Shown: piece after piece, positions 1 through 54,996 of the stretch
How the letters are laid out: the number at the start of each line of letters is the position of its first letter
Position numbering within the stretch: position 1 is the stretch's first letter
From: a virus
Taxonomy: Duplodnaviria; Heunggongvirae; Uroviricota; Caudoviricetes
DNA length: 54,996 nucleotides
IMG/VR virus record: IMGVR_UViG_3300045988_171436
Location: 1 to 54,996 of that record
Direction: 5' to 3' (one strand)
Notes under the pieces: model-generated
The model's database searches: none
Told to the model about the DNA's origin: nothing
What the model saw: the letters and a program-made list of their open reading frames with translations, nothing else
Translations under genes and position numbers: made by a program

Positions 1-52
1 CAGCGCATTCGTAATGCGAAGGTCGTAGGTTCGACTCCTATTATCGGCACCA
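1..52 (+). tRNA. thrW: 3' portion of tRNA-Thr (anticodon CGU), truncated by the window start
   Basis: Sequence CAGCGCATTCGTAATGCGAAGGTCGTAGGTTCGACTCCTATTATCGGCACCA matches the anticodon arm, T-arm and CCA end of enterobacterial tRNA-Thr(CGU) as remembered; ends in CCA at 50-52. Confidence 0.7.
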
Positions 53-53
53 T
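7..53 (+). repeat. attL core: 47-bp direct repeat identical to 41870-41916
   Basis: Exact 47-bp match between the two copies; mismatches immediately outside (pos 6 vs 41869, 54 vs 41917). Confidence 0.8.
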
Positions 54-66
54 TTAAATCAATAAG

Positions 67-1230
67 TTACACATCATTAGTACCTTCCTTATTTTTTGAC
101 TGGGACAAATTTGGGACCGATGGGTTCAGGATCGAGTCTATTTGCCGTGCGTGTTCGGTAAGGTGATTAGGTGCAAGGTGAGCATATCGACGAACCATTT
201 CGATAGACTCCCAGCCTCCCATTTCCTGTAACACTGACAACGGGACTCCGGCTTGAACCAGCCAACTTGCCCAGGTGTGTCTCAAGTCGTGAAATCTGAA
301 ATCATCAATACCAGCCCGTCTCAGCGCCGCTTTCCAGGCTGTGTTTGCGTCATACCGCATCTTCCTGACTGTTGGCGCTTTCGTTCCGTCTGGTTTGGTA
401 CAGCTTTCCTTGTACACAAATACCCAACGGTGATGATTCCCGATTTGTTTTTTCAATACGCGACATGCAGTATCATTCAGCGCAACGCCAATTGCGCGGT
501 TTGATTTACTCTCTTCCGGGTTTATCCATGCCACCCGGCGCTGCATATCTATTTGTTGCCATTCAAGGTTGATGATGTTCGAGCGTCTTAGGCCTGTTGC
601 CAGTGCAAATTCAACAACAGACTTTAATGGCTCCGGACATTCATCAATCAGCCTTTGTGCTTCATGGGGCTCCAGCCAGCGGATCCGTTTATTCTTTGGT
701 TGGGGCACTTTAATAATTGGTGCCTTATCCAGCATTTTCCATTCACGCTCTGCGGCTCTTAGTAGGGCCTTTATAAATGAAAGATGCGTAGCCTTCGTTG
801 CAACGGACGCTGGTTTTGGCGTGTATTCTGGAACAGGTTTCCCTTTTTTTCTGCATGCTTCTGCCCTGAGTTTCCAGTTTTCCTCATGACGCCGGTTCGT
901 CATTTTCTGCATTGCTGAATAAATTTTTGATTCAGTAATGTCTCTTAGTTGCATTCCTGCGAAATGTTGAAGCCAGAATCCGATCCGGCTTTTGTCATCG
1001 TCCAGTGATTTTTTATGTGCTTTCTCTTCAAGCCACCTGACACACGCTTCCTCGAACGTTATATCAGGTATTTCACCAAGTTTGCTGACCCGCCATGCTT
1101 CAGCCTTTAGCTTGTCATGGAGTTCTGTCGCCTGCCTTTTGTCCTTTGTTCCAAGAGACTGTTTAAATCTTTTACCGTTCGGCAATGTGAAACTGGCGTA
1201 CCATATTTCACCTCTGCGGAAGAGTGACAT
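67..1230 (-). CDS. int: Tyrosine integrase, P22-like
   Basis: 387 aa; C-terminal HDLRHTWAS and RRYAHL motifs (R-H-R-Y catalytic signature); N-terminus [21 protein letters not shown] typical of P22-family integrases, which target thrW. Confidence 0.9.
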
Positions 1231-1457
1231 TTTCTTTCCTCTGTTATGTCATCACCCGCGCTCACCTGGACAGTATGCAGCGGAGACTGAAGAGCCGCAA
1301 TGCAGGCTTGTCGTGTTGTGAGGTAAGGAGATTTATTCTTAGTGGGATCTTTGCGTGTTGCCTGAAGACGCCCTGTGCGTATCCAGTTAATGGCAGTCTG
1401 TCTGGATATCTTGAGAAAATGACAGGCCTCATCGAGTGTGAGGCTGTATGGCTCCAT
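1107..1457 (-). CDS. xis: Excisionase (Xis), overlaps int start
   Basis: Internal Met of ORF 1107..1541 gives 117 aa starting [31 protein letters not shown] (HTH excisionase-like); position immediately upstream of int. Confidence 0.6.
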
Positions 1458-1762
1458 TATTTCACCTCTTGCTGTGACATTGTTGAAAAATGGATACCAG
1501 CTCGTTGCTGCCAGACGATCCAACCGAGAGTCATATCCCATGCCATGTATTCGTTATCGCCGTTTTTTGCTCTCCGACGATCTACTAAGTCACCGAAACG
1601 CTTTTCCATGAATAATTCATAAGCTTCGCGTTCATCTGGTTCTACTTCCAGAGATAGGAGTGCGATTTCATAAGCACGGCGCTCAATATCGTCTCGCACG
1701 TCAAGGCTGCTGATACGCTCTTTAATTTCTTTAATCAGTTCTTTGTCGGTAAAAGTGGTCAT
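1457..1762 (-). CDS. Hypothetical phage protein (101 aa)
   Basis: ORF in leftward early operon, stop overlaps xis start. Confidence 0.45.
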   Translation of the reverse strand: MTTFTDKELIKEIKERISSLDVRDDIERRAYEIALLSLEVEPDEREAYELFMEKRFGDLVDRRRAKNGDNEYMAWDMTLGWIVWQQRAGIHFSTMSQQEVK

Positions 1763-2124
1763 TATGCTCCAGCCTCCGGTGCTTTTGGCATTACTGCCCA
1801 GTGAGTGATATTGACGTTTTCAAGGTCCCCGACCTGAAATGTCCACTGCCATTCTCCGGTTTCTTTTTGTCCCCAGGTGTACCAGAGAGAACGCCAGCCA
1901 ATTAGCCAGCCTTCTCCGTTAGCATCGAATAACAAAACACTTTCATTTGCTGGTGGCAGTTCAGTTGACACTGGTATTACTTTGTTTTCCTGTGCTGCAC
2001 ATTTAGCTTCAAGCGCATCGAATTTACGCACTAGGTATTCAGCATCTGTTTCATTTACTTTCAGATCTCGCGGTACACATCTCCCACGAAGAAACCCTTC
2101 CATTTCGAAAACATTCATGCGCAT
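1762..2124 (-). CDS. DUF551-like phage protein
   Basis: 120 aa, Trp-rich C-terminus ending ...ITHWAVMPKAPE as in DUF551 family (recalled). Confidence 0.45.
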   Translation of the reverse strand: MRMNVFEMEGFLRGRCVPRDLKVNETDAEYLVRKFDALEAKCAAQENKVIPVSTELPPANESVLLFDANGEGWLIGWRSLWYTWGQKETGEWQWTFQVGDLENVNITHWAVMPKAPEAGA

Positions 2125-2678
2125 TTGCGTAACTCCGATAACTCGTTAAAGCGTTCCATAAACATCCCGTAGGCATGGCCCGGAGCCAGTGGAATCACGT
2201 TGAACATCTCTGTTGCCGGGATACCTTCCAGTACAGGCCAGAAAGAGCCATCATCAAGCCCGAGATCGCGGCGTTCGGTTGCCAGCATGATGAGATCGGC
2301 ATATTTCACGGGCGTACTCATAACTGGGGGTAACCCGTATTTCTCACGGATTACGGCGTCTATTTTTTCTTCCATTTGTTTATAGTCAGGAAGAAGGCGT
2401 TTCAGTGGTGCGGGAATGTCCTGGCAATACGCTTCTGTTGCATCATGCATTAACGCTTCAAAAGCAAATTCCTGCGGCACCAGCTGGCTGCAAAGAACCG
2501 CATGTTGGGCGACGCTGTAGAAGTGCGAAAGATGACCGGCAAAGCGACAGATATTTGAAAGGGAAACCGCGATATCGTTAATATCGATGTCGTCTTTATT
2601 TATCCTGTCATAATAAAAATGCTTCCCGGAAAAAGTTTTAATAAATGACATTTTGTTCTCCACGTATATGCGCTGCAC
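2115..2678 (-). CDS. HD-domain-like phosphohydrolase (putative)
   Basis: 187 aa with H...HD arrangement (SVAQHAV ... LMHDATEAY). Confidence 0.4.
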   Translation of the reverse strand: MQRIYVENKMSFIKTFSGKHFYYDRINKDDIDINDIAVSLSNICRFAGHLSHFYSVAQHAVLCSQLVPQEFAFEALMHDATEAYCQDIPAPLKRLLPDYKQMEEKIDAVIREKYGLPPVMSTPVKYADLIMLATERRDLGLDDGSFWPVLEGIPATEMFNVIPLAPGHAYGMFMERFNELSELRKCA

Positions 2679-2778
2679 CGCGCTGAATTCTGGTAAAAAG
2701 AATCCCTCACCATCCGGCGATTATTGAGTAAATTACGTTTCCATAAATGCCCCCGCAGGGGCATTTGCAGTAATGAAA

Positions 2779-3603
2779 TCAGGCGGTGAAAGTACCAATA
2801 AAGGTTTCTACTTTGCTGTCCTTGAATTTCTCAACAAGCAGATCACGAAATTCGTTAGCCATTTCTTCCTGCACCGCCTCCAGCTGAATAATGCGTAGAA
2901 CCAGTACAGGACGATCGCCAGTGATAATACTGAGGCGTAATTTAAACGGACGTTCTTTCAGACCTTCAAACGGAACGCATTTAAATTCAAATGCCACTGG
3001 CATAATGTCTTTGGTCTTCGCTTCGACAGACTCCATCAGGGAGCGTTTGCCGCTGAAGTCATTATCTTCAAAATCAGCGGTCTGGTTTGCTTCAATCGTG
3101 ATTTTACGGACAGCCGCAGCCGCTTTTGTTGCCTGAATAGCGTCACCATTAGCATCAAAGCCCACAAGATAGTCGGCCCAGTCTTCAATCCATTCTGCCA
3201 GTGACTTCTGGGAGTTACGCTCGCCGTTAACAGACAACAGAGCAGAGAACGGTGCTGTCTTTTTCAGTTTGAGTGTGGCGGTGTTATCTGCGTGACCTGG
3301 TTCATCAATAGTACCCAGGTTAAGCACACTGACGGCACGCATATTATCAGCATCGATAAAGCAGCGGGTGCCTTCATCTGCAAGATCTTTAGAATAACGG
3401 GTAAAGTCATCGATGCTGGCAGTGGAAAGCGCACCACGGAAACGGAAGCGATTTAAATTAAATTTTTCCAGATCATGAATGCGGAAATTCTCAGGCAATG
3501 CCACAGCATCGGCACCAATCTTACTGATAATTTCATTAACACCCTGAGCAGAAATAAGGGCATGGATTTGATTAATTGCGGTTGCGTCTAAGTTCTGAGA
3601 CAT
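2779..3603 (-). CDS. DUF2303 (YfdQ-like) phage protein
   Basis: 274 aa; resembles prophage YfdQ-type proteins as remembered. Confidence 0.45.
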
Positions 3604-3668
3604 AATAAGTCCTCACTATATAAAGATATTCAGTGATGAGATAAATAATCAGTTAATTAAAAACGATA

Positions 3669-4031
3669 TTAACGACCTGCTGCGCGGAGTTTTCCGTCAG
3701 GTTCACCGGCAAGAGTCAGTAACTGTCCCTGGTCTTCCTGCAGAATAGTCAGGCGACCACCGCGATTGACATACATCGGCGTTTCGGTGGTGTCTTCTTC
3801 GGAAATTTTCCCGCGGTTAGTCGGGCGAACATATGAGAGTTTGTGTTTGATTTTCACTCGGTTCTCATCAAACGGTTCGATTTCCAGGTTGAGCGAGACC
3901 TTACCTTTGGTTTTCGTGTTCATCACACCGGAAGCGACTTCACTGAGAACTGCGCCGATTTTGGTTTCAAATACGCCGCCGTCCAGCTCCCCGATAAATG
4001 CCTGCACATCAGTACTGCGTTCGCTAGCCAT
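3669..4031 (-). CDS. Hypothetical phage protein (121 aa from internal ATG)
   Basis: Protein-like sequence begins at MASERSTDVQAF...; the N-terminal extension of ORF 3669..4349 runs through a GC-rich structured region and looks non-coding. Confidence 0.4.
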   Translation of the reverse strand: MASERSTDVQAFIGELDGGVFETKIGAVLSEVASGVMNTKTKGKVSLNLEIEPFDENRVKIKHKLSYVRPTNRGKISEEDTTETPMYVNRGGRLTILQEDQGQLLTLAGEPDGKLRAAGR

Positions 4032-4499
4032 TTTGCTGCTCCTCATCATATCGACCCTGCAAGGTCGGTTAGTTTCTCCACAAAACAGAGAAGAACACCT
4101 GCGGTGACTGCCGCCCGGATGGATTGGGTTATGAGCCCGTCGTCCGGTGATGCTCTTCTCTGTTTTGTAAAAAGGACGGTACCAGCCGGAAGCAAGGGTA
4201 CAAGCTGGTACCGCCAAGACTACACACAGCATAAAGTTGTGGTGCCGGGTGCCTCCCGGTGCCTGGCGAAGGTTGCACACCAGGCGGGTGGGTATCCACA
4301 GAAGGTCGACTGTCAGCCTCAACCTTAACCCGCGTGCGCTGAGCCGCATTCACCACAACGCTAAGGATTCTCTCTGGTTGAAAATACTTAGCTGTTATGT
4401 GCCTGCTTTTAGCCACATCAGGCGAGGTGGACCTAGTTATTCCCCAACAACAAGGATTCGGTTAATCTGGTTATCCCCAACAACGCAAAAGGAAAAGAA

Positions 4500-4934
4500 A
4501 TGTCCGGTAATATCTATACGCTGTACAAATCCCACTGTGAAAATGTTGGAAAGTATCGGGGCATTGAAATCAGTGGGGTAGTGTCATCAGTCGAAATAAG
4601 CAAAGTTGAATCAAGGGCAACATTACTTACTCTTTTGGACCTTGTCTTACATGAGCACCGGAAGAAATTCGGCACTCCCTATAATCAGTTGAATGGGAAA
4701 AAGGCTCTGGTTCACCTTATTCTGATGAAGCATCACTGGATGCCAAAACAGATTAATGAGATGAAATTTGATGAACTTCTTCTTTCAATTCAGGATGAAC
4801 TCACACTTGATAAAATAAGCGTAACCGCCCAGAAATTTTTAGATTATCGAGACTGGAGATCACAAATTCATCACTTTGATGATTTTGACGAAAATGAATG
4901 GGATCCTAATTTGTCTGCACAATATCTAAAGTAA
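4500..4934 (+). CDS. Hypothetical protein (144 aa), antisense moron in early-left region
   Basis: AT-rich ORF opposite to surrounding leftward genes; own upstream direct repeats and downstream terminator. Confidence 0.5.
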   Translation: MSGNIYTLYKSHCENVGKYRGIEISGVVSSVEISKVESRATLLTLLDLVLHEHRKKFGTPYNQLNGKKALVHLILMKHHWMPKQINEMKFDELLLSIQDELTLDKISVTAQKFLDYRDWRSQIHHFDDFDENEWDPNLSAQYLK

Positions 4935-5127
4935 CATCCTGTGATAAAACCGTGATTTCCTGATCCAGTTTTTTTAAGGAGTCTATTGTTTCCTGTCGAT
5001 AAGACAGCACTTCACGAAGCTGGTTTATAGCTGCCAGCTTCTTTGTCATCCACTCATAAATTTCCTCATCTGTGTAGCCAGGCGCGACGATTTTGGGTTC
5101 TGTTTTGTGCATTTCACATCTCCTCAA
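4906..5127 (-). CDS. Hypothetical small protein (73 aa)
   Basis: First gene of leftward operon downstream of the putative pL/OL region. Confidence 0.35.
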   Translation of the reverse strand: MRRCEMHKTEPKIVAPGYTDEEIYEWMTKKLAAINQLREVLSYRQETIDSLKKLDQEITVLSQDVTLDIVQTN

Positions 5128-5171
5128 GTTATCAGTTACTTGTTGATGGGGACCAGATTGTTAAAGAGCTA

Positions 5172-5194
5172 AGCGTCCTGTAGGGCGCTTTTTT
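5172..5194 (+). terminator. Rho-independent terminator-like hairpin plus T-run
   Basis: AGCGTCC-TGTA-GGGCGCT followed by TTTTTT. Confidence 0.45.
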
Positions 5195-5360
5195 GTTGCT
5201 AACGAATCATCCTGGACTTCATATGCCCCAGGCGGCTACTTCGTGGGCGTCCTGCCTGTTCGTTTTTGACATTTACTGACTGCTTACGACACATGCACCG
5301 TGTTGCAACCAGATTTTGTTGTAATCCTGTAGTTGGTCTGGAACAAAAGATAAAATTAAA

Positions 5361-5397
5361 TTGCGAGATATGCAAGTGATGTTTGCGAAATATGCAA
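5361..5397. promoter_or_regulatory. OL-like operators: two direct TTGC-N7-GCAA sites
   Basis: TTGCGAGATATGCAA (5361-5375) and TTGCGAAATATGCAA (5383-5397); same half-site pattern as the OR site. Confidence 0.5.
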
Positions 5398-5410
5398 ATT
5401 TATAGGTAAT

Positions 5411-5431
5411 AAAAAGCCACCTTTCGGTGGC
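5411..5431 (-). terminator. Rho-independent terminator downstream of cI
   Basis: GCCACC-TTTC-GGTGGC hairpin with A5 on plus strand (T5 on minus) about 20 nt after the cI stop. Confidence 0.65.
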
Positions 5432-5451
5432 CGATGGATGGGATATTGAGG

Positions 5452-6144
5452 TTAATTATGTCTCTTAAGGGTTTGCGACTGACTGATTAAGACCTTTCCA
5501 AAGACCATGAATCGGTGTTCGTTTTCGCTAGTAATTCCCCATTCACGGTAAATCTGGTTATCAGAAATCACCAGCAGTTTGTCAGGAATCATTTGAAGTC
5601 TTTTAACGTATATTTTGTCATCAAAACCAAAGACATATATACCATCACCATCAAACTGATTGATGCTGACATCAACGAAGATGAGATCTCCTGGCTCAAT
5701 GGTTGGACACATACTGTCCCCACGAACGTTGATAACTTTGATGTGATTGGCTGGTCGTCCGCCGAACATTGATACAGCATTATCAGTTCTGTATTCGATG
5801 GCATGAATCACATCAATGACATCACCGCCCTGGATAAGGCCATTTCCCGCACTGGCACTGATATCCAGCATTTCAATACGGAACACATCCTTCACCTGCG
5901 CAACATCCTCATTATTACTGTTTTTATATACAGTATTACTTTTGTGGGCAGAGGTAAAGAGATCAGCAATATCAACACCTAAGCTCTTGGCAATATTACT
6001 CAGTGTTTGTTCGGTAAATTGTTTTTGCTTACCCGTTTCTAAGCGCGAGATGTTCGCCGCATCTACTCCTATTGCTTCAGCGAGATCGGCGATTTTCATG
6101 TTCTTCGCTTGGCGAAGTTGTCTGACTCGGTTTCCTATGTTCAT
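5452..6144 (-). CDS. cI: CI-like repressor (HTH-XRE plus S24 LexA-type peptidase domain)
   Basis: 230 aa; N-terminal HTH (IADLAEAIGVDAANISRLETGKQ); C-terminal GDSM serine motif and conserved Lys (VFGKVL) typical of autocleaving repressors; divergent from cro. Confidence 0.85.
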   Translation of the reverse strand: MNIGNRVRQLRQAKNMKIADLAEAIGVDAANISRLETGKQKQFTEQTLSNIAKSLGVDIADLFTSAHKSNTVYKNSNNEDVAQVKDVFRIEMLDISASAGNGLIQGGDVIDVIHAIEYRTDNAVSMFGGRPANHIKVINVRGDSMCPTIEPGDLIFVDVSINQFDGDGIYVFGFDDKIYVKRLQMIPDKLLVISDNQIYREWGITSENEHRFMVFGKVLISQSQTLKRHN

Positions 6145-6164
6145 GCGTTTATTACATTTCTTTA

Positions 6165-6213
6165 TTGCGTGATAAGCAAATCAACTTGCGCAAAATAATT
6201 GCGTGAAATAACA
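6165..6213. promoter_or_regulatory. OR-like operator region between cI and cro
   Basis: TTGCGTGATAAGCAA (6165-6179), palindrome TTGCGCAA (6186-6193) and degenerate TTGCGTGAAATAACA (6199-6213); GGAGG RBS at 6233-6237 before cro. Confidence 0.5.
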
Positions 6214-6241
6214 TGCATAACGCGCAATATTTGGAGGTCAT

Positions 6242-6502
6242 ATGCAATCACCATTACGAAATGTGCGTAAGGCGCATGGTTTCACTTTGCAGCATGTTGC
6301 TGCGGGTGTTCAAGTCAATCCAGCGACGTTGAGTCGTATTGAGAGGCTGGAGCAGATTCCATCTATCGAGCTTGCAGAACGTTTAGCCAATTTTTTTAAG
6401 GGTGAAGTCAGCGAAATGCAGATTCTTTATCCGGCACGTTTTCAATCTAGCCAAAACCAGAATGGGTTTAAACCACAGGAACAGGAGGTGAACCGTGGGT
6501 AA
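6242..6502 (+). CDS. cro: Cro-like HTH regulator
   Basis: 86 aa with HTH (FTLQHVAAGVQVNPATLSRIER), divergently transcribed from cI. Confidence 0.7.
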   Translation: MQSPLRNVRKAHGFTLQHVAAGVQVNPATLSRIERLEQIPSIELAERLANFFKGEVSEMQILYPARFQSSQNQNGFKPQEQEVNRG

Positions 6503-7046
6503 GCATCACTGGAAAGTAGAAAAACAGCCTGAGTGGTACGTGAAAGCTGTCAGAAAAACTATCGCAGCGTTGCCGGGGGGGTACGCTGAAGCTGCTGACT
6601 GGCTGGATGTAACAGAGAACGCATTATTTAACCGCCTTCGTGCCGATGGCGATCAGATTTTCCCGCTGGGATGGGCAATGATTTTGCAACGTGCTGGTGG
6701 AACTCACTTCATTGCTGACGCTGTGGCGCAGTCTGCAAATGGCGTCTTTGTGTCTCTTCCTGACGTCGAGGATGTGGACAACGCCGATATTAACCAGCGC
6801 CTGCTGGAAGTCATTGAACAGATCGGCAGTTATTCAAAACAGATTCGTTCAGCAATTGAAGACGGTGTAGTGGAACCGCATGAGAAGACAGCAATTAACG
6901 ACGAGCTGTACCTCTCAATTTCGAAGCTGCAGGAGCATGCAGCACTGGTCTACAAAATTTTTTGCATTTCAGAAAGTAATGACGCCCGCGAGTGTGCAGC
7001 TCCGGGCGCCGTGGCGTGTCGTGACTGTGGAGAAACTAACGCATGA
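6495..7046 (+). CDS. Early regulatory protein (CII/YdaT-like, tentative)
   Basis: 183 aa immediately after cro; family assignment from memory only. Confidence 0.35.
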
Positions 7047-7381
7047 ACAGTTTAACAACACACTACCGTCGCTCGCAACTGATTGCGCTTCCTGTACCGG
7101 GTGGAAAAGCGAAGGTGGAGTATTGCTATGCAGTAAATGTACCAGGTGACAGGGAAATTGTAACCCACAGCTTTGCAGAGTGGGCTGTGGGTGATTTCAA
7201 CCGGCAGAAGGAGACAGTCCTTTGCGACAAGTTAACCGCTGGTTCAAAGATCACTACGGAGTGCCCGTCAGAGTCATTCGTTGGGAGCCGGAAACACAAC
7301 GGGTTATCTACCTCCGCGAAGGCTATGAGCATGAGTGCTTCAGCCCGCTCGAACAGTTTCGTCGTAAATTCAGGGAAATAG
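7043..7381 (+). CDS. Hypothetical protein; 3' part may be out of frame (see findings)
   Basis: ATGA start/stop overlap with upstream gene; C-terminal third is low-complexity while an overlapping frame is protein-like. Confidence 0.3.
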
Positions 7382-7401
7382 AGGTCGGTCATGAGCACTA
7401 A
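7222..7401 (+). CDS. Candidate small TTG-initiated gene (59 aa) in alternative frame
   Basis: AAGGAG (7208-7213), 8-nt spacer, TTG at 7222; product ...[53 protein letters not shown]. Confidence 0.3.
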
Positions 7402-8332
7402 ATTAACCGGCTATGTATGGGATAGTTGCGCTGCATCAGGCATGAAATTATCCAGCGTGGCAATTATGGCCCGCCTGGCTGATTTCAGTAATGACGAAGG
7501 TGTGTGCTGGCCATCAATTGAAACCATTGCCCGCCAGATTGGCGCGGGGATGAGTACCGTCAGAACGGCTATCGCACGGCTGGAAGCAGAAGGCTGGTTA
7601 ACGCGTAAGGCGCGTCGCCAGGGTAACCGCAATGCGTCGAATGTTTATCAGCTTAACGTTGCGAAGCTTCAGGCAGCGGCATTTTCTCAACTGTCAGATT
7701 CTGACCCGTCAAAATCTGACGCATCAAAATCTGACCCGTCAAAATTTGATGCGTCGAAATCTGGCAAAAAAGCGGGTTTTCACCCGTCAGAATCTGGCGG
7801 GGATCCGTCAGTAAAATCAAAACATGATCCGTCAGATAAAAAAACTTCTCGTCCGGACGCTTCGCAACCGGACACGCAGACGGATGAACAGGATTTTTTA
7901 ACTCGCCATCCTGATGCGGTTGTATTCAGCCCTAAAAAGCGCCAGTGGGGAACGCAGGATGATTTGACCTGCGCACAGTGGCTCTGGAAAAAAATCATCG
8001 CCCTGTACGAGCAGGCCGCCGAATGTGACGGCGAGGTGGTTCGTCCCAAAGAACCGAACTGGACAGCCTGGGCAAACGAAATTCGCCTGATGTGTGTGCA
8101 GGATGGTCGTACTCACAAACAAATCTGCGAGATGTACAGCCGCGTCAGCCGCGATCCGTTCTGGTGCCGTAACGTGCTCAGCCCGTCGAAGCTGCGGGAA
8201 AAATGGGATGAGCTTTCCCTGCGCTTATCGCCGTCCGTAAGCACGTACACCGAAAAACGCGAAGACCCGTACTTCAAATCCAGTTACGACAACGTGGACT
8301 ACAGCCAGATCCCGGCAGGATTCAGGGGGTGA
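7391..8332 (+). CDS. Replication initiation protein (lambda O-like) containing origin iterons
   Basis: 313 aa; N-terminal winged-HTH; central SKSD repeats encoded by DNA iterons; position after cro/cII-like genes. Confidence 0.6.
   Translation: MSTKLTGYVWDSCAASGMKLSSVAIMARLADFSNDEGVCWPSIETIARQIGAGMSTVRTAIARLEAEGWLTRKARRQGNRNASNVYQLNVAKLQAAAFSQLSDSDPSKSDASKSDPSKFDASKSGKKAGFHPSESGGDPSVKSKHDPSDKKTSRPDASQPDTQTDEQDFLTRHPDAVVFSPKKRQWGTQDDLTCAQWLWKKIIALYEQAAECDGEVVRPKEPNWTAWANEIRLMCVQDGRTHKQICEMYSRVSRDPFWCRNVLSPSKLREKWDELSLRLSPSVSTYTEKREDPYFKSSYDNVDYSQIPAGFRG
7695..7850. repeat. Putative origin of replication: iteron array plus A-rich tract inside the O-like gene
   Basis: Repeated CCGTCAAAATCTGACG-type units from 7695 to about 7770, further CCGTCAG repeats, then GATAAAAAAACTT at 7835-7848. 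Confidence 0.5.
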
Positions 8333-8334
8333 TC

Positions 8335-8823
8335 ATGAGTCTGTTAAATGACGTTCAGAAATTCATTGAAGCCCATCCGGGGTGTACTTCCGGAGACATT
8401 GCGGATGCTTTTGCTGGTTACTCACGGCAGCGCGTTCTGCAGTCAGCAAGCAAGTTACGTCAGAGTGGGCGTGTGGCTCACCGTTATGAAGGGGATACAC
8501 GCAGACATTTCCCGCGCCTGACTGAGAGAGCGCAGGAGCCGGAACCACAACCAGTTCGTGAAACCAGACCTGCGCGCAATTTCTATGTCGGCACTAACGA
8601 TCCCCGGGTGATTTTGTGCCTGACCCGCCAGGCGGAAGAACTGGAGTCAAGGGGCTTATACCGTCGTGCTGCAACCGTGTGGATGGCGGCATTCCGTGAA
8701 AGCCACTCCCAGCCAGAACGAAACAATTTTCTGGCGCGTCGTGAGCGGTGCTTACGGAAAAGCAGCAAGCGCGCTGCATCGGGTGAAGAGTGGTATCTGT
8801 CAGGGAATTACGTGGGGGCTTAA
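8335..8823 (+). CDS. Hypothetical phage protein (about 162 aa)
   Basis: AGGGGG RBS 6 nt before ATG 8335; Arg-rich C-terminus. Confidence 0.4.
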   Translation: MSLLNDVQKFIEAHPGCTSGDIADAFAGYSRQRVLQSASKLRQSGRVAHRYEGDTRRHFPRLTERAQEPEPQPVRETRPARNFYVGTNDPRVILCLTRQAEELESRGLYRRAATVWMAAFRESHSQPERNNFLARRERCLRKSSKRAASGEEWYLSGNYVGA

Positions 8824-9476
8824 TGAGTAATAAATATTGCCAGGCGCTGGTGGAACTGCGGAATAAACCAGCCCATGAACTGAAGGAAGTGGGAGATCAG
8901 TGGCGCACGCCGGATAACATTTTCTGGGGAATTAACACCCTGTTTGGTCCGTTTGTTCTGGATCTGTTCACTGACGGTGATAACGCCAAATGTGCCGCGT
9001 ATTACACGGCGGAAGACAACGCGCTGGCGCATGACTGGTCAGAACGTCTTGCGGAGCTTAAAGGTGCTGCCTTTGGTAATCCCCCATACAGCCGCGCCAG
9101 TCAGCATGAGGGGCAATACATCACCGGCATGCGTTACATCATGAAGCATGCCAGTGCCATGCGTGATAAAGGCGGGCGCTATGTTTTCCTGATCAAAGCT
9201 GCCACCAGCGAAGTGTGGTGGCCGGAAGATGCAGACCATATTGCTTTTATTCGCGGGCGTATTGGTTTTGAACTGCCTGTCTGGTTTATCCCGAAAGACG
9301 AGAAGCAGGTGCCGACAGGAGCGTTCTTCGCTGGTGCTATTGCTGTTTTCGATAAGACCTGGAAGGGACCGGCAATCAGCTACATCGGGCGCGATGAACT
9401 TGAGACATGTGGTGAGGCGTTTCTGGCGCAGGTTCGCCAGCAGGCGGAAAAACTGGTCAGGGAGATGGCGGCATGA
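8823..9476 (+). CDS. Phage Dam-like N6-adenine DNA methyltransferase
   Basis: FGNPPYS motif (NPPY catalytic motif IV); TAATG stop/start overlap with upstream gene. Confidence 0.75.
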   Translation: MSNKYCQALVELRNKPAHELKEVGDQWRTPDNIFWGINTLFGPFVLDLFTDGDNAKCAAYYTAEDNALAHDWSERLAELKGAAFGNPPYSRASQHEGQYITGMRYIMKHASAMRDKGGRYVFLIKAATSEVWWPEDADHIAFIRGRIGFELPVWFIPKDEKQVPTGAFFAGAIAVFDKTWKGPAISYIGRDELETCGEAFLAQVRQQAEKLVREMAA

Positions 9477-9799
9477 CGACATTAACTCAATGCCAGCAGC
9501 AGGTGCTGGATATGCTGATTTCTTATCAGAAAGAACGTGGCTTCCCGCCAACCAATCAGGAGGTGGCTACCATGCTGGGATACCGTTCAGTGAATGCAGC
9601 GGTGGAGCATCTTCGCGCACTGGAGAAAAAAGGCGTCATCACGATAAAGCGTGGCGTGGCACGGGGGATAACGCTTCATACCGCGGTGAAGGACGACGAC
9701 AGCGAGGCGGTCGGGATTATCCGCTCACTGCTTGCCGGTGAGGAAAACGCCAGGCTGCGTGCAGCCCACTGGTTACATGAGAGGGGCCTGAAAGTATGA
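9473..9799 (+). CDS. LexA-N-terminal-like winged-HTH DNA-binding protein
   Basis: 108 aa, MTTLTQCQQQVLDMLISYQKERGFPPTNQEVATMLGYRSVNAAVEHLRALEKKGVI. Confidence 0.45.
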   Translation: MTTLTQCQQQVLDMLISYQKERGFPPTNQEVATMLGYRSVNAAVEHLRALEKKGVITIKRGVARGITLHTAVKDDDSEAVGIIRSLLAGEENARLRAAHWLHERGLKV

Positions 9800-10185
9800 A
9801 GCTGATCCTGCCTTTTCCGCCCAGCGTGAACACGTACTGGCGACACCCCAACAAAGGGGCGTTTGCTGGTAAGAGCCTGATAAGCGCGGCGGGGCGCAAA
9901 TTCCAGAGCGCGGCGTGTGCAGCAATAGTTGAGCAGTTACGTCGTCTGCCAAAACCAACGTCGGCACCTGCTTCAGTGGAGATCGTGTTGTTTCCTCCGG
10001 ATAACCGGATCCGCGATCTGGACAACTATAACAAGGCGCTGTTTGACGCCCTGACCCACGCGGGTGTGTGGGAAGACGACAGTCAGGTGAAAAGAATGCT
10101 GGTGGAGTGGGGACCGGTTATCCCGGAAGGGAAGGTCGAGATCACTATCAGTAAGTACGAGAAACCGGCGGGTGCAGCCGCCTGA
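9796..10185 (+). CDS. rusA: RusA-family Holliday junction resolvase
   Basis: 129 aa with RIRDLDNYNKALFDALTHAGVWEDDSQV acidic catalytic cluster typical of RusA. Confidence 0.75.
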   Translation: MKLILPFPPSVNTYWRHPNKGAFAGKSLISAAGRKFQSAACAAIVEQLRRLPKPTSAPASVEIVLFPPDNRIRDLDNYNKALFDALTHAGVWEDDSQVKRMLVEWGPVIPEGKVEITISKYEKPAGAAA

Positions 10186-10204
10186 TTAAGAGGAGAAACG
10201 AAGT

Positions 10205-11002
10205 ATGAATAATCTGATGGTTATTGATGGTATTGAAGTTCGTCGTGATGCTTATGGGCGTTACAGCCTGAACGATCTGCACAGGGCTGCCGGTTCTCTG
10301 GATAAACATAAGCCTGCATTCTGGCTCCGCAATGAGCAAACCGAACGTTTAATAAGCGAGTTGCAGATTTGCAACTCGGTCAATATAGCGCCAGTTAACG
10401 TTATTCGTGGCGGAAATAACCAAGGGACGTATGTCTGCAAAGAACTGGTGTATGCCTATGCAATGTGGATCAGCCCGTCATTCCATCTGAAGGTGATCCG
10501 TACTTTCGATATGGTAACCAGCACACCGGAAAAATTATCCGGGCAGGCTGCTGACAAGATGCAGGCTGGCGTGATCCTGCTGGACTTTATGCGCCGGGAG
10601 TTAAACCTGTCTAACTCTTCAGTGCTTGGTGCCTGTCAGAAACTCCAGGAGGCTGTTGGCTTACCGAATCTGGCACCGCGCTATGCCATTGATGCTCCTG
10701 CTGACGCGCCTGATGGCTCAAGCCGCCCCACGCTGTCACTGAGTGCACTGCTGAAGCAGTATGGTATCTGCCTGACAGCTAATCAGGCATATCACCAGAT
10801 GGCGAAGCTGGGGATCGTTGAACAACGCGAACGATACAGCCGTACCGCGATTAACAACATCAAAAAATTCTGGTCGCTGACGGCGAAAGGCTGCATGTTC
10901 GGCAAGAACATCACCAGTCCTGCAAATCCGCGCGAGACGCAGCCGCATTTCTTCGAATCCCGATTCCCTGAGCTGTTAAAGCTGCTCGATACCGTTCATT
11001 GA
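10205..11002 (+). CDS. KilA-N domain protein (antirepressor-like)
   Basis: N-terminus MNNLMVIDGIEVRRDAYGRYSLNDLHRAAG typical of KilA-N. Confidence 0.55.
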   Translation: MNNLMVIDGIEVRRDAYGRYSLNDLHRAAGSLDKHKPAFWLRNEQTERLISELQICNSVNIAPVNVIRGGNNQGTYVCKELVYAYAMWISPSFHLKVIRTFDMVTSTPEKLSGQAADKMQAGVILLDFMRRELNLSNSSVLGACQKLQEAVGLPNLAPRYAIDAPADAPDGSSRPTLSLSALLKQYGICLTANQAYHQMAKLGIVEQRERYSRTAINNIKKFWSLTAKGCMFGKNITSPANPRETQPHFFESRFPELLKLLDTVH

Positions 11003-11003
11003 G

Positions 11004-11999
11004 GTGACCGTGAGAGCACTACTGACCCCTGAAATTGCCCCGCGTATGGGGATCGTATTGTTCAGACCAGGTTCAGAGCTGATGCCCCTGTTTATGCAGG
11101 GGCGTGTCCTGCTGGAGCCTGAGCCGGAACGTTATTCATCTTTCGCCAGTGGTGCCGTTCCGGCGGCATCACAACCGCTGGCGGATGATCCTGCCGTTCA
11201 GGCCGTGTTCCGCAATGAGGCAGTGATCCGTCGTGCTGGTGGCGTGGAATGTCTTGAAAGCTGGTTACTTCGTGAAAAAGGCTGCCAGTGGCCTCATTCC
11301 GACTGGCACAGCGAGAACATGACCACAATGCGACACGCTCCGGGCGCAATCCGTCTGTGCTGGCACTGCGATAACCAGCTGCGCGATCAGTTCACGGAAC
11401 GGCTGGAATCAATGGCAACGGATAACTGTGCCCGCTGGGTGTTGTCTGTTGTGCGTCGGGATCTCGGTTTTGATGACAGTCACGTTGTGACAATGCCGGA
11501 ACTGTGCTGGTGGCTGATTCGTAATGATCTGGCGGATGCCTTACCGGAAAGTGCAGCCCGTAAGGCACTGAGATTACCGAAGCCTGTTGTGCCGTCTGTT
11601 ACCCGGGAAAGTGACCTTGTGCCTTCGGTTCCTGCCACCAGCATCATCCAGGATAAGGCGAAAAAGGTGCTGGCGCTGAAAGTGGAGCCGGAGTCGCCGG
11701 AGTCTTTTATGTTACGCCCCAAACGTCGCCGCTGGGTTAACGAAAAGTACACGCGCTGGGTTAAGACGCAGCCGTGTGCATGTTGTGGAAAGCCTGCTGA
11801 TGATCCCCACCACCTGATAGGCCACGGTCAGGGTGGAATAGGTACAAAAGCGCATGACCTCTTCGTGCTGCCTTTGTGCAGAAAGCATCACGACGAGCTG
11901 CATGCGGATACCGTGGCATTTGAAGAGAAGTATGGCTCCCAGTTGGAGCTGATATTTCGTTTTATCGATCGCGCGCTGGCAACTGGCGTGCTGGCCTGA
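11004..11999 (+). CDS. DUF968-like phage protein with Cys/His-rich C-terminus
   Basis: C-terminal CACCGKPADDPHHLIGHGQGG...CRKHHDELH motif. Confidence 0.45.
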   Translation: MTVRALLTPEIAPRMGIVLFRPGSELMPLFMQGRVLLEPEPERYSSFASGAVPAASQPLADDPAVQAVFRNEAVIRRAGGVECLESWLLREKGCQWPHSDWHSENMTTMRHAPGAIRLCWHCDNQLRDQFTERLESMATDNCARWVLSVVRRDLGFDDSHVVTMPELCWWLIRNDLADALPESAARKALRLPKPVVPSVTRESDLVPSVPATSIIQDKAKKVLALKVEPESPESFMLRPKRRRWVNEKYTRWVKTQPCACCGKPADDPHHLIGHGQGGIGTKAHDLFVLPLCRKHHDELHADTVAFEEKYGSQLELIFRFIDRALATGVLA

Positions 12000-12001
12000 T
12001 T

Positions 12002-12379
12002 TTGTGGAGAAAGTTGATGCGTGATATTCAGATGGTTCTGGATCGTTGGGGTGCATGGGCGGCGAGTGATAGTTCTGGGGTAGACTATTCGCCTATAGCT
12101 GCTGGGTTTAAAGGGCTTCTTCCCTTTACAAGCAAAACACGTCAGGCTTGTTCAGATAGTGATGCATTAATTATTGAAGGTTGTCTTGCTCGTCTAAAGC
12201 AAAAAAGACCTGAAGAACACTCGCTTCTTGTTGCCCATTACCTATACGGTATCTCTAAAAGAAAGCTCGCTAAAGCTCGCAAAAAGGATGAGAAAATAAT
12301 ACGCATTGAGATACAGATGGCTGAGGGATTTATAGAAGGTTGTCTAGCTATTCTAAATGTTAGCTTAGATATGGATTAA
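12002..12379 (+). CDS. Late antiterminator Q-like protein
   Basis: 125 aa; MRDIQMVLDRWGAWAA... N-terminus typical of small Q-like antiterminators of E. coli cryptic prophages (recalled); position before the lysis genes. Confidence 0.55.
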   Translation: MWRKLMRDIQMVLDRWGAWAASDSSGVDYSPIAAGFKGLLPFTSKTRQACSDSDALIIEGCLARLKQKRPEEHSLLVAHYLYGISKRKLAKARKKDEKIIRIEIQMAEGFIEGCLAILNVSLDMD

Positions 12380-12395
12380 TATCTTGGTTTGGATA

Positions 12396-12417
12396 AGCAG
12401 GTGTGCTTGCACCTGCT
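12396..12417. terminator. Stem-loop between convergent Q gene and moron operon
   Basis: AGCAGGTG-TGCTTG-CACCTGCT, perfect 8-bp stem. Confidence 0.5.
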
Positions 12418-12422
12418 TAATA

Positions 12423-12875
12423 TTATATGTGGGGTAATATCCAGTTTATTTTCCTCCAGGTACTTGCAAATGAAACTATTGATACGATCAGGGTCGAGAA
12501 ACCATATAAGGTTAGGGCGAAATCAAGTCTTACAGAGGTAATGGTGATTTTTTCATTTATAAACATAGCTATCAGCGGGAAAATACATGCTAATATTAAG
12601 GTAACTCCCGTAGATAACAGGTTATGAATAATTTTAGGTAAAATCTTGTTTTGTTTTAAAGCAAAAATAATTCCATCAGTACTTGAACTTGCAGAACTGA
12701 AGATGGAAATAGCGGCCAATACAAAACCAAACAAAATGCCTGCCACCGTAGATAACACTCCGGCTGTACTTAAGATATCAGAGTGAGCCATAGGCGCTAG
12801 GTATTTCCCAAGCACCCAAGCTAACAGCCCACTGATAACTATGTTAATTAAAACTTTAATAAGCATAATCATCAT
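12423..12875 (-). CDS. Small four-TM membrane protein (150 aa), second gene of antisense two-gene moron
   Basis: Four hydrophobic segments (about res 2-24, 38-60, 88-110, 120-140); AT-rich; 12 nt downstream of partner gene. Confidence 0.6.
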   Translation of the reverse strand: MMIMLIKVLINIVISGLLAWVLGKYLAPMAHSDILSTAGVLSTVAGILFGFVLAAISIFSSASSSTDGIIFALKQNKILPKIIHNLLSTGVTLILACIFPLIAMFINEKITITSVRLDFALTLYGFSTLIVSIVSFASTWRKINWILPHI

Positions 12876-12889
12876 CCTTAAAAATAAGA

Positions 12890-13822
12890 TCAGATTTCAT
12901 ATTGCTTTAAATACTGACCATGTTCAATTTTAGCACTGATCAAGGCAGTACGCACATCTGTTTCTTTTGCGTAGCCATCTTTTGTGTTAATGTTTTTTTC
13001 ACTGATCAGAACTTGATTGAGAAGACTCCTTGAATGAGTATTTTTAGGTTCAGTGACATTAGCTTTACGTAATAAGTGAGGAACTTTTTCTATTAATTCC
13101 TTTATTCCACTTTTTACTTCATCACTGAGATAACCACGGATTAATTTACGTTGCGATGCTCTACCTCTAAGTGATAGTTTTAAATGCGAACCGCCCATCC
13201 CAGCCATCATTTCAATCATACTTTTGGAAAATGAATTCGAAAGGTCATAATCCGTTGCGCTAAAATTACGTGGAGCGGCGAGTGTAATTTCACAGCTACG
13301 TAAAGTGCTTCCTGTTTCAAGTAGTTCTTTTACACTTTCTTTTTTCCAAATGGCCTCAAACGCTACAGGTTTGTTTTCTTCAGAAAAATTGAATAAAAGA
13401 AATGCTAAATCGGAAACTTTAGGTCCTAAATGATTTTGAGATAAAACAAGAATGTCTTTCTTATAGTAGTAAATAAAATAAGTGCGTTCGACTATATATT
13501 TTTTATCATCTAACGGAATATTGTGCTCATCCCAATTTTCATCACCAATATAAGGTAAGTGGAAACCATCACGAGAGCATGATAGATAACCAAAATAGAA
13601 CTCCGCCTGTGCGTCTTTTTCTAAGAATACAATCTTTAATTTTTTCTTATCAAACTCAGCGGTATAAGAATTTTGCGAAGGTGTAACAATGGTTGTATAC
13701 ATGTTGTCAAATGCAAGTTGTGCATTTGATGTAGTTGACTTCGTTCCTGAGGAGCTTTGGAAGAAACCGATACGCATTTTTTTTTGTTTAGTTAGTGGCG
13801 CGGAAGTGGCTGTAGTAGTCAT
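12890..13822 (-). CDS. Hypothetical soluble protein (310 aa), first gene of antisense two-gene moron
   Basis: AT-rich ORF, ATG at 13822, no motif recognised by eye. Confidence 0.6.
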   Translation of the reverse strand: MTTTATSAPLTKQKKMRIGFFQSSSGTKSTTSNAQLAFDNMYTTIVTPSQNSYTAEFDKKKLKIVFLEKDAQAEFYFGYLSCSRDGFHLPYIGDENWDEHNIPLDDKKYIVERTYFIYYYKKDILVLSQNHLGPKVSDLAFLLFNFSEENKPVAFEAIWKKESVKELLETGSTLRSCEITLAAPRNFSATDYDLSNSFSKSMIEMMAGMGGSHLKLSLRGRASQRKLIRGYLSDEVKSGIKELIEKVPHLLRKANVTEPKNTHSRSLLNQVLISEKNINTKDGYAKETDVRTALISAKIEHGQYLKQYEI

Positions 13823-14098
13823 TAAAATTACCCTTTATTATCCTTTTGAATCAATGGGTTGTGATTTGTTAATGATCCTAGGTTCGTTGCATATGCATAA
13901 TCTATCAAAAAAAACTTACGCGGTCCGCATATTCTCGTTTACTGTGTTAAGAGTGGTTACTTCGCCACACAGCTTAAACCCGCCGTCGAGCGGTTTTTTT
14001 GTACCTGTAAACCTGGTGCAGTACAGTAAACACGCTGGTGGTCGTGAATACTGACTTTTTATCTTGCTGGCTTTTTAGACAAGAGTTATTGGTATGTC

Positions 14099-14326
14099 AT
14101 GTTAACCAGAAGGGAAAAAGACATGCTAAAACAGCAAGATATGACAGAAACCGCCGCCGCAGTCCTTCATTTCTTACCTGCTGACAAGTGGGTAACGCCA
14201 CGCATGATGACGAGAACTACCGGAGTAAGCGAAGCCCGGTGCCAGTTAATACTGACTCAGTTAGTTCTGGCGGGTCTGGCGAAGGATAACGGCGGGTACG
14301 GGAATAAATTCAGACGCTGCCAGTAA
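14099..14326 (+). CDS. Small hypothetical protein (possible wHTH)
   Basis: 75-aa ORF upstream of the methylase. Confidence 0.3.
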   Translation: MLTRREKDMLKQQDMTETAAAVLHFLPADKWVTPRMMTRTTGVSEARCQLILTQLVLAGLAKDNGGYGNKFRRCQ

Positions 14327-14476
14327 TGGCGGTTTCCTGCTGTGAAAATGGGCGGCTGGTGGGTGTTGGTAGCACCTGCCAGCCATTCGCTCATGCTTAC
14401 TGGTCACAAGCGAACCACGGCCCACTGCTTTAGCGCAAAAGCAGAGTGAGCCTACCAGAGTTACGCTTACTGATCC

Positions 14477-15529
14477 ATGAAAAATACTGTAAAAATAAAC
14501 AGTGTTGATTTAATCAACGCTGATTGCCTGCATTTTATTCAGTCCCTGCCTGATGATTCCATTGACCTGATTGTTACCGATCCGCCGTACTTCAAGGTGA
14601 AACCCAACGGCTGGGACAATCAGTGGAAAGGGGACGAAGATTACCTTAAGTGGCTGGACCACTGTCTGGCCCAGTTCTGGCGGGTGTTAAAACCTGCCGG
14701 AAGCCTTTACCTGTTCTGTGGGCATCGCCTGGCATCTGATATTGAGATCATGATGCGTGAACGTTTCAACGTGCTTAACCATATCATCTGGGCGAAGCCG
14801 TCCGGACGTTGGAATGGGTGTAATAAAGAAAGTCTGCGCGCATATTTTCCTGCCACAGAGCGCGTTCTGTTTGCTGAACATTACCAGGGGCCATATCGCG
14901 GCAAAAGTGACGGCTATGCGGCAAAAGAAAGGGAACTCAAACAGCACATAATGGCACCGCTGATATCGTATTTCAGGGATGCTCGTGCCGAACTGGGTAT
15001 AACGGCAAAACAAATTGCCGAAGCCACAGGTAAGAAAAATATGGTTTCCCACTGGTTTGGTGCCAGTCAGTGGCAGTTGCCGAATGAGGCTGACTATCGG
15101 AAGTTACAGGCTCTGTTTTCCCGTATAGCGGCAGAGAAGTTTCAGGAACAACAACTGGAACAACCACACCACCAGCTGGTGGCATCTTATGATTCACTGA
15201 ATCGCAAATATTCTGAATTGCTGGATGAGTTTAAATCTCTCCGGCGCTATTTCTCCGTATCAGTCTCCGTGCCTTATACCGATGTCTGGACGCATAAGCC
15301 CGTTCAGTTCTACCCGGGTAAACATCCGTGCGAGAAACCGGCGGATATGCTCCGGCAAATAATCAATGCCAGTAGTCGACCTGGTGATCTGGTTGCTGAT
15401 TTCTTTATGGGATCCGGTTCCACAATAAAAGCAGCAATGGCGCTGGGGCGTCGGGCGTTAGGTGTTGAACTTGAGTCAGAGCGGTTTAATCAGACGGTGA
15501 AAGAGGTAAGTGAACTGGTGGGGAAATAA
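14477..15529 (+). CDS. DNA methyltransferase (N6-adenine/N4-cytosine, beta class)
   Basis: IVTDPPYF (motif IV) upstream of FFMGSGST (motif I FxGxG). Confidence 0.8.
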   Translation: MKNTVKINSVDLINADCLHFIQSLPDDSIDLIVTDPPYFKVKPNGWDNQWKGDEDYLKWLDHCLAQFWRVLKPAGSLYLFCGHRLASDIEIMMRERFNVLNHIIWAKPSGRWNGCNKESLRAYFPATERVLFAEHYQGPYRGKSDGYAAKERELKQHIMAPLISYFRDARAELGITAKQIAEATGKKNMVSHWFGASQWQLPNEADYRKLQALFSRIAAEKFQEQQLEQPHHQLVASYDSLNRKYSELLDEFKSLRRYFSVSVSVPYTDVWTHKPVQFYPGKHPCEKPADMLRQIINASSRPGDLVADFFMGSGSTIKAAMALGRRALGVELESERFNQTVKEVSELVGK

Positions 15530-15605
15530 TTCTGGTGGCCACGTTGCGTGGCCTTTTTATTTCCAACACAGCACCCGCAAATATCGCGAGGTGAGAGATG
15601 ACGAA

Positions 15606-15932
15606 ATGCCTCATAACCCAAATACCTGGCTGGACTTGGTCCAGAGCTGGTGGCGTGGAGACACACCGCTGGGTGCAGTGATTATGTCGATCGTTATGGC
15701 TGGTTTGCGCATCGCCTATTTTGGCGGTGGTGGTGGCTGGAAGCGAAAAACGCTCGAAATTCTACTCTGTGGCGCTCTGACGCTGACTTTTGCATCCGCT
15801 CTTGAGTATGTCGGATGGCCTAAATCACTTTCTGTTGCCATTGGTGGTGGGGTGGGGCTGATCGGTGTCGATGCTATTCGTGGGGCTGCAATGCGAGTAA
15901 TCGGTAACAAATTTGGTGGCTCTAAGGAGTAA
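15606..15932 (+). CDS. S: Holin (lambda S-like)
   Basis: Hydrophobic segments, AYFGGGGGWKRKT region resembling the lambda S loop, charged C-terminus; directly upstream of endolysin. Confidence 0.65.
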   Translation: MPHNPNTWLDLVQSWWRGDTPLGAVIMSIVMAGLRIAYFGGGGGWKRKTLEILLCGALTLTFASALEYVGWPKSLSVAIGGGVGLIGVDAIRGAAMRVIGNKFGGSKE

Positions 15933-15935
15933 TTT

Positions 15936-16412
15936 ATGCAGGTACTAAATTCCCAGCGTAAAGCTTTCCTTGATATGGTGGCTTGGTCAGAAGGAACGGA
16001 TAACGGACGACAACCGACACGTAACCACGGTTATGACGTTATTGTCGGTGGTGAACTCTTCACTGATTACTCCGATCACCCTCGCAAACTTGTCACGCTA
16101 AACCCGAAACTCAAGTCAACAGCCGCCGGACGTTACCAGCTTCTTTCACGCTGGTGGGATGCTTACCGTAAACAGCTTGGCCTGAAAGATTTTTCTCCAG
16201 AAAGCCAGGACGCTGTAGCTCTGCAGCAGATTAAAGAGCGTGACGCTTTACCGATGATTGACCGTGGCAATATTCGTCAGGCAATCGACCGTTGCAGCAA
16301 TATTTGGGCTTCATTGCCCGGTGCTGGCTACGGTCAGTATGAACACAAGATCGATAGTCTGATTGCCAAATTCAAAGAAGCTGGCGGGGTGGTTAATGAA
16401 ACTTCGCTATAA
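15936..16412 (+). CDS. R: Endolysin, lambda R-like lytic transglycosylase
   Basis: Near-identity over long stretches to lambda R as remembered (QRKAFLDM.AWSEGTDNGRQ.TRNHGYDVIVGGELFTDYSDHPRKLVTLNPKLKST.AGRYQLLSRWWDAYRKQLGLKDFSP). Confidence 0.9.
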   Translation: MQVLNSQRKAFLDMVAWSEGTDNGRQPTRNHGYDVIVGGELFTDYSDHPRKLVTLNPKLKSTAAGRYQLLSRWWDAYRKQLGLKDFSPESQDAVALQQIKERDALPMIDRGNIRQAIDRCSNIWASLPGAGYGQYEHKIDSLIAKFKEAGGVVNETSL

Positions 16413-16788
16413 GCTGGTTATTTCTGCTTTCCTCCTGACTTTATTCGGTTCTCTCGTCTGGTCAGCTAACCATTACCACAGCAAATACCAGCGCGAAAAG
16501 AAACGTGCTGATGAGGCTGTACAAAATGCCGAATCGGCAACCGCTATTACCAATAACGTCCTGCAATCACTGCAAATCGTCAATACAGTTCTGGAGGCTA
16601 ACCAGCATGCAAAACAGCAGATCGCACTGGAGTCACAGAGAACCCAGGCTGATATCAAAGTGGCTGTTGCGGATGATGATTGTGCTGTACGCCCTGTGCC
16701 TGCTGCCGCTGCTGACCGGTTGCGGAAGTACGCGAACAGTTTACGTGAGCATTCCGAAGACTCCACTACCAGTCAGCTTGACTTCTGA
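16396..16788 (+). CDS. Rz: i-spanin (Rz-like)
   Basis: N-terminal TM (LVISAFLLTLFGSLVW), coiled-coil-like remainder, overlaps endolysin stop. Confidence 0.65.
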   Translation: MKLRYKLVISAFLLTLFGSLVWSANHYHSKYQREKKRADEAVQNAESATAITNNVLQSLQIVNTVLEANQHAKQQIALESQRTQADIKVAVADDDCAVRPVPAAAADRLRKYANSLREHSEDSTTSQLDF

Positions 16789-16921
16789 TACACCTGTACC
16801 GTTTATACCCAACCCACTGACGTATGGTGCAAGTCTTGATTTGAATGTAAGTTTGTTATCCGCGTTGGCTCAATGTAATAGGGATAAGTCAGATATCAGA
16901 ATCATTGATAATCAAAATTGA
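16673..16921 (+). CDS. Rz1: o-spanin (Rz1-like lipoprotein), overlapped with and extending past Rz
   Basis: MMIVLYALCLLPLLTGC lipobox followed by Pro-rich segment, +1 frame inside the Rz 3' end. Confidence 0.5.
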   Translation: MMIVLYALCLLPLLTGCGSTRTVYVSIPKTPLPVSLTSDTPVPFIPNPLTYGASLDLNVSLLSALAQCNRDKSDIRIIDNQN

Positions 16922-17125
16922 TGTATATTTTTATCGTCATGTAGATAACGAACAAGGTATTCCTCTGATACGTATTCGTTGAATACAGGTCATGGGTAGG
17001 CATTGCAATATCGCTTCGAAATTATCTGTGATAATGCTCTTAATTTTGAATGTATGTATTTGGGAAAAGAGATAAAGTAATAGTCTAATTAATGGAGATA
17101 TCCACAAAACACAAAAGGGACTATT

Positions 17126-17632
17126 ATGAGACCAGATCAATTTTTCTATCCAGATACTTTTACCTTTAATTCATCCACCTATTATGGTCAACGTGACTCA
17201 TCTAAAGGCCGATTGTATATTCCTATTGAAAGTGACTTATGCCCATTTAATATCGGCGATATCATTGTACAAAAAATGGTCGACAGGGAAAGACTATTTG
17301 AAGTGCTTGATTACGAGGTGCAAATTAGTCTCGAGGTTGGTTGCCCTGGCTACTCACATTTGGCGGTATTGATAGTGAAGGCATTGGATGTAAAAGAGAA
17401 GCCGAAGCAGATTACGACCCATTTGACGTTTAACGGTGCTATTAATGCTGGTGGTGATTTTCAAGCCGGTAATGATAATTCGATCACAAAGAATATAACC
17501 ATTCAACAACTACATGATGCTATAGAGCATTGCAATGATCCAGAGGTTAAAAGCCTTTGGCAAAAGCTATTGGAAAATCCGACGTTTGCTTCAATTGCTT
17601 CAATATTGGCAAAAAGTGCTTTAGGACAGTAA
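17126..17632 (+). CDS. Hypothetical protein (168 aa), AT-rich moron between lysis and packaging modules
   Basis: ORF preceded by about 330 bp of AT-rich non-coding DNA and followed by a terminator. Confidence 0.5.
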   Translation: MRPDQFFYPDTFTFNSSTYYGQRDSSKGRLYIPIESDLCPFNIGDIIVQKMVDRERLFEVLDYEVQISLEVGCPGYSHLAVLIVKALDVKEKPKQITTHLTFNGAINAGGDFQAGNDNSITKNITIQQLHDAIEHCNDPEVKSLWQKLLENPTFASIASILAKSALGQ

Positions 17633-17640
17633 TTCATCAA

Positions 17641-17664
17641 GCCCCATTCAATATGGGGTTTTTA
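17641..17664 (+). terminator. Rho-independent terminator
   Basis: CCCCA-TTCAATA-TGGGG followed by TTTTTA. Confidence 0.6.
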
Positions 17665-17689
17665 TGCTTATTACAAAGAGTTTTCTTCA

Positions 17690-18040
17690 ATGCCACCACG
17701 AATCCCAAAATCCTGCCGCGTTCGCGGCTGCCGCCATACCACTACTGACCCGTCAGGCTACTGCGAAAGCCACAAAAACGAAGGCTGGAAGCAATACAAG
17801 CCAGGACAATCCCGTCATCAGCGCGGCTACGGTTCGAAATGGGATGCTATCCGTGAACGTGTACTGAAACGTGACAAAGGTTTATGTCAGTTATGTCTGC
17901 GTGCCGGTGTGGTGCGTGAAGCGAAAACCGTTGACCACATCATCCCTAAAGCGCATGGCGGCACTGATGCCGACTGTAATCTGCAGAGTCTGTGCTGGCC
18001 GTGTCATAAGGCGAAGACGGCCCGTGAACGGTTGAAGTGA
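17690..18040 (+). CDS. HNH endonuclease (packaging-associated)
   Basis: CQLCLRAG...VDHIIPKAHGGTDADCNLQSLCWPCHKAKT HNH motif; immediately upstream of terminase. Confidence 0.8.
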   Translation: MPPRIPKSCRVRGCRHTTTDPSGYCESHKNEGWKQYKPGQSRHQRGYGSKWDAIRERVLKRDKGLCQLCLRAGVVREAKTVDHIIPKAHGGTDADCNLQSLCWPCHKAKTARERLK

Positions 18041-18066
18041 TAATGATTCTCAACTTCCTGAGGGGA

Positions 18067-18126
18067 GGGGCGGGTCAAATCCCTGCGGCCTGACGTCTTC
18101 CGGACTGCCCGCCCCATCGTTTTTTT
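18067..18126 (+). promoter_or_regulatory. GC-rich stem (GGGGCGGG/CCCGCCCC) plus T-run between HNH and terS; candidate cos region or terminator
   Basis: 8-bp G/C arms at 18067-18074 and 18108-18115, T7 at 18120-18126. Confidence 0.35.
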
Positions 18127-18165
18127 ATACCCGCGAAAAATGAAATTTAACCAGGAGTGCCGCAT

Positions 18166-18660
18166 ATGGCTGGAACGGCGGGGCGTTCCGGGCGTCGCCC
18201 CAAGCCAACGGCGCGCAAGGCGCTGGCCGGAAACCCCGGCAAGCGAGCCCTGAATAAAGATGAACCTGTTTTTACGCCCATCAAAGGTGTTGAGCCACCG
18301 GAGTGGTTCGCTGAAGAAGATCTCCCTCTCGCCACGATCATGTGGCAACTGACAACCAAAGAACTCTGCGGTCAGGGCCTGCTGTGCGTGACTGACCTCG
18401 CGGTGCTTGAGCGGTGGTGTGTGGCCTATGAGTTCTGGCGACGTGCCGTGAAAAATATTGCCAGACAGGGCAACACCATCACCGGTGCAATGGGCGGTAT
18501 GGTCAAAAATCCTGAGCTGACCGCCAAAAAAGAACAGGAGTCCGAGATGAGCAGTACGGGGGCAATGCTCGGACTCGACCCCAGCAGCCGCCAGCGTCTG
18601 ATTGGCCTGGCGGGGCAGAAGAAAGCCACTAACCCGTTTCTGAAAATTATCGAATCATGA
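18166..18660 (+). CDS. Terminase small subunit
   Basis: AGGAG RBS at 18153-18157; Arg/Lys-rich N-terminus; precedes large terminase. Confidence 0.65.
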
Positions 18661-20390
18661 GCCGGAAATCTTACCCCAACGTAAATGCTGCCAATCAGTA
18701 TGCCCGGGATGTCGTTCGCGGAAAGATTGTGGCCTGCCAGTTTGTGATTCAGGCCTGCCAGCGCCATCTTGATGACCTGATGGCGGAAAAAAGTAAGTCG
18801 TTTCGTTACCGCTTCGACAAGGACCTGGCTGAACGGGCCGCCAAATTTATTCAGCTGTTGCCGCATACCAAGGGTGAGTGGGCATTCAAACGGATGCCCA
18901 TCACGCTGGAGCCGTGGCAGCTCTTTGTGATCTGCTGTGCGTTTGGCTGGGTCAATAAAGGTACCCGGCTGCGCCGCTTCCGGGAGGTGTATACCGAAAT
19001 CCCCCGTAAGAACGGCAAATCGGCAATCTCTGCCGGTGTCGCCCTGTATTGTTTTGCCTGTGATAACGAGTTTGGCGCGGAAGTGTATTCCGGTGCCACG
19101 ACAGAGAAACAGGCGTGGGAAGTCTTTCGCCCGGCGCGACTGATGTGTAAACGCACACCCATGCTGACGGAAGCGTTCGGGATTGAGGTTAACGCCTCAA
19201 ACATGAACCGTCCGGAGGATGGCGCGCGGTTTGAGCCGCTGATCGGTAACCCCGGTGATGGTTCATCACCCCACTGTGCGGTGGTGGATGAATATCACGA
19301 GCATGCCACCGATGCACTTTACACCACGATGCTTACCGGGATGGGGGCGCGACGTCAGCCACTGATGTGGGCCATCACCACCGCCGGGTACAACATTGAG
19401 GGGCCGTGCTACGACAAGCGGCGGGAAGTTCTCGAGATGCTCAACGGTTCGGTACCCAACGATGAACTGTTCGGGATCATCTATACCGTTGACGAAGGCG
19501 ATGACTGGACCGACCCGCAGGTGCTGGAAAAAGCCAATCCAAATATTGGCGTGTCGGTTTATCGCGAATTTTTGTTAAGTCAGCAGCAGCGTGCGAAAAA
19601 TAACGCCCGTCTGGCAAACGTCTTTAAAACAAAACACCTCAATATCTGGGTGTCGGCGCGTTCGGCGTATTTCAACCTGGTGAGCTGGCAGAGCTGCGAG
19701 GATAAATCACTGACCCTTGAGCAGTTCGAGGGGCAGCCGTGCATTCTGGCCTTTGACCTGGCGCGTAAGCTGGATATGAACAGCATGGCGCGACTTTATA
19801 CCCGCGAGATTGACGGTAAAACGCATTACTACAGTGTGGCCCCGCGTTTCTGGGTACCGTATGACACGGTGTACAGCGTCGAGAAAAATGAAGATCGACG
19901 GACAGCCGAACGCTTTCAGAAATGGGTGGAAATGGGCGTTCTGACCGTTACCGATGGTGCGGAAGTGGATTATCGCTACATCCTCGAGGAGGCCAAAGCG
20001 GCGAACAAAATCAGCCCGGTCAGTGAGTCACCCATCGACCCCTTCGGGGCGACCGGGTTGTCACATGACCTTGCTGATGAAGACCTGAATCCCGTCACTA
20101 TCGTCCAGAACTTCACCAATATGTCCGACCCGATGAAAGAGCTGGAAGCGGCGATTGAATCGGGACGTTTTCATCATGACGGCAATCCCATCATGACCTG
20201 GTGTATCGGCAACGTGGTCGGCAAAACCATTCCGGGTAACGATGATGTGGTGAAGCCCGTCAAAGAGCAGGCGGAAAACAAAATCGATGGTGCAGTTGCG
20301 CTGATTATGGCGGTTGGCAGAGCCATGCTGTACGAGAAAGAAGACACGCTGTCTGACCACATTGAGTCCTATGGGATCCGCTCGCTTTAA
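18657..20390 (+). CDS. Terminase large subunit
   Basis: 577 aa with Walker A-like PRKNGKSA and C-terminal nuclease-like region; canonical position. Confidence 0.85.
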
Positions 20391-20401
20391 CTGAGGTAAT
20401 T

Positions 20402-20584
20402 ATGATCATGCTGATTCTCGCGCCTCTGGTGGGCGTGCTGGGGGCGCTTTTGCTGGCGTATGGTGCCTGGCTGATTTATCCCCCGGCGGGGTTTGTTGTT
20501 GCCGGGGCGTTGTGCCTGTTCTGGTCGTGGCTGGTGGCGCGATATCTCGACCGTACACAGTCGTCTGCCGGCGGAGGTAAATAG
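20402..20584 (+). CDS. Small membrane protein (60 aa)
   Basis: Two hydrophobic segments; between terminase and portal. Confidence 0.4.
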
Positions 20585-21825
20585 TGTTCTTTTCGGGATT
20601 ATTTCAACGAAAAAGTGACGCACCGGTGACCACGCCAGCAGAGCTGGCGGATGCTATCGGGTTGTCCTACGACACCTATACCGGAAAGCAGATCAGCAGC
20701 CAGCGGGCCATGCGACTGACGGCGGTTTTTTCCTGTGTCAGGGTGCTGGCGGAGTCGGTCGGGATGTTGCCCTGCAACCTGTATCACCTGAACGGCAGCC
20801 TGAAGCAGAGAGCCACTGGCGAACGTCTGCATAAGCTGATCTCCACGCATCCCAATGGCTATATGACGCCGCAGGAGTTCTGGGAGCTGGTGGTCACCTG
20901 TCTGTGCCTGCGGGGAAACTTTTACGCCTACAAAGTGAAAGCATTTGGCGAAGTGGCTGAACTGCTGCCCGTCGATCCCGGCTGTGTGGTACCGAAGCTT
21001 AACAGTAGCTGGGAGCCGGTCTATCAGGTCACATTCCCGGATGGCTCCACGGATGTACTGAGCCAGGAGGATATCTGGCATGTGCGCACGCTGACGCTGG
21101 ACGGACTGGTGGGGCTGAATCCCATCGCCTATGCCCGCGAGGCAATATCGCTGGCGGCAGCGACCGAAGAGCACGGGGCCAGACTGTTCAGCAATGGCGC
21201 GGTGACGTCGGGTGTGTTGCGTACAGAGCAGACGCTGTCAGATCAGGCTTATGAGCGCCTGAAGAAAGATTTTGAGGAGCGTCACACCGGGCTTGGCAAT
21301 GCTCACCGCCCGATGATCCTTGAGATGGGGCTGGACTGGAAGTCGATGGCGCTGAACGCCGAGGACAGCCAGTTCCTGGAAACCCGCAGGTTTCAGCTTG
21401 AAGAAATCTGTCGTCTGTTCCGGGTGCCGTTGCACATGGTGCAGAACACCGATCGCGCCACCTTCAACAATATCGAAGAGCTGGGGCTGGGATTTATCAA
21501 CTATTCACTGGTGCCGTATCTGACCCGCATCGAACAGCGGATCAACACCGGACTGGTACGAAAAAGTAAGCAGGGCGTTTATTACGCCAAATTTAACGCC
21601 GGGGCGTTACTGCGCGGGGATATGAAGTCCCGTTTTGAAGCCTACGCCACCGGGATCAACTGGGGAATTTACTCTCCCAATGACTGCCGCGACCTGGAAG
21701 ATATGAATCCGCGTCCCGGTGGTGATGTCTATCTCACACCGATGAACATGACCACGAAACCCTCCGATGGCAGTAAAGCCGGTAAGCAGAAGGATAACGC
21801 CAATGCAGACGAAACAACGTCTTGA
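20584..21825 (+). CDS. Portal protein (HK97-like)
   Basis: 413 aa following terL, preceding prohead protease. Confidence 0.8.
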   Translation: MFFSGLFQRKSDAPVTTPAELADAIGLSYDTYTGKQISSQRAMRLTAVFSCVRVLAESVGMLPCNLYHLNGSLKQRATGERLHKLISTHPNGYMTPQEFWELVVTCLCLRGNFYAYKVKAFGEVAELLPVDPGCVVPKLNSSWEPVYQVTFPDGSTDVLSQEDIWHVRTLTLDGLVGLNPIAYAREAISLAAATEEHGARLFSNGAVTSGVLRTEQTLSDQAYERLKKDFEERHTGLGNAHRPMILEMGLDWKSMALNAEDSQFLETRRFQLEEICRLFRVPLHMVQNTDRATFNNIEELGLGFINYSLVPYLTRIEQRINTGLVRKSKQGVYYAKFNAGALLRGDMKSRFEAYATGINWGIYSPNDCRDLEDMNPRPGGDVYLTPMNMTTKPSDGSKAGKQKDNANADETTS

Positions 21826-22453
21826 TGTACCGCTGAGTCTGAAATCTGTCAGTGACTCCGGTGAGTTTGAAGGGTATGGCTCTGTCTTTGGTGTAAAGGA
21901 CAGCCACGATGATGTGGTGGTGTCCGGGGCATTTGCTGCTTCCCTGCGGGCGTGGAGTGACAGAAAAGCGTTACCTGCACTGCTCTGGCAGCACCGTATG
22001 GATGAGCCCATCGGTGTTTACACCGAAATGAAGGAAGACGATGTCGGGCTTTACGTCAGGGGGCGGTTGCTCATTGATGATGATCCCCTGGCAAAACGCG
22101 CACATGCACACATGAAGGCCGGTTCGCTAACCGGCCTTTCTATTGGGTACGTCCTGAAGGACTGGGAATACGACCGGACGAAAGAAGCCTTTCTGCTGAA
22201 AGAAATCGACCTCTGGGAAGTCAGTCTGGTGACGTTTCCGTCTAACGACGAGGCGCGGATCAGCGACGTCAAGAACGCGCTGGCCCGCGGGGAAATCCCC
22301 GAACAGAAAAAAATCGAAAGAGTCCTGCGTGATGTCGGACTCTCCCGTACCCAGGCCAAAGCATTCATGGCCGGGGGCTATGGCGCACTGTCCCTGCGCG
22401 ACGCTGAGGATGTGGGCTCTGCACTGAATGCACTGAAAAATCTGAACTTCTAA
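21803..22453 (+). CDS. Prohead protease (HK97 family)
   Basis: FEGYGSVFGVKDSHDDVVVSGAF motif region; between portal and capsid. Confidence 0.75.
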   Translation: MQTKQRLDVPLSLKSVSDSGEFEGYGSVFGVKDSHDDVVVSGAFAASLRAWSDRKALPALLWQHRMDEPIGVYTEMKEDDVGLYVRGRLLIDDDPLAKRAHAHMKAGSLTGLSIGYVLKDWEYDRTKEAFLLKEIDLWEVSLVTFPSNDEARISDVKNALARGEIPEQKKIERVLRDVGLSRTQAKAFMAGGYGALSLRDAEDVGSALNALKNLNF

Positions 22454-22467
22454 TCAGGAGAAATACG

Positions 22468-23673
22468 ATGGCGGTTGATATTAAAGATGTCGAACAGGTC
22501 GCGCAGGAGCTGCAGCAGAAGTTTGACGACTTCAAAGCAAAGAACGACAAGCGCGTGGATGCGATTGAGCAGGAAAAAGGCAAGCTTGCCGGGCAGGTGG
22601 AAACCCTGAACGGGAAACTCAGCGAGCTGGAAAATCTCAAAAGCGACCTTGAAAAAGAGCTGCTTGAGCTGAAACGTCCGGCAGGTGGTGCGCAAAATAA
22701 ACTGGCCACCGAGCATAAAGAAGCGTTTGTGGGCTTCCTGCGTAAAGGCCGTGAAGACGGTCTGCGCGATCTGGAGCGTAAGGCATTGCAGGTGGGCACC
22801 GATGAAGACGGTGGCTACGCCGTGCCGGAAGCGCTGGATCGCAACATTCTCAACCTGCTGAAAGATGAAGTGGTGATGCGTCAGGAAGCCACGGTGATCA
22901 CCGTTGGCGGTTCCGACTACAAAAAACTGGTGAATCTGGGCGGCACGGCTTCCGGATGGGTGGGGGAAACGGATACGCGATCCCAGACTGCCACCTCCAG
23001 ACTGGAGCTGATTGAACCTCTCATGGGGGAAATCTACGGCAACCCGCAGGCTACCCAGAAAATGCTGGACGATGCCTTCTTCAACGTGGAAGCATGGATC
23101 AACAGCGAGCTGGCAACCGAATTTGCCGAACAGGAAGAAATTGCCTTTACCACCGGCGATGGTACCAAGAAGCCGAAAGGGTTCCTGGCGTATGAATCCA
23201 CGGATGAAACCGATAAGGTCCGGGCGTTCGGCAAACTTCAGCATATTGTATCCGGCGACGCGACTGCGGTGACCGCTGATGCCATTATCAAACTGATTTA
23301 CACGCTGCGAAAGGCACACCGCACCGGCGCGAAGTTCATGATGAACAACAACAGCCTGTTTGCCATCCGTTTGCTGAAAGACACCGAGGGTAACTATCTG
23401 TGGCGTCCGGGGCTGGAACTGGGGCAGCCGTCCTCTCTGGCGGGTTACGGTATCGCTGAAAACGAACAGATGCCGGATATCGCCGCTGATGCGAAAGCCA
23501 TTGCATTTGGTAACTTCAAACGGGGTTACACCATCGTTGACCGTATCGGCACCCGCATTCTGCGTGACCCGTACACCAATAAACCGTTTGTCGGTTTTTA
23601 TACCACCAAGCGCACCGGCGGGATGCTGGTCGATTCGCAGGCCATCAAACTGCTGAAGATTGCAGCGGCGTAA
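22468..23673 (+). CDS. Major capsid protein (HK97 fold)
   Basis: 401 aa with N-terminal coiled-coil scaffold-like delta domain, after protease. Confidence 0.8.
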   Translation: MAVDIKDVEQVAQELQQKFDDFKAKNDKRVDAIEQEKGKLAGQVETLNGKLSELENLKSDLEKELLELKRPAGGAQNKLATEHKEAFVGFLRKGREDGLRDLERKALQVGTDEDGGYAVPEALDRNILNLLKDEVVMRQEATVITVGGSDYKKLVNLGGTASGWVGETDTRSQTATSRLELIEPLMGEIYGNPQATQKMLDDAFFNVEAWINSELATEFAEQEEIAFTTGDGTKKPKGFLAYESTDETDKVRAFGKLQHIVSGDATAVTADAIIKLIYTLRKAHRTGAKFMMNNNSLFAIRLLKDTEGNYLWRPGLELGQPSSLAGYGIAENEQMPDIAADAKAIAFGNFKRGYTIVDRIGTRILRDPYTNKPFVGFYTTKRTGGMLVDSQAIKLLKIAAA

Positions 23674-23680
23674 TCATTCA

Positions 23681-23701
23681 GGGGCGCGGAACCGCGCCCC
23701 C
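23681..23701 (+). terminator. Stem-loop downstream of capsid gene
   Basis: GGGGCGCGG-AACC-GCGCCCC, weak T-run. Confidence 0.4.
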
Positions 23702-23722
23702 TGTTCTGACGGGTGAAGAATC

Positions 23723-23923
23723 ATGATCCTGAAACAAGATCTGAAATGGTCACCGGACGGTATGCGTGTTGAGGTCATTCGGGCCGGTGAGTATGACGAC
23801 GGGGCGCTGCCTGCCCGGGTGCAGGAGATTTCACTTCAGGCCGGGTTAGCAGAGCGCGGAACCAGTGCAAAAAGCAGTAAAGCGGCAAAAGAGAAAAAAG
23901 CCACGACCAGTAAAGAGGGCTGA
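23723..23923 (+). CDS. Small hypothetical head-associated protein
   Basis: 66-aa ORF with Lys/Ala-rich C-terminus. Confidence 0.35.
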   Translation: MILKQDLKWSPDGMRVEVIRAGEYDDGALPARVQEISLQAGLAERGTSAKSSKAAKEKKATTSKEG

Positions 23924-23925
23924 GT

Positions 23926-24249
23926 ATGCTTCTGACAATAGAAGAGATTAAAGCCCAACTCCGGCTGGATGAGGATTTCGATACTGATGACCGTCATCTG
24001 CAACTGCTGGCCTGTGCGGCGCAAAAGCGGACGGAAACGTATCTGAACCGGAAGCTCTATGCACCGGATGAAACCATTCCGGACAGCGATCCGGACGGAC
24101 TACACCTGCCGGATGATATTCGTCTGGGGATGCTGATGCTTATCAGCCATTTTTACGAAAACCGCTCGTCGGTTACGGAAGTGGAGAAACTCGACATGCC
24201 GCAGAGTTTTGGCTGGCTTGTCAGCCCGTACAGGTACTTTCCGCAATGA
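23926..24249 (+). CDS. Head-tail connector (gp6-like)
   Basis: 107 aa; MLLTIEEIKAQLRLDEDFDTDD start typical of this family. Confidence 0.55.
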   Translation: MLLTIEEIKAQLRLDEDFDTDDRHLQLLACAAQKRTETYLNRKLYAPDETIPDSDPDGLHLPDDIRLGMLMLISHFYENRSSVTEVEKLDMPQSFGWLVSPYRYFPQ

Positions 24250-24656
24250 AAATTCGTCAGGCGCAGACCAGCGCAACCTACATCCTGCCGGACCCCGGCG
24301 AACTGAATAAACGCGTCCTGATCCGCCAGCGGGTGGATATGCCCGCGGATAACTTTGGCGTGGAGCCTCAATACCCGGTTGCGTTCCGGGCATGGGCGAA
24401 GGTTATCCAGACCAGTGCCACCACCTGGCAGGAAACCGCGCAGACCGGAGACGCCATCACCCATTACATCACCATTCGCTACCGCCGGGGGATCACTGCT
24501 GATTATGAGGTGGTCTGTGGTGACAGTGTGTACCGCGTGAAACGTCAGCGTGATCTGAACGGAGCGCGGCGCTTTCTGCTGCTGGAGTGTACGGAGCTGG
24601 GCGAATTTACGCAGAGTCACGGAGGCAACAATGGCGACTTCCTTTTTGCACGTTGA
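24246..24656 (+). CDS. Head closure / head-tail adaptor
   Basis: Position and size (136 aa). Confidence 0.45.
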   Translation: MKIRQAQTSATYILPDPGELNKRVLIRQRVDMPADNFGVEPQYPVAFRAWAKVIQTSATTWQETAQTGDAITHYITIRYRRGITADYEVVCGDSVYRVKRQRDLNGARRFLLLECTELGEFTQSHGGNNGDFLFAR

Positions 24657-25137
24657 TTTTCAGCAGCCCGCGGAGATGCGCTTTAACCGCGCCCGTGTCC
24701 GGCGGGCGTTTGTCACGATTGGTCAGCGTCATATGCGTGATGCCCGTCGGCTGGTGATGCGCCGTGTGCGGTCGGCACCGGGTGAAAACCCCGGTTATCA
24801 GACCGGACGCCTGGCTCGTTCGATTGGTTACATGGTACCCAGAGCCAGTAAACATCGCCCTGGTTTTATGGCACGTATAGCCCCTAACCAGCGTAATGGA
24901 GAGGGAAACCGCCGTATCACCGGTGATTTTTATCCGGCTTTTTTGTTCTATGGCGTGAGGCGAGGGGCAAAGCGTCGTCGCAGCCATCATCGTGGTGCAT
25001 CCGGTGGCAGCGGCTGGCGACTGGCTCCACGTAATAACTTCATGGTGGAAACGCTTGAAAAGAACCGCAGTTGGACACGCTATTTTCTGGCGCGGGAATT
25101 GCGTAAATCACTGAAGCCGGAGCGACGACACAGATGA
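24631..25137 (+). CDS. Neck/tail-completion protein (HK97 gp10-like, tentative)
   Basis: Position, basic composition. Confidence 0.4.
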   Translation: MATSFLHVDFQQPAEMRFNRARVRRAFVTIGQRHMRDARRLVMRRVRSAPGENPGYQTGRLARSIGYMVPRASKHRPGFMARIAPNQRNGEGNRRITGDFYPAFLFYGVRRGAKRRRSHHRGASGGSGWRLAPRNNFMVETLEKNRSWTRYFLARELRKSLKPERRHR

Positions 25138-25694
25138 AACTGACGCCTGTTATTGCTGCACTGCGTGCCCGCTGTCCGTATTTTGAAAACCGGGTTGCAG
25201 GCGCGGCCCAGTTCAAAAATCTGCCGGAGGTCGGAAAGCTGAAACTCCCGGCGGCATATGTTGTACCGGGTGATGATTCTCCGGGAGAAAACAAAAGCCA
25301 GACCGACTACTGGCAGGAGCTGAAAGAGGGTTTCTCCGTGGTTGTCATACTGAGTAACGGGCGTGATGAGCGCGGTCAGTTTGCCTCGTATGATGTGGTG
25401 GACGATGTCCGGCAGATGCTCTTTAAGGCTCTGCTGGGCTGGAACCCGGAGGCGTGCGGTAACCCGATTACCTATGACGGCGGCACGCTGCTGGATCTGA
25501 ATCGTCATGAGCTGATTTATCAGTTCGATTTTTCGGTCATCAGCGAGCTGACTGAAGACGATACCCGCCAGCAGGATGATCTGAACAGTCTGGATGAACT
25601 GCAAACGCTGGCGATTGATGTTGATTATCTTGATCCCGGTAACGGGCCTGACGGCGATATCGAACATCACACCGAAATAACCCTTCCTTCCTGA
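25134..25694 (+). CDS. Tail terminator/completion protein (tentative)
   Basis: Position upstream of sheath. Confidence 0.4.
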   Translation: MKLTPVIAALRARCPYFENRVAGAAQFKNLPEVGKLKLPAAYVVPGDDSPGENKSQTDYWQELKEGFSVVVILSNGRDERGQFASYDVVDDVRQMLFKALLGWNPEACGNPITYDGGTLLDLNRHELIYQFDFSVISELTEDDTRQQDDLNSLDELQTLAIDVDYLDPGNGPDGDIEHHTEITLPS

Positions 25695-25702
25695 GAATCT
25701 TC

Positions 25703-25873
25703 ATGTTTGTGAAACCTGTTAAAGGGCGGTCAGTGCCTGACCCTGCCCGCGGTGACCTTTTGCCCACCGAAGGGCGAAATGTTGACGAGAACAACTACTG
25801 GCTGCGCCGTGAAGCAGCGGGTGATATCCGGCGCGTGAATAAAAAGGTGAACACCGATGACGATAAGCTTTAA
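25703..25873 (+). CDS. Small protein upstream of sheath (56 aa; DUF2635-like, tentative)
   Basis: Hand translation MFVKPVKGRSVPDPARGDLLPTEGRNVDENNYWLRREAAGDIRRVNKKVNTDDDKL; below the 60-aa cutoff of the track. Confidence 0.3.
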   Translation: MFVKPVKGRSVPDPARGDLLPTEGRNVDENNYWLRREAAGDIRRVNKKVNTDDDKL

Positions 25874-27353
25874 CACCATTCCGTCGAATACGCTGGTTCC
25901 GCTGTTTTATGCGGAAATGGATAACTCGGCGGCAAATACTGTACAGGACAGCGGGGCATCGTTGCTGATTGGTCACGCCAATAACGGTGCAGAGATTGTT
26001 GCCAACAGTCTGGTGCTGATGCCGTCGGCAGACTATGCACGCCAGATTTGTGGTGCGGGAAGTCAGCTGGCGCGTATGGTCGAGGCTTATCGCCAGACCG
26101 ACCCGTTTGGCGAGCTGTATGTGATTGCCGTTCCGGAAGCCACAGGCGCAGCGGCAACGGTTACGCTGACGGTGACCGGGGCGGCAACCGAGACCGGCAC
26201 GGTGAATGTTTATGTGGGACGTACCCGCGTGCAGACACCGGTGACCAACGGCGATAACGTCACGACGATTGCCAGCAGTATCAAAGATGCCATCAATGCC
26301 GTTCCGGCCCTGCCGTTTACGGCCTCATCTTCGGCAGGCGTGGTCACGCTGACCGCGCGTTATAAGGGGCTTTGCGGGAATGAAATTCCTGTCAGCCTCA
26401 ATTACTACGGCTTTGGTGGGGGCGAAGTGCTGCCAGCGGGCGTACAGATTGCCGTGGCGACGGGGACCGCCGGAACGGGCGCTCCGGTTCTCACCGGCGC
26501 GGTGGCTGCAATGGCGGATGAGCCGTTTGATTATATCGGCCTGCCGTTCAACGACACGGCCTCCGTTAACACGCTGGTGACCGAAATGAACGATACCAGC
26601 GGTCGCTGGAGCTATGCGCGTCAGCTGTATGGTCATGTGTATACGGCAAAGACCGGCACGCTGTCAGAACTGGTGACCGCAGGTGACCAGTTTAACCAGC
26701 AGCACATTACCCTGGCGGGGTACGAAAAAGACACCCAGACGCCTGCCGACGAGCTGGCGGCAAGCCGTACCGCCCGCGCAGCGGTGTTTATCCGCAACGA
26801 TCCGGCACGTCCCACGCAGACCGGTGAGCTGGTGGGAATGCTGCCTGCGCCGAAGGGGAAACGGTTCACGATGACCGAACAACAGACCCTGCTGTCTCAT
26901 GGCGTGGCAACGGCGTATGTCGAAAGCGGGGTGCTGCGCATTCAGCGTGATGTCACCACGTACAGGAAAAACGCTTACGGGGTTGCGGATAACAGCTACC
27001 TCGACAGCGAGACGCTGCACACCAGTGCGTATGTACTGCGCAAACTGAAATCCGTCATTACCAGTAAGTACGGGCGTCACAAGCTTGCCAGTGACGGTAC
27101 CCGCTTTGGTCCCGGTCAGGCGATTGTCACCCCGGCGGTGATTAAAGGGGAACTGCTGGCAACCTACCGTCAGCTCGAGCGTGCGGGGATCGTGGAAAAC
27201 TACGAACTGTTCAAGCAGTACCTGGTTGTGGAGCGTGATGCCAGCGATCCGAACCGCCTGAACACGCTGTTCCCGCCTGACTATGTTAACCAGTTGCGTG
27301 TCTTTGCCGTGGTTAACCAGTTCCGTCTTCAGTATTCAGAGGAGTCTGCATAA
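25857..27353 (+). CDS. Contractile tail sheath protein
   Basis: 498 aa, followed by tube, chaperone pair and tape measure. Confidence 0.75.
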   Translation: MTISFNTIPSNTLVPLFYAEMDNSAANTVQDSGASLLIGHANNGAEIVANSLVLMPSADYARQICGAGSQLARMVEAYRQTDPFGELYVIAVPEATGAAATVTLTVTGAATETGTVNVYVGRTRVQTPVTNGDNVTTIASSIKDAINAVPALPFTASSSAGVVTLTARYKGLCGNEIPVSLNYYGFGGGEVLPAGVQIAVATGTAGTGAPVLTGAVAAMADEPFDYIGLPFNDTASVNTLVTEMNDTSGRWSYARQLYGHVYTAKTGTLSELVTAGDQFNQQHITLAGYEKDTQTPADELAASRTARAAVFIRNDPARPTQTGELVGMLPAPKGKRFTMTEQQTLLSHGVATAYVESGVLRIQRDVTTYRKNAYGVADNSYLDSETLHTSAYVLRKLKSVITSKYGRHKLASDGTRFGPGQAIVTPAVIKGELLATYRQLERAGIVENYELFKQYLVVERDASDPNRLNTLFPPDYVNQLRVFAVVNQFRLQYSEESA

Positions 27354-27709
27354 TGGCCCGTATCGGGGGAACCTGTTATTTCAAAATTGACGGTCAGCAG
27401 CTATCGCTGACCGGCGGCATTGAGGTGCCCATGAACAGGACGGTCAATGATGACATCATCGGCCTGGACGGTTCAGTGGACCGCAAGGAAACTCACCGTG
27501 CGCCTTATGTCAAAGGGACCTTCAAGGTGCCGAAGAATTTTCCGGTGAGCAAAATCACCTCGTCTGATGAGATGACCATCACTGCCGAGCTGGCGAACGG
27601 TCAGGTCTATGTACTGTCGTCTGCCTGGCTGCACGGCGAAGCGAACCATAATGCCGAAGAAGGCACGGTCGATCTTGAGTTCCACGGTGAAGAAGGGGAT
27701 TACCAGTAA
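27353..27709 (+). CDS. Tail tube protein
   Basis: 118 aa, ATGA start/stop coupling with sheath. Confidence 0.65.
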   Translation: MARIGGTCYFKIDGQQLSLTGGIEVPMNRTVNDDIIGLDGSVDRKETHRAPYVKGTFKVPKNFPVSKITSSDEMTITAELANGQVYVLSSAWLHGEANHNAEEGTVDLEFHGEEGDYQ

Positions 27710-27978
27710 TGAAAGAGCTTGAGTTAAAGAAACCGATTACCGCTCATGGCGAGACACTCTCCGTACTGGAGTTTGATGAGCCCACCGGGAAAGATGTCCG
27801 CGAGCTGGGGTATCCCTACCAGATGAATCAGGATGAGTCCGTCAGACTTCTGGCGCATGTGGTATCGAAATACATTGTGCGGCTGGCGAAAGTGCCGCAA
27901 AGCTCTGTCGACCAGATGTCTCCGGCAGACCTGAATGCAGCGGCGTGGCTTGTGGCTGGTTTTTTCCTCCAGGCCTGA
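27709..27978 (+). CDS. Tail assembly chaperone (zero-frame product)
   Basis: Between tube and tape measure; T_TTT_TTC slippery heptamer at 27960-27966. Confidence 0.55.
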   Translation: MKELELKKPITAHGETLSVLEFDEPTGKDVRELGYPYQMNQDESVRLLAHVVSKYIVRLAKVPQSSVDQMSPADLNAAAWLVAGFFLQA

Positions 27979-28127
27979 CGGCTGAATACCTCACTGATCG
28001 CTTCTTTGACTGCGCCAGCTACTGGCGCATTAATCCCTTCGAATTGCTGAATATGCCGATCAGTGAAATTCCCTTGCTGGTCAGTCAGGCAAACAGGATA
28101 GAGCAGGAGAAACGCACACATGGCTGA
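27945..28127 (+). CDS. Tail assembly chaperone -1 frameshift extension
   Basis: -1 frame ORF overlapping the 3' end of the chaperone gene. Confidence 0.5.
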   Translation: MACGWFFPPGLTAEYLTDRFFDCASYWRINPFELLNMPISEIPLLVSQANRIEQEKRTHG

Positions 28128-29952
28128 ATTTGAGCTTAAGGCGTTGATCACCGGTGTCGACAGGCTTTCTCCCGCGCTGTCGAAAATGCAAAAGAAAATC
28201 CGGGGATTTAAACGCCAGGCGGAAGAAGCGTCACAGGGTGGGCTGGCGCTTGGTGGCGGACTGGCAGCGGGTCTGACGCTTTCCCTGAAATCTTATGCCG
28301 ATCAGGAAAACGCCGCCACCGGGCTGAAAGTCGCCATGATGGATGCGAACGGCGAGGTCGGAAAGAGCTTTCAGGACATCAATAAACTGGCTATTGGCCT
28401 GGGTAACCAGCTACCCGGTACAACGGCTGATTTTCAGAACATGATGCAGATGCTGGTGCGTCAGGGGATCCCGGCAGAAAACATTCTTGGCGGTGTGGGT
28501 AAAGCGACGGCTTATCTTGCGGTACAACTGAAAAAAACACCGGAAGCGGCTGCTGAGTTTGCCGCAAAGATGCAGGATGCTACCGGAACGGCGTCAGAAG
28601 ACATGATGGGGCTGTTCGACACTATCCAGAAAGCGTTTTATCTGGGCGTTGACGATACCAACATGTTGTCCTTCTTCACTAAAACCAGTTCTGTTCTGAA
28701 GATGGTGAATAAGGACGGTCTTCAGGCTGCACAGAGCCTTGCCCCTATCAGCGTCATGATGGATCAGATGGGGATGAACGGGGAGTCGGCAGGTAATGCC
28801 CTGCGAAAAGTTATCCAGTCCGGATTAAGCGTTAAGAAAATCAGGGACGTCAATAAAGTCATGGCCCGCCAGAAACTCGGAGTGCAGCTCGATTTTACTG
28901 ACGGCAAAGGGAGTTTTGGCGGTCTTGATAACATGTTTAAGCAACTGGCAAAGCTGCGAAAACTGACCGACGTTAAGCGAACCGGTGTACTTAAGGCAAT
29001 ATTTGGTGATGATGCTGAAACCCTTCAGGTGGTCAATGCTCTGATCGATAAAGGAAAGGATGGTTACGATCAGATCCAGCAGAAGATGAATAAACAGGCC
29101 AGCCTGAATAAACGTGTTCAGGCACAGCTTGGTACGCTGTCCAACCTGTGGGAGGCAATGACGGGGACCGCAACTAACGGTCTTGCAGCTATTGGCGGCG
29201 CATTTTCTGGTGACGCCAAAAATATCACGCAATGGCTGGGGGAGTTAGGGGAAAAATTCACGAAGTTTGCGGATGAAAATCCCAGGGTTATTCGCGGCGT
29301 CGTCGGGCTTGCTGCCGGTCTTGCGATTCTGAAACTGGGATTGATGGGCGTTGGCGGTGCCATCAGTATTGTCAGCAGGATTATGTCGATGACGCCGATT
29401 GGCATGATTGCGACGGCGATAGCCCTGGCTGCGGGATTAATTATCACTAACTGGGATGTTGTCGGACCTTATTTTAAGAAACTCTGGGAAACCATTGGTC
29501 CTTATTTTGAGGCTGGCTGGGAACTTCTTAAGAAGGTTTTTGCCTGGTCGCCGCTGGGGATAGTGATCAATAACTGGGGACCGGTTGTTAAGTGGTTTCA
29601 GGATATGTGGGACAAGCTGAAGCCAATTATTGAGTGGTTTACCGACAGTTCCGGTGACACGGTCGATGCCATTAACTCTGCGCAGTGGGGCGCGGGTGCT
29701 TATGATGCTTATGGGACGGGAATACCGGCGCGGGGATACACACCTTATCCGGCGGTAGATCCGGCTCAGTCAAACAACGCCTCCGATGCCACAGGCCCGA
29801 ATCCCTTCATGATTAACAAAGCTATCGCGCCAAAAGTTGATGGCGAGATCAAGGTTTCATTTATGAATATGCCACCAGGTATGCGGGTTACGGAAACACG
29901 TTCCAGTGGCATTGATATTAATCACGATGTTGGGTACACCAGATTTAGGTAA
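28120..29952 (+). CDS. Tail tape measure protein
   Basis: 610 aa, Ala/Gly-rich, hydrophobic central segment. Confidence 0.8.
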   Translation: MAEFELKALITGVDRLSPALSKMQKKIRGFKRQAEEASQGGLALGGGLAAGLTLSLKSYADQENAATGLKVAMMDANGEVGKSFQDINKLAIGLGNQLPGTTADFQNMMQMLVRQGIPAENILGGVGKATAYLAVQLKKTPEAAAEFAAKMQDATGTASEDMMGLFDTIQKAFYLGVDDTNMLSFFTKTSSVLKMVNKDGLQAAQSLAPISVMMDQMGMNGESAGNALRKVIQSGLSVKKIRDVNKVMARQKLGVQLDFTDGKGSFGGLDNMFKQLAKLRKLTDVKRTGVLKAIFGDDAETLQVVNALIDKGKDGYDQIQQKMNKQASLNKRVQAQLGTLSNLWEAMTGTATNGLAAIGGAFSGDAKNITQWLGELGEKFTKFADENPRVIRGVVGLAAGLAILKLGLMGVGGAISIVSRIMSMTPIGMIATAIALAAGLIITNWDVVGPYFKKLWETIGPYFEAGWELLKKVFAWSPLGIVINNWGPVVKWFQDMWDKLKPIIEWFTDSSGDTVDAINSAQWGAGAYDAYGTGIPARGYTPYPAVDPAQSNNASDATGPNPFMINKAIAPKVDGEIKVSFMNMPPGMRVTETRSSGIDINHDVGYTRFR

Positions 29953-29984
29953 AGACGAACAGGGAGGGCCGCCCCTCCCTGAAC

Positions 29985-30431
29985 TTACTGTGCGAACACG
30001 CAATTTCGGCCTGATGGGGAGCCGACAATTCTGGACATTTTTTCGCAAATAACAGTTACTTGTTCTCCTTTTTTAAGAGCAGCAGCTGTTGATTTTTCAG
30101 AGTCTTGCATTTCCATTCTTGCTGGCATGAATTCATTTTCAGTTCTGAATTTAATAATTATAGAGTCAGTAAAGTCCTTATCAATGGATTGTACGATACC
30201 TCTAACGGCGATTAATTTACCTTTTAACTGTTCATCGGTAGCGACTTCATTTTCTTCATACTGTTTAAACAGCTGTCGAGCAGTAGTGTTGTAGATTTCT
30301 TTTTGCGGTGCCGCAGCTTCCGTATCGGATGAGTATGAAGAATTAGAGCCTTTATCGTTATTGCCTGCAAAATATCCAATAATCACCAACCCGATGAAAA
30401 TATATAAAATCCATTTTAATAATTTCTTCAT
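29985..30431 (-). CDS. Membrane-anchored OB-fold (tRNA_anti-like) protein, antisense moron in tail cluster
   Basis: N-terminal MKKLLKWILYIFIGLVIIGYFAG anchor; ...YEENEVATDEQLKGKLIAVRGIVQSIDKD... pattern of tRNA_anti-like OB-fold proteins (recalled); AT-rich. Confidence 0.55.
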   Translation of the reverse strand: MKKLLKWILYIFIGLVIIGYFAGNNDKGSNSSYSSDTEAAAPQKEIYNTTARQLFKQYEENEVATDEQLKGKLIAVRGIVQSIDKDFTDSIIIKFRTENEFMPARMEMQDSEKSTAAALKKGEQVTVICEKMSRIVGSPSGRNCVFAQ

Positions 30432-30541
30432 GTTATCACCTTAATGCTAATGATTTATATAGTTACAAATGGTAATGGCTACCACTACAAATTATGGCAT
30501 TACCAGTAAATATTACTACTGATAATAAATATGGGACTTAT

Positions 30542-31870
30542 ATGACGTGGAAAGACAGGCTTCAGGATGCGTCATTTCGCAGCGTGCCGTTTAAGGTTGA
30601 AGAAGAAAGTGCGGGAACCGGTCGTCGTGTGGAAACACATGAATACCCGAACCGCGACAAACCCTATACCGAAGACCTGGGGAAAATCACTTTCCGCCCG
30701 TCCATCACGGCTTATGTGGTGGGAGATGACTGCTTTGACCAGCGTGATCGCCTGATTGAAGCGCTGAATAAACCCGGTCCCGGCACGCTTGTCCATCCGA
30801 CATACGGTGAGTTGAAAGTCTGTGTTGACGGGGAAGTTCGGGTCAGCACATCGAAGAGTGAAGGGCGTATTGTCCGCTTTGACCTGAAGTTTGTCGAAGC
30901 GGGAGAACTCTCTTACCCCACATCAGGCGTGGCGACGGCGCAGACGCTGATGTCATCCTGTTCTGCACTGGATGACTGCATCAGTGACAGCTTCAGCGGT
31001 TTCAGTATCGATGGCGTGGCGGATTTTGTGCAGAACGACGTTATCGGTAATGCCAGCACAATGCTTGGGTATGTTTCTGATGCGATGAAAGTGGTGGATT
31101 CTGCTGTATCGGATGCCGCCAGGCTGTTGCAGGGGGATATCTCGGTACTTATGCCGCCGCCATCGTCAGGAAAAAATTTCGTTGAGCAGGTGCAGAAAAT
31201 GTGGCGTACCGGAAAACGCCTTTATGGTAACGCCAGCGACTTGGTCACCATGATCAAAACGCTTTCTGGTGTCAGCCTCGGCAGCGATTTGCAACCGCGC
31301 GGCGTCTGGAAAACGGACAGTAAAACCACCGCCACAGCGACGCAGCAGCGTAACATGGTTGCCAGCACCCTTCGTACGACTGCAATCAGCGAAGCGGCGT
31401 ATGCCGTTACCCGATTGCCTGCGCCAACAACTTCTGCGGTGATGCAGAATGCCGCAGTGGGGCAGTCAACAACACCCGCGCAGAGCTCCGGCTGGCCTGC
31501 CGTCACGCATCCGGTGCTGAACAATGCACCGGCGGTGAAAAACACGGTTGACCTGCCAACGTGGGAAGAACTGACCGACATTCGCGACACACTGAATACG
31601 GCAATTGATAAGGAGTTGTCCCGTACAACCAGTGATGCGCTGTTTCTGGCGCTGCGCCGGGTGAAAGCAGATCTGAATGCGGATATCAACACGCGCCTTG
31701 AACAGTCTGCTCGGATCATTCAGCGCACGCCGGATGAGGTTTTACCCGCGCTGGTGCTGGCGGCGACCTGGTTTGATAACGCGGCGCGTGACGCGGACAT
31801 TATCCGGCGTAATGCCATTACGCATCCCGGTTTTGTGCCGGTGATCCCTCTGAAGGTGCCAGTGCAATGA
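30542..31870 (+). CDS. DNA circulation protein (Mu N-like)
   Basis: MTWKDRLQDASFRSVPFKV N-terminus; position after tape measure. Confidence 0.65.
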   Translation: MTWKDRLQDASFRSVPFKVEEESAGTGRRVETHEYPNRDKPYTEDLGKITFRPSITAYVVGDDCFDQRDRLIEALNKPGPGTLVHPTYGELKVCVDGEVRVSTSKSEGRIVRFDLKFVEAGELSYPTSGVATAQTLMSSCSALDDCISDSFSGFSIDGVADFVQNDVIGNASTMLGYVSDAMKVVDSAVSDAARLLQGDISVLMPPPSSGKNFVEQVQKMWRTGKRLYGNASDLVTMIKTLSGVSLGSDLQPRGVWKTDSKTTATATQQRNMVASTLRTTAISEAAYAVTRLPAPTTSAVMQNAAVGQSTTPAQSSGWPAVTHPVLNNAPAVKNTVDLPTWEELTDIRDTLNTAIDKELSRTTSDALFLALRRVKADLNADINTRLEQSARIIQRTPDEVLPALVLAATWFDNAARDADIIRRNAITHPGFVPVIPLKVPVQ

Positions 31871-32946
31871 ACGACAATGTCACGCTACGGGTAAATGGCC
31901 GGGAGTGGAATGGCTGGACATCGGTGCGCATCGGTGCCGGTATTGAACGGCTGGCACGGGATTTCAGTGTGGAGATCACCCGCCAGTGGCCGGGAGATGA
32001 GGGTATCACCACGCTTCAACCGCGTATTAAAAACGGTTCAAAAGTGGAAGTTCTGATTAGTGATGAACTGGTGATCACCGGCTGGGTGGAGGCGACGCCC
32101 GTTCGTTACGATGCCCGTTCGGTCAGCACTGGTATTGCCGGACGCAGTCTGACCGCTGACCTGATTGACTGTGCAGCCGAACCGACACAGTTTAACGGAC
32201 GATCGCTGGTACAGATTGCGCAGGCGCTTGCTGCGCCTTTCGGCATTGAGGTGGTGAACAACGGTGCGCCGTCGGGCGTTATTCCTGATGTCCAGCCTGA
32301 TCACGGCGAAACGGTGATTGAGGTGATCAACAAAATACTCGGTCAGCAGCAGGCACTGGCTTACGACGACCCGCACGGCAGGCTGGTGATTGGCGGTATT
32401 GGCTCAACGCGGGCACATACCGCGCTTGTACTCGGGGAAAACATCCTTTCCTGCGATACGGAGAAGAGTATCCGGGAGCGGTTTTCTGTTTACCAGGTGG
32501 CGGGGCAGCGTGCCGGAAACGACGATGATTTCGGTGAGGCCACCACCACCGCGCTGCGGGCCCGCACAGAGGACGCATTTATTTCCCGTTACCGTCCGAT
32601 GTATATCAGGCAGACAGGGCAGGCCACGGGGGCAGGCTGTATTGCCCGTGCTGACTTTGAAGCCCGACAACGGGCGGCGCGGACGGATGAAACCACCTAT
32701 GTGGTGCAGGGCTGGCGACAGGGTAACGGTACGCTGTGGCAGCCCAACCAGCGGGTGATTGTCTTCGATCCGGTCTGTGGTTTCGACAATACCGAACTGC
32801 TTGTCTCGGAAGTCACGTTTACTCTGGACCAGAACGGCACCCTGACGGAAATCCGTGTCGGCCCACCTGATGCTTATCTGCCTGAACCCGAAGCCCCCGG
32901 CGCGCGGAAAAAGAAAAAAGCCAGAGTACAGGAGGACCCGTTCTGA
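31867..32946 (+). CDS. Baseplate/tail protein (Mu P-like)
   Basis: 359 aa, synteny. Confidence 0.6.
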   Translation: MNDNVTLRVNGREWNGWTSVRIGAGIERLARDFSVEITRQWPGDEGITTLQPRIKNGSKVEVLISDELVITGWVEATPVRYDARSVSTGIAGRSLTADLIDCAAEPTQFNGRSLVQIAQALAAPFGIEVVNNGAPSGVIPDVQPDHGETVIEVINKILGQQQALAYDDPHGRLVIGGIGSTRAHTALVLGENILSCDTEKSIRERFSVYQVAGQRAGNDDDFGEATTTALRARTEDAFISRYRPMYIRQTGQATGAGCIARADFEARQRAARTDETTYVVQGWRQGNGTLWQPNQRVIVFDPVCGFDNTELLVSEVTFTLDQNGTLTEIRVGPPDAYLPEPEAPGARKKKKARVQEDPF

Positions 32947-33494
32947 TGAGTACGATTGAAGCCATGCAGCGACAACTCCTCGGCCTGATTGGGCGGGCCG
33001 TGGTGAAAAGCATCAGTGCCGCCACGAAATGTCAGACCGTGGATGTGTCCCTGATTGCCGGTGAACCCAAAGCCGGGGTTGAACATCTTGAACCCTACGG
33101 TTTTACCGCAAGGGCAAACAGCGGTGCGGAAGCGGTGGTGTTGTTTCCGGATGGCGACCGTTCTCATGCGGTGGTTGTTACGGTGTCGGACCGGCGCTAC
33201 CGCCTGAAAGGGCTGCAGACGGGTGAGGTGGCTGTCTATGACGATCAGGGGCAGTCCGTGACACTGACCCGGGAGGGGATCGTGGTGGACGGTGCAGGTA
33301 AAACGATCACGTTTTGCAATTCACCTAAAGCACGTTTTGAAATGGACCTTGAAGTGACCGGACAGGTGAAAGACCTGTGCGACTCCGGCGGCACCACCAT
33401 GTCAGCGATGCGGCTTGCCTATAACGGGCATCGTCACAGAGAGAACGGTCAGGGCAGTAACACCGACAAACCTGATAAAGCGATGGAGGCATGA
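32946..33494 (+). CDS. Baseplate assembly protein V (spike)
   Basis: 182 aa, synteny. Confidence 0.6.
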   Translation: MSTIEAMQRQLLGLIGRAVVKSISAATKCQTVDVSLIAGEPKAGVEHLEPYGFTARANSGAEAVVLFPDGDRSHAVVVTVSDRRYRLKGLQTGEVAVYDDQGQSVTLTREGIVVDGAGKTITFCNSPKARFEMDLEVTGQVKDLCDSGGTTMSAMRLAYNGHRHRENGQGSNTDKPDKAMEA

Positions 33495-33919
33495 TGGAAC
33501 TGTGGCTGACGGTGAACGGTAAACGCACCTGCGCCAGCGCACCGCTGGATCCGCTGACCCGCGCCGTGGTGATTTCCATGTTTACCTGGCGGCGGGCGGA
33601 GCCTGATGACAATGCCGACGTCCCGATGGGATGGTGGGGGGATACCTGGCCTGCGGTACAGAATGACCGTTACGGCTCCCGACTGTGGCTGCTTCAGCGC
33701 AGCAAACTGACCAATCAACTGGTGCAGACGGTAAGGGGGTATATCCGCGAATGCCTGCAATGGATGATTGATGACGGCGTGGTGTCCCGTATTGATCTGG
33801 ATATCCGCCGCACCGGGATTAATGAACTGGGTAACAGTATCACTCTCTGGCGTCGTGACGGACCGGTAATGATTTCTTTTGATGATCTGTGGAGTGCGAT
33901 AACGCATGGCGGACAGTGA
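33491..33919 (+). CDS. GP46-like baseplate protein
   Basis: 142 aa, synteny. Confidence 0.55.
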   Translation: MMELWLTVNGKRTCASAPLDPLTRAVVISMFTWRRAEPDDNADVPMGWWGDTWPAVQNDRYGSRLWLLQRSKLTNQLVQTVRGYIRECLQWMIDDGVVSRIDLDIRRTGINELGNSITLWRRDGPVMISFDDLWSAITHGGQ

Positions 33920-34964
33920 ATTTCAGCGCCCGACGCTGGCAGAAAATATCAGTATGCTCCGTAACGATTTATTCGCCAGGCTGGACGTCAGCGACACGCT
34001 CCGGCGCATGGATGAAGACGTGCGGGCAAAGGTGTATGCGGCGGCGCTGCATACGGTTTACGGGTACATCGATTATCTGGCAATGAACATGCTGCCTGAC
34101 CTGTGCGATGAGTCCTGGCTGGCGCGACATGCTGCGATGAAACGGTGTCCGCGCAAGGGGGCCACGGCTGCCAGCGGGTATATGCGCTGGGAAGGTGTCA
34201 GCGATGGCCTGAAGGTGACCGCCGGAAGTGTTATTCAGCGCGATGACCTGGTTCAGTACACGGCAACTGCCGATGCAACCAGCACCGGTGGTGTCCTGCG
34301 CGTGCCGATCGCCTGCTCAAGTGCAGGCGCGGTCGGTAACGCTGACGACGGTACGTCATTAATTTTGGTCACGCCGGTTAATGGTCTGCCGTCTTCCGGC
34401 GAGGCAGATACCCTGACAGGTGGATTTGATACTGAAGAGCTGGAAACGTGGCGCGCCCGCGTCATTGAGCGGTATTACTGGACGCCTCAGGGCGGGGCTG
34501 ACGGGGACTATGTCGTCTGGGCTAAAGAAGTGCCCGGCATTACCCGCGCATGGACATACCGACACTGGATGGGAACGGGGACTGTCGGTGTGATGATTGC
34601 CAGCAGTGACCTGATTAACCCCATTCCGGAAGAATCAACGGAAACAGCGGCAAGACAACATATCGAGCCACTGGCCCCGGTGGCAGGCTCTGATTTGTAT
34701 GTATTCAGGCCGGTGGCACATACGGTGGATTTTCATATCCGCGTGACGCCGGACACACCAGAAATACGAGCCGCCATCACCGCGGAGTTGCGTTCGTTTC
34801 TTCTGCGTGATGGTTATCCGCAGGGAGAACTGAAGGTATCGCGTATCAGTGAGGCGATTTCCGGTGCGAACGGGGAATACAGCCATCAGTTGCTTGCACC
34901 GGCAGACAATATCTCCATTGCGAAAAATGAACTGGCGGTTCTGGGGACGATTTCATGGACGTGA
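33906..34964 (+). CDS. Baseplate J-like protein
   Basis: 352 aa, synteny. Confidence 0.7.
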
Positions 34965-35539
34965 CAAACGATGATTACATCCGTCTGTTGTCGGCACTGT
35001 TGCCCCCTGGTCCGGCGTGGTCAGCCAGCGATCCGGCGATTGCCGGTGCGGCACCGTCATTAACCCGTGCTCATCAGCGTGCGGATGCCCTGATGCGGGA
35101 GCTGGATCCGCGCACCACCACCGAACTGATAAACCGCTGGGAGCGTCTGTGCGGCCTGCCGGATGAATGTATTCCGGCAGGGACGCAGACCCTTCGCCAG
35201 CGTCAGCAACGGCTGGATGCGAAGGTTAACCTGGCGGGCGGCATCAACGAGGATTTTTATCTTGCACAGCTTGCTGCCCTGGGCAGGCCAGATGCCACCA
35301 TCACGCGATACGACAAAAGCACCTTCACCTGCTCATCGGCCTGTACTGACGCGGTGAATGCGCCGGAATGGCGGTATTACTGGCAGATCAACATGCCAGC
35401 CGCCACCAACACCACCTGGATGACATGTGGCGATCCCTGTGATTCCGCGCTGCGTATCTGGGGCGACACCGTTGTCGAATGTGTGCTTAACAAACTCTGC
35501 CCGTCGCATACCTACGTAATTTTTAAATATCCGGAGTAA
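34955..35539 (+). CDS. DUF2313 (YmfQ/Mu gp48-like) tail protein
   Basis: 194 aa, synteny. Confidence 0.6.
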
Positions 35540-35542
35540 TCC

Positions 35543-36469
35543 ATGCATCGTATAGACACGAAAACCGCGCAGAAGGATAAGTTCGGCGCGGGTAAGAACG
35601 GTTTTACCCGTGGTAACCCCCAGACCGGCACACCTGCCACCGATCTGGATGATGACTACTTTGACATGTTGCAGGAAGAACTCTGCAGCGTGGTGGAGGC
35701 ATCCGGTGCCAGTCTGGAGAAGGGGAGGCACGACCAGCTGCTTACCGCGCTTCGTGCGCTGCTGTTAAGCCGCAAAAATCCGTTTAGCGATATCAAATCG
35801 GACGGCACGGTGAAAACGGCTCTCGAAAACCTTGGTTTGGGAGATACAAGCGGATACGTGGGACGCTGGGTGAATACCCGGGTTTTCACGTCATCAGGTA
35901 CGTACACCCCGACGCCAGGAACAAAACGGATCAGGGTCACAATAACGGGCGGCGGTGGCGGAGGGGGCGGCTGCAAGGCTATATCCAATAATGAAACGTT
36001 TTTCGGTGCTGGCGGCGGGGCAGGTGGGACAGTAATCACCACGCTGATCCTGACGAAGGATAGTTATCCTGTCACTATCGGTGCAGGTGGGGCCGGCGGC
36101 GTTAGTGCGACGAACGGCCTCAAGGGCGGTGATAGCTCGTTCGGATCGGTAATAGCCCCTGGTGGTGAAGGTGGTGGAAAATCAGGAGTCACAAACACGA
36201 ACGGTGGTAACGGCGGCGTGCCAAGTACTGGCGGTATCAACATCATTGGTGGAAATGGAGGCGACGGTCAGTCCGGAAATATCGGCGTCAGCGGTGAAGG
36301 CGGAACATCGTACTGGGGGGGCGGTGGACGCGCAGGCGCTGGCGGTGGTGTTAGTGGTAAGGCATATGGTTCAGGTGGCGGTGGCGCATACGATGCCGGT
36401 TATAGCGGAACCAGTATGACAGGCGGGAAAGGTGCTGCTGGGATTTGTATTATCGAGGAGTTTGCATAA
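35543..36469 (+). CDS. Tail fibre protein with Gly-rich repeat domain
   Basis: 308 aa with long GGxGG repeats. Confidence 0.65.
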
Positions 36470-36885
36470 TGAATGCGTCATATGCAGTTATTGAAAATGG
36501 GATGGTTGTGAATGTCATTGTCTGGGATGGCGAGGCTGAATTCACAGTGCCGGATAATCAGCAGCTCATTGATATTTCTGATATAAGTGAGCATCCCGGA
36601 ATCGGCTGGGTGTATTCAGACGGGGTATTTACTGCGCCGCTCCCTCCGGAACGTTCTCATGATGAACTGGTAGCTGACGCTGAACAGAAAAAACAGTCGT
36701 TGATAGACGCAGCAATGGTCAATATCAGCGTGATTCAGTTAAAGCTGCAGGCCGGGCGCAAACTGACGCAAGAAGAAACTACCCGACTTAACGTTGTGCT
36801 GGATTATATCGAGGCTGTGACGGCAACAGATACCAGCATTGCACCGGATATTGAGTGGCCGGATGAACCGTGCTTCGCTGAGTAA
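36469..36885 (+). CDS. Tail fibre assembly chaperone
   Basis: ATAATG stop/start overlap; [25 protein letters not shown] typical Tfa start. Confidence 0.6.
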   Translation: MNASYAVIENGMVVNVIVWDGEAEFTVPDNQQLIDISDISEHPGIGWVYSDGVFTAPLPPERSHDELVADAEQKKQSLIDAAMVNISVIQLKLQAGRKLTQEETTRLNVVLDYIEAVTATDTSIAPDIEWPDEPCFAE

Positions 36886-36931
36886 AGTCTGTTGAGGATA
36901 AGCGGTTTAATTGTAACTCAATTCTTTTTGT

Positions 36932-36990
36932 GTAATAAAAGTAGGACAAAACTGTGACACATAAAGCCTCGCAATGGTTTGCAAGGCTTT
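36932..36990. repeat. 59-bp imperfect direct repeat, copy 1 (partner 41734-41793), with internal stem-loop
   Basis: About 86 percent identity between copies; internal dyad AAAGCCT-CGCAATGGTTTGCA-AGGCTTT. Confidence 0.7.
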
Positions 36991-37092
36991 GAACGCTTCT
37001 GTATTGATGATGTGACGCGGTTTCGTTTATTTCCATTCTATATATTGATGTCGATTTTTATGAATATAGAGCATACGGATAAACTGCAGTGT

Positions 37093-37127
37093 GATTAGAG
37101 TCAAAGTAATAGTTGTTGACTCTAATC
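37093..37127. terminator. Perfect 12-bp stem-loop downstream of acyltransferase gene
   Basis: GATTAGAGTCAA ... TTGACTCTAATC. Confidence 0.5.
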
Positions 37128-37145
37128 ATTGCAAAGTGACTTTAC

Positions 37146-38213
37146 TTAATGAAATTTATCTCGGATGAATTGTTGCGATGGTTTTTCAATGAATATATAT
37201 GACATATAGCTAATTGCCATTAATGTAAGCATGAATAAAATGAATACCTTGGGGCTGTAAAAAAGATCGCGTCCATAGCCAATCTTGTCAGCTAAATAAA
37301 CAACAATGATTTGTAAAGGAAAATGTAAAAGATAAGATGAATAACTGATATCGCCCAACCATTCAATTTTTTTCCCAAAATCGTTTCGTATTGCGCTAAT
37401 TGATACAAGGAAAAAGATTATGGAGGTAAATCCGAATAAGATAATTGAGAATATATCTGCTACTTGCAGGGTAAAGATAACTCCCCATGAGATCAATAGA
37501 AAAACACAAGCAAAAATAAAAAATAACTTTGCGCTAATATTTTTTATGGCCGCAATCGTAATTTTATAAGTCAGACCACCAATAAAGAAAGAGAATGCGC
37601 CGATCATTATGGGATTGTTAATTTTGAAAAAGTAGTACGACAATGCAACTATTAAAATTGATATGAATGTTGTTTTTGATGTGAACTTGCATAATATAAA
37701 AAATATCATGTACATAAGTACTTCAATCGACACGGACCATGTCGGGGCGTTGAAGGACCAACCTCGCTCAAATCCCCATGATTGAATCATCAATAAATTC
37801 AGAATGGCATGGTAAATGTCATTCATAGGATAAACAAAAAAATAATTATGACTTTTAAAGAAAATAATTTGTAATATTGCCACGGCAGCAAATGTAAATA
37901 TATAAAGTGGATATAATCTACTGACACGGTTAACTATAAAAGTTTTTGCTGAGGTTTTATTGCTGTGTATATTGTCAGCGTATAGATAAAAAAATATGAA
38001 TCCAGAAATCATAAAAAACAATTCGACAGCATATAAACCGTAATGATAAAAGACGGAAAAAAATTCATAAAAAGGTTGGCGGTTTATGATTATGTCAGAT
38101 GCAGCATTCTTTTTCATAAAAAAATGTTGCCAATGCCATAACACAACGGAAAGTGCGGCAAATCCTCTCAGAACATCCAGGGTATATATTCTCTTCCCAA
38201 AAACATTCGTCAC
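37146..38213 (-). CDS. Integral-membrane acyltransferase (acyltransferase-3 family; O-antigen acetylase-like)
   Basis: 355 aa, about 10 TM segments, N-terminal LDVLRGFAALSVVLWH motif; very AT-rich. Confidence 0.8.
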   Translation of the reverse strand: MTNVFGKRIYTLDVLRGFAALSVVLWHWQHFFMKKNAASDIIINRQPFYEFFSVFYHYGLYAVELFFMISGFIFFYLYADNIHSNKTSAKTFIVNRVSRLYPLYIFTFAAVAILQIIFFKSHNYFFVYPMNDIYHAILNLLMIQSWGFERGWSFNAPTWSVSIEVLMYMIFFILCKFTSKTTFISILIVALSYYFFKINNPIMIGAFSFFIGGLTYKITIAAIKNISAKLFFIFACVFLLISWGVIFTLQVADIFSIILFGFTSIIFFLVSISAIRNDFGKKIEWLGDISYSSYLLHFPLQIIVVYLADKIGYGRDLFYSPKVFILFMLTLMAISYMSYIFIEKPSQQFIRDKFH

Positions 38214-38704
38214 AACGAACCTCTTTTAATAAAGTCAAGTGATAATGAAAGATAAATATTGTAAACGAAAAAGCACTGGACTGGAACATATATCTCTGCC
38301 TATAATTTAACTAGGAAAATTTTACTAACGCAGTCATAATTCGTTCATGTATACCAGATGAAAGTACATGTTCTATGAAATAGGGTTTTGCCTGGAGTTT
38401 GAAGGTTTTTAACGATTATACCTGTTTAATCGACTCCCCATGTTTTTTGACATTATCCACCGCACACGATACTGGATGCCAGGTAAACTGATTTGCTGGC
38501 ATAAAGTCACTGAGAATTTTTTACCAACAATATCTTGCCACATCTTTTCCCGCACAGTTTCGGCAATAGAATCAGCGGGCAGCGGTCATCAATATTCACC
38601 AGACATTGATCTGCCGCACTATCTGACCGGTGTCCTGCTGAGAATACTAATTTCTTTTTTTGCAAGTGCTGTCCAATCATGATTGGGGGGGGGCCGGCGG
38701 AGTT

Positions 38705-38744
38705 GAAACCGCAGGTACGTTGTATGCAATAACGTGCTGCGGTT
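38705..38744. repeat. Conserved hairpin element, copy A (partner 39725-39765)
   Basis: GAAACC + stem + core ACGTTGTATGCAATAACGTGCT; stem AAACCGCAG/CTGCGGTTT. Confidence 0.6.
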
Positions 38745-38764
38745 TAATCTTATCAATTGAATAC

Positions 38765-39634
<870 letters not shown>

Positions 39635-39724
39635 CTAACCCTTTGAATTTACATAGCGCAAAAAGATACCTTTCCTCATAATGTGAGCTAATTTTATGTT
39701 TCGTTTGATGATCGGATCGGTCTC

Positions 39725-39765
39725 GAAACCCGTAGCCACGTCGTATGCAAGAACGTGCTACGACT
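39725..39765. repeat. Conserved hairpin element, copy B
   Basis: GAAACC + stem + core ACGTCGTATGCAAGAACGTGCT; stem GTAGCC/GCTAC differs from copy A but pairing is preserved. Confidence 0.6.
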
Positions 39766-40101
39766 GGCTGGTGAACTTCCGATAGTGCGAGTATTGAATG
39801 ATTTCCAACTGTTATCGATTTTGCGTATTTTTTGCATGAGAGGATTTTTACCTCCTCCCACCGATCCTCCATGGCTTTACGCCAGTGTCTCTGGTCTGCT
39901 ATGTGCCAGAAGCGGACGTTGCGGGACGTCAGATATCTAAAAAAACTAATGGTCCGCTTGGATAGATACTTACACAGGATGCAATAAAGAGTTTCTATTT
40001 CTTTGTGGTAGCAAACTTTGATTTCTGAAGGATAATACCTCCAATAAGTTGAAATCACATATATCGCTAAAGACTCTATACAACAACCAAGAGAGACCGC
40101 A

Positions 40102-41487
40102 ATGGATAGTGTCAGTAGTGTTGAGCGTTTAAGAACAAAAGCTTTTTATCAGTTGCTTGTGGATAGGCTTGGAACTGAGGCCTGGGCTGCTCGCAAAGCT
40201 GCATATTTCAAGCGCATAAGAGAGAAGGAGGCTAAGTTTAACATCAATCTGCCGATAGAGCCCCAGCTCTTCATACCAGCAGAAGATGACATCGACTGGT
40301 ACATTCTGGCGTCGTATCTGTCTCATGATTTTCCATATAGTGATGCTACTTACAGCAGCAGACGTATCTACCCCTATGCTATGGCCATCGGAGCTGTTGC
40401 AGACCAGCTTCGCAAAGTCCCATACGTCGATGATGTTCTGGACAAAATGCTAGCAAATAACAATAAACCAGAAACTCAAATTTTTGAGCTGCTGACGGCA
40501 TCGTTCTACCTAAAGAACGGCTATGAGGTTGCCTTCATCCCAGAAAGCAGCATTGTTTGGCCCGATGGAAAGACCAAAAAATCACCGGATATGCTTGTCA
40601 AGTTAGGTGATCTGGAGTTCTACGTCGAGTGCAAAAGGTCGGATAAGCAAACCAAGTACTCAAAGACAGAAGAGCAAGCCTGGGCCAACATCTGGCATCA
40701 ATTGAGCCAACATATGCTCAAAGTCGCACCATGGAACATTGTCGATATAATTTTCCATGAGCAGGTCGCCAGTGTGACTCCGGCAGACGTTATTAAAGCG
40801 GTGAATCTAGCCATTAAAGGGGGGACGGGAAAAGCTAATGAAGGTTCAATCAGTGTGGGAATACGAGCCATCGACAAATTAGGTCTCAGACGTCACTACA
40901 GAAAATTTTCAGTCAGAGCCAATAGCCCACAGCATGAATTGCTGGTATTTGGGGATCTAGATAGCAATGAGAAACGAAGTATCTCGACTATCGCTCAGAG
41001 AGTTATTCGTCCTGGCACCAATAACGATATTCTCAACATTTTTGTAGAGGATGTTGCAAAGTGCGTTGGAGCTCAGTGGCGCTGCGATCATGAGATTTCT
41101 CTTGGCCTCAGATCCAAGCATTTCAAGAGCTTGCTCAATGATGGAGTCATGCAGATTCCCCCTGATCGTGCTGGCGTGGTGCATATTTGGTATGAGACTT
41201 GCGAAGGCATAGATATTGAAGAACTACGTAGGGATAAAAACATGGAGCATATCTCGGCCTACGATGCCTCTAAAACAACTGTGTTGGGTGCTTTCCTGCA
41301 TGCCGTTAATTATTACCCATTAGAGGACAACTATGAGTGGGCTGAGACTGTTCAAGACTTTGCCCGTGTCCCGGATTTGATGGGGCTCTTCCTTAGACAG
41401 CCATTGATGCTTACATCTGACTCGACGCGTGGGGTCGAAGGTGTCACACATTGGGAGCAAGATAAGGCCGCAAAAAGCATGCGTTGA
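40102..41487 (+). CDS. PD-(D/E)xK nuclease-like protein with large unknown C-terminal region (461 aa)
   Basis: ELLTASFYLKNGYEV ... SPDMLVKLGDLEFYVECKRSDK gives the E / PD / ExK triad spacing. Confidence 0.5.
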   Translation: MDSVSSVERLRTKAFYQLLVDRLGTEAWAARKAAYFKRIREKEAKFNINLPIEPQLFIPAEDDIDWYILASYLSHDFPYSDATYSSRRIYPYAMAIGAVADQLRKVPYVDDVLDKMLANNNKPETQIFELLTASFYLKNGYEVAFIPESSIVWPDGKTKKSPDMLVKLGDLEFYVECKRSDKQTKYSKTEEQAWANIWHQLSQHMLKVAPWNIVDIIFHEQVASVTPADVIKAVNLAIKGGTGKANEGSISVGIRAIDKLGLRRHYRKFSVRANSPQHELLVFGDLDSNEKRSISTIAQRVIRPGTNNDILNIFVEDVAKCVGAQWRCDHEISLGLRSKHFKSLLNDGVMQIPPDRAGVVHIWYETCEGIDIEELRRDKNMEHISAYDASKTTVLGAFLHAVNYYPLEDNYEWAETVQDFARVPDLMGLFLRQPLMLTSDSTRGVEGVTHWEQDKAAKSMR

Positions 41488-41733
41488 AAGTGGCTGGAAT
41501 ATGGCGATACTGGGAACATAACTATTCACCGCGTTTCATAACCCACTCTCGGCTGATTAACACACGTTATCGTTGGAGGAAAGGACCAATTCCCTACGTC
41601 CGCTCCTCGCTCATAACAGACATAAACTTCAGTTATGGCATAAAGGTATGCATGCTGGGTGGGGAAAGTATGAAGGAAAAGAAGACTGCTGCGCCGTTTG
41701 TCGTCACGTTTATCTTCATTGGCTATGCAAGTC

Positions 41734-41793
41734 GTAATACAAGGTGGGACAAAACTGAGACACATAAGGCCTCGCAATGGCTTGCAAGGCTTT
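41734..41793. repeat. 59-bp imperfect direct repeat, copy 2
   Basis: Aligned to 36932-36990. Confidence 0.7.
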
Positions 41794-41869
41794 ACATGTT
41801 TTGATGTGGTGGGACGTGTGAGCGCAGTATTGATGGGGTAATGCTTTGAATTAGAAGCGGATTCTTATA

Positions 41870-41916
41870 ATTCGTAATGCGAAGGTCGTAGGTTCGACTC
41901 CTATTATCGGCACCAT
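41870..41916 (+). repeat. attR core: duplicated 3' end of tRNA-Thr
   Basis: Exact 47-bp copy of 7-53. Confidence 0.8.
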
Positions 41917-42264
41917 CTTTTCTCGTAAAATCATCAGGTTACTATTGCAGAGTTTTGCTTTGTTTAACACTAATGTGCAATTTTGCGCGTTGTAGGTGTG
42001 GCAAAATTGTGGCAAGTCCAGTGAGATTGTTTGTGGCTCAATGCAAGGGTATGCTAACAGCACGTGTTACCTTTTAGCTCCCGCCTATCTTGCCTTTTGA
42101 GCAATATTTCTACTTCTTGTTACGGACGTTGTCAGGCCTGCACGGTTAGGTTGAAAGGATGTTACTACAACAACATACACAGGCATTCAAACGCGGTTAG
42201 TCGTCCATTTGGGAATTTGCATTGACTTGGCTACCTGACCTGCCCCCACGATTAGATACAACAC

Positions 42265-43098
42265 TCAGTTAGTAACGTCGGAATCTTCATTCTCAGAATG
42301 ACCCTTTCTCCAGCCCGCTGCAAATTCAGACGGTGTCTGATAATTCAGCGTGGAGTGCGGGCGGCATTCGTTATAATCCTGCCGCCAGTCATTAATAATT
42401 TTCCTGGCATGAACGATATCGCTGAACCAGTGCTCATTCAAACATTCATCGCGAAATCGTCCGTTAAAGCTCTCAATAAATCCGTTCTGCGTTGGCTTGC
42501 CCGGCTGGATTAAGCGCAACTCAACACCATGCTCAAAGGCCCATTGATCCAGTGCACGGCAAGTGAACTCCGGCCCCTGGTCAGTTCTTATCGTCGCCGG
42601 ATAGCCTCGAAACAGTGCAATGCTGTCCAGAATACGCGTGACCTGAACGCCTGAAATCCCAAAGGCAACAGTGACCGTCAGGCATTCCTTTGTGAAATCA
42701 TCGACGCAGGTAAGACACTTGATCCTGCGACCGGTGGAAAGTGCGTCCATGACGAAATCCATCGACCAGGTTAGATTGGGCGCCGCCGGACGGAGCAGCG
42801 GCAGACGTTCTGTTGCCAGCCCTTTACGACGTCTTCTGCGTTTTACGCCCAGACCACTGAGGTGATAAAGCCGGTACACGCGCTTATGATTAACATGAAG
42901 CCCTTCACGGCGCAGCAACTGCCAAATACGACGGTAGCCAAAACGCCTGCGCTCCAGTGCCAGCTCAGTGATGCGCCCTGATAAATGCGCATCAGCAGCC
43001 GGACGGTGAGCCTCATAGCGGCAGGTCGACAGGGATAAACCTGTAAGCCTGCAGGCACGACGTTGCGACAGACCGGTCGCATCACACATCAACATCAC
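42265..43098 (-). CDS. IS3-family transposase OrfB (DDE integrase domain)
   Basis: DDE-type catalytic region (WSMDFVMD ... TDQGPEF ... [16 protein letters not shown]). Confidence 0.85.
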
Positions 43099-43121
43099 GG
43101 CTTCCCGCTTCTGGTCTGTCG

Positions 43122-43385
43122 TCAGTACTTTCGCCCAAGAGCCACCTGAAGCGCCTCTTTATCCAGCATGGCTTCGGCAAGCAGCTTCTTGAGTCTGGTG
43201 TTCTCTTCCTCAAGCGACTTCAGGCGCTTAACTTCAGGCACCTCCATACCGCCATACTTCTTACGCCAGGTGTAAAACGTGGCATCGGAAATGGCATGCT
43301 TGCGGCAGAGTTCACCGGCGGGTACCCCAGCTTCGGCTTCGCGGAGAATACTGATGATCTGTTCGTCGGAAAAACGCTTCTTCAT
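43122..43385 (-). CDS. IS3-family transposase OrfA (HTH)
   Basis: 87 aa, HTH plus leucine-zipper-like C-terminus, directly upstream of orfB. Confidence 0.85.
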
Positions 43386-43831
43386 GGGGATGTCCTCATG
43401 TGGCTTATGAAGACATTACTAACATCGGGGTGTACTAATCAACGGGGAGCAGGTCATACCCATTCGCATTTTACTTGGACATCTCTAACAAAAATGCAAC
43501 CAATACCCAGTTAAACTGGAAGATAGCTTTGAGCGAACAGCGGAAGTTCATAGTTGTTCAAATTTCTGATGAAAGCTTTACCAGCCTCGCTATGCCACTC
43601 CTTCCCACACTATGGATATTTTCCTTAATAGTCATACCGAACGAACTTGAGTGGCTTATGCGCAAATGTTCTAATCTTCTTGTCTCAGCCATCATTGCTC
43701 TGGTACTGGATTGTATTTCTTGGTATAGGATAGCCCCCTTTACAGGGGGGCAAATGTAAAGCAATCTTTTTTGCATTGAGTTTCTACTTCCAGTGAATGC
43801 GTATTTAATTATTAAATATTACTTATGTTGA

Positions 43832-45190
43832 TTAAACTTTGAAATTGCCATCTAAATGTTGTTCAAATCGCCCTGTTAATATCAATAACTGGATTAAAAG
43901 GGAGGATACTCTATTTCTGTTGGAGTCGATACCTAACATATATAAGTCACCGGCAACTGTATTTATATTGCCATGCTCAATGCAATTTGGTAGCATTTTT
44001 AAATCTTGAGTTTTTAGTATTTTTTTGTATTTTCGTCCGATTAATTCAACAACCTTTTTCGTCCCAATCTCAGATATAATCTTATATGGACAATTGAAAA
44101 GCTCAAAAAAAATCTCATATTCTTCTTGAGACTTTTCTAGCAATTCATTTAGTTCTAAAAAAAAGTCTTTCCCATTAATATATTCTTTCCATATGTCCAT
44201 ACGTACAACATTTTTTTTATCATAGTATGGTTCTAAACTTGAAATCGGTTTTCCAATGACAATATCATTATTTGTTGATTTATAGTTGAACTTAACATAG
44301 CCCTTTAGTAAATTGTTATTACCCTCTTCTGTATTTTGGTGGTTTTTATTTATTGCTGTCATAATCATGGTTTTTGATTTTTGATTCCACGAATTGTCAT
44401 TATCTATCAAATTTGAATCTACAAGTATGTTATTTATAGTGCTATTATTGCAACTTAATATTTTTATTTTACCTTCTTCAATATACGGAGCATCAGAATC
44501 GAGAGATAGTTTATACCAACGTGATTTATCCCCATCTTTTTTTATTGCCAACCCAAAAGGCTCATTGGTTCCTACACCAACATATAATGGCAAATAAATT
44601 TTTTTGCCATTTACTTGGTTGCATTTTATTATTTTTAGATGAATTTTTTCTTTTTCTACATGTAGAAAATTATCTTTAAAATAGTCACGCAACTCTGTGT
44701 GATTTATTTCATTAAAGTCAATTTGGCTTATTTTTCTTGAAACATCAAATTGCTTATCCCATTGAGGAAACTCGAAAAATTCTAAATCAATGACTACACC
44801 ATCCTTAAGGCCTAGTTGTCTTAAATCGTTTAAGATACTATCATTTTGTATTACCGATTCTTTCCTGGAAACCTCAATGCGATAATCTAAACCCATAAGG
44901 TGATAATTGAAGTTATGATATAATGATGTCCTGAAATCCCATCGTCCAAATAAGTCCTTTTCGATACCACGATCCTCTTTGATGAATTTAAAAAGTTCAA
45001 TCCCAAAAAAAGAATTTTCCACATCATTAATTAAAGAAAAATTGAATTTTTCGTTTGAATATATGAAGCTCTTTAAAATATAAGGTAGGTTTTTGTCCGG
45101 GCCTAATATTTCATCTGTCATTATTACATCTGACTTAATTAAATCATTTGTTTTTTTAATTCTTTCATTTATTGATTCAATAAATCTCAT
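43832..45190 (-). CDS. Hypothetical protein (452 aa), very AT-rich
   Basis: Long ORF, Asn/Lys/Ile-rich; no recognised motif. Confidence 0.5.
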   Translation of the reverse strand: MRFIESINERIKKTNDLIKSDVIMTDEILGPDKNLPYILKSFIYSNEKFNFSLINDVENSFFGIELFKFIKEDRGIEKDLFGRWDFRTSLYHNFNYHLMGLDYRIEVSRKESVIQNDSILNDLRQLGLKDGVVIDLEFFEFPQWDKQFDVSRKISQIDFNEINHTELRDYFKDNFLHVEKEKIHLKIIKCNQVNGKKIYLPLYVGVGTNEPFGLAIKKDGDKSRWYKLSLDSDAPYIEEGKIKILSCNNSTINNILVDSNLIDNDNSWNQKSKTMIMTAINKNHQNTEEGNNNLLKGYVKFNYKSTNNDIVIGKPISSLEPYYDKKNVVRMDIWKEYINGKDFFLELNELLEKSQEEYEIFFELFNCPYKIISEIGTKKVVELIGRKYKKILKTQDLKMLPNCIEHGNINTVAGDLYMLGIDSNRNRVSSLLIQLLILTGRFEQHLDGNFKV

Positions 45191-45808
45191 ACATCCCTCA
45201 CTTGTTTTTATTGAAATGATTTTGATATTTTAAGGTAAATACATGAAAAATAAAATGAGAAAAAGTATATAAAACGATACACTTTGTATAAGAATAGTGC
45301 CACATACCTAAACCTCTACTTATTATTTTTTCTTTACGATTTAATATCATAGATTTATCCTCATTTATCCAAACGTATAAGTCTGTATGAAACATTATAT
45401 CTCACGAATTTAGCCTGTCTCAGAAAAGACTGAACATAATTACGGTTTAGCCCAGTTAGGAAAAGTGAAGCTGATGGGCTTCTTTATTTCAGGGAGCTTT
45501 AGGCTCCAACCAAGCGGTAACGTCACCGGCACCGTTGATAAAGTCAAAAAGGATGAACGACTGTTCCAGTCTCATGCAAGAATTAATTACTTGATATCCA
45601 GCATGAAAAATAAAACTCACCGGCATTACCATTTGCCACTACATCTATATATCTCATGCGTATACTTGTATTCATTATTATTCCCCATGGTCAAATACTA
45701 TCACTCCTTTGTATATTACAATGGTTTAATGCAATAAACTGCTAAAGCACTGCATTTAAACTTTTATCCAACGAGTGAAGGCCATTGTAATTAACTTAAA
45801 AGCATGAG

Positions 45809-46807
45809 CTAACTTTGCTTATCATTCAATTTGTCAAGTAGTATTTTTAACGTAAGCAAAAGTCGCTTTTGAAATTGGTTGGTGATTTCTGGGAGTCGAT
45901 GATTTATTTTAGTATCACCACTATAAAATAAATTTCGACTTTTATACGACTCAAAACGTCCTTCTGATGTTTGGTCAGGGAAAAGCAAATATTTTTCAAT
46001 GCATGCATTGTTCAGGATAACTCTATATGCTTTTGGCATATCGTCTAAAAGACCATCATGTATGATATGGTTTCGAACACATTCTATTTCATTAATAAAT
46101 GGACATTGCTCAAATAAAGATCCTTCATAATTATTTAAGCTCACTTTCTTTTTGTCGCCATATTGAGAGTTTTTGGCTGTCAATTTAACATAAGTAGAGA
46201 ACTGTGTTTTTAAATTTTCAATTTCTATAGCTAGTTTTGTTATGTAGTCAAGCAAACTGTGCATACGGATATAAATAAAACTAAGTAATGCAAAGAGCTT
46301 GGTCACGACTGGTGATGTCACATATCTTATACCGTCCTCCTCTTTAATGTTAGGGTAAAACAAGGGTTCAAAATTTAACGTGTAATAAAACTCCCCTTGA
46401 AGTTGCATCACTTCCTTGCTGCACTCCTGTATGCTACTTACAATTTTACGGCAATCAAAAAGGTAAAGGGCTTTGTTTACGTCAGTATTTCCTTTAAATT
46501 TATCAATAAATAAAATAAATGTTTCTTTTGAAACTACGGATTCTGAATTCAGACCTGCTGTTGATAAAAACTCAGGGGCCATATAAAGGAACTTGTGGTA
46601 GTTTTCTAACCCATCAAAAATGCTATTAGCTATAGCATCATGGATATTAACGCATAATGCATCGATCGCATAAAGATGATTCTCTCTGTTTGGGTACCAT
46701 CCTCCTTGAGGATCATGTATAAAGTAAATATCTTCACCTCCAATAGATTCAGTTGGTATCCCTTTTAAAGTCAAATACATGTTTTCATGTGAAGGTATCA
46801 TATCCAT
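45809..46807 (-). CDS. Hypothetical protein (332 aa) with HEPN-like Rx4H motif
   Basis: AT-rich; C-terminal ECVRNHIIHDG matches the R-x4-H signature; surrounding helices predicted. Confidence 0.5.
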   Translation of the reverse strand: MDMIPSHENMYLTLKGIPTESIGGEDIYFIHDPQGGWYPNRENHLYAIDALCVNIHDAIANSIFDGLENYHKFLYMAPEFLSTAGLNSESVVSKETFILFIDKFKGNTDVNKALYLFDCRKIVSSIQECSKEVMQLQGEFYYTLNFEPLFYPNIKEEDGIRYVTSPVVTKLFALLSFIYIRMHSLLDYITKLAIEIENLKTQFSTYVKLTAKNSQYGDKKKVSLNNYEGSLFEQCPFINEIECVRNHIIHDGLLDDMPKAYRVILNNACIEKYLLFPDQTSEGRFESYKSRNLFYSGDTKINHRLPEITNQFQKRLLLTLKILLDKLNDKQS

Positions 46808-47157
46808 AATTTTTCTGGAATTCCTCTTATGAAGCGAAAAACTGAGATGTGTACATAGGTTAATTTAAACAAGATAATCAAAATTTGAAAGCAATAATTT
46901 TTCATCTCAGGGGTTATCAAAAGACGCAGGGGGTTATATGGGTTTTTCTTTACTCAACCTAACGTCCGCTCCTGGCACAGAGCGGAAAAGCTCACTGGGC
47001 CAAAGGTCTGCTGTGAGCGAGGAGAGGAAGTTCCAGTGTTCTGCAACAGACGAAGGCCCTAATCAATGGATAGCTGGTAATGGTTAATATGCCATTGCTC
47101 TAAGTTAAAAGAATCTGTGTGCTCCTGGCTCTGGTAGTCTCAATGAAGATAATATTA

Positions 47158-50100
47158 TCAAGGTGAAGTGATCGTTTTAAATACATCAAAAAAATAAGAT
47201 GGGAAGCCTTGTAGCATTACTTCAAATCTCTCTGGGTTTTGTCGAATCATGTGTCGGGCGTCAAAACTAACTTGAATAGCACCTTGAGTCGTTCCTTCTG
47301 CAAGACACTGGGCAATTACGCGTTCAGCAAATCCCGCTTCAAAAAAGGCAATGCAACTCTGATTCGGAAGTCCATATTTCAATCGCTTCTGAAGAAGATC
47401 AACATATTCTCTAAAAACCTCACCCGCCTGTTCTGAAGAGAACGCGAGAAAGGATTCCTTTACCGCTGCGAGCAACAGCGCAAACTCAAAGCCAAATGTT
47501 TGTTCACACAGGTCTACAACCACATCAAGATCAAATTTTCTTTGGTTCGCACCATAGGGATAGGATGCACCCAATTTGTCAAGCCGTTGAACGAGAGCTG
47601 CAAACGAATCTCCAGCCAGCCACCCCAATGCTAATTTCTTAAGTGCCCCATTAGGAACTATGTCGCTCAACCGTTTTTCATTAGATAAGAGTACTAAAAG
47701 CGGCCATAGCATATCAAACAGGTGATCGGCAGAGGTTGCTCCCTCGAGTGCGTTTGCATTTGTAGTGACCCATGATTCGATTGCCAACGCTTGATCAATA
47801 CCTAACAAAGTCCGCCCGAAACGCTTCTGGATCGCTGTATCTGGAACAAAAAGTTCGATCCTTCGCGCCACAGACTCGAAGATATCTGTCAGGAGTATTT
47901 TTTGCTCTTCAGTGGCAAGCGAGTAGGCAAGTGTTTCAGTAACCAATTCTCGAGAGTTGTCCACAAAAGTTTCGGGCTGAACATCACTACGATATGTCAT
48001 TAAGAAGCTTTCAACAGCTTCAATTATCTTTTTCTTGGATTTAAGTTGTTCGATTAGTGAAGCGACCGAAAAGTTCTGTTTAGGAATATTGATAGGAACG
48101 CTCTCTACCCACTTTAAAAGAGCTTCCCAGTCATTGACAATGTAAGTGGCTACTTCAGCAGAGCTTGGAGAGCTTAGAATAACTGTTCCGAGGTCATTTC
48201 GCAGAGGATCGAAAAGAGAAAGCAATGTACTTCCAGTTGGCTCAGCACTATCAGGATTGATTAGATTGATCGTTTCTTGCCAACGGTACGTCTTTGCGAA
48301 ACGCTCGTCATAGAGACGGGGGTCAGTGAAAATAACAGTACCCTCACCGTACATTCCGGCACGTCCAGCGCGTCCCATGAGATTATGGAAGTCGCGTACT
48401 TTGATCGATTCACGCCCCTGCATTGCGCTTGTTACAAGTAGGTATCGAATCGGAAGGTTAACACCCTGTGCAAGCGTCGAGGTGCAGATGATCAATCGAA
48501 TAAGGCTTTGCCTCATAGCATACTCAATAGCCAGACGAACACCTTGGGGAGTGTTGCCGTGATGAGCAAAAATGCCTAAAGCAGCTGCTTGTGTCAAATA
48601 TGCATTAGCACCAAAATTACGTTCGAAGAGATAAACAAAGCGACGAATCTCATTAGGGTCACTATGGGCAGAAGGTGGCTCAAGTGAAATTCCACGACGA
48701 AAAATATCTTCGGCGGCCTCACGAACAATTTTTGCAGCAGAAGACTTTCTTCCTGTGAAAATAGCAACCCCACCATTTTTCAGCAGACGTAAACTAAGAT
48801 ATAACGCTATGGAGCCACTCTCCTGAGTAGGGAAAAAACGATCCTTTCTTTCCTTAGGTAATCGAGGCATTTTTTCTGAAACAATAACTCGCGGGACAAA
48901 GAATTTCTGATCGCTATCAGAGGCCACATTGAACTGAAGTTGACCATCTTTACCTTTCGGAAGGCTGGCAAAGGCAATGAGTCTACTAGCCTGTAAGGCT
49001 CTACTGGAGACAACCTTTGAACCGTCATTTAATAGCCATGCAGCAACAGAAGCAGCATTCTGAATTACTGCTGAAATCAACACGCTCTGGGCATTTTCGT
49101 GTAGCATTCGCTTAATGGATGTTAACAGCAGTTCATAAGTTACACCCCGGCTGCCTGTGTCAAACTGATGCCCTTCGTCATAAACTACCAATCCAGCTTT
49201 CTGAACAATGTCTGGCTCTTGTCGAAGTATGTAAAGAAGCTTTTCCGGGGTAAGAATAATGACTTGTGGCTTCGATTCGACCTCTGAGTCAAATATTCCA
49301 GATTCCAAATCGAGAAAATCTGATAAGTTAGAAAAATCGAACTCGACATCTGGTTGCAACGCGTCACTGGGTTGATTGACGTCATAGCCATCATCCTTGA
49401 ATGCCTTTTCAAGATCGTTTGCTATCTCTTGGCATAGTGCGCGGAAGGGGGCAATAACTAAAGCCAATTTCGTACGAGCAGAAAGAAATGCCGACCGAAT
49501 AATAAGCTCGGTAGCTCTAGATTTCCCGGCGCTCGTCGGCATCTGAACAACACCTGATGTCCCTTTATACAATCCAGCCTCTCCTAGCAAGCGCTGAGAT
49601 GGCCACATTTCCTTAATTGACATAGAACGCGATAAATATGTATCCCACTTTTCTTGCGGGAGGTTGCTATAGCGTGGAAGTAATGTCCAAGCAGAATTAG
49701 CGATGCGAGTGGCACTAATCGCTCCGAGCAAATCGGCCATAAGTAGGTCATGTGCAGACGCATGGCTATAGGCCCATTCGCGCAATGATTTAATAGCATC
49801 ATTGGCTTTCTGTCGGCCATTCAGGCCATTTCTGAAGTGTTGGCTCAAAACATCCAAAATATCTTTTGCACGTGAAGACTCTAGTGTCTCGTTGGTATGC
49901 TCCCAAGGCCGATCCATCGCAGTTTTAACTGCAATAGCTAAAGTATCGTGCTTAGGAAAATCTAGTTGGCTCAGTTTAGATAATTGGACTGCAGCATTTC
50001 CGGGTACATCACCAAGATAGAAACCAGCAGCGGCAAGTATGCGAAGATTGAAGGAGAGTTCTTTGTTAAGCAGGGAATCCTCAAAAGCTTGAAGGACTTG

Positions 50101-50373
50101 AGCCGAAAAAATAACCTCATCCAGTGGGGTTTGGGATTGTGCTTCAATCGAATTGCCGATGGTCTTAGCCACCACTTCGGACGCAAAGTCACCGACAGTA
50201 CCAACAGCTAATGGAAACTGCATCTCCAAATTGAGATCATCAGGAAGCTCTATATGGTCTCCTTCAGGAACTCCATACTCAAACATTTTTCCTTTTGATA
50301 GCGTAACTGCCGCCGCATATCGAGCACGTTTTTTAGGCTTCATTTTCTGCCCTCCAATAGAGAGCGTGAACAA
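47158..50373 (-). CDS. hamB: SF2 DExH helicase (Hachiman HamB-like)
   Basis: Walker A QMPTSAGKSRA, motif II VYDEGHQF, motif VI HNLMGRAGRAG; 41-nt overlap with upstream gene. Confidence 0.6.
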   Translation of the reverse strand: MFTLSIGGQKMKPKKRARYAAAVTLSKGKMFEYGVPEGDHIELPDDLNLEMQFPLAVGTVGDFASEVVAKTIGNSIEAQSQTPLDEVIFSAQVLQAFEDSLLNKELSFNLRILAAAGFYLGDVPGNAAVQLSKLSQLDFPKHDTLAIAVKTAMDRPWEHTNETLESSRAKDILDVLSQHFRNGLNGRQKANDAIKSLREWAYSHASAHDLLMADLLGAISATRIANSAWTLLPRYSNLPQEKWDTYLSRSMSIKEMWPSQRLLGEAGLYKGTSGVVQMPTSAGKSRATELIIRSAFLSARTKLALVIAPFRALCQEIANDLEKAFKDDGYDVNQPSDALQPDVEFDFSNLSDFLDLESGIFDSEVESKPQVIILTPEKLLYILRQEPDIVQKAGLVVYDEGHQFDTGSRGVTYELLLTSIKRMLHENAQSVLISAVIQNAASVAAWLLNDGSKVVSSRALQASRLIAFASLPKGKDGQLQFNVASDSDQKFFVPRVIVSEKMPRLPKERKDRFFPTQESGSIALYLSLRLLKNGGVAIFTGRKSSAAKIVREAAEDIFRRGISLEPPSAHSDPNEIRRFVYLFERNFGANAYLTQAAALGIFAHHGNTPQGVRLAIEYAMRQSLIRLIICTSTLAQGVNLPIRYLLVTSAMQGRESIKVRDFHNLMGRAGRAGMYGEGTVIFTDPRLYDERFAKTYRWQETINLINPDSAEPTGSTLLSLFDPLRNDLGTVILSSPSSAEVATYIVNDWEALLKWVESVPINIPKQNFSVASLIEQLKSKKKIIEAVESFLMTYRSDVQPETFVDNSRELVTETLAYSLATEEQKILLTDIFESVARRIELFVPDTAIQKRFGRTLLGIDQALAIESWVTTNANALEGATSADHLFDMLWPLLVLLSNEKRLSDIVPNGALKKLALGWLAGDSFAALVQRLDKLGASYPYGANQRKFDLDVVVDLCEQTFGFEFALLLAAVKESFLAFSSEQAGEVFREYVDLLQKRLKYGLPNQSCIAFFEAGFAERVIAQCLAEGTTQGAIQVSFDARHMIRQNPERFEVMLQGFPSYFFDVFKTITSP

Positions 50374-51172
50374 ATTTCATAAGCGATTTAGCATGTATCA
50401 CAACCAACATAAGGTTTTTAATATTTTCATGCGAAGTGCAGTCTGTAGTTTTAGATATATGAACCGGATCATAAAGACTTGAACAAAAAACAGCCGCCGC
50501 CCCTGTCATTCGTACATAAGGGACATCCAACCCTTCTTGAAAGCGTTCCACGCGATCTGCACCTTCTTCATCTTGATGATCAATTAAACGGCGCTTCATC
50601 GCATTAAGGGATTCTGAAATTCTATACACATCCTTTATCGAGTCGATAACGGCGTCTTGCAATCTAGGCTTTGCTTTCTTACCACTGAGTTGTGCTTTCG
50701 ACTCAAAAGAAATCAAGATATCTTTTGTAGATGGCCGTGATGGGCCTATGCCATCAAACTTAAACGCTAAGACATCTGTTCCCTTTGGGGACTCGTTGCG
50801 AACCATTTTGTTGTCATATCGGGTACGTGGAACCCAAAAACCAAAATGGCTTTCAAGTAGATCCGCGATAAGGATTTCAGCAAAATCACCGGAGCGCGTT
50901 GCTGGGCCAAAATCTTCAGACTCATCAGGAAACACCAAGTCTCTCAAATACTCGGCTCGCGATTTGTTAGTCCCTCTGCGCAGGCGATCAATTTGGCTAT
51001 CAAGACAGTAATGCTCACGGAAATGTTTGGCCCATGCGGATAGTACAAGCCCTGCTTCAAGATCGATTTCGAGCTCGTATACCTCTACCTCATTGCCGTC
51101 AGAAGTGGTTATGCTATGTTCAGCTTTTTTGAGCCAAGCTGAGTACGGTTGTCCAGCATTCATTGTAACCAT
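50333..51172 (-). CDS. hamA: HamA-like (DUF1837-type) protein, putative PD-(D/E)xK-like
   Basis: 279 aa immediately upstream of and overlapping the helicase; GTDVLAF ... ISFESKAQL acidic/Lys pattern. Confidence 0.45.
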   Translation of the reverse strand: MVTMNAGQPYSAWLKKAEHSITTSDGNEVEVYELEIDLEAGLVLSAWAKHFREHYCLDSQIDRLRRGTNKSRAEYLRDLVFPDESEDFGPATRSGDFAEILIADLLESHFGFWVPRTRYDNKMVRNESPKGTDVLAFKFDGIGPSRPSTKDILISFESKAQLSGKKAKPRLQDAVIDSIKDVYRISESLNAMKRRLIDHQDEEGADRVERFQEGLDVPYVRMTGAAAVFCSSLYDPVHISKTTDCTSHENIKNLMLVVIHAKSLMKFVHALYWRAENEA

Positions 51173-51472
51173 TTTTGCTCTTTCTTAAGCACTCCGTGGC
51201 TTAACACTTTGAGATGCGACGGCGAAATCGACAGTTTGCGGGCATAGTACTCCCTTTGATTTTACTGCTATGAGCTCCGCAGGGTGAATATATTGATGCC
51301 TAAGACGGTAAGCCAGGTAATACGAGAAAACAGGCCCTAAATTGTCCATATAAGATGGCATGAAACTGCCGACTTTGGTAGCCGATCTTACTCGAATGTG
51401 ATGATGACATCATTGGCATAGCGGTATATTAGTCAACAGAGAACAGGTGTGTAGCAAAGTAAGGGGAAATCA

Positions 51473-52837
51473 ATGGATATCTTAGCGTTAAAAGAATTAC
51501 TCCGCCCTGTGGTGGGAAACTTGAAAGATCACTGCACTAACGAAAAAATCCCTGATCTCTGTCGTCACTTGGGTCTACCTGTGCCCAAAGAAGAAGGATC
51601 CAAGCGCGAGCGCTTGCATGGAGCCTTTGATTTACTCGATGACGCAGATATGCCGGAGTTTGCAAGAGCGCTTTTGGCGCAGAAGGTTTTCAATCCCAGC
51701 ATACGCAACAATATCCAGGACCTCCTATGGGCGGACGAGCCCATCATCGATATACCCAAGCGTCATCGTCGTGAACTGGCAGAAGCTCTGCAACCATTTG
51801 AATTATTTGGCCACTGGGAAAATTTCAAGCGTTTATTAAATGATCTGTTTGTTTTTCCGTTGGATTTAAGTGAAATGTTTTCGATTCATGAGACAGGGAT
51901 TCTTGGCGAAATTCACCGACATTTTGTACGAAATCCTGAAGACGGTGACGTGGCATGGTTATTTGAAAAACTACAGGTTGTCGAACTATCAGCTCCACGT
52001 TTCCGTAGGTGGCTCGAAGGTTTAGTCTCTGCGGACGTGCAGATCAGTATCGAAAGGCAGTTAGCAAAAGTTGAGGCCGTTAATAAAGTTTTAAGAACCT
52101 GTGGAGCTGAGCTTATCCATAGCTCTGATGCTGAAGGCTATCCGGTTTTCAGCCTGATATCGTTGCGGACATTTCGGGGGCGCCCTAAGAACATTATTTT
52201 TGCCTCTCTCACCAAACCCGATATTCGCTTGAGTGACTCTCTTAATAACGAAATTGAAATTCTTTCAAACCCCAATCAGGTTTTGATCTATGATCGTCCA
52301 TTAAGTACCGAGGGATTGAGTTGGCGTGAACTGCAGGCATGGTGGGCAGATTTTATTTGCGAAGAGAATAGCGAAGAGGCAAAAATTTCGCTTTATCGAC
52401 GATTGCAGCAAAGTTTGCCTAATTCGTCTCCGCCCCAGAAAAAATTTTTCAAGGAATTCTTTCGACAATATAGGTCAGCAATTTATGACTTACCTGCATT
52501 GCTACCAGAAGTTTGGCTGCACTGGGATCCCAAAACCGTATCTGAGAGAGGCGCTGGAGCATTACTCAATCATCGGATGGATTTTCTTTTGCTAATGCCT
52601 GATGGCAGTAGGGTTGTGATCGAAATCGATGGCATTCAACATTACTCAGATGAAAAAGGTAGGGCAAGTAAGAGTAAGTATGCAGATTTGGTTGCAGCTG
52701 ATCGTAGCTTAAAATTGGCAGGTTATGATATTTATCGTTTTGCAGGTGTCGAACTTCATCACGACGATGCTTCATACAAAATAAAGTACTTTTTTGATAC
52801 TTTATTTAAATATCATGGGATAAAAATAAAATTTTAG
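51473..52837 (+). CDS. Protein with C-terminal DUF559-like endonuclease domain (454 aa)
   Basis: C-terminal RVVIEIDGIQHYSD ... RSLKLAGYDIYRFAG resembles the DUF559/Vsr-like core; N-terminal 330 aa unknown. Confidence 0.5.
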   Translation: MDILALKELLRPVVGNLKDHCTNEKIPDLCRHLGLPVPKEEGSKRERLHGAFDLLDDADMPEFARALLAQKVFNPSIRNNIQDLLWADEPIIDIPKRHRRELAEALQPFELFGHWENFKRLLNDLFVFPLDLSEMFSIHETGILGEIHRHFVRNPEDGDVAWLFEKLQVVELSAPRFRRWLEGLVSADVQISIERQLAKVEAVNKVLRTCGAELIHSSDAEGYPVFSLISLRTFRGRPKNIIFASLTKPDIRLSDSLNNEIEILSNPNQVLIYDRPLSTEGLSWRELQAWWADFICEENSEEAKISLYRRLQQSLPNSSPPQKKFFKEFFRQYRSAIYDLPALLPEVWLHWDPKTVSERGAGALLNHRMDFLLLMPDGSRVVIEIDGIQHYSDEKGRASKSKYADLVAADRSLKLAGYDIYRFAGVELHHDDASYKIKYFFDTLFKYHGIKIKF

Positions 52838-53427
52838 CTAAATTTTTTCTAAAAAAAAGCACTATATAAGCTTAGAGTAATGGTTTGGGGCCGCCTTCAG
52901 GGATGTGTCACTTTATTTTATTTGACTCGCTACTCTTAGTAGTGATACAGATAGATGTTAGCAATATCCAGTATTTGCATATAGCAGTCATTCAGATTTG
53001 AGACCTGTAGCCTAACACTCCCGAATCTTAGTGGTCCAATTTTATTGGCGTTGCTCGACTAATCTGCAAACGGTGAAAAGATAAAATGTAAATGGATAGT
53101 CAAATCAAATGCAACTACGCATCCATTAGTATTTTCGAATAATTAGATGTAAGATGCTAATGTCTAATGTAGGATGTTCCATTCAGGCCAGAGTGCCAAA
53201 AAAAAGGCCCGATCTTACCAGTCGGGCTTCTTTATATCGGCTTTCAATGCTGCCTGTACCACCGCTAAAATGATTTACCTGGTCAGGGCAGGTCCCCATC
53301 ATCAAGGACCGGATTTTTTAATCCTCAGTTGTCCGAGTGTATTATCGCTTTAATAAGTTGTTAGTAATGCATGAGTATTATTCAAAGCATATTATGTATT
53401 AGGACTAAGCAATCTAATTGAATACTA

Positions 53428-53685
53428 TTACTTTTTTTTATTAAACCATGCCTCATGTAGCTCTTGCAGTTTCACCCAAAAATATGCATCTGTATTGAAA
53501 ATTATCGCGAGTTGAAAAGCTTCCTCAAGAGTTATATTTCGCTCATTTTTTATTATTTCCAAAATTTTTTCATATGATGTATCCATCAGTTCAGCAAGTC
53601 TTGCGGGAGGCATATCCAATGGTTTCAAGAATTCTTCGTATAAAATCTCTCCGACAGTTGAAGGTGCAGCATTTATCGTCCTCAT
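53428..53685 (-). CDS. HigA-like HTH antitoxin/regulator (orphan)
   Basis: 85 aa, GEILYEEFLKPLDMPPARLAELMDTSYEKILEIIKNERNITLEEAFQLAIIFNTDAYFWVKLQ matches the HigA-family pattern; AGGAGG RBS. Confidence 0.55.
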   Translation of the reverse strand: MRTINAAPSTVGEILYEEFLKPLDMPPARLAELMDTSYEKILEIIKNERNITLEEAFQLAIIFNTDAYFWVKLQELHEAWFNKKK

Positions 53686-54017
53686 CCCCCCTCCTTTTTT
53701 TAAACGTCATCGGATTCATTATAGTAATTTGTTTAGTTAAACAAATCATAGAGTAAGGTTGGTTTAAGTGTTTTTCTTACTCAAATTCGATATATCCGCT
53801 GTCAGGAATGAATCATTTGCAAACAGTAGTTCTTATAAAGGTTAGCTAACCAAATTAATAAGTCATCTACAACCCTCTGTTATTTACATTTTGTTTCATT
53901 TTATTTATTGCTATTTAGTTTAGCTAAACAATCTATTTCATCATGTATAATCTGTGTATTTACCCATAGATTCTGTTGATAATATTGTGCATAACTTGTT
54001 TGTTTATTTTTTATCAT

Positions 54018-54083
54018 ATGACATATGAGGTACGCTTTTATGACATATGAGGTACGCTTTCATGACATTTGAGGTACAGATAT
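54018..54083. repeat. Three tandem 22-bp direct repeats
   Basis: ATGACATATGAGGTACGCTTTT / ATGACATATGAGGTACGCTTTC / ATGACATTTGAGGTACAGATAT. Confidence 0.8.
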
Positions 54084-54378
54084 AATTTAAAATTCTCATA
54101 ATAAACAAATAAATATATCACTTTTCCACCTCCCTCTAACCTGATCTTTAACCTTATATATAACCAAAAAGATTAAAGGAATTATTAAAACCTTAGTGTC
54201 ATTCAGAAATTGGTCAATAAAACCAATTTCATATGAAGTAAGAACCCGATGAATAAAAACCCTGTTGACATTATTCTTTTTGGCAGTAAGTTTTAATTAT
54301 TCTCAATTCATAACGTTGGTTAGCAAACTTTAGCGCCTAAAATTTTAGCCGCTAAAATCCTCAAATTTCTACTGAGAG

Positions 54379-54672
54379 ATGGGTTCTTCGATGAAATCAG
54401 TTATGCCAGAACTTATAACCGTTGAAGAGTTGGCTTTTGCATTAAAGAAAACTGTAAAAAGTATCCGCAGTGATGCAACGCGAAATCCAAAATGTCTTCC
54501 ACCAAGATGCCGTCTTCCCGGTAATAAACGTCTTCTCTGGCGTAGAGAGGATGTTAAGGACTGGATAGATAAATCTGTAGAGTCAAAGACAGAAAATGAC
54601 GATATAGCGAAAGAGATAAATAGGGTTCAAAGGAAACGTGGCAGGCCGCTAAAACCCAAGCCGCGAGAATAA
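54379..54672 (+). CDS. AlpA-like HTH regulator
   Basis: ...LITVEELAFALKKTVKSIRSD ... KRLLWRREDVKDWIDKS resembles AlpA/excisionase-type HTH; start codon uncertain (54379, 54391 or 54403). Confidence 0.5.
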   Translation: MGSSMKSVMPELITVEELAFALKKTVKSIRSDATRNPKCLPPRCRLPGNKRLLWRREDVKDWIDKSVESKTENDDIAKEINRVQRKRGRPLKPKPRE

Positions 54673-54996
54673 AAATATTCCTTGGGGTATTCAGATAAGT
54701 TTCCTTTCAATAAACACATATGCTGCACACTTTTACACGACTAATACTGCACAAATGCTTTACGAAAACACACTGAGTACACAGGAATACACAATACGTA
54801 CACAGATTCACAACGGCAAATGTAGGGCAGGACATGTAAAGTAGGCCCACCGTAAACGGTGCTTCTACTTTACCTTCCCTTATTCGCAGCTGAGCTGCTC
54901 AACGGAGTCCTGCTCTGCGAGGCTGATCGGCTACCGCCTGTATGAACCGCCCCGGGTTTCCTGGAGAGTGTTTTATCTGTGAACTCAGGCTGCCAG

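Follow-up and report, generated by a model that had tools for sequence, protein, structure and literature searches.

The window analyzed here, a 54,996-nt stretch of viral DNA, very probably holds at positions 54–41916 an apparently complete prophage of 41.9 kb, a temperate SfV-like phage of E. coli/Shigella (a "lambdoid myovirus") that is closest to SfII, SfV, and similar E. coli prophages, was inserted at thrW by its own integrase, and inherited its mosaic architecture from its family. The literature treats SfV-like phages as lambdoid but with a tail of the Myoviridae type (PMC3603311, PMC3636060, PMC3851460). The group architecture is that of SfV, SfII, SfI, SfIV, ST64B, phiP27, and the e14 type. 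The original prediction, made from the sequence, had called this combination of modules unusual, a view we do not share: the combination defines the SfV-like phages, and the prophage aligns collinearly at 95–98% nt identity with SfII (29.1 kb), SfV (25.8 kb), and vB_EcoM-689R6 (28.8 kb), and likewise with SfI and SfIV. What sets this copy apart is accessory cargo only, namely the SfII immunity, a small Q, and three low-GC insertions.

Prophage boundaries at thrW

The prophage is bracketed by an exact 47-bp direct repeat, present in two copies only in the window, at 7–53 (attL core, +) and 41870–41916 (attR core, +), giving an element of 41,863 bp (54–41916). The repeat core corresponds to nt 31–76 of tRNA-Thr(CGU) plus one downstream T, and its 25-nt 3′ part occurs twice in the window compared to zero expected occurrences (100 shuffles). 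The first 46 nt of the core, ATTCGTAATGCGAAGGTCGTAGGTTCGACTCCTATTATCGGCACCA, at 7–52 and 41870–41915, are the published att core of SfI, SfII, SfV, SfX, and P22 (PMC3636060) and place the element among those integrating site-specifically at thrW. SfV and SfII each contain a single copy of the full core, and P22 a single copy of the first 46 nt.

Positions 1–52 (+) carry the 3′ part of thrW (approximately nt 25–76), identical to a tRNA-Thr of E. coli CUVM53 (anticodon CGT, L004 3971–4046) in which the core begins at tRNA position 31. ARAGORN called no tRNA in the window because the window begins within the gene, whose 5′ end is lost at the window start. In attL (B-O-P′), the left arm is tRNA and the right arm is the right arm of SfV attP. 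In attR (P-O-B′), the left arm (41745–41869) is 96% identical to SfV 20467–20591 and the right arm exactly matches the sequence flanking thrW in CUVM53, where the proA–thrW site is empty and followed by the same flank as in the window. A four-way alignment of attL, attR, the empty CUVM53 thrW, and SfV attP shows a textbook arm exchange. With an exact repeat, the arms expected of attL, attR, attB, and attP, and an empty site in CUVM53, the boundaries originally predicted at thrW stand.

The attR core doubles as the left core of an adjoining, separate thrW-associated island outside the prophage (41917–54996), which carries ISSen4, two unknown genes, Hachiman, an AbiJ-like gene, and HigA. The Hachiman genes (47158–51172, −; PADLOC and Pfam) are adjoining hamA (DUF1837, 3e-105) and hamB (helicase, E = 0), which overlap at 50333–50373. 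As far as the window extends, this flank is 99.9% nt identical to an island located directly after thrW in CUVM53, where thrW forms one end of the island and a second exact core copy, beside the island's own integrase, the other.

Such an arrangement could indicate that the prophage and the Hachiman island sit in tandem at thrW as one larger mobile unit, moved via the core at 7–53 and a third core copy past the window, as the position of the CUVM53 island between two exact cores, its own integrase, and its near identity to our flank would allow. However, CUVM53 has the island without the prophage, and KW21 and ZYS9073 have the prophage type without the island; because each occurs alone, they are separate elements. 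Collinearity with SfV attP further fixes the phage end at 41916, the island integrase is 30% identical to the phage Int, and the third core copy would have to lie outside the window. We consider a joint unit quite improbable. Nothing was found to support an origin of the repeats from a larger duplication or from faulty assembly. Identity stops exactly at the 47-bp limits and the flanking sequence diverges at once on both sides, so the repeats are not part of a larger duplication, and both junctions are independently reproduced in SfV and SfII (attP) and in CUVM53 (attB); this explanation is extremely unlikely.

Module organization

We assigned module affinities gene by gene, using tblastn/blastp against P22, lambda, HK97, and Mu together with Pfam, and each of the four affinities originally proposed was confirmed. 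Adjoining attP are a tyrosine integrase of the P22/SfV type (67–1230, −; Pfam Phage_integrase, 3e-48) and an excisionase (1107–1541, −; HTH_17). Int shares 98–99% aa identity with SfV/SfII Int and 90% with P22 Int, and Xis shares 97% and 86%, respectively. The early-left genes (1457–4349, −) are yfdT/yfdR/yfdQ/yfdP-like (names from PGAP for the relative KW21), with 96–100% aa identity to SfV orf28–32. The immunity region (5452–7046) comprises cI (5452–6144, −), cro (6242–6502, +), and YmfL at the cII position (6495–7046, +); as cI and cro are 100% identical in aa sequence to those of SfII and unlike those of SfV, the prophage has SfII immunity.

An O-like replication initiator (7391–8332, +) shows 99% aa identity to SfII_41 and 31% to lambda O, and contains the ori iterons within its gene (7679–7801; 15-bp period, repeat family D1). 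The nin-like region that follows (8329–12379, +; 95–99% aa identity to SfII/SfV) encodes YfdN, Dam methylase, RusA, KilA-N, YdfU/DUF968, and a small antiterminator Q (12002–12379, +; Pfam Phage_antitermQ, 8e-52), which is 48% identical to SfII Q and has no match to SfV Q. An N6/N4 DNA methyltransferase (14477–15529, +; Pfam N6_N4_Mtase) shares 99% aa identity with SfV orf48. The lysis cassette (15510–16921, +), with S (probable start 15606), R (15936–16412), and Rz/Rz1, completes a lambdoid order of cI/cro, O-type replication, Q, and S-R-Rz. Its lambda-like character is clearest in R (89% aa identity to lambda R, 90% to HK97 R), yet S belongs only remotely to the lambda holins (Pfam Phage_holin_3_1; 24% identity to lambda S, E 2e-5) and Rz is barely related, with 28% identity to Mu gp23 and a single 37-aa stretch matching lambda Rz.

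An HNH endonuclease (17690–18040, +; 92% aa identity to SfV orf53) lies upstream of the cos site TGCCCGCCCC (18106–18115, +), where the 10-nt cohesive end of SfI, as determined in that phage (PMC3636060), has its one exact match; SfV genome position 1 aligns to window position 18099. The packaging and HK97-type head module (18157–25694, +) encodes TerS, TerL, portal, S78 protease, major capsid protein, connectors, and tail terminator at 99% aa identity to SfII. The portal, protease, and capsid proteins are 32%, 36%, and 26% identical in aa sequence to HK97 gp3, gp4, and gp5, in agreement with the Pfam families (Phage_portal, Peptidase_S78, Phage_capsid, Phage_connect_1, Phage_HCP). The Mu-type contractile tail module (25857–36885, +) provides sheath, tube, tape measure, a DNA-circulation N-like protein, P/gp45–48-like baseplate proteins, fibre, and fibre assembly. 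Up to 35844 it is 97–100% identical in aa sequence to SfV/SfII, and the fibre C-terminus (Gly_rich_2) and Tfa are unlike theirs. Its proteins share 28–44% aa identity with Mu L, N, P, and gp45–48, and Pfam agrees (sheath, Tail_tube, DNA_circ_N, GpP-like). P22/SfV-type int and xis beside attP, the lambdoid gene order, HK97-family head genes with cos packaging, and Mu-like tail and baseplate genes are the features by which we recognize an SfV-like phage.

From family resemblance, we propose that the integrase would join the attP core with the identical 46–47 nt at the 3′ end of tRNA-Thr(CGU), rebuilding thrW with phage-derived sequence at attL and displacing the original 3′ end to attR, and that Int together with Xis, acting on both cores, would excise the element. 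The HNH/terminase set would then cut the genome at cos (18106–18115) for packaging into an HK97-type head, to which a Mu-type contractile tail is joined, and the S-R-Rz cassette would lyse the cell. At 41.86 kb, the prophage is slightly longer than SfII (41.48 kb), the largest family member in the comparison, and this casts some doubt on packaging.

Relatives and low-GC insertions

The att core, thrW site, and gene order of the prophage recur in SfII (NC_021857), SfV (NC_003444), SfI, SfIV, 689R6, and KW21, the last of which carries the same prophage type at proA–thrW, and the cos decamer is the same in SfI. Compared to the Shigella Sf phages, the prophage lacks gtrABC, which every named Sf phage has, and it has a different fibre C-terminus, fibre-assembly gene, and Q, and carries insertions at 12.4–13.8 kb, 29985–30431, and 36.9–41.7 kb that they lack; the head also differs from that of SfV (25–27% aa identity for portal and major capsid protein). 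With P22, the prophage shares Int, Xis, the 46-nt core once beside int, and thrW insertion, but nothing else is detectably common at E ≤ 1e-3 (tblastn), and P22 is a podovirus with headful packaging. Lambda and HK97 share R and the cI-cro-O…Q-S-R-Rz layout, and HK97 also the portal/protease/capsid families and an HNH gene beside terminase, whereas S, Rz, and the head proteins are distant and the tail of the prophage is contractile. Mu has homologues of the sheath, N, P, and gp45–48 in the same order, with GpP-like domains; unlike Mu, the prophage has no transposase, integrates site-specifically, and has no nucleotide similarity to it.

Among 5,426 complete E. coli genomes, 42 contain 80% or more of the prophage's left 25 kb. 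No phage record or complete E. coli genome in the collections searched covers the whole element (the best phages cover 57–69% of each half, and the best genome 89% of the left 25 kb), so this exact mosaic is not on record in those collections. For phage biology the element carries little weight, as the site, att core, and mosaic architecture were published for the SfV family between approximately 2000 and 2013. It does allow a prophage to be annotated precisely, with attL, attR, cos, and modules.

Two of the low-GC insertions (morons) lie outside the attP-proximal region. Moron 1, in the Q–lysis slot (12423–13822, −; GC 0.35), encodes a 150-aa protein and a 310-aa DUF6731 protein (2.6e-11), which fall in phrog_8552 and phrog_7651, families of unknown function; it is absent from SfV, SfII, and 689R6 and has no nucleotide match in the phage collection. 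Moron 2, within the tail module (29985–30431, −), encodes a 148-aa membrane-anchored, Sie-like OB-fold protein with an N-terminal hydrophobic helix (Pfam tRNA_anti-like, 6e-19; phrog_8545 "superinfection exclusion Sie-like", 1e-49, a phrog_8552-neighbour family), and is likewise absent from SfV, SfII, and 689R6.

The original prediction took the module junctions to coincide with the moron insertions and read the element as a novel, unusual mosaic assembled at these sites. Two of the three low-GC non-family insertions do lie at functional module boundaries (Q/lysis, 12.4–13.8 kb; tail fibre/attP, 36.9–41.7 kb), and the head is of the SfII/ST64B rather than the SfV type, showing module exchange within the family. 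The third insertion (29985–30431), however, is inside the Mu-like tail module, and neither the int/xis–early-left nor the head–tail ancestry junction has a moron. The same module order is found in SfV, SfII, SfI, SfIV, and dozens of E. coli genomes and has been published since 2002; we rejected the novel-mosaic reading, refuted by the collinear alignments with SfV-family phages, as very unlikely. A defective SfV-like prophage, correctly delimited yet unable to excise or form virions, is the alternative that we weigh more seriously while still thinking it unlikely. Many E. coli relatives have pseudogenes in this region (in KW21, for example, a GIY-YIG gene is frameshifted and a tail protein truncated), the genome exceeds that of SfII by 0.4 kb, and the tail operon holds an extra gene at 29985–30431. 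Against this, none of the 40-odd conserved genes is truncated, each aligning with its SfII or SfV counterpart over approximately 100% of the length; nothing is missing among Int, Xis, cI, cos, and the terminase, head, and tail genes, and both att cores are perfect.

The attP-proximal cargo slot

Just upstream of attP, where the glucosylating serotype-converting Shigella phages SfI, SfII, SfIV, SfV, and SfX carry a gtrA-gtrB-gtr(type) cassette, we detected no homology to gtr genes: SfV/SfII identity ends at 35844 and returns only at 41745, in the P arm. The prophage is not to be read as a serotype-converting gtr phage. In it, gtrABC is replaced by an acyltransferase, PD-T4-3/CMoRE, and a 461-aa nuclease-like gene.

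The Acyltransferase-3 family protein (37146–38213, −; GC 0.32; Pfam Acyl_transf_3, 2e-24; phrog_3333 O-acetyltransferase, 2e-40) is a candidate O-antigen O-acetyltransferase and is kept in E. coli relatives. The product of 38765–39538 (−) matches PD-T4-3 over the full PADLOC model (3.8e-140) and PDB 9U75 at approximately 98% aa identity (E 2e-172). As a single protein with an N-terminal, LEM-3-like GIY-YIG domain and close to a characterised enzyme, it is PD-T4-3/CMoRE, predicted to act as a GIY-YIG type IV restriction endonuclease. CMoRE depends on modified cytosine (PMC12923530). A lysogen would probably gain resistance to T-even phages through CMoRE, and possibly O-antigen acetylation from its neighbour.

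The third gene (40102–41487, +) is a candidate defence gene; its 461-aa product is uncharacterised and has a predicted PD-(D/E)xK nuclease domain. Other occurrences of the gene are in P2 prophages, and in P2-like prophages this cassette (99.7% nt identity) fills the Tfa–sheath slot, which we take to be the P2 fun locus. The fun locus is defence-enriched (PMC9519451). In relatives of the window prophage, SIR2, kinase, or other genes occupy the place of the 461-aa gene.

We tentatively suggest that the slot between fibre assembly and attP in E. coli SfV-like prophages is an exchangeable anti-phage cargo slot, with a fixed acyltransferase–PD-T4-3/CMoRE pair followed by a variable position, and that the 461-aa PD-(D/E)xK-like protein there, moved almost unchanged from the P2-like Tfa–sheath slot, may be a new single-gene defence system. 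The P2-like defence hotspots (old/tin, fun) are similarly short variable slots beside conserved genes with swappable single-gene cassettes, whereas the slot in the window belongs to an SfV-like phage and is flanked by its tail-fibre assembly gene and attP. The variable slot and the candidate 461-aa gene offer modest leads for defence-system discovery, in keeping with documentation that defence cassettes shuttle between P2-like prophages and mobile elements of other kinds (PMC13586616).

Prophage boundaries at thrW

The att cores at 7-53 (attL) and 41870-41916 (attR) form an exact direct repeat of 47 bp. The sequence match ends precisely at the limits of this repeat, so we rejected the possibility that it marks the edge of a larger duplication. 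With up to three mismatches allowed, the 25-nt 3′ part of the core occurs twice in the window compared to 0 copies expected by chance, and a window search at this tolerance found no third att copy. The window starts within a tRNA gene whose 5′ third is cut off, and for this reason ARAGORN did not report it. In Escherichia coli CUVM53, a strain whose proA-thrW site is empty of prophage, the counterpart of the window-start sequence is identical and belongs to a full 76-nt tRNA-Thr with anticodon CGT; the att repeat starts at position 31 of this tRNA, includes its CCA end, and extends one base further. The core (first 46 nt) is found once each in the Shigella phages SfV and SfII and in P22, and the 46-nt core is absent from lambda, HK97, and Mu. 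These 46 nt match, letter for letter, the experimentally determined att core of Shigella phage SfI, to which the cores of SfII, SfV, SfX, and P22 are stated to be identical (PMC3636060).

We aligned both window junctions with the prophage-free proA-thrW site of CUVM53 and the attP region of SfV. At attL, the left side is the tRNA and the right side is the SfV P′ arm; at attR, the left side is the SfV P arm (41745-41869, 96% identical to SfV 20467-20591) and the right side is the chromosomal flank found directly after thrW in CUVM53. This pattern is a classical arm exchange. Consequently, when the window arms are joined in silico, the result is the attP of a free phage that has been sequenced, and deleting the element leaves an actual empty site. 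The exact repeat, the att alignment, and the tRNA identity in CUVM53 thus place the boundaries at thrW as originally predicted, with an integrated unit of 41,863 bp. A mechanically called 106-aa ORF with a TTG start (41484-41804) has no family matches and runs into the conserved attP P arm; it is unlikely to be a real gene. The SfV-like element may still be inducible.

Module affinities and family membership

The original prediction described a mosaic of P22-, lambda-, HK97-, and Mu-like modules, called the combination unusual, and proposed a comparison to these phages. We ran this comparison at the protein level against the four genomes, using tblastn (E≤1e-3) and pairwise blastp, and found that all four affinities are real. 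Int and Xis are 90% and 86% identical to those of P22; at E≤1e-3, tblastn returned no other P22 match in the element, and pairwise blastp gave a weak match of 25% between S and P22 gp13. The lysis protein R shares 89% identity with its lambda counterpart and 90% with that of HK97. The S protein belongs to the same family as the lambda holin (Pfam PF05106), yet is only 24% identical to it, and Rz matches lambda Rz over a 37-residue stretch only. The portal, protease, and capsid (Pfam Phage_portal, Peptidase_S78, and Phage_capsid) are 32%, 36%, and 26% identical to HK97 gp3, gp4, and gp5, respectively. In the tail, the sheath, the DNA-circulation protein, the baseplate hub, and homologues of gp45-48 share 28-44% identity with their Mu counterparts and follow the Mu gene order, with GpP-like domains among the Mu-type tail proteins.

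The observation of a mosaic is therefore correct, as are the boundaries, but its interpretation as unusual is not: this combination is the defining architecture of SfV-like phages, with collinear relatives among phages and in E. coli genomes. An equivalent mosaic, the thrW site, and an HK97-family head are described for both SfI (PMC3636060) and SfIV (PMC3851460).

In a megablast search of the window against 50,697 phage records, the best matches were to Shigella phages SfII, SfI, SfIV, and SfV and to E. coli phage vB_EcoM-689R6 (hereafter 689R6). A local blastn map is collinear along the entire length at 95-98% identity, covering 29.1 kb with SfII, 28.8 kb with 689R6, and 25.8 kb with SfV. 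Only 12064-13976, 29956-30537, and 35845-41744 are missing from all three, and, gene by gene, the conserved genes all align over ~100% of their SfII or SfV counterparts. Both cI and cro are 100% identical to SfII, so the immunity of the prophage is that of SfII. Its head module is of the SfII/SfI/ST64B type (99% aa identity to SfII) and shares only 25-27% identity with its SfV equivalent; the authors of the SfIV paper had already pointed out this divergence within the family (PMC3851460). Among 5,426 complete E. coli genomes, 42 contain 80% or more of the prophage's left 25 kb at 97-98% identity, and the relative in E. coli KW21 likewise occupies proA-thrW and has its genes in the same order. 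The prophage is a fresh addition to a well-known phage family, set apart by its accessory genes alone.

The 10-nt cohesive end determined for SfI (TGCCCGCCCC) has a single exact copy in the window, at 18106-18115, flanked by the genes for the HNH endonuclease and the small terminase; position 1 of the SfV genome maps here too. Six TCAAAATCTGACCCG-like iterons with 15-bp spacing (7679-7801) lie inside the O-like replication gene and are presumed to be the phage origin, as in lambda.

Low-GC insertions and the cargo slot next to attP

The three family-foreign stretches have a GC content of 0.35-0.41 compared to 0.50 for the prophage. The first, between Q and the methylase/lysis genes, holds a minus-strand, two-gene moron (12423-13822, GC 0.35) encoding a 150-aa protein and a 310-aa DUF6731 protein; this is the slot in which SfIV carries a published moron (PMC3851460). 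The 12423-13822 moron has no nucleotide match among the 50,697 phage records and no PADLOC or NCBIfam match, and the literature collection searched contains no publication on DUF6731. For the 150-aa, 154-aa, and 106-aa ORFs, PADLOC, NCBIfam, and Pfam gave no informative match. The second stretch (29985-30431, minus strand) lies within the Mu-like module, between the tape-measure and DNA-circulation genes. It encodes a 148-aa membrane-anchored OB-fold (tRNA_anti-like) protein whose PHROG match is annotated as Sie-like superinfection exclusion, and the gene is absent from SfV, SfII, and 689R6. The third stretch separates the tail-fibre genes from attP. The predicted coincidence of module junctions with morons therefore holds only in part: it applies at Q/lysis and at tail fibre/attP, but 29985-30431 falls inside the tail module, and there is no insertion at either the int/xis|early-left or the head|tail transition. 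Separately, an ECs1072-family phage-associated gene (4500-4934) sits beside cI on the opposite strand, a location that often harbours exclusion genes in lambdoid phages.

The named Shigella phages all have the gtrABC serotype-conversion cassette adjoining attP, whereas this cassette is absent from the prophage, which has three other genes in the slot (36886-41744). An acyltransferase-3 gene, identified by family matches (37146-38213, GC 0.32), is accompanied by a PD-T4-3 gene with a full-model PADLOC match (E 3.8e-140). The PD-T4-3 product shares ~98% identity with CMoRE, an enzyme of E. coli O157:H7 that has been crystallised (PDB 9U75). CMoRE is a type IV endonuclease of the GIY-YIG family and breaks down DNA carrying 5hmC or glucosyl-5hmC (PMC12923530). 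E. coli relatives keep the acyltransferase and GIY-YIG genes, and the last position varies: some encode a SIR2 protein there, others a "lysogenic conversion protein" or a kinase accompanied by a hypothetical gene. This arrangement suggests a cargo hotspot adjoining attP in SfV-family prophages.

The third gene here (40102-41487) encodes a 461-aa candidate nuclease, an assignment that is tentative since neither Foldseek nor sequence searches gave a significant match. The protein has at least 120 homologues at 53-99% identity, all unnamed, in Enterobacteriaceae, Pseudomonas, Aeromonas, and others. The region 39894-41612 is 99.7% identical to P2-like phages, and in eight of eight contigs encoding an identical protein the gene lies between the tail-fibre assembly and sheath genes of a P2-like prophage, which we take to be the position of the P2 fun gene. 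The fun locus has been reported as a second defence-enriched hotspot in P2-like phages (PMC9519451), and, in general terms, P2-like prophages have been described as trading defence cassettes with other mobile elements (PMC13586616).

A second thrW island on the right flank

Downstream of attR, 41917-54996 shares 99.9% identity with the island that adjoins thrW in CUVM53 and, on sequence grounds, is a separate, non-phage thrW island. It carries the IS3-family element ISSen4, two unknown genes, a Hachiman HamAB pair, an AbiJ-like gene, and HigA. We considered whether this Hachiman-bearing flank is part of the prophage and rejected this, as SfV collinearity, the CUVM53 island, and the KW21 relative rule against it.

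The CUVM53 island is ~18.3 kb long (170-18474 of the CUVM53 record, L021) and ends at its far side in a second exact copy of the att core, adjoined by an integrase 30% identical to the phage Int. Because the island is bounded by the same core, the phage inserted between thrW and the island, so that 41870-41916 bounds both elements. The window genome thus holds a tandem array of prophage and island at thrW, and a third core copy is expected beyond the window end. Immediately past the distal core of CUVM53, 16 nt (TTAAATCAATAAGTTA; L021 18474-18490) equal the SfV-type P′ arm as found after attL, and the sequence then diverges; an SfV/P22-type element that once integrated there may have left this stretch behind as a scar.

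Follow-up and report, generated by a model that had tools for sequence, protein, structure and literature searches.

The small RNAs STnc100 (Rfam RF02076), PasD1 and PasD2 are encoded in prophages of Salmonella, EHEC and EPEC, and PasD and STnc100 are of common ancestry (bioRxiv 10.64898/2026.05.13.724894). Northern blots of PasD1 and PasD2 revealed Hfq-dependent RNAs (PMC8550237), and in EDL933 eleven STnc100 copies are transcribed, one of which was verified by northern blot (PMC5331693). Two further small RNAs, KilS and DicF, belong to the early-left 'kil' operons of lambdoid prophages: KilS (b4833) lies in the 5′ UTR of kilR in the Rac prophage and DicF upstream of dicB in Qin. KilS has been validated by northern blot and is present in Hfq RIL-seq data (PMC8175672). 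Here we describe a prophage leader in which an RNA domain of the STnc100/PasD class is followed by a KilS-like module. The RNA family is known; the variant found here, its pseudoknot and the unannotated copies before dicB and kilR of E. coli K-12 appear to be undescribed.

The window, that is the whole stretch of viral DNA that was analysed (54,996 nucleotides, IMG/VR record IMGVR_UViG_3300045988_171436), is an SfIV/SfV/ST64B-like prophage located at tRNA-Thr. The start codon of yfdP is the ATG at 4031-4029, and this gene is followed by yfdQ, yfdR, yfdS/T-like genes, xis and int. Genes for cI, cro and cII, recognised with PHROGs and Pfam, are found 1-3 kb to the right of the leader. An earlier note had described the spacer between yfdP and the gene at 4500 as a GC-rich, structured intergenic region between divergent genes, and had suggested that it might be a structured leader, encode an sRNA, or serve in regulation or recombination. 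The two genes are indeed divergent, yfdP being on the minus and an ECs1072-family gene on the plus strand. The region is probably the untranslated minus-strand leader of the early-left operon yfdP-yfdQ-yfdR-...-xis-int of a lambdoid prophage, and would double as a small-RNA locus. The following features were located:

3669-4031, minus strand: yfdP, 120 aa, phrog_204, first gene 3′ of the leader
4050..4069, minus strand: small hairpin seen in the fold, directly 5′ of the yfdP Shine-Dalgarno sequence GAGGAG (about 4045-4040)
4080..4168, minus strand: long hairpin, about 25 bp, its tip branched, separating the terminator from yfdP (inverted repeat; MFE and centroid structures)
4169..4231, minus strand: KilS/DicF-like module, consisting of seed and terminator
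4231-4211, minus strand: single-stranded seed UGCUGUGUGUAGUCUUGGCGG
4215-4175, minus strand: terminator hairpin, holding the perfect 9-10-bp inverted repeat
4173-4169, minus strand: U-tract
4236..4359, minus strand: core of the STnc100/PasD class, 'G' subtype, 124 nt, five-helix junction with pseudoknot
4359-4351 with 4244-4236, minus strand: helix P1
4347-4343 with 4337-4336 and 4334-4332, minus strand: helix P2, A4335 bulged
4331-4328 with 4289-4286, minus strand: helix P3
4284-4278 with 4268-4262, minus strand: helix P4
4259-4255 with 4249-4245, minus strand: helix P5, loop AGGCA
4326-4320 (AAGGUUG) with 4275-4269 (CAACCUU, in the P4 loop), minus strand: pseudoknot
4360..4392, minus strand: 5′ hairpin abutting the 5′ side of P1 (inverted repeat of 13 nt, 85% complementary; MFE and centroid structures)
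4393..4432, minus strand: upstream block CCACCUCGCCUGAUGUGGCUAAAAGCAGGCACAUAAC, conserved together with the core in phiES15, SfV and Klebsiella phage Kp4882-1
4437-4451 and 4471-4484: direct repeats TTATTCCCCAACAAC and TTATCCCCAACAAC, read directly; on the minus strand they read GUUGUUGGGGA(A)UAA
4500-4934, plus strand: ECs1072-family gene, right flank
5158..5169, minus strand: exact rrn-type boxA GCUCUUUAACAA, preceded by a hairpin, within the predicted PL transcript; same strand as the core and about 800 nt before it
5346..5400, minus strand: predicted early-left promoter PL, containing a pair of operator-like repeats (TTGCATATTTCGCAA, TTGCATATCTCGCAA), immediately to the left of the cI terminator (from sequence)

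All sequence features of the earlier note were recovered, at or within 1-3 nt of where it had placed them. The 17-bp inverted repeat lies inside a longer one with arms of 25 nt (4080-4104 / 4144-4168, 84% complementary), and the perfect 9-bp repeat is in fact 10 nt long (4177-4186 / 4204-4213). The further stems reported up to about 4300 exist and extend beyond that position; a perfect 9-bp long-range pair, 4236-4244 / 4351-4359, had been missed. The G+C content is raised as described (0.53-0.59 over 4001-4400), but the flanks are not both AT-rich, with values of 0.35-0.44 in the right gene and 0.49-0.50 in the left gene. The earlier note left the strand unstated; the relevant one is the minus strand. 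From 4440 to 4020 (421 nt) this strand folds at -177.5 kcal/mol compared to -139.9 +/- 5.7 kcal/mol in shuffled sequences (z = -6.6), and none of 100 shuffles folded as well. In 5′ to 3′ direction the leader consists of a hairpin, the core, the KilS-like seed and terminator, the hairpin of about 25 bp and the small hairpin before the ribosome binding site.

An Rfam/Infernal scan, as suggested in the earlier note, returned STnc100 (RF02076) on the minus strand only. The match reaches 43.4 bits, under the 47-bit gathering threshold, spans model positions 1-206 and has E-values of 5e-8 in a 751-nt search and 3.7e-6 in the whole window. With R1, a covariance model purpose-built from 66 family members, the core was recognised at 87.2 bits (E = 2e-20), the sole real match in the window. 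A second R1 match at 19278-19384 (9 bits, E = 0.85) was attributed to chance. No second copy of the core, as a putR-like partner would be, was found in the window, including its rightward operon, by the Rfam E-value scan and R1. The core has the secondary structure of STnc100: a CCGGG-AGGCA-CCCGG hairpin is stacked on the closing helix, one hairpin follows GGUGAAU, and there are internal hairpins.

With STnc100, PasD1 and PasD2 the window copy thus has in common the core architecture and the near-invariant motifs GGUGAAU...[P2]...[P4]...CACCGGGAGGCACCCGGCACC. The core is likewise followed by a short single-stranded stretch and then an intrinsic terminator, and the hosts are again lambdoid prophages of Enterobacterales. 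Besides the score below the family threshold, the window copy differs in its subtype, which has a compensated P2 (GCGGC...GCACGC), another P3 and another pseudoknot. Its seed and terminator are KilS-like, it is located in an early-left leader and not in the Q-to-lysis region, and no promoter abutting P1 was found by consensus scan, whereas many canonical members have a candidate one. The pseudoknot is absent from the structure line of the Rfam STnc100 family and is not mentioned in the 2026 Pas preprint (bioRxiv 10.64898/2026.05.13.724894).

The comparative covariation analysis, another check named in the earlier note, showed that all five helices and the pseudoknot covary. The fraction of paired cells was 93%, compared to 73% in shuffles and about 40% when the partners were slid, and 24 of the 30 base pairs show changes on both sides. 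P2 is wholly compensated between subtypes (CCCCC/GGNGGG versus GCGGC/GCACGC), and P5 varies from CCGGG/CCCGG to CCUGG/CCAGG. At the pseudoknot, where 65 different complementary sequence pairs were found, the median complementarity was 7 nt for cognate and 4 nt for non-cognate pairs (p = 1e-28), and at least 6 nt of complementarity was present in 79% of the cognate compared to 23% of the non-cognate pairs. These compensatory changes keep the pairing and not the sequence, which speaks for RNA helices rather than DNA sites. Variation is concentrated in the stems; the junction and loop nucleotides GGUGAAU, the P2 loop U-N-N-G-C and the P5 loop AGGCA, of which GGA is always kept, are near-invariant. 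Taken together, the near-threshold STnc100 match, the R1 score, the compensatory changes in all helices and the KilS-homologous terminator module described below support the reading as a structured leader or sRNA.

The same changes bear on the idea that the features act as DNA, with the direct repeats as operators and the inverted repeats as binding sites for proteins or recombination sites. Both direct repeats upstream of the gene at 4500 are present where they had been reported. Allowing up to two mismatches, the 13-mer TATCCCCAACAAC occurs at just two places in the 55-kb window, which are the direct repeats themselves; this count is no more than expected by chance, as 39 of 100 shuffles gave two or more matches. 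What speaks against coincidence is that the repeats stand side by side and are kept together with the RNA element in a Klebsiella phage. In Kp4882-1 and PhiR29_1 both are found upstream of the core, PhiR29_1 having another gene beyond, and they are absent from SfV. The description of the repeats as promoter-proximal was not borne out: no adjoining sigma-70 promoter was found, and the repeats travel with the RNA element and not with the gene at 4500. As sequences of 14-15 nt, 34 nt apart and beside a divergent gene start, they could be regulator sites, and the mosaic recombination joints at about 4217, 4430 and 4484 might also be taken to favour a DNA-level reading. The joints, however, simply mark module boundaries, and the compensatory changes preserve pairing and not sequence. 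We found no support for a recombination site and regard a DNA-level explanation of the features as very improbable, while the direct repeats taken alone may have a role at this level.

A protein-coding origin had to be weighed as well, since RefSeq annotates in SfIV a 226-aa gp34 across the leader, and PGAP calls a 'frameshifted hypothetical protein'. In the window and near-identical relatives the yfdP frame is open for 318 nt upstream of the ATG, so that the region could encode a long YfdP (226 aa, ORF 3669-4349, as SfIV gp34) or a degraded gene. Against this, the alignment to the ST64B leader contains three gaps (1, 20 and 1 nt) whose lengths are not divisible by three, and the substitutions are spread evenly over the three codon positions (25/24/26). 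In addition, the open frame is shorter in L102 and mEp460, the same core precedes unrelated genes in other frames, K-12 YfdP has 120 aa, and the covariation of the RNA is strong. We give a coding function almost no credence; to judge from these sequence comparisons the region is non-coding, in contradiction to the SfIV gp34 annotation. The six-frame ORFs are thus artefacts, as the earlier note had assumed, and the hok-like peptide it had considered found no support, the coding test giving no codon signature.

Directly 3′ of the core, positions 4231-4169 align locally to positions 34-98 of Rac KilS, and in the first 21 nt, the seed, 20 of 21 nucleotides are identical. Seed, terminator hairpin and U-tract, on which homology of the KilS/DicF type is judged, are all present, and the mapped 3′ end of KilS lies at the U-tract homologous to that of the window (PMC8175672). 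The match to the DicF Rfam model is weak (19.4 bits, E = 0.14, far under the 48-bit gathering threshold); the Rac KilS region itself reaches merely 39 bits on this model. The terminator hairpin and U-run were detected with a purpose-written lenient detector and are missed by a stricter scan because the loop has 17 nt. With this unusually large loop and only five U, the efficiency of the terminator is uncertain. In ST64B the corresponding position is occupied by a terminator that differs in sequence. In a crude test using RNAduplex, pairing of the window seed, KilS and DicF with the translation start of ftsZ did not exceed that of shuffles for any of the three, DicF included.

Like KilS and DicF, the module belongs to an early-left operon of a lambdoid prophage and has the same core domain as its immediate neighbour. 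The order of the elements differs, being core, KilS-like module and gene in the window, and KilS or DicF, core and kilR or dicB in Rac and Qin. Moreover, the 5′ hairpin of KilS is absent from the window, and the downstream gene is yfdP and not a known division inhibitor.

The long hairpin beyond the terminator is kept in ST64B with both arms changed (GAGAAG/CUUCUC to GAAAAG/CUUUUC), and it is 92-98% identical in many Stx and mEp460-like phages having a different core. We infer that it is an RNase III-type processing site or a stabiliser of read-through transcripts. At the position of the small hairpin, ST64B carries a hairpin of wholly different sequence (GGCGG...CCGCC).

When complete E. coli genomes were searched, sequences matching 4033-4499 were found in 2782 of 5426. 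The element is nowhere annotated as an RNA, and in some records it is mis-annotated as protein. R1 also revealed unannotated matches in E. coli K-12, one between dicF and dicB and one between kilS and kilR, as well as in the ban operon of P1 (before tciA) and in many prophages of Enterobacterales. The K-12 CPS-53 yfdO-yfdP spacer does not contain the element. In ST64B, 118970_sal3, phiES15 and mEp460 the core is located after the repressor and before the early-left genes in the same orientation, and elsewhere it precedes dicB, kilR or a lambda-type kil gene. Canonical members are stand-alone genes, some of them in arrays of 3-5 copies with no ORF between. Matches of a P5-motif pattern scan in high-G+C Actinomycetota and others were due to chance, as R1 confirmed only Enterobacterales with two exceptions. 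One is a weak match in an unclassified Pseudomonadota MAG (28 bits, E = 2e-4), the other, strong at 88.8 bits, comes from a contig of 388 nt that is labelled as Prolixibacteraceae and is probably a contaminant.

The core always lies on the sense strand, with a terminator about 15-25 nt later or a start codon 30-45 nt later; in 25 loci dicB follows at exactly 32 nt. Using the lenient detector, a hairpin with U-run was found in 135 of 140 family members. Its median distance from the conserved P5 motif was 24 nt, which places it about 15-20 nt past the end of P1. Many members of the subtype of the window core have no terminator and stand 30-45 nt before a start codon, so the core must also be functional, or at least tolerable, simply as part of a 5′ UTR. 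This placement before small toxic proteins could indicate that the core is a cis-acting, aptamer-like sensor or binding platform for a metabolite, a host protein or the ribosome, and not a mere scaffold for an sRNA; it would act on the adjacent terminator, as in the window, or on how the next gene (dicB, kilR, kil, tciA) is translated or how stable its RNA is. A multi-helix junction with a covarying pseudoknot is typical of RNAs that bind ligands or proteins, the near-invariance of junction and loop nucleotides amid variable stems fits the same picture, and in Qin, Rac and Kp4882-1 the P1 helix reaches about 20 bp, which resembles RNAs that are excised or processed. The canonical members, however, are unlike a classical riboswitch in standing alone with a promoter and a terminator of their own; terminator and antiterminator pairings that exclude each other are not evident in the window, as core and terminator both form in the MFE structure, and no ligand or partner can be named. 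We consider such a cis-acting sensor unlikely. For the invariant GGA loop and the P1/P5 stack, the sequence alone also brings to mind CsrA, anti-Shine-Dalgarno, tRNA-like or RNase P readings, which are no more than ideas.

We next turn to the position of the leader in its transcript. Two consensus scans detected no sigma-70 promoter near the direct repeats or within 130 nt upstream of the core. Among canonical family members a consensus scan found a promoter-like site in 54 of 95 upstream regions, and in 31 of these the -10 element ends 7-9 nt before GGUGAAT. The block at 4393..4432 could form additional structure or belong to a promoter that escaped recognition. Visual inspection of the window, SfV and Kp4882-1 yielded weak promoter candidates only. 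The leader of yfdP lies about 1 kb downstream of the predicted PL, and the stretch 4906-4032, roughly 870 nt, is untranslated. We infer that the site at 5346..5400 is the early-left promoter, given that TTGC-N7-GCAA repeats like those found there are also present between cI and cro; in mEp460 the arrangement is homologous. The rrn-type boxA in the predicted transcript is the sole exact match in the window. In 13 loci the 12-mer precedes the core on the same strand by 700-1010 nt, against a chance expectation of 0.2.

To judge from its layout, the locus would be a positional analogue of HK022 putL/putR and of lambda nutL with the RNase III hairpin of the N leader: a structured RNA comes after PL and ahead of the first early-left gene, and terminators and a long hairpin, possibly an RNase III site, follow it. 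The core might then be a put-like RNA that modifies its own RNA polymerase, as HK022 putL does, and so allows read-through of the terminator and the early-left operon. Apart from this position, no N protein is recognisable in this phage group, none like it was found among the neighbouring ORFs by PHROGs and Pfam, and the P1 copy is part of the leader of the long, multi-gene ban operon. However, the put RNA has two stems in about 70 nt (PMC9378689) and is located after both PL and PR; it is not a five-helix pseudoknot, and the window has a single core with none in its rightward operon. Sensitive blastn and R1 showed no similarity between the core and the HK022 PL-nun region, in which putL was located by eye, and R1 finds nothing in the HK022 immunity region. 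The stand-alone relatives give distinct terminated transcripts about 200 nt long, the opposite of self-antitermination, and in Qin and Rac the core lies 3′ of the terminator. The boxA of the operon could take the antitermination role instead. It lies 800 nt upstream of the core, and no boxB-type N site was recognised, further differences from the put and nutL systems. Put-like antitermination by the core therefore seems quite improbable to us.

The structures exist, covary and are homologous to RNAs known to be expressed. On this analysis, the core and KilS-like module are most likely a leader that terminates part of the early-left transcripts and releases a small RNA. Upon loss of the cI-type repressor, leftward transcripts, probably beginning at PL near 5350 and carrying the rrn-type boxA, would cross the region. 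Some would stop at the U-tract (4173-4169) and free a stable RNA of core, seed and terminator, which could act in trans via Hfq as KilS, DicF, PasD and STnc100 do. The remaining transcripts would read through, probably be cut in the 25-bp hairpin, and then serve for expression of the genes from yfdP to int. The terminator would thereby set the ratio of sRNA to operon mRNA and limit read-through into yfdP-int, in an arrangement that would parallel DicF-dicB in Qin and KilS-kilR in Rac. The core would serve as a conserved scaffold, possibly as a stability element or binding platform.

One conserved pseudoknotted domain links the STnc100/PasD sRNAs of pathogens, K-12 DicF and KilS, the 5′ UTRs of dicB and kilR, whose products inhibit division, and the leader of the P1 ban operon, four groups that were previously treated separately. 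It is conceivable, although we hold it only tentatively, that this core of 110-140 nt is an autonomous functional RNA domain that binds or senses a conserved host component or small molecule and is not a passive structure of the sRNA. In that case temperate phages of Enterobacterales would use it both as a stand-alone sRNA body, as in STnc100 and PasD, and as a cis element before the toxic early genes dicB, kilR, kil and tciA and before early-left operons, and the two unannotated copies in K-12 would control dicB and kilR. These K-12 copies make the element testable with standard genetics. If the core has a function of its own, it would offer a new handle on the gating of toxic early genes by prophages and on the modular construction of small RNAs.

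At its start the window carries the 3′ part of a tRNA gene, and next to it an integrase gene. Over positions 3600-5000 the identity is 99-100% to Escherichia phages Kati and SfIV with their relatives, and likewise to E. coli prophages located at tRNA-Thr beside proA. Leftward of yfdP lie, in order, yfdQ, yfdR, yfdS/T-like genes, xis and int. This order, with int to yfdP on one side and cI-cro-cII on the other, identifies the region at 4032-4499 as the untranslated stretch before the first early-left operon gene of a lambdoid prophage. The genes and the elements of this leader are as follows.

Genes and leader elements
Right-hand end at 4031, minus strand: yfdP, 120 aa
4069-4050, minus strand: short hairpin before the ribosome-binding site
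4168-4080, minus strand: long inverted repeat of about 25 bp, which the earlier note had seen
4173-4169, minus strand: U-tract
4215-4175, minus strand: terminator hairpin
4231-4211, minus strand: single-stranded seed, UGCUGUGUGUAGUCUUGGCGG, directly after helix P1
4359-4236, minus strand: 124-nt RNA core, helices P1-P5 and a pseudoknot
4500-4934, plus strand: ECs1072-family gene
Right of the ECs1072-family gene, minus strand: small phrog_1744 gene
5452-6144, minus strand: cI-type repressor
6242-6502: cro
6495-7046: cII

The earlier note, made from the sequence alone, had described a GC-rich, highly structured region that might be a structured leader or an sRNA. All inverted and direct repeats that it listed are present, and the G+C content indeed peaks at 0.59, but the left-hand gene is not AT-rich (0.49-0.50), the one overstatement of that reading. 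The minus strand from 4440 to 4020 folds at -177.5 kcal/mol, compared to -139.9 ± 5.7 kcal/mol for dinucleotide shuffles (z = -6.6). The leader of ST64B is 78% identical to that of the window; the gaps in this comparison measure 1, 20 and 1 nt and the substitutions are spread 25/24/26 over the three codon positions, which rules out coding, as the note had supposed. In place of the terminator ST64B has another hairpin and U-tract; the pairing of the long hairpin is preserved via changes on both arms, and an unrelated sequence forms the short hairpin at the same place. Two existing annotations were rejected, as the comparative evidence indicates non-coding RNA: the 226-aa gp34 'hypothetical protein' across the leader in RefSeq SfIV (L001 4070-4750) and the 'frameshifted' pseudogene of E. 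coli 2009C-3133 (L002 5014-5324).

At gathering thresholds Rfam reports no match in the region, which explains why it is left blank or called protein in genome annotation. When 3900-4650 was scanned by E-value instead, one of the checks that the note had proposed, STnc100 (RF02076) matched over its full length at 4389-4166, minus strand, with E = 5e-8 and 43.4 bits (gathering score 47), and the terminator part matched DicF weakly. A sensitive BLAST search of phages revealed some 135 nt (4365-4231) in common with ST64B, 118970_sal3, Cronobacter phiES15, P1/P7 and RCS47, each of which matches STnc100 partially (model positions 31-147). In ST64B, a match to C4 antisense RNA (79.7 bits) adjoins one to isrK (64.3 bits) in the early-right region (L005 409-597, minus strand), unrelated to the leader. 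Elsewhere in the window, an IS1222 ribosomal frameshifting element is matched over its full length (156.6 bits, 43038-43155, minus strand), so that an IS3-family insertion sequence is present, and a full-length match to the traJ-II RNA motif (95 bits, 54825-54924, plus strand) lies at the right-hand edge, far outside the prophage early region.

Family members were collected by two pattern scans of viral contigs, anchored on the 3′ and the 5′ motif; the first alone gave 143 instances in 94 distinct forms, and both combined gave 136 distinct cores. From 66 aligned representatives and a written nested structure (P1-P5) we built a covariance model, R1. In the window R1 has a single convincing hit, at 4236-4359 on the minus strand (87.2 bits). 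The named phage relatives score 75-88 bits and a divergent version in mEp460 scores 30 bits; the HK022 immunity region and CPS-53 of K-12 give no hit. Genome-scan members confirmed by R1 in Enterobacterales come from Escherichia, Shigella, Salmonella, Citrobacter, Enterobacter, Klebsiella/Raoultella, Kosakonia, Cedecea, Pantoea, Rahnella and others. Outside this list R1 confirmed a 388-nt contig labelled Prolixibacteraceae (88.8 bits), which is probably contamination, and weakly (28 bits) an unclassified Pseudomonadota MAG. Pattern matches in high-G+C phyla were not confirmed and are chance. The strongly divergent mEp460 core (L181 2356-2490) retains GGUGAAU, P2 and a CCGG-AGAUCAGCA-CCGG hairpin; this phage has the terminator, the long hairpin and yfdP in common with the window. 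Its divergence, in the sole such core inspected, implies a family wider than Rfam or R1 captures. Stx2c-type phages share only 4033-4217 of the window.

Covariation was counted in a model-guided alignment of 102 hits (100 distinct). Standard pairs fill 93% of paired cells, compared to 72.8% after column shuffling and 38-46% when partners are slid by 1-3 columns, and 24 of the 30 pairs changed on both sides (shuffled mean 18.7). None of 500 shuffles reached the observed value in any covariation measure. Fitting the alignment to the model biases these figures in favour of the structure, but the compensations are still plain in raw MAFFT alignments. Canonical members, for instance, have CCCCC...GG(N)GGG as P2 where the subtype of the window has GCGGC...GC(A)CGC, with the U-N-N-G-C loop and the bulge retained in both; P5 is CCGGG-AGGCA-CCCGG or CCUGG-AGGCA-CCAGG; and P1 changes from GUUGUGGUG/CACCACAAC to GUUGCGGUG/CACCGCAAC in P1 phage.

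In addition, AAGGUUG just inside P3 (4326-4320) is complementary to CAACCUU in the P4 loop (4275-4269). This pseudoknot reads AAGGCUG/CAGCCUU in phiES15, UGGUUAU/AUAACCA in P1, and CCAGUC/GACUGG, GAACUGGCA/UGCCAGUUC, AGACUGACA/UGUCAGUCU or CAGUUAA/UUAACUG in other members. Among 86 distinct segment/loop combinations, cognate partners have a median longest complementary run of 7 nt and non-cognate partners one of 4 nt (Mann-Whitney p = 1e-28); runs of at least 6 nt occur in 79% versus 23%. In all, 65 different sequence pairs were counted. The structure line of Rfam STnc100 does not include this pairing, and the word pseudoknot is absent from the 2026 PasD/STnc100 preprint.

The cores fall into two subtypes, the canonical 'C' (STnc100, PasD) and the 'G' of the window. 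C cores are mostly located between Q and the lysis genes and usually have a sigma-70 promoter with a -10 element ending 7-9 nt before GGUGAAU, so that the transcript starts at P1. A terminator follows soon after (median 24 nt past the P5 motif), and arrays of up to five copies occur. In some viral contigs, STnc100-type tandem arrays comprise three to five units on one strand, spaced about 250-260 nt, each apparently with its own promoter and terminator (L078 4379-5460 and 8379-8516; L039 1725-3286; L020 2325-3351; L030 372-989). C-subtype members are stand-alone sRNA genes, and according to published data relatives are expressed, Hfq-dependent and of low ribosome occupancy.

G cores have no evident promoter and always lie within operons in sense orientation: after the repressor and before the early-left genes in ST64B, 118970_sal3, phiES15 and mEp460, 32 nt before dicB in 25 viral contigs, and before kilR, a lambda-type kil gene and P1 tciA (ban operon). 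E. coli K-12 MG1655 itself carries two unannotated copies, between dicF and dicB in Qin (80 bits with R1; L179 2955-3082) and between kilS and kilR in Rac (75 bits; L180 3263-3391, minus strand); the start codons of these two division-inhibitor genes, dicB and kilR, follow after 32-45 nt. Here the sRNA module precedes the core, and P1, extended to about 20 bp as in Klebsiella phage Kp4882-1, may be a substrate of RNase III. The core may act as a sensor or binding platform, a role favoured by its junction-plus-pseudoknot architecture, its near-invariant loops and its fixed short distance to toxic-gene start codons; promoter-to-terminator stand-alone copies and arrays argue against a classical riboswitch.

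In the window the order is core, then module. The seed and terminator stretch aligns with positions 34-98 of KilS, with 20 of 21 seed positions identical. KilS is an sRNA in the kilR 5′ UTR of the Rac prophage, seen in Hfq RIL-seq and confirmed by northern blot, and its 3′ end lies at a U-tract homologous to that of the window (PMC8175672).

Left of the cI terminator, a plausible -35/-10 pair is flanked by two operator-like repeats, TTGCATATTTCGCAA and TTGCATATCTCGCAA, which resemble the repeats of the cI-cro interval. The same arrangement leads straight into the core of mEp460, and on these grounds we infer the early-left promoter PL near 5350. The predicted PL transcript would contain an exact rrn-type boxA, GCUCUUUAACAA (5169-5158, minus strand), preceded by a hairpin, cross the phrog_1744 gene, run antisense through the ECs1072-family gene and reach the leader after about 900 nt. 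In 13 loci (window, L001, L002, L025, L059, L102, L117, L121, L127, L149, L163, L172 and L182) this 12-mer is found on the strand of the core, 700-1010 nt upstream of it, with 0.2 expected by chance. No recognisable N protein was found in this phage group. The boxA suggests that Nus factors may protect the long untranslated early-left stretch against Rho.

Between PL/cI and the leader, each phage compared has a different opposite-strand gene (the ECs1072-family gene here, sieB in Rac, unrelated ORFs in PhiR29_1, SfV and Kp4882-1), as expected of a slot for exchangeable morons or exclusion genes. The direct repeats are real. They and a conserved 40-nt block (4393-4432) are found with the core in the Klebsiella phage and also in PhiR29_1, which has a different gene beyond; SfV is without the repeats. 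As they move with the core while the gene beyond differs, they belong to the upstream region of the RNA unit and not to the gene at 4500, beside which the note had placed them; no promoter or binding protein could be linked to them.

A dual-purpose leader is the reading with the best support. Some of the early-left transcripts would end at 4169-4175, giving an RNA of core, seed and terminator of the STnc100/PasD/KilS kind, and the remainder would read through, probably undergo processing within the long hairpin, and express the genes from yfdP to int. A core acting as an antiterminator like put of HK022 is weakened: it has no similarity to put, the window lacks a rightward copy, the core is placed after the terminator in Qin and Rac, and, as the main count, stand-alone relatives accumulate as terminated RNAs. 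In the literature examined we found no description of the pseudoknot, the G subtype, the swapping of modules or the copies in front of K-12 dicB and kilR. The feature is real, and the note was in essence correct to see a structured leader or sRNA, which belongs to a known prophage sRNA family as a divergent variant embedded in an operon and joined to a KilS/DicF-like module.

What the first reader, a model, noticed from the sequence alone, without database searches (positions are those of the whole stretch)
4500..5194. Antisense 144-aa gene within the leftward early operon with its own terminator
Gene 4500-4934 is transcribed opposite to all neighbouring early-left genes, is AT-rich, is preceded by direct repeats and followed by a plus-strand terminator (5172-5194). 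This is a lysogen-expressed moron candidate, positionally analogous to sieB/rex-type genes.
Basis: partly seen in the sequence, partly recalled or inferred. Interest (0 to 1): 0.45.

Follow-up and report, generated by a model that had tools for sequence, protein, structure and literature searches.

The report
Counter-oriented prophage moron with convergent partner gene
The backwards-facing 144-aa gene is a real, conserved prophage accessory gene of unknown function that always travels with a small convergent, overlapping partner gene and sits in a swappable cassette slot next to the phage repressor, which makes it a good but untested candidate for a lysogen-expressed protection module.

Summary
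ORF 4500-4934(+) is a real gene (NCBIfam NF033230 "ECs1072 family", PHROG 5286). It has 76 clusters of ~145-155 aa relatives and 20 synonymous versus 3 non-synonymous polymorphisms. It lies antisense in the early-left operon of an SfIV/e14-like prophage and has low GC (38% against 48%). Two exact CCCCAACAAC repeats precede it, and a strand-specific + terminator follows at 5171-5198.

- A 68-aa YdfC-like gene (B, 4906-5112, minus strand) lies between the ORF and that terminator, convergent with the ORF and overlapping its 3' end by 29 nt. This A/B pairing recurs in 14 of 15 contexts examined. B always points with a lytic operon (pL, pR, Q-late or P2 Pe) and A always points against it.
- The repeats and the terminator belong to a shared frame that holds at least 10 alternative + strand cargos in 114 loci.
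- The second repeat is one arm of cassette-flanking inverted repeats that co-vary with the cargo.

The parts
4431..4499 (+). Left part of the cassette frame and the 5' region of gene A. It holds direct repeats 4437-4451 and 4471-4484, a -10-like GTTAAT at 4461-4466, inverted-repeat arm IR-L at 4464-4485, and the Shine-Dalgarno AAGGA at 4489-4493.
   Evidence: The segment 4431-4484/4493 is shared at 93-99% identity with loci that carry unrelated + strand cargo. The hexamer at the same position reads TATAAT, GATAAT or TATTAT in other cargo types. No consensus promoter was scored.
4500..4934 (+). Gene A: a 144-aa soluble all-helical protein of the ECs1072 family.
   Evidence: NF033230 at 157.8 bits against a cut-off of 70. 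phrog_5286 at 1.5e-90. 76 representative clusters. AF2 pLDDT 94.4. 20 synonymous and 3 non-synonymous polymorphisms. pI 6.4 and no transmembrane segment.
4906..5112 (-). Gene B: a 68-aa acidic coiled-coil protein of the YdfC family, convergent with A and overlapping it by 29 nt. It is the first gene downstream of the putative pL.
   Evidence: phrog_1744 at 6e-35. 41% identity to phage genes annotated ydfC. The conserved N-terminal motif EP..x..[ST]xxE[LI]xxW[LM] appears in partners of distant A homologues. Annotated by PGAP.
5016..5041 (+). Stable hairpin inside B followed by TTTGT. It is a possible proximal stop for the A transcript.
   Evidence: -15.6 kcal/mol, z -4.65.
5139..5159 (.). Inverted-repeat arm IR-R, complementary to IR-L and to the first direct repeat.
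   Evidence: I1 is 20 nt at 75% complementarity; I3 is 14 nt at 93%. IR-L and IR-R co-vary across cargo types. Long-range pairing is predicted in the MFE for all 10 types.
5171..5198 (+). Intrinsic terminator of the + strand slot.
   Evidence: It directly follows the stop codon (about 20 nt) in the 171-aa cargo type, and it is present in at least 114 loci.
5201..5267 (-). Conserved structured leader of the early-left transcript, forming the right border of the variable slot.
   Evidence: Conserved in SfII, SfV, e14 and others. The hairpin shows compensatory changes.
5347..5397 (-). Putative pL (TTGCAT-17-TATCTT, 5375-5347) with two operators TTGCGAnATATGCAA (5361-5375 and 5383-5397).
   Evidence: Read from the sequence. 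The operator half-sites recur between the repressor gene and cro. In relative L015 an 11/12 consensus promoter sits at the same place upstream of B.
4166..4389 (-). STnc100-like sRNA with a DicF-like 3' part, forming the left border of the slot.
   Evidence: Rfam RF02076 at 43.4 bits (gathering 47), E 2e-8, full length. DicF at 19.4 bits.

Best explanation
Shown.
- The region is an accessory cassette (moron) in the variable slot between the repressor/pL region and a DicF/STnc100-like sRNA of an SfIV/SfV/e14-type prophage integrated at thrW.
- The cassette holds two genes. A is the 144-aa ECs1072-family gene on the + strand. B is a 68-aa YdfC-family gene on the minus strand.
- A and B are convergent and their 3' ends overlap. 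They are inherited together across lambdoid and P2-like phages.

Inferred mechanism.
- In the lysogen the repressor silences pL. A is then transcribed from a weak promoter whose -10-like element lies at 4461-4466.
- The A transcript ends at the hairpin at 5016-5041 or at the terminator at 5171-5198. Either way it is antisense to part or all of B.
- On induction, pL fires. Its transcript first encodes B and then runs antisense across A. This makes B and shuts A off by transcriptional interference and RNA duplex formation, in the manner of an excludon.

Inferred function (low certainty).
- A and B are a cognate antagonistic pair.
- A acts in the lysogen as a protective factor. It may exclude or abort superinfecting phages, possibly by acting on YdfC-type early proteins, or it may guard against leaky early functions.
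- B is the lytic-phase partner that relieves or escapes A, so the prophage's own induction is not blocked.

The direction of antagonism and the target are unknown.
For: A is a real gene.

Slot and moron status.
- Outer breakpoints at 4430 and 5201, and inner breakpoints at 4484-4493 and 5147-5156.
- 10 cargo types in 114 loci share the same upstream segment and terminator.
- Low GC.
- The terminator is specific to the + strand.

A/B linkage.
- A B-type ORF, convergent and overlapping, was found next to A homologues of 22-100% identity.
- Contexts: the window; SfIV; Serratia (L014); L015; L016; L017; ST64B (B is sb50); Klebsiella KPP5665-2; L144; L146 and L147; L148; P2-like L149 and L150; Sakai Sp4. 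One further record had a convergent overlapping gene call but no DNA held.
- In every case B points with the lytic operon and lies promoter-proximal. It sits after pL (a strong promoter in L015), after cro/cII, after Q, or after cox.
- B-type genes also occur without A.

Expression logic.
- The e14 ymfI-ymfJ pair at the same slot is a convergent excludon in RNA-seq (PMC12288877).
- ymfJ, but not ymfI, is strongly induced late in the SOS response (PMC11002266).
- ECs1072 is transcribed in uninduced Sakai (PMC2241611).

Protective role by association.
- A SieB-family gene lies next to A/B in L146.
- The cI-adjacent position, own terminator and self-immunity logic are documented for BstA (PMC8585504).
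Against: - There is no transcript, promoter or phenotype data for this locus.
- The promoter scan found no sigma-70 match upstream of A.
- The -35 region is poor, so A may need an activator or may be poorly expressed.
- Polymorphism in B is not strongly constrained (10 synonymous, 14 non-synonymous).
- The pattern that A always has B while B can occur alone fits equally well if A is an inhibitor of B's own lytic function.
- One distant relative on a 1.2-kb contig (L019) shows no recognisable B.
Confidence: 0.5

Rival explanations
1. Safety catch on the phage's own early function. B (YdfC-type) is the primary actor, an early lytic or host-takeover protein. A is a lysogeny-phase inhibitor that neutralises B made from leaky lytic promoters. 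In this reading A stabilises lysogeny and has no role against other phages.
For: B-type genes exist without A, whereas A is essentially never without B. B sits in operons that carry toxic early products such as DicF and DicB (PMC5069750; bioRxiv 10.1101/2023.04.14.536235). The A transcript would be antisense to B.
Against: YdfC has no known function or toxicity (PMC5069750). The same architecture occurs downstream of Q in late operons, where an early takeover function is less expected. No interaction data exist.
Confidence: 0.2
2. Unlinked functions. A is a lysogenic-conversion or fitness gene acting on the host. B is an ordinary early phage gene. They stay together only because their 3' ends overlap and the pair moves as one recombination unit.
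For: Nine other unrelated cargos use the same slot without any B, so the slot itself does not need B. A is under strong purifying selection while B varies more. ECs1072 transcription depends on growth phase.
Against: The pairing survives divergence down to about 22% identity and relocation to four different operon types in lambdoid and P2-like phages. The extent of overlap varies from 29 to over 180 nt. Hitch-hiking alone is therefore unlikely.
Confidence: 0.12
3. Toxin-antitoxin-like addiction module. It would have RNA-level control through the convergent 3' overlap, as in type I systems such as txpA/RatA or bsrG/SR4. One product is toxic and the other transcript or protein counteracts it to stabilise the prophage.
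For: Convergent 3'-overlapping transcription units. Small proteins, prophage location, and strict co-inheritance.
Against: Neither protein is hydrophobic or toxin-like. There are no hits to TA families in Pfam, NCBIfam or PADLOC. B lies behind repressed lytic promoters, so it would not be made continuously as an antitoxin must be.
Confidence: 0.08
4. On the repeats only. The direct and inverted repeats are DNA-level ends of a mobile or exchangeable cassette, such as recombinase or transposase sites. They are neither RNA pairing elements nor promoter or operator elements.
For: Similarity between cargo types breaks exactly at the repeat cores AATCTGG and CCAGATT, and each cargo has its own matching inner extension.
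Against: The cargos are always found in this one frame and one orientation. No flanking repeats occur around A/B modules elsewhere. No target-site duplication or recombinase gene is evident. Thermodynamic folding predicts the long-range stem in every type.
Confidence: 0.25

Closest known systems
BstA/aba of prophage BTP1 (Owen et al. 2021, PMC8585504)
   Same: It is an accessory gene next to the prophage repressor locus. It is highly expressed in lysogeny and has its own Rho-independent terminator. It carries a linked cognate element that spares the prophage's own lytic growth, and short direct repeats at the 5' end of the gene matter for that.
   Different: There is no sequence or fold similarity. 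The BstA self-immunity element is DNA, not a convergent protein-coding gene. Defence activity is demonstrated for BstA and is not tested here.
sieB/esc/sas of P22 and lambda, and rexAB of lambda (from general knowledge; SieB is Pfam PF14163)
   Same: These are lysogen-expressed exclusion genes in the immunity-left region. In sieB, antisense RNA and a phage-encoded escape product give self-immunity. A SieB-family gene lies next to an A/B module in one relative.
   Different: A has no PF14163 or Rex similarity and no membrane segment. Its partner is a separate convergent gene, not an internal translation product.
Excludons and convergent gene pairs, including e14 ymfI-ymfJ (ExcludonFinder, PMC12288877)
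   Same: These are convergent transcription units with overlapping 3' ends that give mutually exclusive expression. ymfI/ymfJ occupy the same slot in e14 and show the expected SOS asymmetry.
   Different: YmfI and YmfJ are unrelated in sequence to A and B. The transcript overlap has not been measured here.
dicBF operon of Qin (ydfA-ydfB-ydfC-dicF-dicB)
   Same: B is a YdfC-family protein. The order is repressed early promoter, then the ydfC-type gene, then a long untranslated stretch, then a DicF-type sRNA, as in the window.
   Different: Here the stretch between the ydfC-type gene and the sRNA is occupied by an antisense protein-coding gene with its own terminator. The sRNA is STnc100-like and below the DicF gathering score.
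Morons of lambdoid phages (promoter-gene-terminator insertions; general knowledge) and P2/P4 hotspots (Rousset et al. 2022, PMC9122126)
   Same: Variable cargo lies between conserved flanks, with atypical GC, an own terminator, and many unrelated alternatives at one site.
   Different: The cargos share one upstream element and one terminator and are bracketed by co-varying inverted repeats. As far as I could search, that bracketing is not part of the moron or hotspot descriptions.

Membership tests
ECs1072 family phage-associated protein (NCBIfam NF033230) / PHROG 5286 | Full-length match to the family HMM above the curated cut-off | tested here: met
   157.8 bits against a cut-off of 70, profile positions 2-142 of 142. 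phrog_5286 at 1.5e-90, positions 1-144 of 144.
Moron (autonomous accessory cassette in a temperate phage) | Present or absent, or replaced, between genes that are adjacent in related phages | tested here: met
   The flanks 4200-4430 and 5201-5267 are conserved in SfII, SfV, e14 and others with different content between them. 10 cargo types occupy one frame.
Moron (autonomous accessory cassette in a temperate phage) | Own transcription terminator | tested here: met
   A + strand-specific hairpin and T run at 5171-5198. It is shared with the other cargos and separated from A by gene B.
Moron (autonomous accessory cassette in a temperate phage) | Own promoter | tested here: inconclusive
   No consensus hit. 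Only a -10-like hexamer is conserved in position: GTTAAT here, and TATAAT, GATAAT or TATTAT in other cargos.
Moron (autonomous accessory cassette in a temperate phage) | Base composition different from the neighbours | tested here: met
   GC 0.38-0.40 against 0.48 for the window and 0.55 for the left flank.
Moron (autonomous accessory cassette in a temperate phage) | Expressed from the repressed prophage | not testable with these tools
   Indirect evidence only: ECs1072 microarray signal in uninduced Sakai and the e14 ymfI/ymfJ data.
SieB superinfection exclusion (Pfam PF14163) | Match to the SieB profile; membrane protein | tested here: not met
   No Pfam hit at E up to 1 for A, nor for 47 family members. 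No hydrophobic segment.
Known anti-phage defence systems (PADLOC-DB v2, including Rex and Abi families) | Match to any component HMM | tested here: not met
   No hit for A or B at E up to 1.
YdfC family (gene B) | Sequence similarity to ydfC-type genes of dicB-type early operons; promoter-proximal position upstream of a DicF-type sRNA | tested here: met
   41% identity over 97% of B, E 2e-9, to phage genes annotated ydfC. Alignment A4. The sRNA hit lies downstream. No curated HMM exists to test against.
Excludon | Convergent units whose transcripts overlap | tested here: inconclusive
   The ORFs overlap by 29 nt, and both candidate + strand stops lie inside or beyond B. Transcripts were not measured.
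Type II toxin-antitoxin module | Two co-transcribed adjacent genes; match to toxin or antitoxin families | tested here: not met
   The genes are convergent, and there are no TA family hits.

The most novel reading that the evidence does not exclude
A/B is an undescribed two-component prophage system. A is made only in the lysogen and blocks an early step of incoming or leaky phage development, plausibly by acting on YdfC-type early proteins. The cognate B, the first product of the lytic promoter, overrides A, and convergent overlapping transcription enforces the switch. In addition, the slot that carries A/B is a cassette-exchange site. Its cargos are bracketed by co-varying inverted repeats that form a long-range RNA stem. 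That stem would either stabilise the moron mRNA or give an RNase III site that excises the antisense cargo from the early-left transcript upstream of the DicF-like sRNA.
Probability: 0.3. Interest if true: 0.75.

Novelty: new variant of a known kind. Interest (0 to 1): 0.55.

Why it matters
If the inferred logic holds, four things follow.
- A catalogued "hypothetical" phage family (ECs1072) would gain a role. It is present in roughly 400 of 5,426 complete E. coli genomes at this one site alone.
- YdfC, a y-gene of the well-studied dicBF operon, would gain a first functional partner.
- There would be a second example, mechanistically different from BstA/aba, of how a prophage carries a lysogen-state protective factor without harming its own induction.
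- The shared frame with co-varying flanking repeats would be a compact natural expression slot for swapping cargo genes. It would also be a convenient handle for mining further unknown prophage accessory genes.

If A turns out to have no phenotype, the locus is simply one more well-delimited moron.

Tried and rejected
- Sequence searches for A found nothing: Pfam, PADLOC and PDB by sequence and by profile.
- The afdb50 library was not available.
- The HEPN motif Rx4-6H was looked for by eye and is absent.
- YmfI and YmfJ of e14, and the 135-aa gene after ydfC in PPompW, were tested as hidden homologues of A or B. All were negative.
- Profiles of B hit only designed or natural coiled coils.
- The search for related loci with the broad alignments failed for lack of conserved stretches. 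The narrow alignment gave 3 loci.
- Flanking inverted repeats were sought around A/B modules at other genome positions, and none was convincing.
- An invertible-segment reading of the repeats was rejected because all 114 loci have the cargo in one orientation.
- An attempt to tell which strand's RNA uses the long-range stem, from G-U against A-C asymmetry and from folding both strands, was not decisive.
- Literature searches by accession, locus tag and PHROG number found nothing.
- The alternative cargos have no Pfam or PADLOC assignment either, so guilt by association from slot neighbours is weak.

Full report
**Setting.** The window begins with a prophage integrated next to proA-thrW. It is 100% identical over the region to E. 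coli strain 90-1 and 98-99.6% identical to phages SfIV, Kati, vB_EcoS-569R4 and vB_EcoM-689R6.

From left to right, all on the minus strand, lie:
- int and xis;
- yfdT-, yfdR-, yfdQ- and yfdP-type early-left genes;
- an STnc100-like sRNA with a DicF-like 3' part (4166-4389; 43.4 bits against a gathering score of 47).

The region in question follows. Beyond it lie an S24/HTH repressor (5452-6144, minus strand), cro, and cII-like and replication genes.

Two operators of the form TTGCGAnATATGCAA sit at 5361-5375 and 5383-5397. A TTGCAT-17-TATCTT promoter-like site on the minus strand overlaps them. Related half-sites lie between the repressor gene and cro. I read this as pL/OL by inference. In the relative L015 an 11/12 consensus promoter sits at the equivalent place.

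**Checking the observation.** The ORF, its orientation, its low GC, the direct repeats and the + strand terminator are all there.
- The terminator is oriented. It folds at -11.5 kcal/mol on the + strand and -7.5 on the minus strand, and only the + strand has the T run.
- The stretch between the stop codon (4934) and the terminator (5171) is not empty. It contains a 68-aa minus-strand gene (B, 4906-5112) with a strong GAGGAG ribosome-binding site. B is annotated by PGAP and matches phrog_1744 end to end.
- A and B are convergent and overlap by 29 nt.
- A very stable hairpin at 5016-5041 followed by TTTGT is a second possible stop for the + strand transcript.

**Is A a real gene?** Yes.
- It is a full-length member of NCBIfam NF033230 and PHROG 5286.
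- An exhaustive profile search found 76 representative clusters, almost all 145-155 aa and matching end to end.
- In a 47-sequence alignment, identity falls to about 20% while a pattern of near-invariant residues is kept: L50, R54, L64, G66, A69, H72 and W134.
- Among 37 distinct copies of this cassette in public phage contigs, A carries 20 synonymous and 3 non-synonymous differences.
- AlphaFold2 with the deep alignment gives a confident all-helical model (pLDDT 94.4, pTM 0.88).
- A is soluble and near neutral (pI 6.4). B is acidic (pI 4.8) and looks like a coiled coil.

**The slot.** Comparison with related prophages shows two nested sets of breakpoints.
- SfII, SfV, e14 and two E. coli prophages share only the outer flanks, up to 4430 and from 5201. 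Between them they carry other genes: SfII_36, SfV orf33, ymfI/ymfJ, and a ClpX-zinc-finger gene plus a BRCT gene.
- Other prophages share more. Similarity runs to 4484-4493 on the left, which includes both direct repeats. It resumes at 5147-5156 on the right, which includes the terminator.

A scan of IMG/VR for the terminator sequence returned at least 120 loci, and 114 of all loci in hand have both the left anchor and the terminator. They fall into 10 cargo types, each with one main + strand ORF:
- the A/B cassette (65 loci);
- coiled-coil plus zinc-ribbon proteins of 155-173 aa (three of the ten types);
- a two-transmembrane protein of 159-189 aa, flanked by proline-rich mini-ORFs (three types);
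- a 167-aa, a 170-aa and a 104-aa protein.

In the 171-aa type the stop codon lies about 20 nt from the terminator. The repeats and the terminator are therefore a shared frame for + strand cargo, not private features of A. None of the alternative cargos has a known function.

At the position of the window's GTTAAT (4461-4466), other types read TATAAT, GATAAT or TATTAT. That suggests a -10 element. The -35 region is poor and the consensus scan found nothing, so the promoter remains inferred.

**The repeats.** The second direct repeat is part of an arm (IR-L, 4464-4485) that is complementary to a segment just before the terminator (IR-R, 5139-5159). The first repeat matches the same segment in 13 of 14 positions.

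Every cargo type has such a pair. Each pair has a common core, AATCTGG/CCAGATT, followed by an extension that differs between types yet stays complementary within a type:
- GTAACCCTC/GAGGGTTAC;
- GGATGACT/AGTCATCC;
- GGACAT/ATGTCC.

For those three divergent types, the cognate left-right combination is the best of all combinations by both row and column. Folding the whole 420-870-nt transcript places 9-26 left-right pairs in the minimum-energy structure. This holds for all ten types and for either strand.

I could not decide between three readings:
- 5'-3' pairing of the moron mRNA;
- DNA-level cassette ends.

**The A/B pair.** This is the main new point. Wherever I could fetch DNA around an A homologue, a small ORF with the B signature lies convergent to it and overlaps its 3' end. 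The signature is an N-terminal EP..x..[ST]xxE[LI]xxW[LM] motif followed by a coiled coil. The contexts, by position of the module:

| Position | Contexts |
|---|---|
| Next to the repressor, downstream of pL | the window, SfIV, L015, L016, L146, L147 |
| In the early-right operon after cro/cII | Sakai Sp4 (the namesake ECs1072, now ECs_5703), L148, probably L017 |
| Between Q and the holin | Serratia L014, ST64B (A unannotated, B is sb50), Klebsiella KPP5665-2, L144 |
| In the early operon of a P2-like phage, after cox | L149, L150 |

- A is 22-100% identical across these contexts.
- B always points with the lytic operon and lies on the promoter side. A always points against it.
- The overlap ranges from 29 to over 180 nt.
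- In the Q-proximal versions both strands encode Trp-Asp-Pro over the palindrome TGGGATCCCA.
- Only one very short contig with a distant homologue lacked a recognisable B.
- B is 41% identical to phage genes annotated ydfC. Such genes occur without A in PPompW, Evi and others.
- In Qin, ydfC is the third gene of the dicBF operon, is of unknown function, and is followed by a long untranslated stretch containing dicF (PMC5069750). The window has the same order with A lying antisense in that stretch.

**How it most likely works.**

Shown:
- the two genes;
- their convergent overlap;
- their co-inheritance;
- their constant orientation relative to lytic promoters;
- the oriented terminator;
- the cassette nature of the slot.

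Inferred:
- with pL repressed, A is transcribed and its RNA covers part or all of B;
- after induction, pL transcription makes B and runs antisense over A.

Expression would then be mutually exclusive. Literature on relatives agrees with this:
- ymfI-ymfJ at the same slot of e14 are listed as a convergent excludon (PMC12288877);
- ymfJ rises by log2 4-4.8 late in the SOS response, while ymfI barely moves (PMC11002266);
- ECs1072 gives a signal in uninduced Sakai that drops 4-fold at entry into stationary phase (PMC2241611).

The biochemical role is not known. Three points make me favour a cognate antagonistic pair with a lysogen-state protective role: the strict dependence of A on B, the promoter-proximal place of B, and the presence of a SieB-family gene beside one A/B module. 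The logic would be that shown for BstA/aba (PMC8585504) and for sieB/esc (general knowledge). The evidence does not separate this from a safety catch acting on the phage's own B. I put about 0.85 on the architectural and expression-logic part, about 0.35 on the protective role, and 0.5 overall.

**Comparison and novelty.** The gene family is catalogued but uncharacterised. The locus meets the moron criteria that can be tested in silico. It fails membership of SieB, Rex, PADLOC families, type II TA and HD-type folds. As far as my searches reached, three features are not described:
- the obligate convergent partnership of the ECs1072 family with a YdfC-type gene across lambdoid and P2-like phages;
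- the shared frame used by ten cargos;
- the co-varying flanking inverted repeats.

I classify it as a new variant of a known kind. Interest is moderate (0.55). The case is clearly delimited, widespread and directly testable, but it has no functional data and no informative homology.

Noticed in passing
window 4166-4389 (-): A full-length STnc100-like sRNA match (43.4 bits, gathering 47) whose 3' part resembles DicF (19.4 bits). It lies under ORFs annotated elsewhere as ymfH, 'frameshifted hypothetical protein' or SfIV_34/35, which are therefore probably not coding.
   Followed up: partly
window 5201-5267 (-): A 67-nt element in the putative pL leader is conserved in SfII, SfV, e14 and many IMG/VR contigs. 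Its hairpin CCUGG...CCAGG shows compensatory changes (7 double-sided changes over two pairs), and a small GGC/GCC hairpin also co-varies. No Rfam family matches. It may be a processing or antitermination signal.
   Followed up: partly
window 5361-5397 and 6165-6227: Repressor operator candidates of the form TTGCGAnATATGCAA: two exact copies at pL and degenerate copies between the repressor gene and cro.
   Followed up: partly
L009 1621-2540 and L011 1576-2450 (same slot, other cargo): A 159/164-aa two-transmembrane protein is flanked by several mini-ORFs that end in proline-rich peptides of the type HVPxxPxPxPKP. No Pfam or PADLOC hit.
   Followed up: no
L020 (ST64B) 2345-2779/2709-3068; L021 (KPP5665-2) 2318-2791/2697-2954; L014 4992-5435/5362-5604: In Q-proximal A/B modules the overlap is long, and both strands encode Trp-Asp-Pro over the palindrome TGGGATCCCA (EWDP in A, FPWDP in B). 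In the window, B stops just short of that point.
   Followed up: partly
L020 2345-2779; L021 2318-2791; L152 (Sakai) 9117-9677; L001 (SfIV) 4107-4313: Annotation gaps. The A homologue is unannotated in ST64B and Klebsiella phage KPP5665-2. The B homologue is unannotated in Sakai Sp4 and in SfIV.
   Followed up: yes
L146 3827-4321 (+): A PF14163 SieB-family gene lies between an A/B module and the S24 repressor gene, in the same orientation as A.
   Followed up: no
window 5305-5313 (-), 5152-5159 (-), 4464-4471 (+): The core AATCTGGT occurs a third time in the pL leader (AAAATCTGGTTGCAACAC), about 155 nt upstream of the IR-R copy on the same strand. It may be a protein-binding site or may be chance.
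   Followed up: no
window 3669-4349 (-) and 4237-4581 (+): The 226-aa ORF is an over-extension of yfdP (real start near 4031). The 114-aa + strand ORF (SfIV_35) overlaps the sRNA region and the start of A, and is probably spurious.
   Followed up: partly
window 4450-4458 and 4489-4493 (+): The A leader has two GGA motifs, one in ACAAGGAUU (close to the CsrA SELEX consensus as I recall it) and one in the Shine-Dalgarno. This is a possible CsrA-type translational control and was not tested.
   Followed up: no

Follow-up and report, generated by a model that had tools for sequence, protein, structure and literature searches.

A divergent RexA/RexB-like gene pair directly behind the late-gene activator gene Q in an E. 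coli lambdoid prophage

We analyzed a stretch of viral DNA of 54,996 nucleotides (the window) and found that an E. coli lambdoid prophage locus in it carries two minus-strand genes right after the late-gene activator Q, which encode a soluble protein of 310 amino acids (aa) and a protein with four transmembrane (TM) segments. Profile comparisons suggested that the pair is a new and divergent RexAB-type system that had escaped detection, and its function is one that we infer. Since both proteins appear to be very distant kin of RexA and RexB, the pair is most likely a sensor-plus-membrane-channel module by which a lysogen would abort infection by other phages, and we regard a prophage-borne two-component exclusion (abortive-infection) module of the RexAB type as a reasonably probable identity of the unit.

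A two-gene cargo insert adjoining Q

The insert is bounded by the Q stop codon at 12379 and by conserved late-promoter-proximal backbone from about 13915 (Table 1). These limits agree with the homology to phages that carry other cargo or an empty site, which ends at about 12378 on the left and restarts at 13915 to 13945 on the right. GC content is 0.35 for the two-gene insert overall and 0.31 to 0.37 over 12150-13950, versus 0.50 to 0.59 in the flanks. Both ORFs lie on the minus strand, opposite to Q and the late genes, at the positions and with the AT-rich composition that a preliminary description of the same sequence had given. The insert precedes the late operon and runs antisense to it; in the RefSeq prophage that matches the locus, the ymfK/ymfT-like genes of the repressor region lie several kb upstream. 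The core of that description, a self-contained antisense two-gene moron adjoining Q, was supported and even strengthened, but its placing of the unit in the slot of stx did not hold, for stx lies downstream of a methylase gene and tRNAs in an Stx2 phage whose post-Q slot is empty. Cargo collects in the slot directly after Q, a hotspot that differs from the stx position; the slot's other occupants include a gene for an NYN-domain protein, a gene for an SDH Clp-fold protease and other alleles of the pair, or it holds no cargo.

Table 1. Features of the cargo insert and its boundaries in the window
Feature	Position	Strand	Basis
Whole AT-rich cargo insert	12380..13915	-	GC drop and homology breakpoints versus other phages
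Strong stem-loop between convergent Q and rexB-like genes	12394..12419	.	10-11 bp stem, folding z -5.1
rexB-like gene, 147-aa four-TM protein (150 aa from first ATG 12875)	12423..12866	-	ORF, TM segments, phrog_8552, profile links to RexB
rexA-like gene, 310-aa soluble protein, Pfam DUF6731	12890..13822	-	ORF, PF20505, phrog_7651, profile match to RexA family
Upstream non-coding region with Shine-Dalgarno and weak promoter-like site	13823..13915	-	Consensus scan
Boundary palindrome GCGGTCCGC, then T-run on minus strand	13917..13931	-	Backbone, not cargo

The 310-aa protein passed the Pfam gathering threshold of PF20505 (44 bits against a cut-off of 27), with residues 12-273 aligned to positions 2-261 of 295, and it matched phrog_7651 at E 1.8e-143; an identical protein is named 'DUF6731 family protein' in RefSeq. 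Consistent with the preliminary description, Pfam and NCBIfam searches assigned it no enzymatic motif or domain, nuclease or other, the NCBIfam search returning only a spurious Lart1 fragment match. The small protein matched phrog_8552 (E 7e-60) and has four hydrophobic segments at about residues 1-19, 37-55, 83-101, and 116-134. Its third ATG (12866) is preceded by an AAGGA Shine-Dalgarno sequence 8 nt upstream, the RefSeq length of the protein is 147 aa, and nearly all homologues measure 145-149 aa; thus, the third ATG is likely the true start. The two ORFs and the four TM segments described at first therefore stood, whereas a length of 147 aa is likelier than the 150 aa given then, and the intergenic spacing is 14 nt instead of 12 nt, or 23 nt from the likely start. 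Searches of the PDB by sequence and by profile matched neither protein to a relevant structure, and an AF2 model built from the 310-aa sequence alone (pLDDT 34) was unusable as fold evidence. The corresponding model of the TM protein contained four long helices at mediocre confidence (pLDDT 62, pTM 0.34) and had no match with E < 1 in a Foldseek search of BFVD.

The two genes are tightly linked. A four-TM gene of about 130-153 aa directly follows the DUF6731 gene in the same orientation in all 83 close-relative loci, with an intergenic gap of -20 to +28 nt in the intact copies. Next to distant DUF6731 genes (20-35% identity), a TM gene of 130-153 aa lies directly downstream in eight of nine loci, and in the ninth the contig ends at that point. 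Furthermore, pairwise identities of the large and the small proteins covary across 42 distinct loci (r = 0.935), and median dN/dS values of about 0.035 for the large gene and about 0.049 for the small one indicated purifying selection. Together with the constant adjacency, the dN/dS values and the identity correlation indicated that these are real, linked genes and not chance ORFs. DUF6731 genes with a TM partner occur in Enterobacterales, Vibrio, Aeromonas, Thiococcus and many metagenomic lineages, and carriers beyond lambdoid prophages include a Vibrio PM2-like prophage, integrase-adjacent islands, and non-phage islands. Judged by DNA similarity alone, 109 of 5,426 complete E. coli genomes carry the pair, which puts its frequency at no less than 2%. 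A scan of genome contigs yielded two loci only.

The stem-loop between Q and the rexB-like gene folds at -15.5 kcal/mol on the minus (cargo) strand with z = -5.1, and none of 200 shuffles folded equally well. It is probably the 3' end or an insulator of the unit, and because it lacks a U-tract, termination there can be proposed only indirectly. The right stem-loop, at 13982-13994 with a T-run, folds weakly (-6.2 kcal/mol, z -0.6) and lies within conserved phage backbone that is kept at the empty site as well. Thus, the module is not bracketed by it, and only the left half of the bracketing that had been suggested was retained. Upstream of the unit, a promoter-like site (-35 at 13865-13860, -10 at 13842-13837) agrees with the consensus at 9 of 12 positions, a level that shuffled sequences equal overall; comparison across alleles found no conserved promoter in this region, which differs between them. 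The boundary palindrome is terminator-like on the minus strand, with a weak fold of its own (z -0.9), and it is kept beside all alleles and directly after the Q stop codon at the empty site. Since this terminator-like element lies upstream on the minus strand, we infer that the unit has its own promoter. Neither Rfam families nor tRNAs were detected when the region was scanned for them.

Profile-level similarity to RexA and RexB

No pairwise similarity of the window proteins to lambda RexA or RexB was detectable, and the curated RexA models (Pfam PF15969 and PADLOC RexA) matched neither the 310-aa protein nor 38 relatives and 87 DUF6731-superfamily members at E thresholds of 1 to 10. When shallow profiles (Neff 2-3) were compared with the lambda RexA and RexB sequences alone, probabilities stayed below 1%, the signal coming from deeper profiles only; the same local DUF6731/RexA motif is already visible with the shallow profiles. 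When a profile of the 87 DUF6731 sequences was aligned by hhalign with 28 RexA sequences, a probability of 66% and an E value of 5.5e-5 were obtained over 220 collinear columns (query 14-260, RexA 2-237). The score of 40.1 lies about 10 standard deviations above that of 60 block shuffles (17.3 +/- 2.25, maximum 23), and reversed controls scored 16-17. HMM-versus-sequence searches in both directions recovered the same register with E values down to 1e-4, the best reversed match being at 0.8. Independently, the DefensePredictor study lists UniRef50_W7QHW3, a protein labeled RexAB~RexA, with PF20505 (DUF6731) at 99.8% (PMC13092281, Table S5). We conclude with moderate confidence that, as far as profiles show, the 310-aa protein is remotely homologous to lambda RexA.

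For the small protein, the connection runs through the partners of distant DUF6731 genes. The curated RexB models (Pfam PF15968 and PADLOC RexB) gave no match to the window protein itself. However, its TM family aligned with these partners at a probability of 99.8% (hhalign, E 2.6e-29), and the partners in turn aligned with the RexB family at 86% (E 4.9e-6), with a score of 39.8 versus a null of 15.5 +/- 2.9. Among Pfam families, RexB also ranked first for the TM proteins, matching 3 of 18 members at E values down to 8.7e-7, the PADLOC RexB model matched the Vibrio partner at E 1.6e-4, and one partner of a distant DUF6731 gene carries a precomputed Pfam RexB match. The direct profile links have hhalign probabilities of 66% and 55%, and hydrophobic bias can inflate the scores of TM proteins. 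These results argue, again with moderate confidence, that lambda RexB and the four-TM protein of about 147 aa are remotely homologous. The gene order, protein sizes and four TM segments had earlier been likened to RexA/RexB and a profile search against the two families had been proposed; the likeness was borne out, as the similarity of both proteins is remote, collinear and above the null, and the search linked both families through deeper profiles while the curated models were silent on the window proteins.

Proposed function and its alternatives

We reasoned from lambda RexAB and Pseudomonas putida RexABpp that the pair would be expressed in the lysogen from its own promoter. The RexA-like protein, cytosolic and probably dimeric, would serve as a sensor that binds DNA non-specifically, is set off when a phage infects and then switches on the RexB-like membrane protein. 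The latter, once active, would depolarize or permeabilize the inner membrane, such that growth stops and the superinfecting phage fails.

An unlikely alternative is that the RexA-like protein chiefly regulates its own prophage, by biasing the lysis-lysogeny or late-gene switch or through convergent transcription that damps Q, exclusion being secondary or absent. Such a role would accord with the additional, non-defense function of lambda RexA, which acts on the bistable lysis-lysogeny switch without RexB (PMC11077077). In 73 of the 83 loci, moreover, the pair is convergent to a single Q family (PF06530), with alleles 45-100% identical, and nothing other than a hairpin devoid of a U-tract separates the unit from Q. 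Yet the pair is also found without Q, beside integrases, in the Vibrio PM2-like prophage and on non-phage islands. As the post-Q slot accepts unrelated cargo or stays empty, a recombination hotspot explains the linkage between pair and Q. The TM partner is, furthermore, strictly co-conserved, and a purely regulatory large protein would not need it.

Less probable still is a reversal of roles of the toxin-antitoxin or Butters type, in which the soluble protein would be toxic and the membrane protein would neutralize it, resulting in addiction or in defense via release. This is how mycobacteriophage Butters operates, where gp30 is a cytosolic effector restrained by the membrane protein gp31 (PMC12894663), and the tight joint inheritance and parallel divergence of the two genes would suit interacting partners whichever of them is the effector. 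Nevertheless, the membrane protein is the effector in the better-supported homologues (lambda, P. putida, Sbash, and CarolAnn), and the enzymatic domain searches of the large protein described above were negative.

It is very improbable that the pair belongs to a Kiwa-like or another membrane-sensor system (KwaA/KwaB, a Zorya-type MotA-like channel, or a CBASS/Pycsar TM effector) and is no relative of Rex. Kiwa resembles the window pair in anatomy, being a membrane-associated defense system that joins a four-TM protein to a soluble one of about 300 aa, and a subthreshold KwaA match was seen in 1 of 31 TM-family members (E 0.0016). In Kiwa, however, the TM gene kwaA comes first and KwaB is a DUF4868 protein, whereas in the window pair the soluble gene comes first, and no family member matches DUF4868. 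The earlier suggestion to compare the proteins with KwaA and KwaB was followed, and this one weak KwaA match was accompanied by no KwaB among 125 sequences; neither KwaB nor a cyclase nor a Zorya partner was matched by any of the 38 and 87 large-protein sequences. A few TM-family members matched ZorA/MotA_ExbB (E 0.016-0.13), but a ZorA or MotA-ExbB-TolQ channel was rejected, given a MotA_ExbB score of 12.5 bits versus a cut-off of 22.9 and a best family member at E 0.016. RexB is the best-supported TM family, and PADLOC defense models other than Rex did not match the window proteins. Profile searches thus lent no support to the Kiwa, CBASS, and Pycsar alternatives that had been raised at the outset. 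The least probable reading, an accessory function (holin, antiholin, or membrane modulator) in the adjoining lysis cassette, could appeal to the holin and endolysin genes nearby and to weak holin-family matches in one or two TM-family members (E 0.006), but the insert looks foreign in composition, lies upstream of the late operon on the opposite strand, is missing in most phages that share these lysis genes and occurs in elements devoid of such a cassette. We therefore rejected the Kiwa, Zorya, CBASS/Pycsar, and holin readings, because they have no partner or domain support, and retained the RexAB-type exclusion module as the favored one.

Relation to known Rex-like systems

Tentatively, DUF6731 and its obligate four-TM partner may form a large, taxonomically broad and so far unrecognized branch of a Rex superfamily. 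Tying them to RexA and RexB provides a candidate role for genes that at least 2% of complete E. coli genomes carry and that recur in unrelated mobile elements, and it reveals a gap in the curated defense models, since searches of PADLOC v2, Pfam, and NCBIfam detected the pair with none. Should the DUF6731 branch be active, the Rex-type combination of sensor and channel would be a common strategy of prophage immunity, beyond a curiosity of lambda. The multiple E. coli alleles that replace one another at a single hotspot would then offer a tractable way to find the targets of RexA-like sensors, a question of recognition that dates from Benzer's rII work, and the specificity of the sensors could be mapped with these naturally diverged alleles.

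A related entry among computational predictions is PADLOC PDC-M67, a two-component candidate (A, B) whose models do not detect the window proteins. The PDC-M67A model matched 9 of the 38 relatives (E 0.0016) and 7 of the 87 DUF6731-superfamily members (best E 2.5e-7), and the PDC-M67B model matched 2 of 31 TM partners (E 0.0048); PDC-M67 is probably another branch of the DUF6731 superfamily. It has, to our knowledge, been proposed from computation alone, and a literature search found no paper naming it. The window module had been suggested to be divergent or undescribed; divergent it is, but it belongs to the Rex kind, of which PADLOC already lists this relative. Possibly related as well is the "TM + RexA-like" unit TMRA of DefensePredictor, a randomly chosen two-gene transcription unit of an ECOR E. 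coli strain with a 340-aa protein and a second, small one (PMC13092281, Table S6). The 340-aa protein has an HHblits probability of 95.8% to a RexAB~RexA/DUF6731 reference, and the unit has predicted defense log-odds of 9.2; it was recorded as not defensive in the phage panel of that study (PMC13092281). Cluster look-ups and two annotated regions, examined for kinship of TMRA (WP_000654526.1) with the window family, showed other accessions.

Lambda RexA/RexB (PF15969/PF15968; RexA structure, PDB 8TWQ) and the window pair are both prophage-borne and share the order of a soluble and then a membrane protein with four TM segments, at 279/144 aa in lambda and 310/147 aa in the window, with intergenic gaps of 15 nt and 14-23 nt, respectively. 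The window pair hence has the arrangement typical of RexAB (a soluble protein of about 280-340 aa, then a co-oriented four-TM protein of about 140-150 aa). The location is different. While lambda rexAB follows cI in the immunity region and is transcribed together with this repressor gene, the window unit lies directly after Q, so that transcription from pRM is impossible. [quoted passage not shown]

RexAB is the oldest known abortive-infection system, and only five Rex-like systems have been described (PMC12894663). The mycobacteriophage pairs Sbash gp30/31, CarolAnn gp44/43, and Butters gp30/31 each comprise a cytosolic and a membrane protein, are carried by prophages and exclude heterotypic phages, and their RexA-like proteins bind DNA non-specifically (PMC11077077, PMC12894663). 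[quoted passage not shown] RexABpp of the P. putida prophage P1 (PP_5643/PP_5644) comprises a soluble protein (37.5 kDa, His-tagged), linked to RexA by HHpred and not by BLAST, followed by a four-TM protein (PMC12894663). Primer-derived 25-mers of PP_5643 had no match in viral and metagenome contigs, and its termini were present in none of the proteins collected here. Both pairs are prophage cargo, RexABpp adjoining a Cro/CI-type repressor gene and the window pair Q. The P. putida genes establish that a BLAST-silent RexA-like protein and its four-TM partner can constitute a real defense system for which both genes are needed (PMC12894663). As a functional precedent for a Rex pair with diverged sequences, RexABpp is the best available.

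Anatomy and co-inheritance of the antisense pair

The 310-aa and 150-aa ORFs proposed to form an antisense unit were both found on the minus strand of the window, and their AT-rich composition was confirmed, with a GC content of 0.31 to 0.37 across the pair's stretch versus 0.50 to 0.59 in the flanks. The intergenic gap, put at 12 nt in the preliminary description, measured 14 nt. For the small gene, the third ATG (12866) is the most likely start, since an AAGGA Shine-Dalgarno sequence lies 8 nt upstream of it, the RefSeq protein has 147 aa, and homologues are 145 to 149 aa long. As had been claimed, the small protein contains four hydrophobic segments, in a pattern equal to that obtained for lambda RexB, and four long helices appear in a predicted model of low confidence. 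The pair was also said to be bracketed by stem-loops; the left one (12394-12419) has a strong fold (−15.5 kcal/mol, z −5.1) and lacks a U-tract, whereas the right one (13982-13994), a small GC hairpin plus T7 labelled "terminator" in phage Ayreon, is weak and part of the phage backbone.

Features of the window around the gene pair
Feature	Position	Strand	Remarks
KilA-N protein	upstream of pair	+	gene order in window
DUF968/HNH protein	upstream of pair	+	gene order in window
Q (Phage_antitermQ)	12002-12379	+	directly upstream of pair
Cargo insert	12380-13915		between Q stop codon and palindrome; from comparison with a Stx2 phage empty there
Small gene, first ATG	12423..12875	-	ORF, 150 aa
Large gene	12890..13822	-	ORF, 310 aa
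Palindrome GCGGTCCGC	13917-13931 (3909-3918 in comparison locus L115)		A/T runs on both sides; right edge of slot, opens backbone toward late genes
75-aa ORF	downstream of pair		before methylase
N6/N4 DNA methyltransferase	14477-15529		350 aa; between late-promoter region and holin gene
Holin, then lysozyme	downstream of methylase		

The two ORFs are real genes that travel together. Of 5426 complete E. coli genomes, 18 carry an identical unit, and the number rises to at least 109 once diverged alleles are counted; the pair of phage cdtI is 62% identical to that of the window. A pair of 39% identity (1389-2896) lies directly after the integrase of a 14.6-kb PM2-like (Vinavirales) prophage of Vibrio cyclitrophicus (L002, PQ189356), indicating that the module crosses between lineages of tailed and non-tailed phages. 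In all 83 loci with a large-gene homologue, the TM gene follows 3′ on the same strand, and intact copies show a gap of −20 to +28 nt. The pairwise identities of one protein track those of the other (r = 0.935, 42 distinct loci), and the median dN/dS is about 0.04 to 0.05 for both genes. An exhaustive HMMER search returned 96 cluster representatives of the large protein at E ≤ 0.001. When the contigs encoding nine of the distant ones, at 20 to 35% identity, were inspected, a hydrophobic gene of 130 to 153 aa was found directly downstream, often overlapping, in eight, and the ninth contig ends there; several of the nine loci adjoin integrases or CI-like repressors. Several IMG/VR prophage copies (L010, L029-L030, L040-L046) carry a truncated or frameshifted large gene (132 to 295 aa) beside an intact TM gene, which suggests that the sensor gene decays occasionally.

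Probable relationship to RexA and RexB

The pair is missed by the curated defense models searched, and the window proteins gave no significant match to PADLOC v2, NCBIfam, or PDB sequences. The large protein belongs to Pfam DUF6731 (44 bits) and phrog_7651, and the small one to phrog_8552. Relatives of the window proteins matched PDC-M67A/B, a PADLOC candidate, weakly; KwaA was matched once, and ZorA/MotA a few times. The first real clue came from a Vibrio TM protein, whose match to PADLOC RexB ran collinearly over 96 residues (E 1.6e-4).

Shallow comparisons with lambda RexA repeatedly returned one motif, ERTYFIYY..DILVLS.NHLGPK.SDLAFLL versus LGFPSFLF..D.IGFA.T.YGP.T.DL..FL. When an 87-sequence DUF6731 alignment (Neff 6) was compared by hhalign with a 28-sequence RexA alignment, the two matched at a probability of 66% (E 5.5e-5) over 220 collinear columns, covering RexA 2-237. 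The score was 40.1; reversed alignments scored 16 to 17, and 60 block shuffles gave 17.3 ± 2.25, with a maximum of 23.0. Reciprocal HMM-sequence searches agreed on that register, with E as low as 1e-4, while reversed sequences reached only E 0.8. For the small protein, the window family matched the partners of distant DUF6731 genes (99.8%, E 2.6e-29), and these partners in turn matched the RexB family alignment (86%, E 4.9e-6), scoring 39.8 where the null gave 15.5 ± 2.9, with KMKEYGHY of the partners aligned to KIREYGYM of RexB past TM2. Pfam RexB ranked first for the TM proteins (3/18, best E 8.7e-7), and for one partner a RexB match had already been precomputed. In DefensePredictor Table S5, UniRef50_W7QHW3, labelled RexAB~RexA, carries PF20505 DUF6731 at 99.8% (PMC13092281). 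Taken together, the profile alignments and this label make it very probable that the two proteins are remote homologues of RexA and RexB. In a literature search, neither DUF6731 nor PDC-M67 was found in the text of the papers searched, the RexA link being only implicit in a supplementary table.

The slot after Q

Across E. coli prophages (window 12379-13930; L113, L114, L115, and L128), the slot holds the window pair or its other alleles, an antisense gene encoding either an NYN-domain protein or an SDH Clp-fold serine protease, or, in a Stx2 phage, nothing. Such variation makes the position immediately after the Q stop codon a cargo hotspot. The stx slot, with which it had been equated, is a different one and lies further downstream, past the methylase and tRNAs. 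The pair converges on the same Q family in 73 of the 83 loci. Since elements without Q carry the pair as well, we ascribe this linkage to the exchange of cassettes between conserved flanks. The reverse primer of DefensePredictor unit TRNA, cgtgacataccaataactcttgtc, matches the window with one mismatch at about 14074-14097, just right of the slot (PMC13092281, Tables S6 and S11), and unit NYND looks like the NYN cargo; the same hotspot was thus sampled in that study.

Every phage examined, the one with the empty site among them, keeps the palindrome at the right edge; in the latter, it follows the Q stop at about 12 nt. It may act as an insulator or a recombination site, or may belong to the late promoter region. 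Read on the minus strand, it is a terminator-like hairpin plus T-run, so leftward backbone transcription would probably stop before the unit, which should then need its own promoter; only a weak promoter-like site, not conserved, was found upstream. The backbone segment 13945-14100 is common to many lambdoid and Stx2c phages, and a late promoter was not located in it by consensus. The methyltransferase gene is missing in some otherwise equally arranged prophages, such as L128, where holin directly follows the pair. Past the lysis genes, a second AT-rich stretch (about 16800-17800, GC 0.34) holds a minus-strand bor lipoprotein gene and a DUF1398 gene by comparison with a RefSeq prophage, and thus represents another antisense moron.

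Proposed function and known Rex systems

Lambda RexA, a cytosolic dimer, has an RdgC-like fold and binds DNA non-specifically; RexB is a membrane protein with four TM helices, and once Rex is activated, membrane potential is lost and growth stops (PMC11077077; PMC12894663). By analogy with this logic and that of Pseudomonas putida Rex, the pair would be expressed in the lysogen, where sensing by the DUF6731 protein would activate the TM effector.

The pair could instead serve the prophage's own switch, a role that lambda RexA has and that fits the convergence on Q, but strict co-conservation of the TM partner and occurrence in Q-less contexts speak against this being its chief function. Alternatively, the pair may be a reversed-polarity (Butters-type) or addiction module. 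A Kiwa/Zorya-like system found no partner-domain support among the searches, and a lysis accessory misfits in strand, composition, and distribution.

A possibly related ECOR unit, the randomly chosen TMRA, gave no protection against one phage panel; HHblits links its large protein to a RexA/DUF6731 protein, and TMRA, TRNA, and NYND are absent from the table part listing validated systems (PMC13092281). Since Rex systems are narrow in range and stoichiometry-sensitive (PMC12894663), a negative result from a pBAD clone and a limited panel is weak evidence.

These results annotate the DUF6731 family and its partner and identify a cargo hotspot directly after Q, and the alleles offer a natural series for studying Rex sensing. 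Systems of this kind are well known, and there are precedents for divergent Rex-like pairs: defense by one such pair in P. putida needs both the BLAST-silent RexA-like protein and its four-TM partner, and overproduction of the former causes RexB-dependent membrane damage (PMC12894663).

What the first reader, a model, noticed from the sequence alone, without database searches (positions are those of the whole stretch)
16396..16921. Overlapped rather than embedded spanin pair
The Rz1-like lipoprotein ORF starts inside Rz in the +1 frame but extends 133 nt beyond the Rz stop, unlike lambda's fully embedded Rz1. The C-terminal extension is unusual and may be an annotation artefact or a genuine variant.
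Basis: seen in the sequence. Interest (0 to 1): 0.2.

Follow-up and report, generated by a model that had tools for sequence, protein, structure and literature searches.

The report
Ordinary overlapped phage spanin gene pair
This is a normal, already catalogued pair of phage genes for breaking the bacterial outer membrane, arranged in the commonest known layout (one gene starts inside the other and runs past its end), so the "extension" is real coding sequence and not an error.

Summary
The i-spanin gene (Rz, 16396-16788) is overlapped in the +1 frame by a lipoprotein gene (o-spanin, Rz1) that ends at 16921, 133 nt past the Rz stop. The layout is not unusual and not an artefact.

- **Family:** the o-spanin scores 57 bits against Pfam PF23793 (LysC; cut-off 27). 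P2 LysC and the Mu o-spanin match the same model, which covers residues 13-80 of 82, so the "extension" is the family core.
- **Relatives:** all 10 related phage loci examined keep the +1 frame and run 133-202 nt past the i-spanin stop. None has a stop inside Rz. P2 lysB/lysC has a 145-nt extension.
- **Selection:** within the extension, substitutions fall mainly on the third codon position of the Rz1 frame (0.19/0.18/0.60), with dN about 0.2 and dS saturated.
- **Prior knowledge:** Kongari et al. 2018 found overlapped to be the commonest two-component architecture (228 of 528) and placed SfV and SfIV in the Mu o-spanin family. RefSeq annotates this gene (99.8% identical DNA) as lysC in E. coli strain 127.
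- **Experiment in a relative:** an amber codon in Mu gp23.1, at a position that aligns inside the extension, abolishes spanin function.

Verdict: already known, low interest. The o-spanin probably starts at ATG 16607.

The parts
15606..15932 (+). Holin, lambda S family (108 aa); first gene of the lysis cassette
   Evidence: Pfam PF05106 at 88 bits. NCBIfam TIGR01594 holin_lambda at 120 bits against a cut-off of 55. phrog_126.
15936..16412 (+). Endolysin, lambda R-like (158 aa)
   Evidence: phrog_90 endolysin, E=2.7e-63. RefSeq names the same gene in E. coli strain 127 a glycoside hydrolase family 24 protein. Annotated as R/lysin in SfV, SfII and SfIV.
16396..16788 (+). i-spanin (Rz), 130 aa. 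It has an N-terminal transmembrane helix (about aa 7-23), a long periplasmic helix, a linker DDDCAVRPVPAAA with Cys95, and a distal helix 103-121.
   Evidence: phrog_214 Rz-like spanin, E=3e-47. Annotated Rz/i-spanin in SfV, SfII, SfIV and Mulock. The AF2 model has helices 2-93 and 103-121 with mean pLDDT 83. Pfam DUF2570 reaches only 20.5 bits against a cut-off of 26.6.
16593..16597 (+). GGAGG ribosome-binding site, 9 nt upstream of ATG 16607 (the likely o-spanin start)
   Evidence: Read directly from the sequence. GAGG plus the ATG are conserved in SfV, SfII, SfIV, 720R4 and Mulock (alignment). The Mulock annotators marked an RBS and the long start at the same place.
16607..16921 (+). o-spanin (Rz1/LysC-type outer-membrane lipoprotein) in the +1 frame of Rz. 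The precursor is 104 aa; alternative starts are ATG 16673 and 16676 (82 and 81 aa). The mature form is 66 aa from the lipid-modified Cys.
   Evidence: Pfam PF23793 LysC at 56-57 bits against a cut-off of 27. phrog_456. 331 homologues, many of them named Rz1-like lysis system protein LysC. RefSeq annotates lysC at the matching place in E. coli strain 127.
16712..16723 (+). Lipobox L-T-G-C. The Cys (16721-16723) becomes residue 1 of the mature protein. Gly at +2 (not Asp) fits outer-membrane sorting.
   Evidence: Sequence. G16 and C17 are invariant in 41 homologues. 119 of 120 homologues carry a lipobox.
16607..16788 (+). Dual-coding overlap of Rz (frame 0) and the o-spanin (frame +1): 182 nt, or 116 nt if the start is 16673
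   Evidence: Overall variation is reduced here and is highest at Rz-frame position 1, which is Rz1-frame position 3. dN/dS is 0.25-0.51 in the Rz1 frame and 0.48-1.2 in the Rz frame.
16789..16921 (+). The 'extension': the o-spanin-only part, coding residues 40-82 of the 82-aa form. It holds the conserved motif PLTYGASLDLNVSLLSALxQCNxDKxxIR, the invariant Cys68 and a predicted helix at 51-81.
   Evidence: Variation by codon position is 0.19/0.18/0.60 in the Rz1 frame. dN is 0.16-0.24 with dS saturated, while the other two frames give ratios of 0.8-3.7. 10 of the 19 invariant alignment columns lie here. The AF2 helix 51-81 has pLDDT 75-85. The Pfam model extends to residue 80.

Best explanation
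This is the two-component spanin of an SfV-like E. coli prophage, and its genes are in the standard 'overlapped' architecture. Rz (16396-16788) encodes an inner-membrane protein with one N-terminal transmembrane helix and a helical periplasmic domain. The o-spanin gene starts inside Rz in the +1 frame, most likely at ATG 16607, and ends at 16921. It encodes an outer-membrane lipoprotein whose Pro-rich linker is coded in the overlap. Its conserved C-terminal helix and Cys68 are coded in the 133 nt past the Rz stop.

Mechanism, inferred from the family: the two proteins join through their C-terminal periplasmic parts into a complex spanning the periplasm, probably stabilised by homotypic disulfides (Rz Cys95, o-spanin Cys68). 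Once the holin (15606-15932) and the endolysin (15936-16412) have removed the peptidoglycan, the complex fuses the inner and outer membranes and releases the progeny.

Shown here: the gene anatomy, the family membership, the conservation of the layout and purifying selection on the extension. Inferred: localisation, complex formation, disulfides and membrane fusion.
For: - **Anatomy:**
- **Cassette context:** holin, endolysin, then spanins.
- **o-spanin family:** it matches Pfam PF23793 above the cut-off, and P2 LysC (64.9 bits) and Mu gp23.1 (52.7 bits) match the same model.
- **i-spanin family:** phrog_214, E=3e-47.
- **Layout in relatives:** the +1 frame and a 133-202 nt extension are present in SfV, SfII, SfIV, 720R4, 689R6, Mu, Mulock, CobraSix, Eho49 and APSE-1. 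P2 lysB/lysC has a 146-nt overlap and a 145-nt extension.
- **Selection:** third-position substitution bias and low dN/dS appear only in the Rz1 frame of the extension.
- **Conservation:** 10 of 19 invariant residues lie in the extension.
- **Predicted structure:** Rz is TM helix plus two helices; the o-spanin is signal peptide, Pro-rich coil and a C-terminal helix.
- **Existing annotation:** RefSeq has the same two overlapping CDSs in E. coli strain 127. 698 of 5426 complete E. coli genomes hold a match.
- **Literature:** overlapped is the most common class, and SfV and SfIV sit in the Mu o-spanin family (PMC6139136).
- **Experiment in a family member:** Mu gp23.1 W65am gives the spherical-cell spanin defect and is rescued by lambda RzRz1 (PMC9239132). 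W65 aligns with Y51 of the window protein, inside the extension (my count from the sequences).
Against: No experiment exists for this exact pair. The i-spanin falls below the Pfam DUF2570 gathering score (20.5 against 26.6) and has no NCBIfam hit. The o-spanin also has no NCBIfam hit in this library. Similarity to P2 LysC is weak pairwise (30% identity, E=0.02) and similarity to P2 LysB is absent, so the link to P2 rests on the Pfam profile and on the layout. The start codon is unresolved: database annotations split about evenly between the long start (57) and the short start (about 55). The last 6 residues and the stop come from a foreign AT-rich insertion, although tails of 5-20 residues occur in homologues.
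Confidence: 0.94

Rival explanations
1. Sequencing or assembly error: a lost stop or an indel makes an originally embedded Rz1 read through past the Rz stop.
For: None found. The only support is that lambda, whose S and R genes resemble those here, has an embedded Rz1. HK633, which shares this Rz membrane anchor, also has an embedded Rz1.
Against: Ten independent related phage sequences have the same +1 frame and a 133-202 nt extension with no stop inside Rz. An independently sequenced phage and an E. coli chromosome are 99.8% identical across the region. The protein matches the LysC Pfam model end to end. The embedded Rz1 of HK633 is an unrelated sequence.
Confidence: 0.01
2. The stretch 16789-16921 is non-coding and open by chance. 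The real o-spanin would be a short product, and the extension an artefact of gene calling.
For: Gene callers often mis-handle o-spanins: 196 were unannotated and 64 had wrong starts in the survey (PMC6139136).
Against: There is no stop in that frame before 16919. Substitutions among relatives fall at third positions of this frame (0.60 against 0.19 and 0.18), while the other frames give dN/dS of 0.8-3.7. The most conserved residues of the family lie here. Mu gp23.1 W65am, which aligns inside this part, is lysis-defective.
Confidence: 0.01
3. The pair is real, but the o-spanin starts at ATG 16673 or 16676 (82 or 81 aa, 116-nt overlap) and not at 16607. This is a rival only on the start site and the length of the signal peptide.
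For: RefSeq uses this start in E. coli strain 127. About half of the database entries place the Cys at position 16-17. A 16-residue signal is closer to the usual lipoprotein signal length. The MM pair is conserved in the SfV group.
Against: No Shine-Dalgarno motif precedes 16673, whereas GGAGG sits 9 nt before 16607. The short signal peptide has no positively charged n-region. The distant relatives CobraSix and APSE-1 have no Met near the hydrophobic core, so a long, basic n-region is their only ATG-initiated option. The Mulock annotators chose the long start together with an RBS.
Confidence: 0.3
4. The genes are intact in sequence but belong to a decaying prophage and are no longer expressed or functional.
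For: The window is a prophage. A foreign AT-rich cassette has replaced the end of the o-spanin gene.
Against: All four lysis ORFs are intact. A deposited phage genome record, vB_EcoM-689R6, is 99.8% identical over the region. The o-spanin retains the whole Pfam core, and its tail length lies within the range seen in homologues.
Confidence: 0.04

Closest known systems
Shigella phage SfV Rz/Rz1 (orf51/orf52), with SfII and SfIV i-spanin/o-spanin
   Same: The cassette order is the same (S, R, Rz, Rz1), with 87-91% DNA identity over the matched part of the cassette. Rz is 393 nt in each. Rz1 is in the +1 frame with the same SD-ATG, lipobox and C-terminal motif, at 61-74% o-spanin identity.
   Different: The extension is 157-160 nt in those phages and 133 nt here. 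The last residues differ (IRIIDNQN here; IRSIEMRRNALLAAVR in SfV), because homology ends at 16880-16901 where an AT-rich cassette is inserted.
Phage Mu gp23/gp23.1 two-component spanin (Chamblee et al. 2022, PMC9239132)
   Same: Same Pfam family for the o-spanin. The layout is overlapped in the +1 frame, with 48.5% identity over the core. Kongari et al. place SfV and SfIV in the Mu o-spanin family. Mu is the member with genetic proof of spanin function.
   Different: Mu has a 202-nt extension and a longer C-terminal tail. It pairs the spanins with a SAR endolysin and a releasin instead of a lambda-type holin and endolysin. The i-spanins are only distantly similar (alignment score 123 against 645 for self).
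Phage P2 LysB/LysC, the textbook 'overlapped' spanin pair
   Same: The geometry is nearly identical: a 146-nt overlap and a 145-nt extension in P2, against 182 or 116 nt and 133 nt here. LysC and the window o-spanin both match PF23793 over the whole model.
   Different: Pairwise similarity is weak for the o-spanin (30% identity, E=0.02) and absent for the i-spanin. In P2, lysC also overlaps the next gene, R.
Phage lambda Rz/Rz1 (embedded) and its HK633 relative
   Same: Same role and position after lambda-type S and R genes. The first 28 residues of Rz (the membrane anchor) are identical to HK633 Rz. Same topology logic: an inner-membrane anchor plus an outer-membrane lipoprotein.
   Different: In HK633 (this comparison) and in lambda (the architecture named in PMC6139136), Rz1 lies wholly inside Rz: L013 1539-1751 within 1343-1804. 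Lambda's mature Rz1 is short (about 40 aa, from general knowledge). The window proteins give no hit at E<=0.1 to any Pfam family other than those listed, so they do not match the lambda Rz or Rz1 families. The periplasmic domains are unrelated in sequence. The o-spanin here has a predicted C-terminal helix.

Membership tests
Two-component spanin, overlapped architecture (Summer et al. 2007; Kongari et al. 2018) | The i-spanin has an N-terminal transmembrane domain followed by a mainly alpha-helical periplasmic domain. | tested here: met
   Hydrophobic stretch LVISAFLLTLFGSLVW at aa 7-22. The AF2 model has helices 2-93 and 103-121. phrog_214 Rz-like spanin, E=3e-47.
Two-component spanin, overlapped architecture (Summer et al. 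2007; Kongari et al. 2018) | The o-spanin has a lipoprotein signal with a lipobox Cys and no inner-membrane retention residue (Asp) at +2. | tested here: met
   LLTG|CGS. The Cys is invariant in 41 homologues, and +2 is Gly.
Two-component spanin, overlapped architecture (Summer et al. 2007; Kongari et al. 2018) | The o-spanin gene starts inside the i-spanin gene in another frame and extends beyond its stop. | tested here: met
   +1 frame, start 16607 or 16673, Rz stop 16788, o-spanin stop 16921. The same holds in 10 of 10 relatives.
Two-component spanin, overlapped architecture (Summer et al. 2007; Kongari et al. 2018) | The pair lies in the lysis cassette next to the holin and the endolysin. 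| tested here: met
   Holin 15606-15932, endolysin 15936-16412, then the spanins.
Two-component spanin, overlapped architecture (Summer et al. 2007; Kongari et al. 2018) | At least one periplasmic Cys is available for intermolecular disulfides (507 of 528 systems have one). | tested here: met
   Rz Cys95 and o-spanin Cys68 (invariant). Disulfide formation itself was not tested.
Two-component spanin, overlapped architecture (Summer et al. 2007; Kongari et al. 2018) | The pair is required for outer-membrane disruption: the null gives spherical cells in Mg2+ and is complemented by lambda RzRz1. | not testable with these tools
   Shown only for the family member Mu gp23/gp23.1 (PMC9239132).
Pfam PF23793 LysC (Rz1-like lysis system protein LysC) | Whole-protein score above the gathering cut-off of 27 bits. 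| tested here: met
   57.0 bits for the 82-aa form and 56.0 bits for the 104-aa form, covering model positions 2-67 of 69. P2 LysC scores 64.9 bits and Mu gp23.1 scores 52.7 bits.
Pfam PF10828 DUF2570 (the name RefSeq gives the i-spanin) | Whole-protein score above the gathering cut-off of 26.6 bits. | tested here: not met
   20.5 bits, E=4.8e-4, aligned over 10-104 of 108 model positions. Mu gp23 scores 18.3 bits. RefSeq nevertheless names the corresponding gene in E. coli strain 127 a DUF2570 domain-containing protein.
Lambda Rz / Rz1 families (embedded architecture) | Sequence match to the lambda Rz and Rz1 Pfam families, with Rz1 wholly inside Rz. | tested here: not met
   No such Pfam family appears at E<=0.1 for either protein. 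The o-spanin ends 133 nt past Rz. Only the 28-aa membrane anchor is shared with the HK633 lambda-type Rz.

The most novel reading that the evidence does not exclude
The o-spanin may use two in-frame starts. These are ATG 16607, with a strong GGAGG site and a 39-residue signal peptide carrying a long basic n-region, and ATG 16673/16676, with a 16-17-residue uncharged signal peptide. The two precursors would be exported or lipidated at different rates. This would resemble the dual-start S107/S105 holin motif and would tune when spanin complexes become available. Both start contexts are conserved across the SfV group, and database annotations split evenly between them. Conservation there is confounded by the overlapping, highly conserved Rz codons, and no data bear on translation.
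Probability: 0.07. Interest if true: 0.35.

Novelty: already known. Interest (0 to 1): 0.07.

Why it matters
It matters little as a discovery, because the architecture, the protein family and this allele (annotated as lysC in a 99.8%-identical E. coli genome) are already in public databases and in the spanin literature. The practical value lies in annotation. The o-spanin should be called as a CDS from 16607 (or 16673) to 16921, overlapping Rz. The closest phage record and several relatives lack it or start it after the lipobox, which is the systematic gene-calling error described by Kongari et al. The locus is also a tidy example of module exchange inside a lysis cassette: a lambda-type holin, endolysin and Rz membrane anchor are joined to an SfV/Mu-type periplasmic spanin module.

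Tried and rejected
- **NCBIfam:** no hit for either spanin.
- **P2 comparisons:** BLASTP against P2 LysB found nothing and against P2 LysC only a weak match. The P2 link therefore rests on the Pfam profile and the gene geometry.
- **Sequencing error or read-through:** considered and rejected.
- **Truncated o-spanin:** I checked whether the short C-terminal tail meant truncation by the AT-rich insertion. It does not. The Pfam core is complete to residue 80, and tails of 5-20 residues after the CNxDKxxIR motif occur among 115 homologues, against 6 here.
- **Downstream 168-aa ORF (17126-17632):** Pfam, NCBIfam, PADLOC and PDB sequence searches gave no function.
- **Promoter and terminator scan:** site counts for 15400-17800 were close to those of shuffled sequence, apart from two plausible hairpins.

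Full report
**1. What is in the sequence**

The window carries a compact lysis cassette on the + strand.
- The holin (15606-15932) belongs to the lambda S family: Pfam PF05106 and NCBIfam TIGR01594 at 120 bits.
- The endolysin (15936-16412) is lambda R-like: phrog_90, E=2.7e-63.
- Rz runs from 16396 to 16788 and encodes 130 aa.
- A +1-frame ORF is open from 16505 to the stop at 16919-16921.

The +1 ORF contains MMIVLYALCLLPLLTG|C, a lipoprotein signal with the lipobox Cys at 16721-16723 and Gly at +2.

**2. Is the extension real coding sequence?**

Four independent lines of evidence say it is.

- **Family match.** The ORF scores 57 bits against Pfam PF23793, 'Rz1-like lysis system protein LysC' (cut-off 27). 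The alignment runs from residue 13 to residue 80 of 82 and covers model positions 2-67 of 69. Residues 40-82 are encoded beyond the Rz stop, so the extension is the core of the family and not an appendage. P2 LysC (64.9 bits) and the Mu o-spanin (52.7 bits) match the same model.
- **Layout in relatives.** I examined ten related phage loci: SfV, SfII, SfIV, vB_EcoM-720R4, vB_EcoM-689R6, Mu, Klebsiella phage Mulock, Enterobacter phage CobraSix, Erwinia phage Eho49 and APSE-1. In every one the homologous ORF is in the +1 frame of the i-spanin gene and ends 133-202 nt beyond its stop, and none has a stop inside Rz.
- **Substitution pattern.** I aligned the window with SfV, SfII, SfIV and Mulock.

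| Region | Frame | Mean pairwise difference at codon positions 1/2/3 |
|---|---|---|
| Extension, 16789-16903 | Rz1 | 0.19 / 0.18 / 0.60 |
| Rz-only part, 16420-16606 | Rz | 0.28 / 0.15 / 0.42 |

  In the extension, dN is 0.16-0.24 and dS is saturated; it is 1.84 against SfII, giving dN/dS of 0.10. The same bases read in the other two frames give ratios of 0.8-3.7. In the overlap, the o-spanin frame is the better conserved: dN/dS is 0.25-0.51 against 0.48-1.2 for Rz. This matches Kongari et al., who noted that o-spanins keep their homology while i-spanins diverge in the overlap.
- **Residue conservation.** In an alignment of 41 homologues, 10 of the 19 invariant columns lie in the extension: P43, P48, G52, S54, L61, A64, L65, C68, N69 and K72. 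Of the 120 best database homologues, 115 carry the strict CNxDKxxIR motif and the other five carry a near variant. Tails after the motif are 5-20 residues; the window has 6.

**3. What it is**

The i-spanin matches phrog_214, 'Rz-like spanin', at E=3e-47. Its single-sequence AF2 model has a helix from 2 to 93 that includes the membrane anchor. A linker DDDCAVRPVPAAA with Cys95 follows, then a distal helix at 103-121 (mean pLDDT 83).

The o-spanin model has a signal helix, a Pro-rich coil (7 prolines in the first 33 mature residues) and a helix at 51-81 with pLDDT 75-85. That helix lies entirely in the extension and carries the invariant Cys68.

These are the defining features of a two-component spanin. 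The accepted mechanism comes mainly from work on lambda Rz/Rz1, as summarised in PMC6139136. The complex spans the periplasm. It is held in check by the peptidoglycan meshwork until the endolysin acts, and it then fuses the inner and outer membranes. Homotypic disulfides stabilise the complex. For this locus those steps are inferred, not shown.

The nearest experimental support is in phage Mu, whose o-spanin belongs to the same family. An amber codon at W65 of gp23.1 gives the spherical-cell spanin phenotype and is rescued by lambda RzRz1 (PMC9239132). By my count from the sequences, W65 is the Trp of PLTWGASL. It aligns with Y51 of PLTYGASL here, and in both phages this residue lies downstream of the i-spanin stop.

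**4. Comparison with what is known**

Kongari et al. [quoted passage not shown] Of these, 182 were embedded, 228 overlapped and 118 separated, so overlapped is the commonest class. They list SfIV and SfV as an i-spanin group. They place both in the 'Mu' o-spanin family together with Mu, D108, ENT47670, APSE-1 and APSE-2.

P2 lysB/lysC is the prototype of the class. It has a 146-nt overlap and a 145-nt extension, almost the same geometry as here.

SfV, SfII, SfIV and Mulock are already annotated with overlapping Rz/Rz1 or i-/o-spanin genes. RefSeq annotates the same two overlapping CDSs in E. coli strain 127, at 99.8% DNA identity, as 'DUF2570 domain-containing protein' and 'lysC: Rz1-like lysis system protein LysC'. 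Of 5426 complete E. coli genomes, 698 hold a match. The finding is therefore already known.

**5.

The holin, the endolysin and the first 28 codons of Rz (the membrane anchor) are lambda/HK-phage-like. HK633 Rz is identical in protein over residues 1-28 and about 99% identical in DNA up to roughly 16480. It then continues as a lambda/Sf6-type Rz with a fully embedded Rz1: L013 1539-1751 inside 1343-1804. From about 16480 onward the window carries the SfV/Mu-type periplasmic i-spanin domain and its cognate overlapped o-spanin. The cassette is thus a mosaic in which the interacting periplasmic parts travel together.

**6. Start codon**

ATG 16607 is preceded by GGAGG at 16593-16597, with 9-nt spacing. 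The same SD-ATG is conserved in SfV, SfII, SfIV, 720R4 and Mulock, and the Mulock annotators chose it. It gives a 104-aa precursor with a long basic n-region.

The distant relatives CobraSix and APSE-1 have no Met near the hydrophobic core, so a long n-region is their only ATG option. RefSeq and about half of the database entries use the short start at 16673, which lacks both an SD and any n-region charge. I favour 16607, at about 0.7. The mature protein is the same either way.

**7. Verdict**

It is ordinary, already known and of low interest.

Noticed in passing
window 16396-16480 (compare L013 1343-1427): The first 28 codons of Rz (the membrane anchor) are identical in protein and about 99% identical in DNA to phage HK633 Rz. 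HK633 Rz then becomes a lambda/Sf6-type Rz with a fully embedded Rz1. This marks a recombination joint just after the transmembrane helix, so the periplasmic i-spanin domain and the o-spanin were exchanged as one module.
   Followed up: partly
window about 16880-17689: An AT-rich segment (30-40% GC against 50-58% in the flanks) lies between the o-spanin core and the HNH endonuclease gene (17690-18040). Homology to SfV, SfIV and 720R4 stops at 16880-16901 and resumes exactly at 17690, whereas SfV has only a 26-nt spacer there. The segment supplies the last codons and the stop of the o-spanin. It carries a 168-aa ORF (17126-17632) and a terminator-like hairpin (17639-17661), so it looks like a moron.
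   Followed up: partly
window 17126-17632: This 168-aa ORF has no known function. It matches phrog_5789 (unknown function) at E=1e-79. It has no Pfam, NCBIfam, PADLOC or PDB sequence match. It occurs in only 3 of 50,697 phage records, one of which is the 99.8%-identical vB_EcoM-689R6.
   Followed up: partly
L004 (ON470584), L005 (ON470603), L009 (NC_048197), L006 (NC_000929): Relatives contain annotation errors. ON470584 has no o-spanin CDS and labels the endolysin 'terminase small subunit'. The Rz1 CDSs of ON470603 and Eho49 gp77 start downstream of the lipobox. The Mu RefSeq record lacks gp23.1. This is the gene-calling bias against overlapped o-spanins reported in the literature.
   Followed up: yes
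window 15537-15553: A strong terminator-like hairpin (7 pairs, 6 of them G-C, followed by a T run) lies between the DNA methyltransferase gene and the holin. SfV has an annotated rho-independent terminator at the same position. It may be the late-operon terminator read through by the prophage antiterminator.
   Followed up: no
window 14477-15529: The DNA methyltransferase ORF is full length here (350 aa, as in SfV orf48). In the otherwise 99.8%-identical E. coli strain 127 prophage and in phage 689R6 it is a truncated remnant. The window's prophage therefore differs from its closest relatives just upstream of the lysis cassette.
   Followed up: no
window 1-about 37000 (context): The prophage is SfV-like. 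It has an integrase at 67-1230 (-), a lambdoid early region, an HNH endonuclease with a P27-type small terminase, an HK97-type head and a Mu-like contractile tail. In E. coli strain 127 the matching prophage sits beside tRNA-Thr downstream of proA. No tRNA gene lies inside the window.
   Followed up: no
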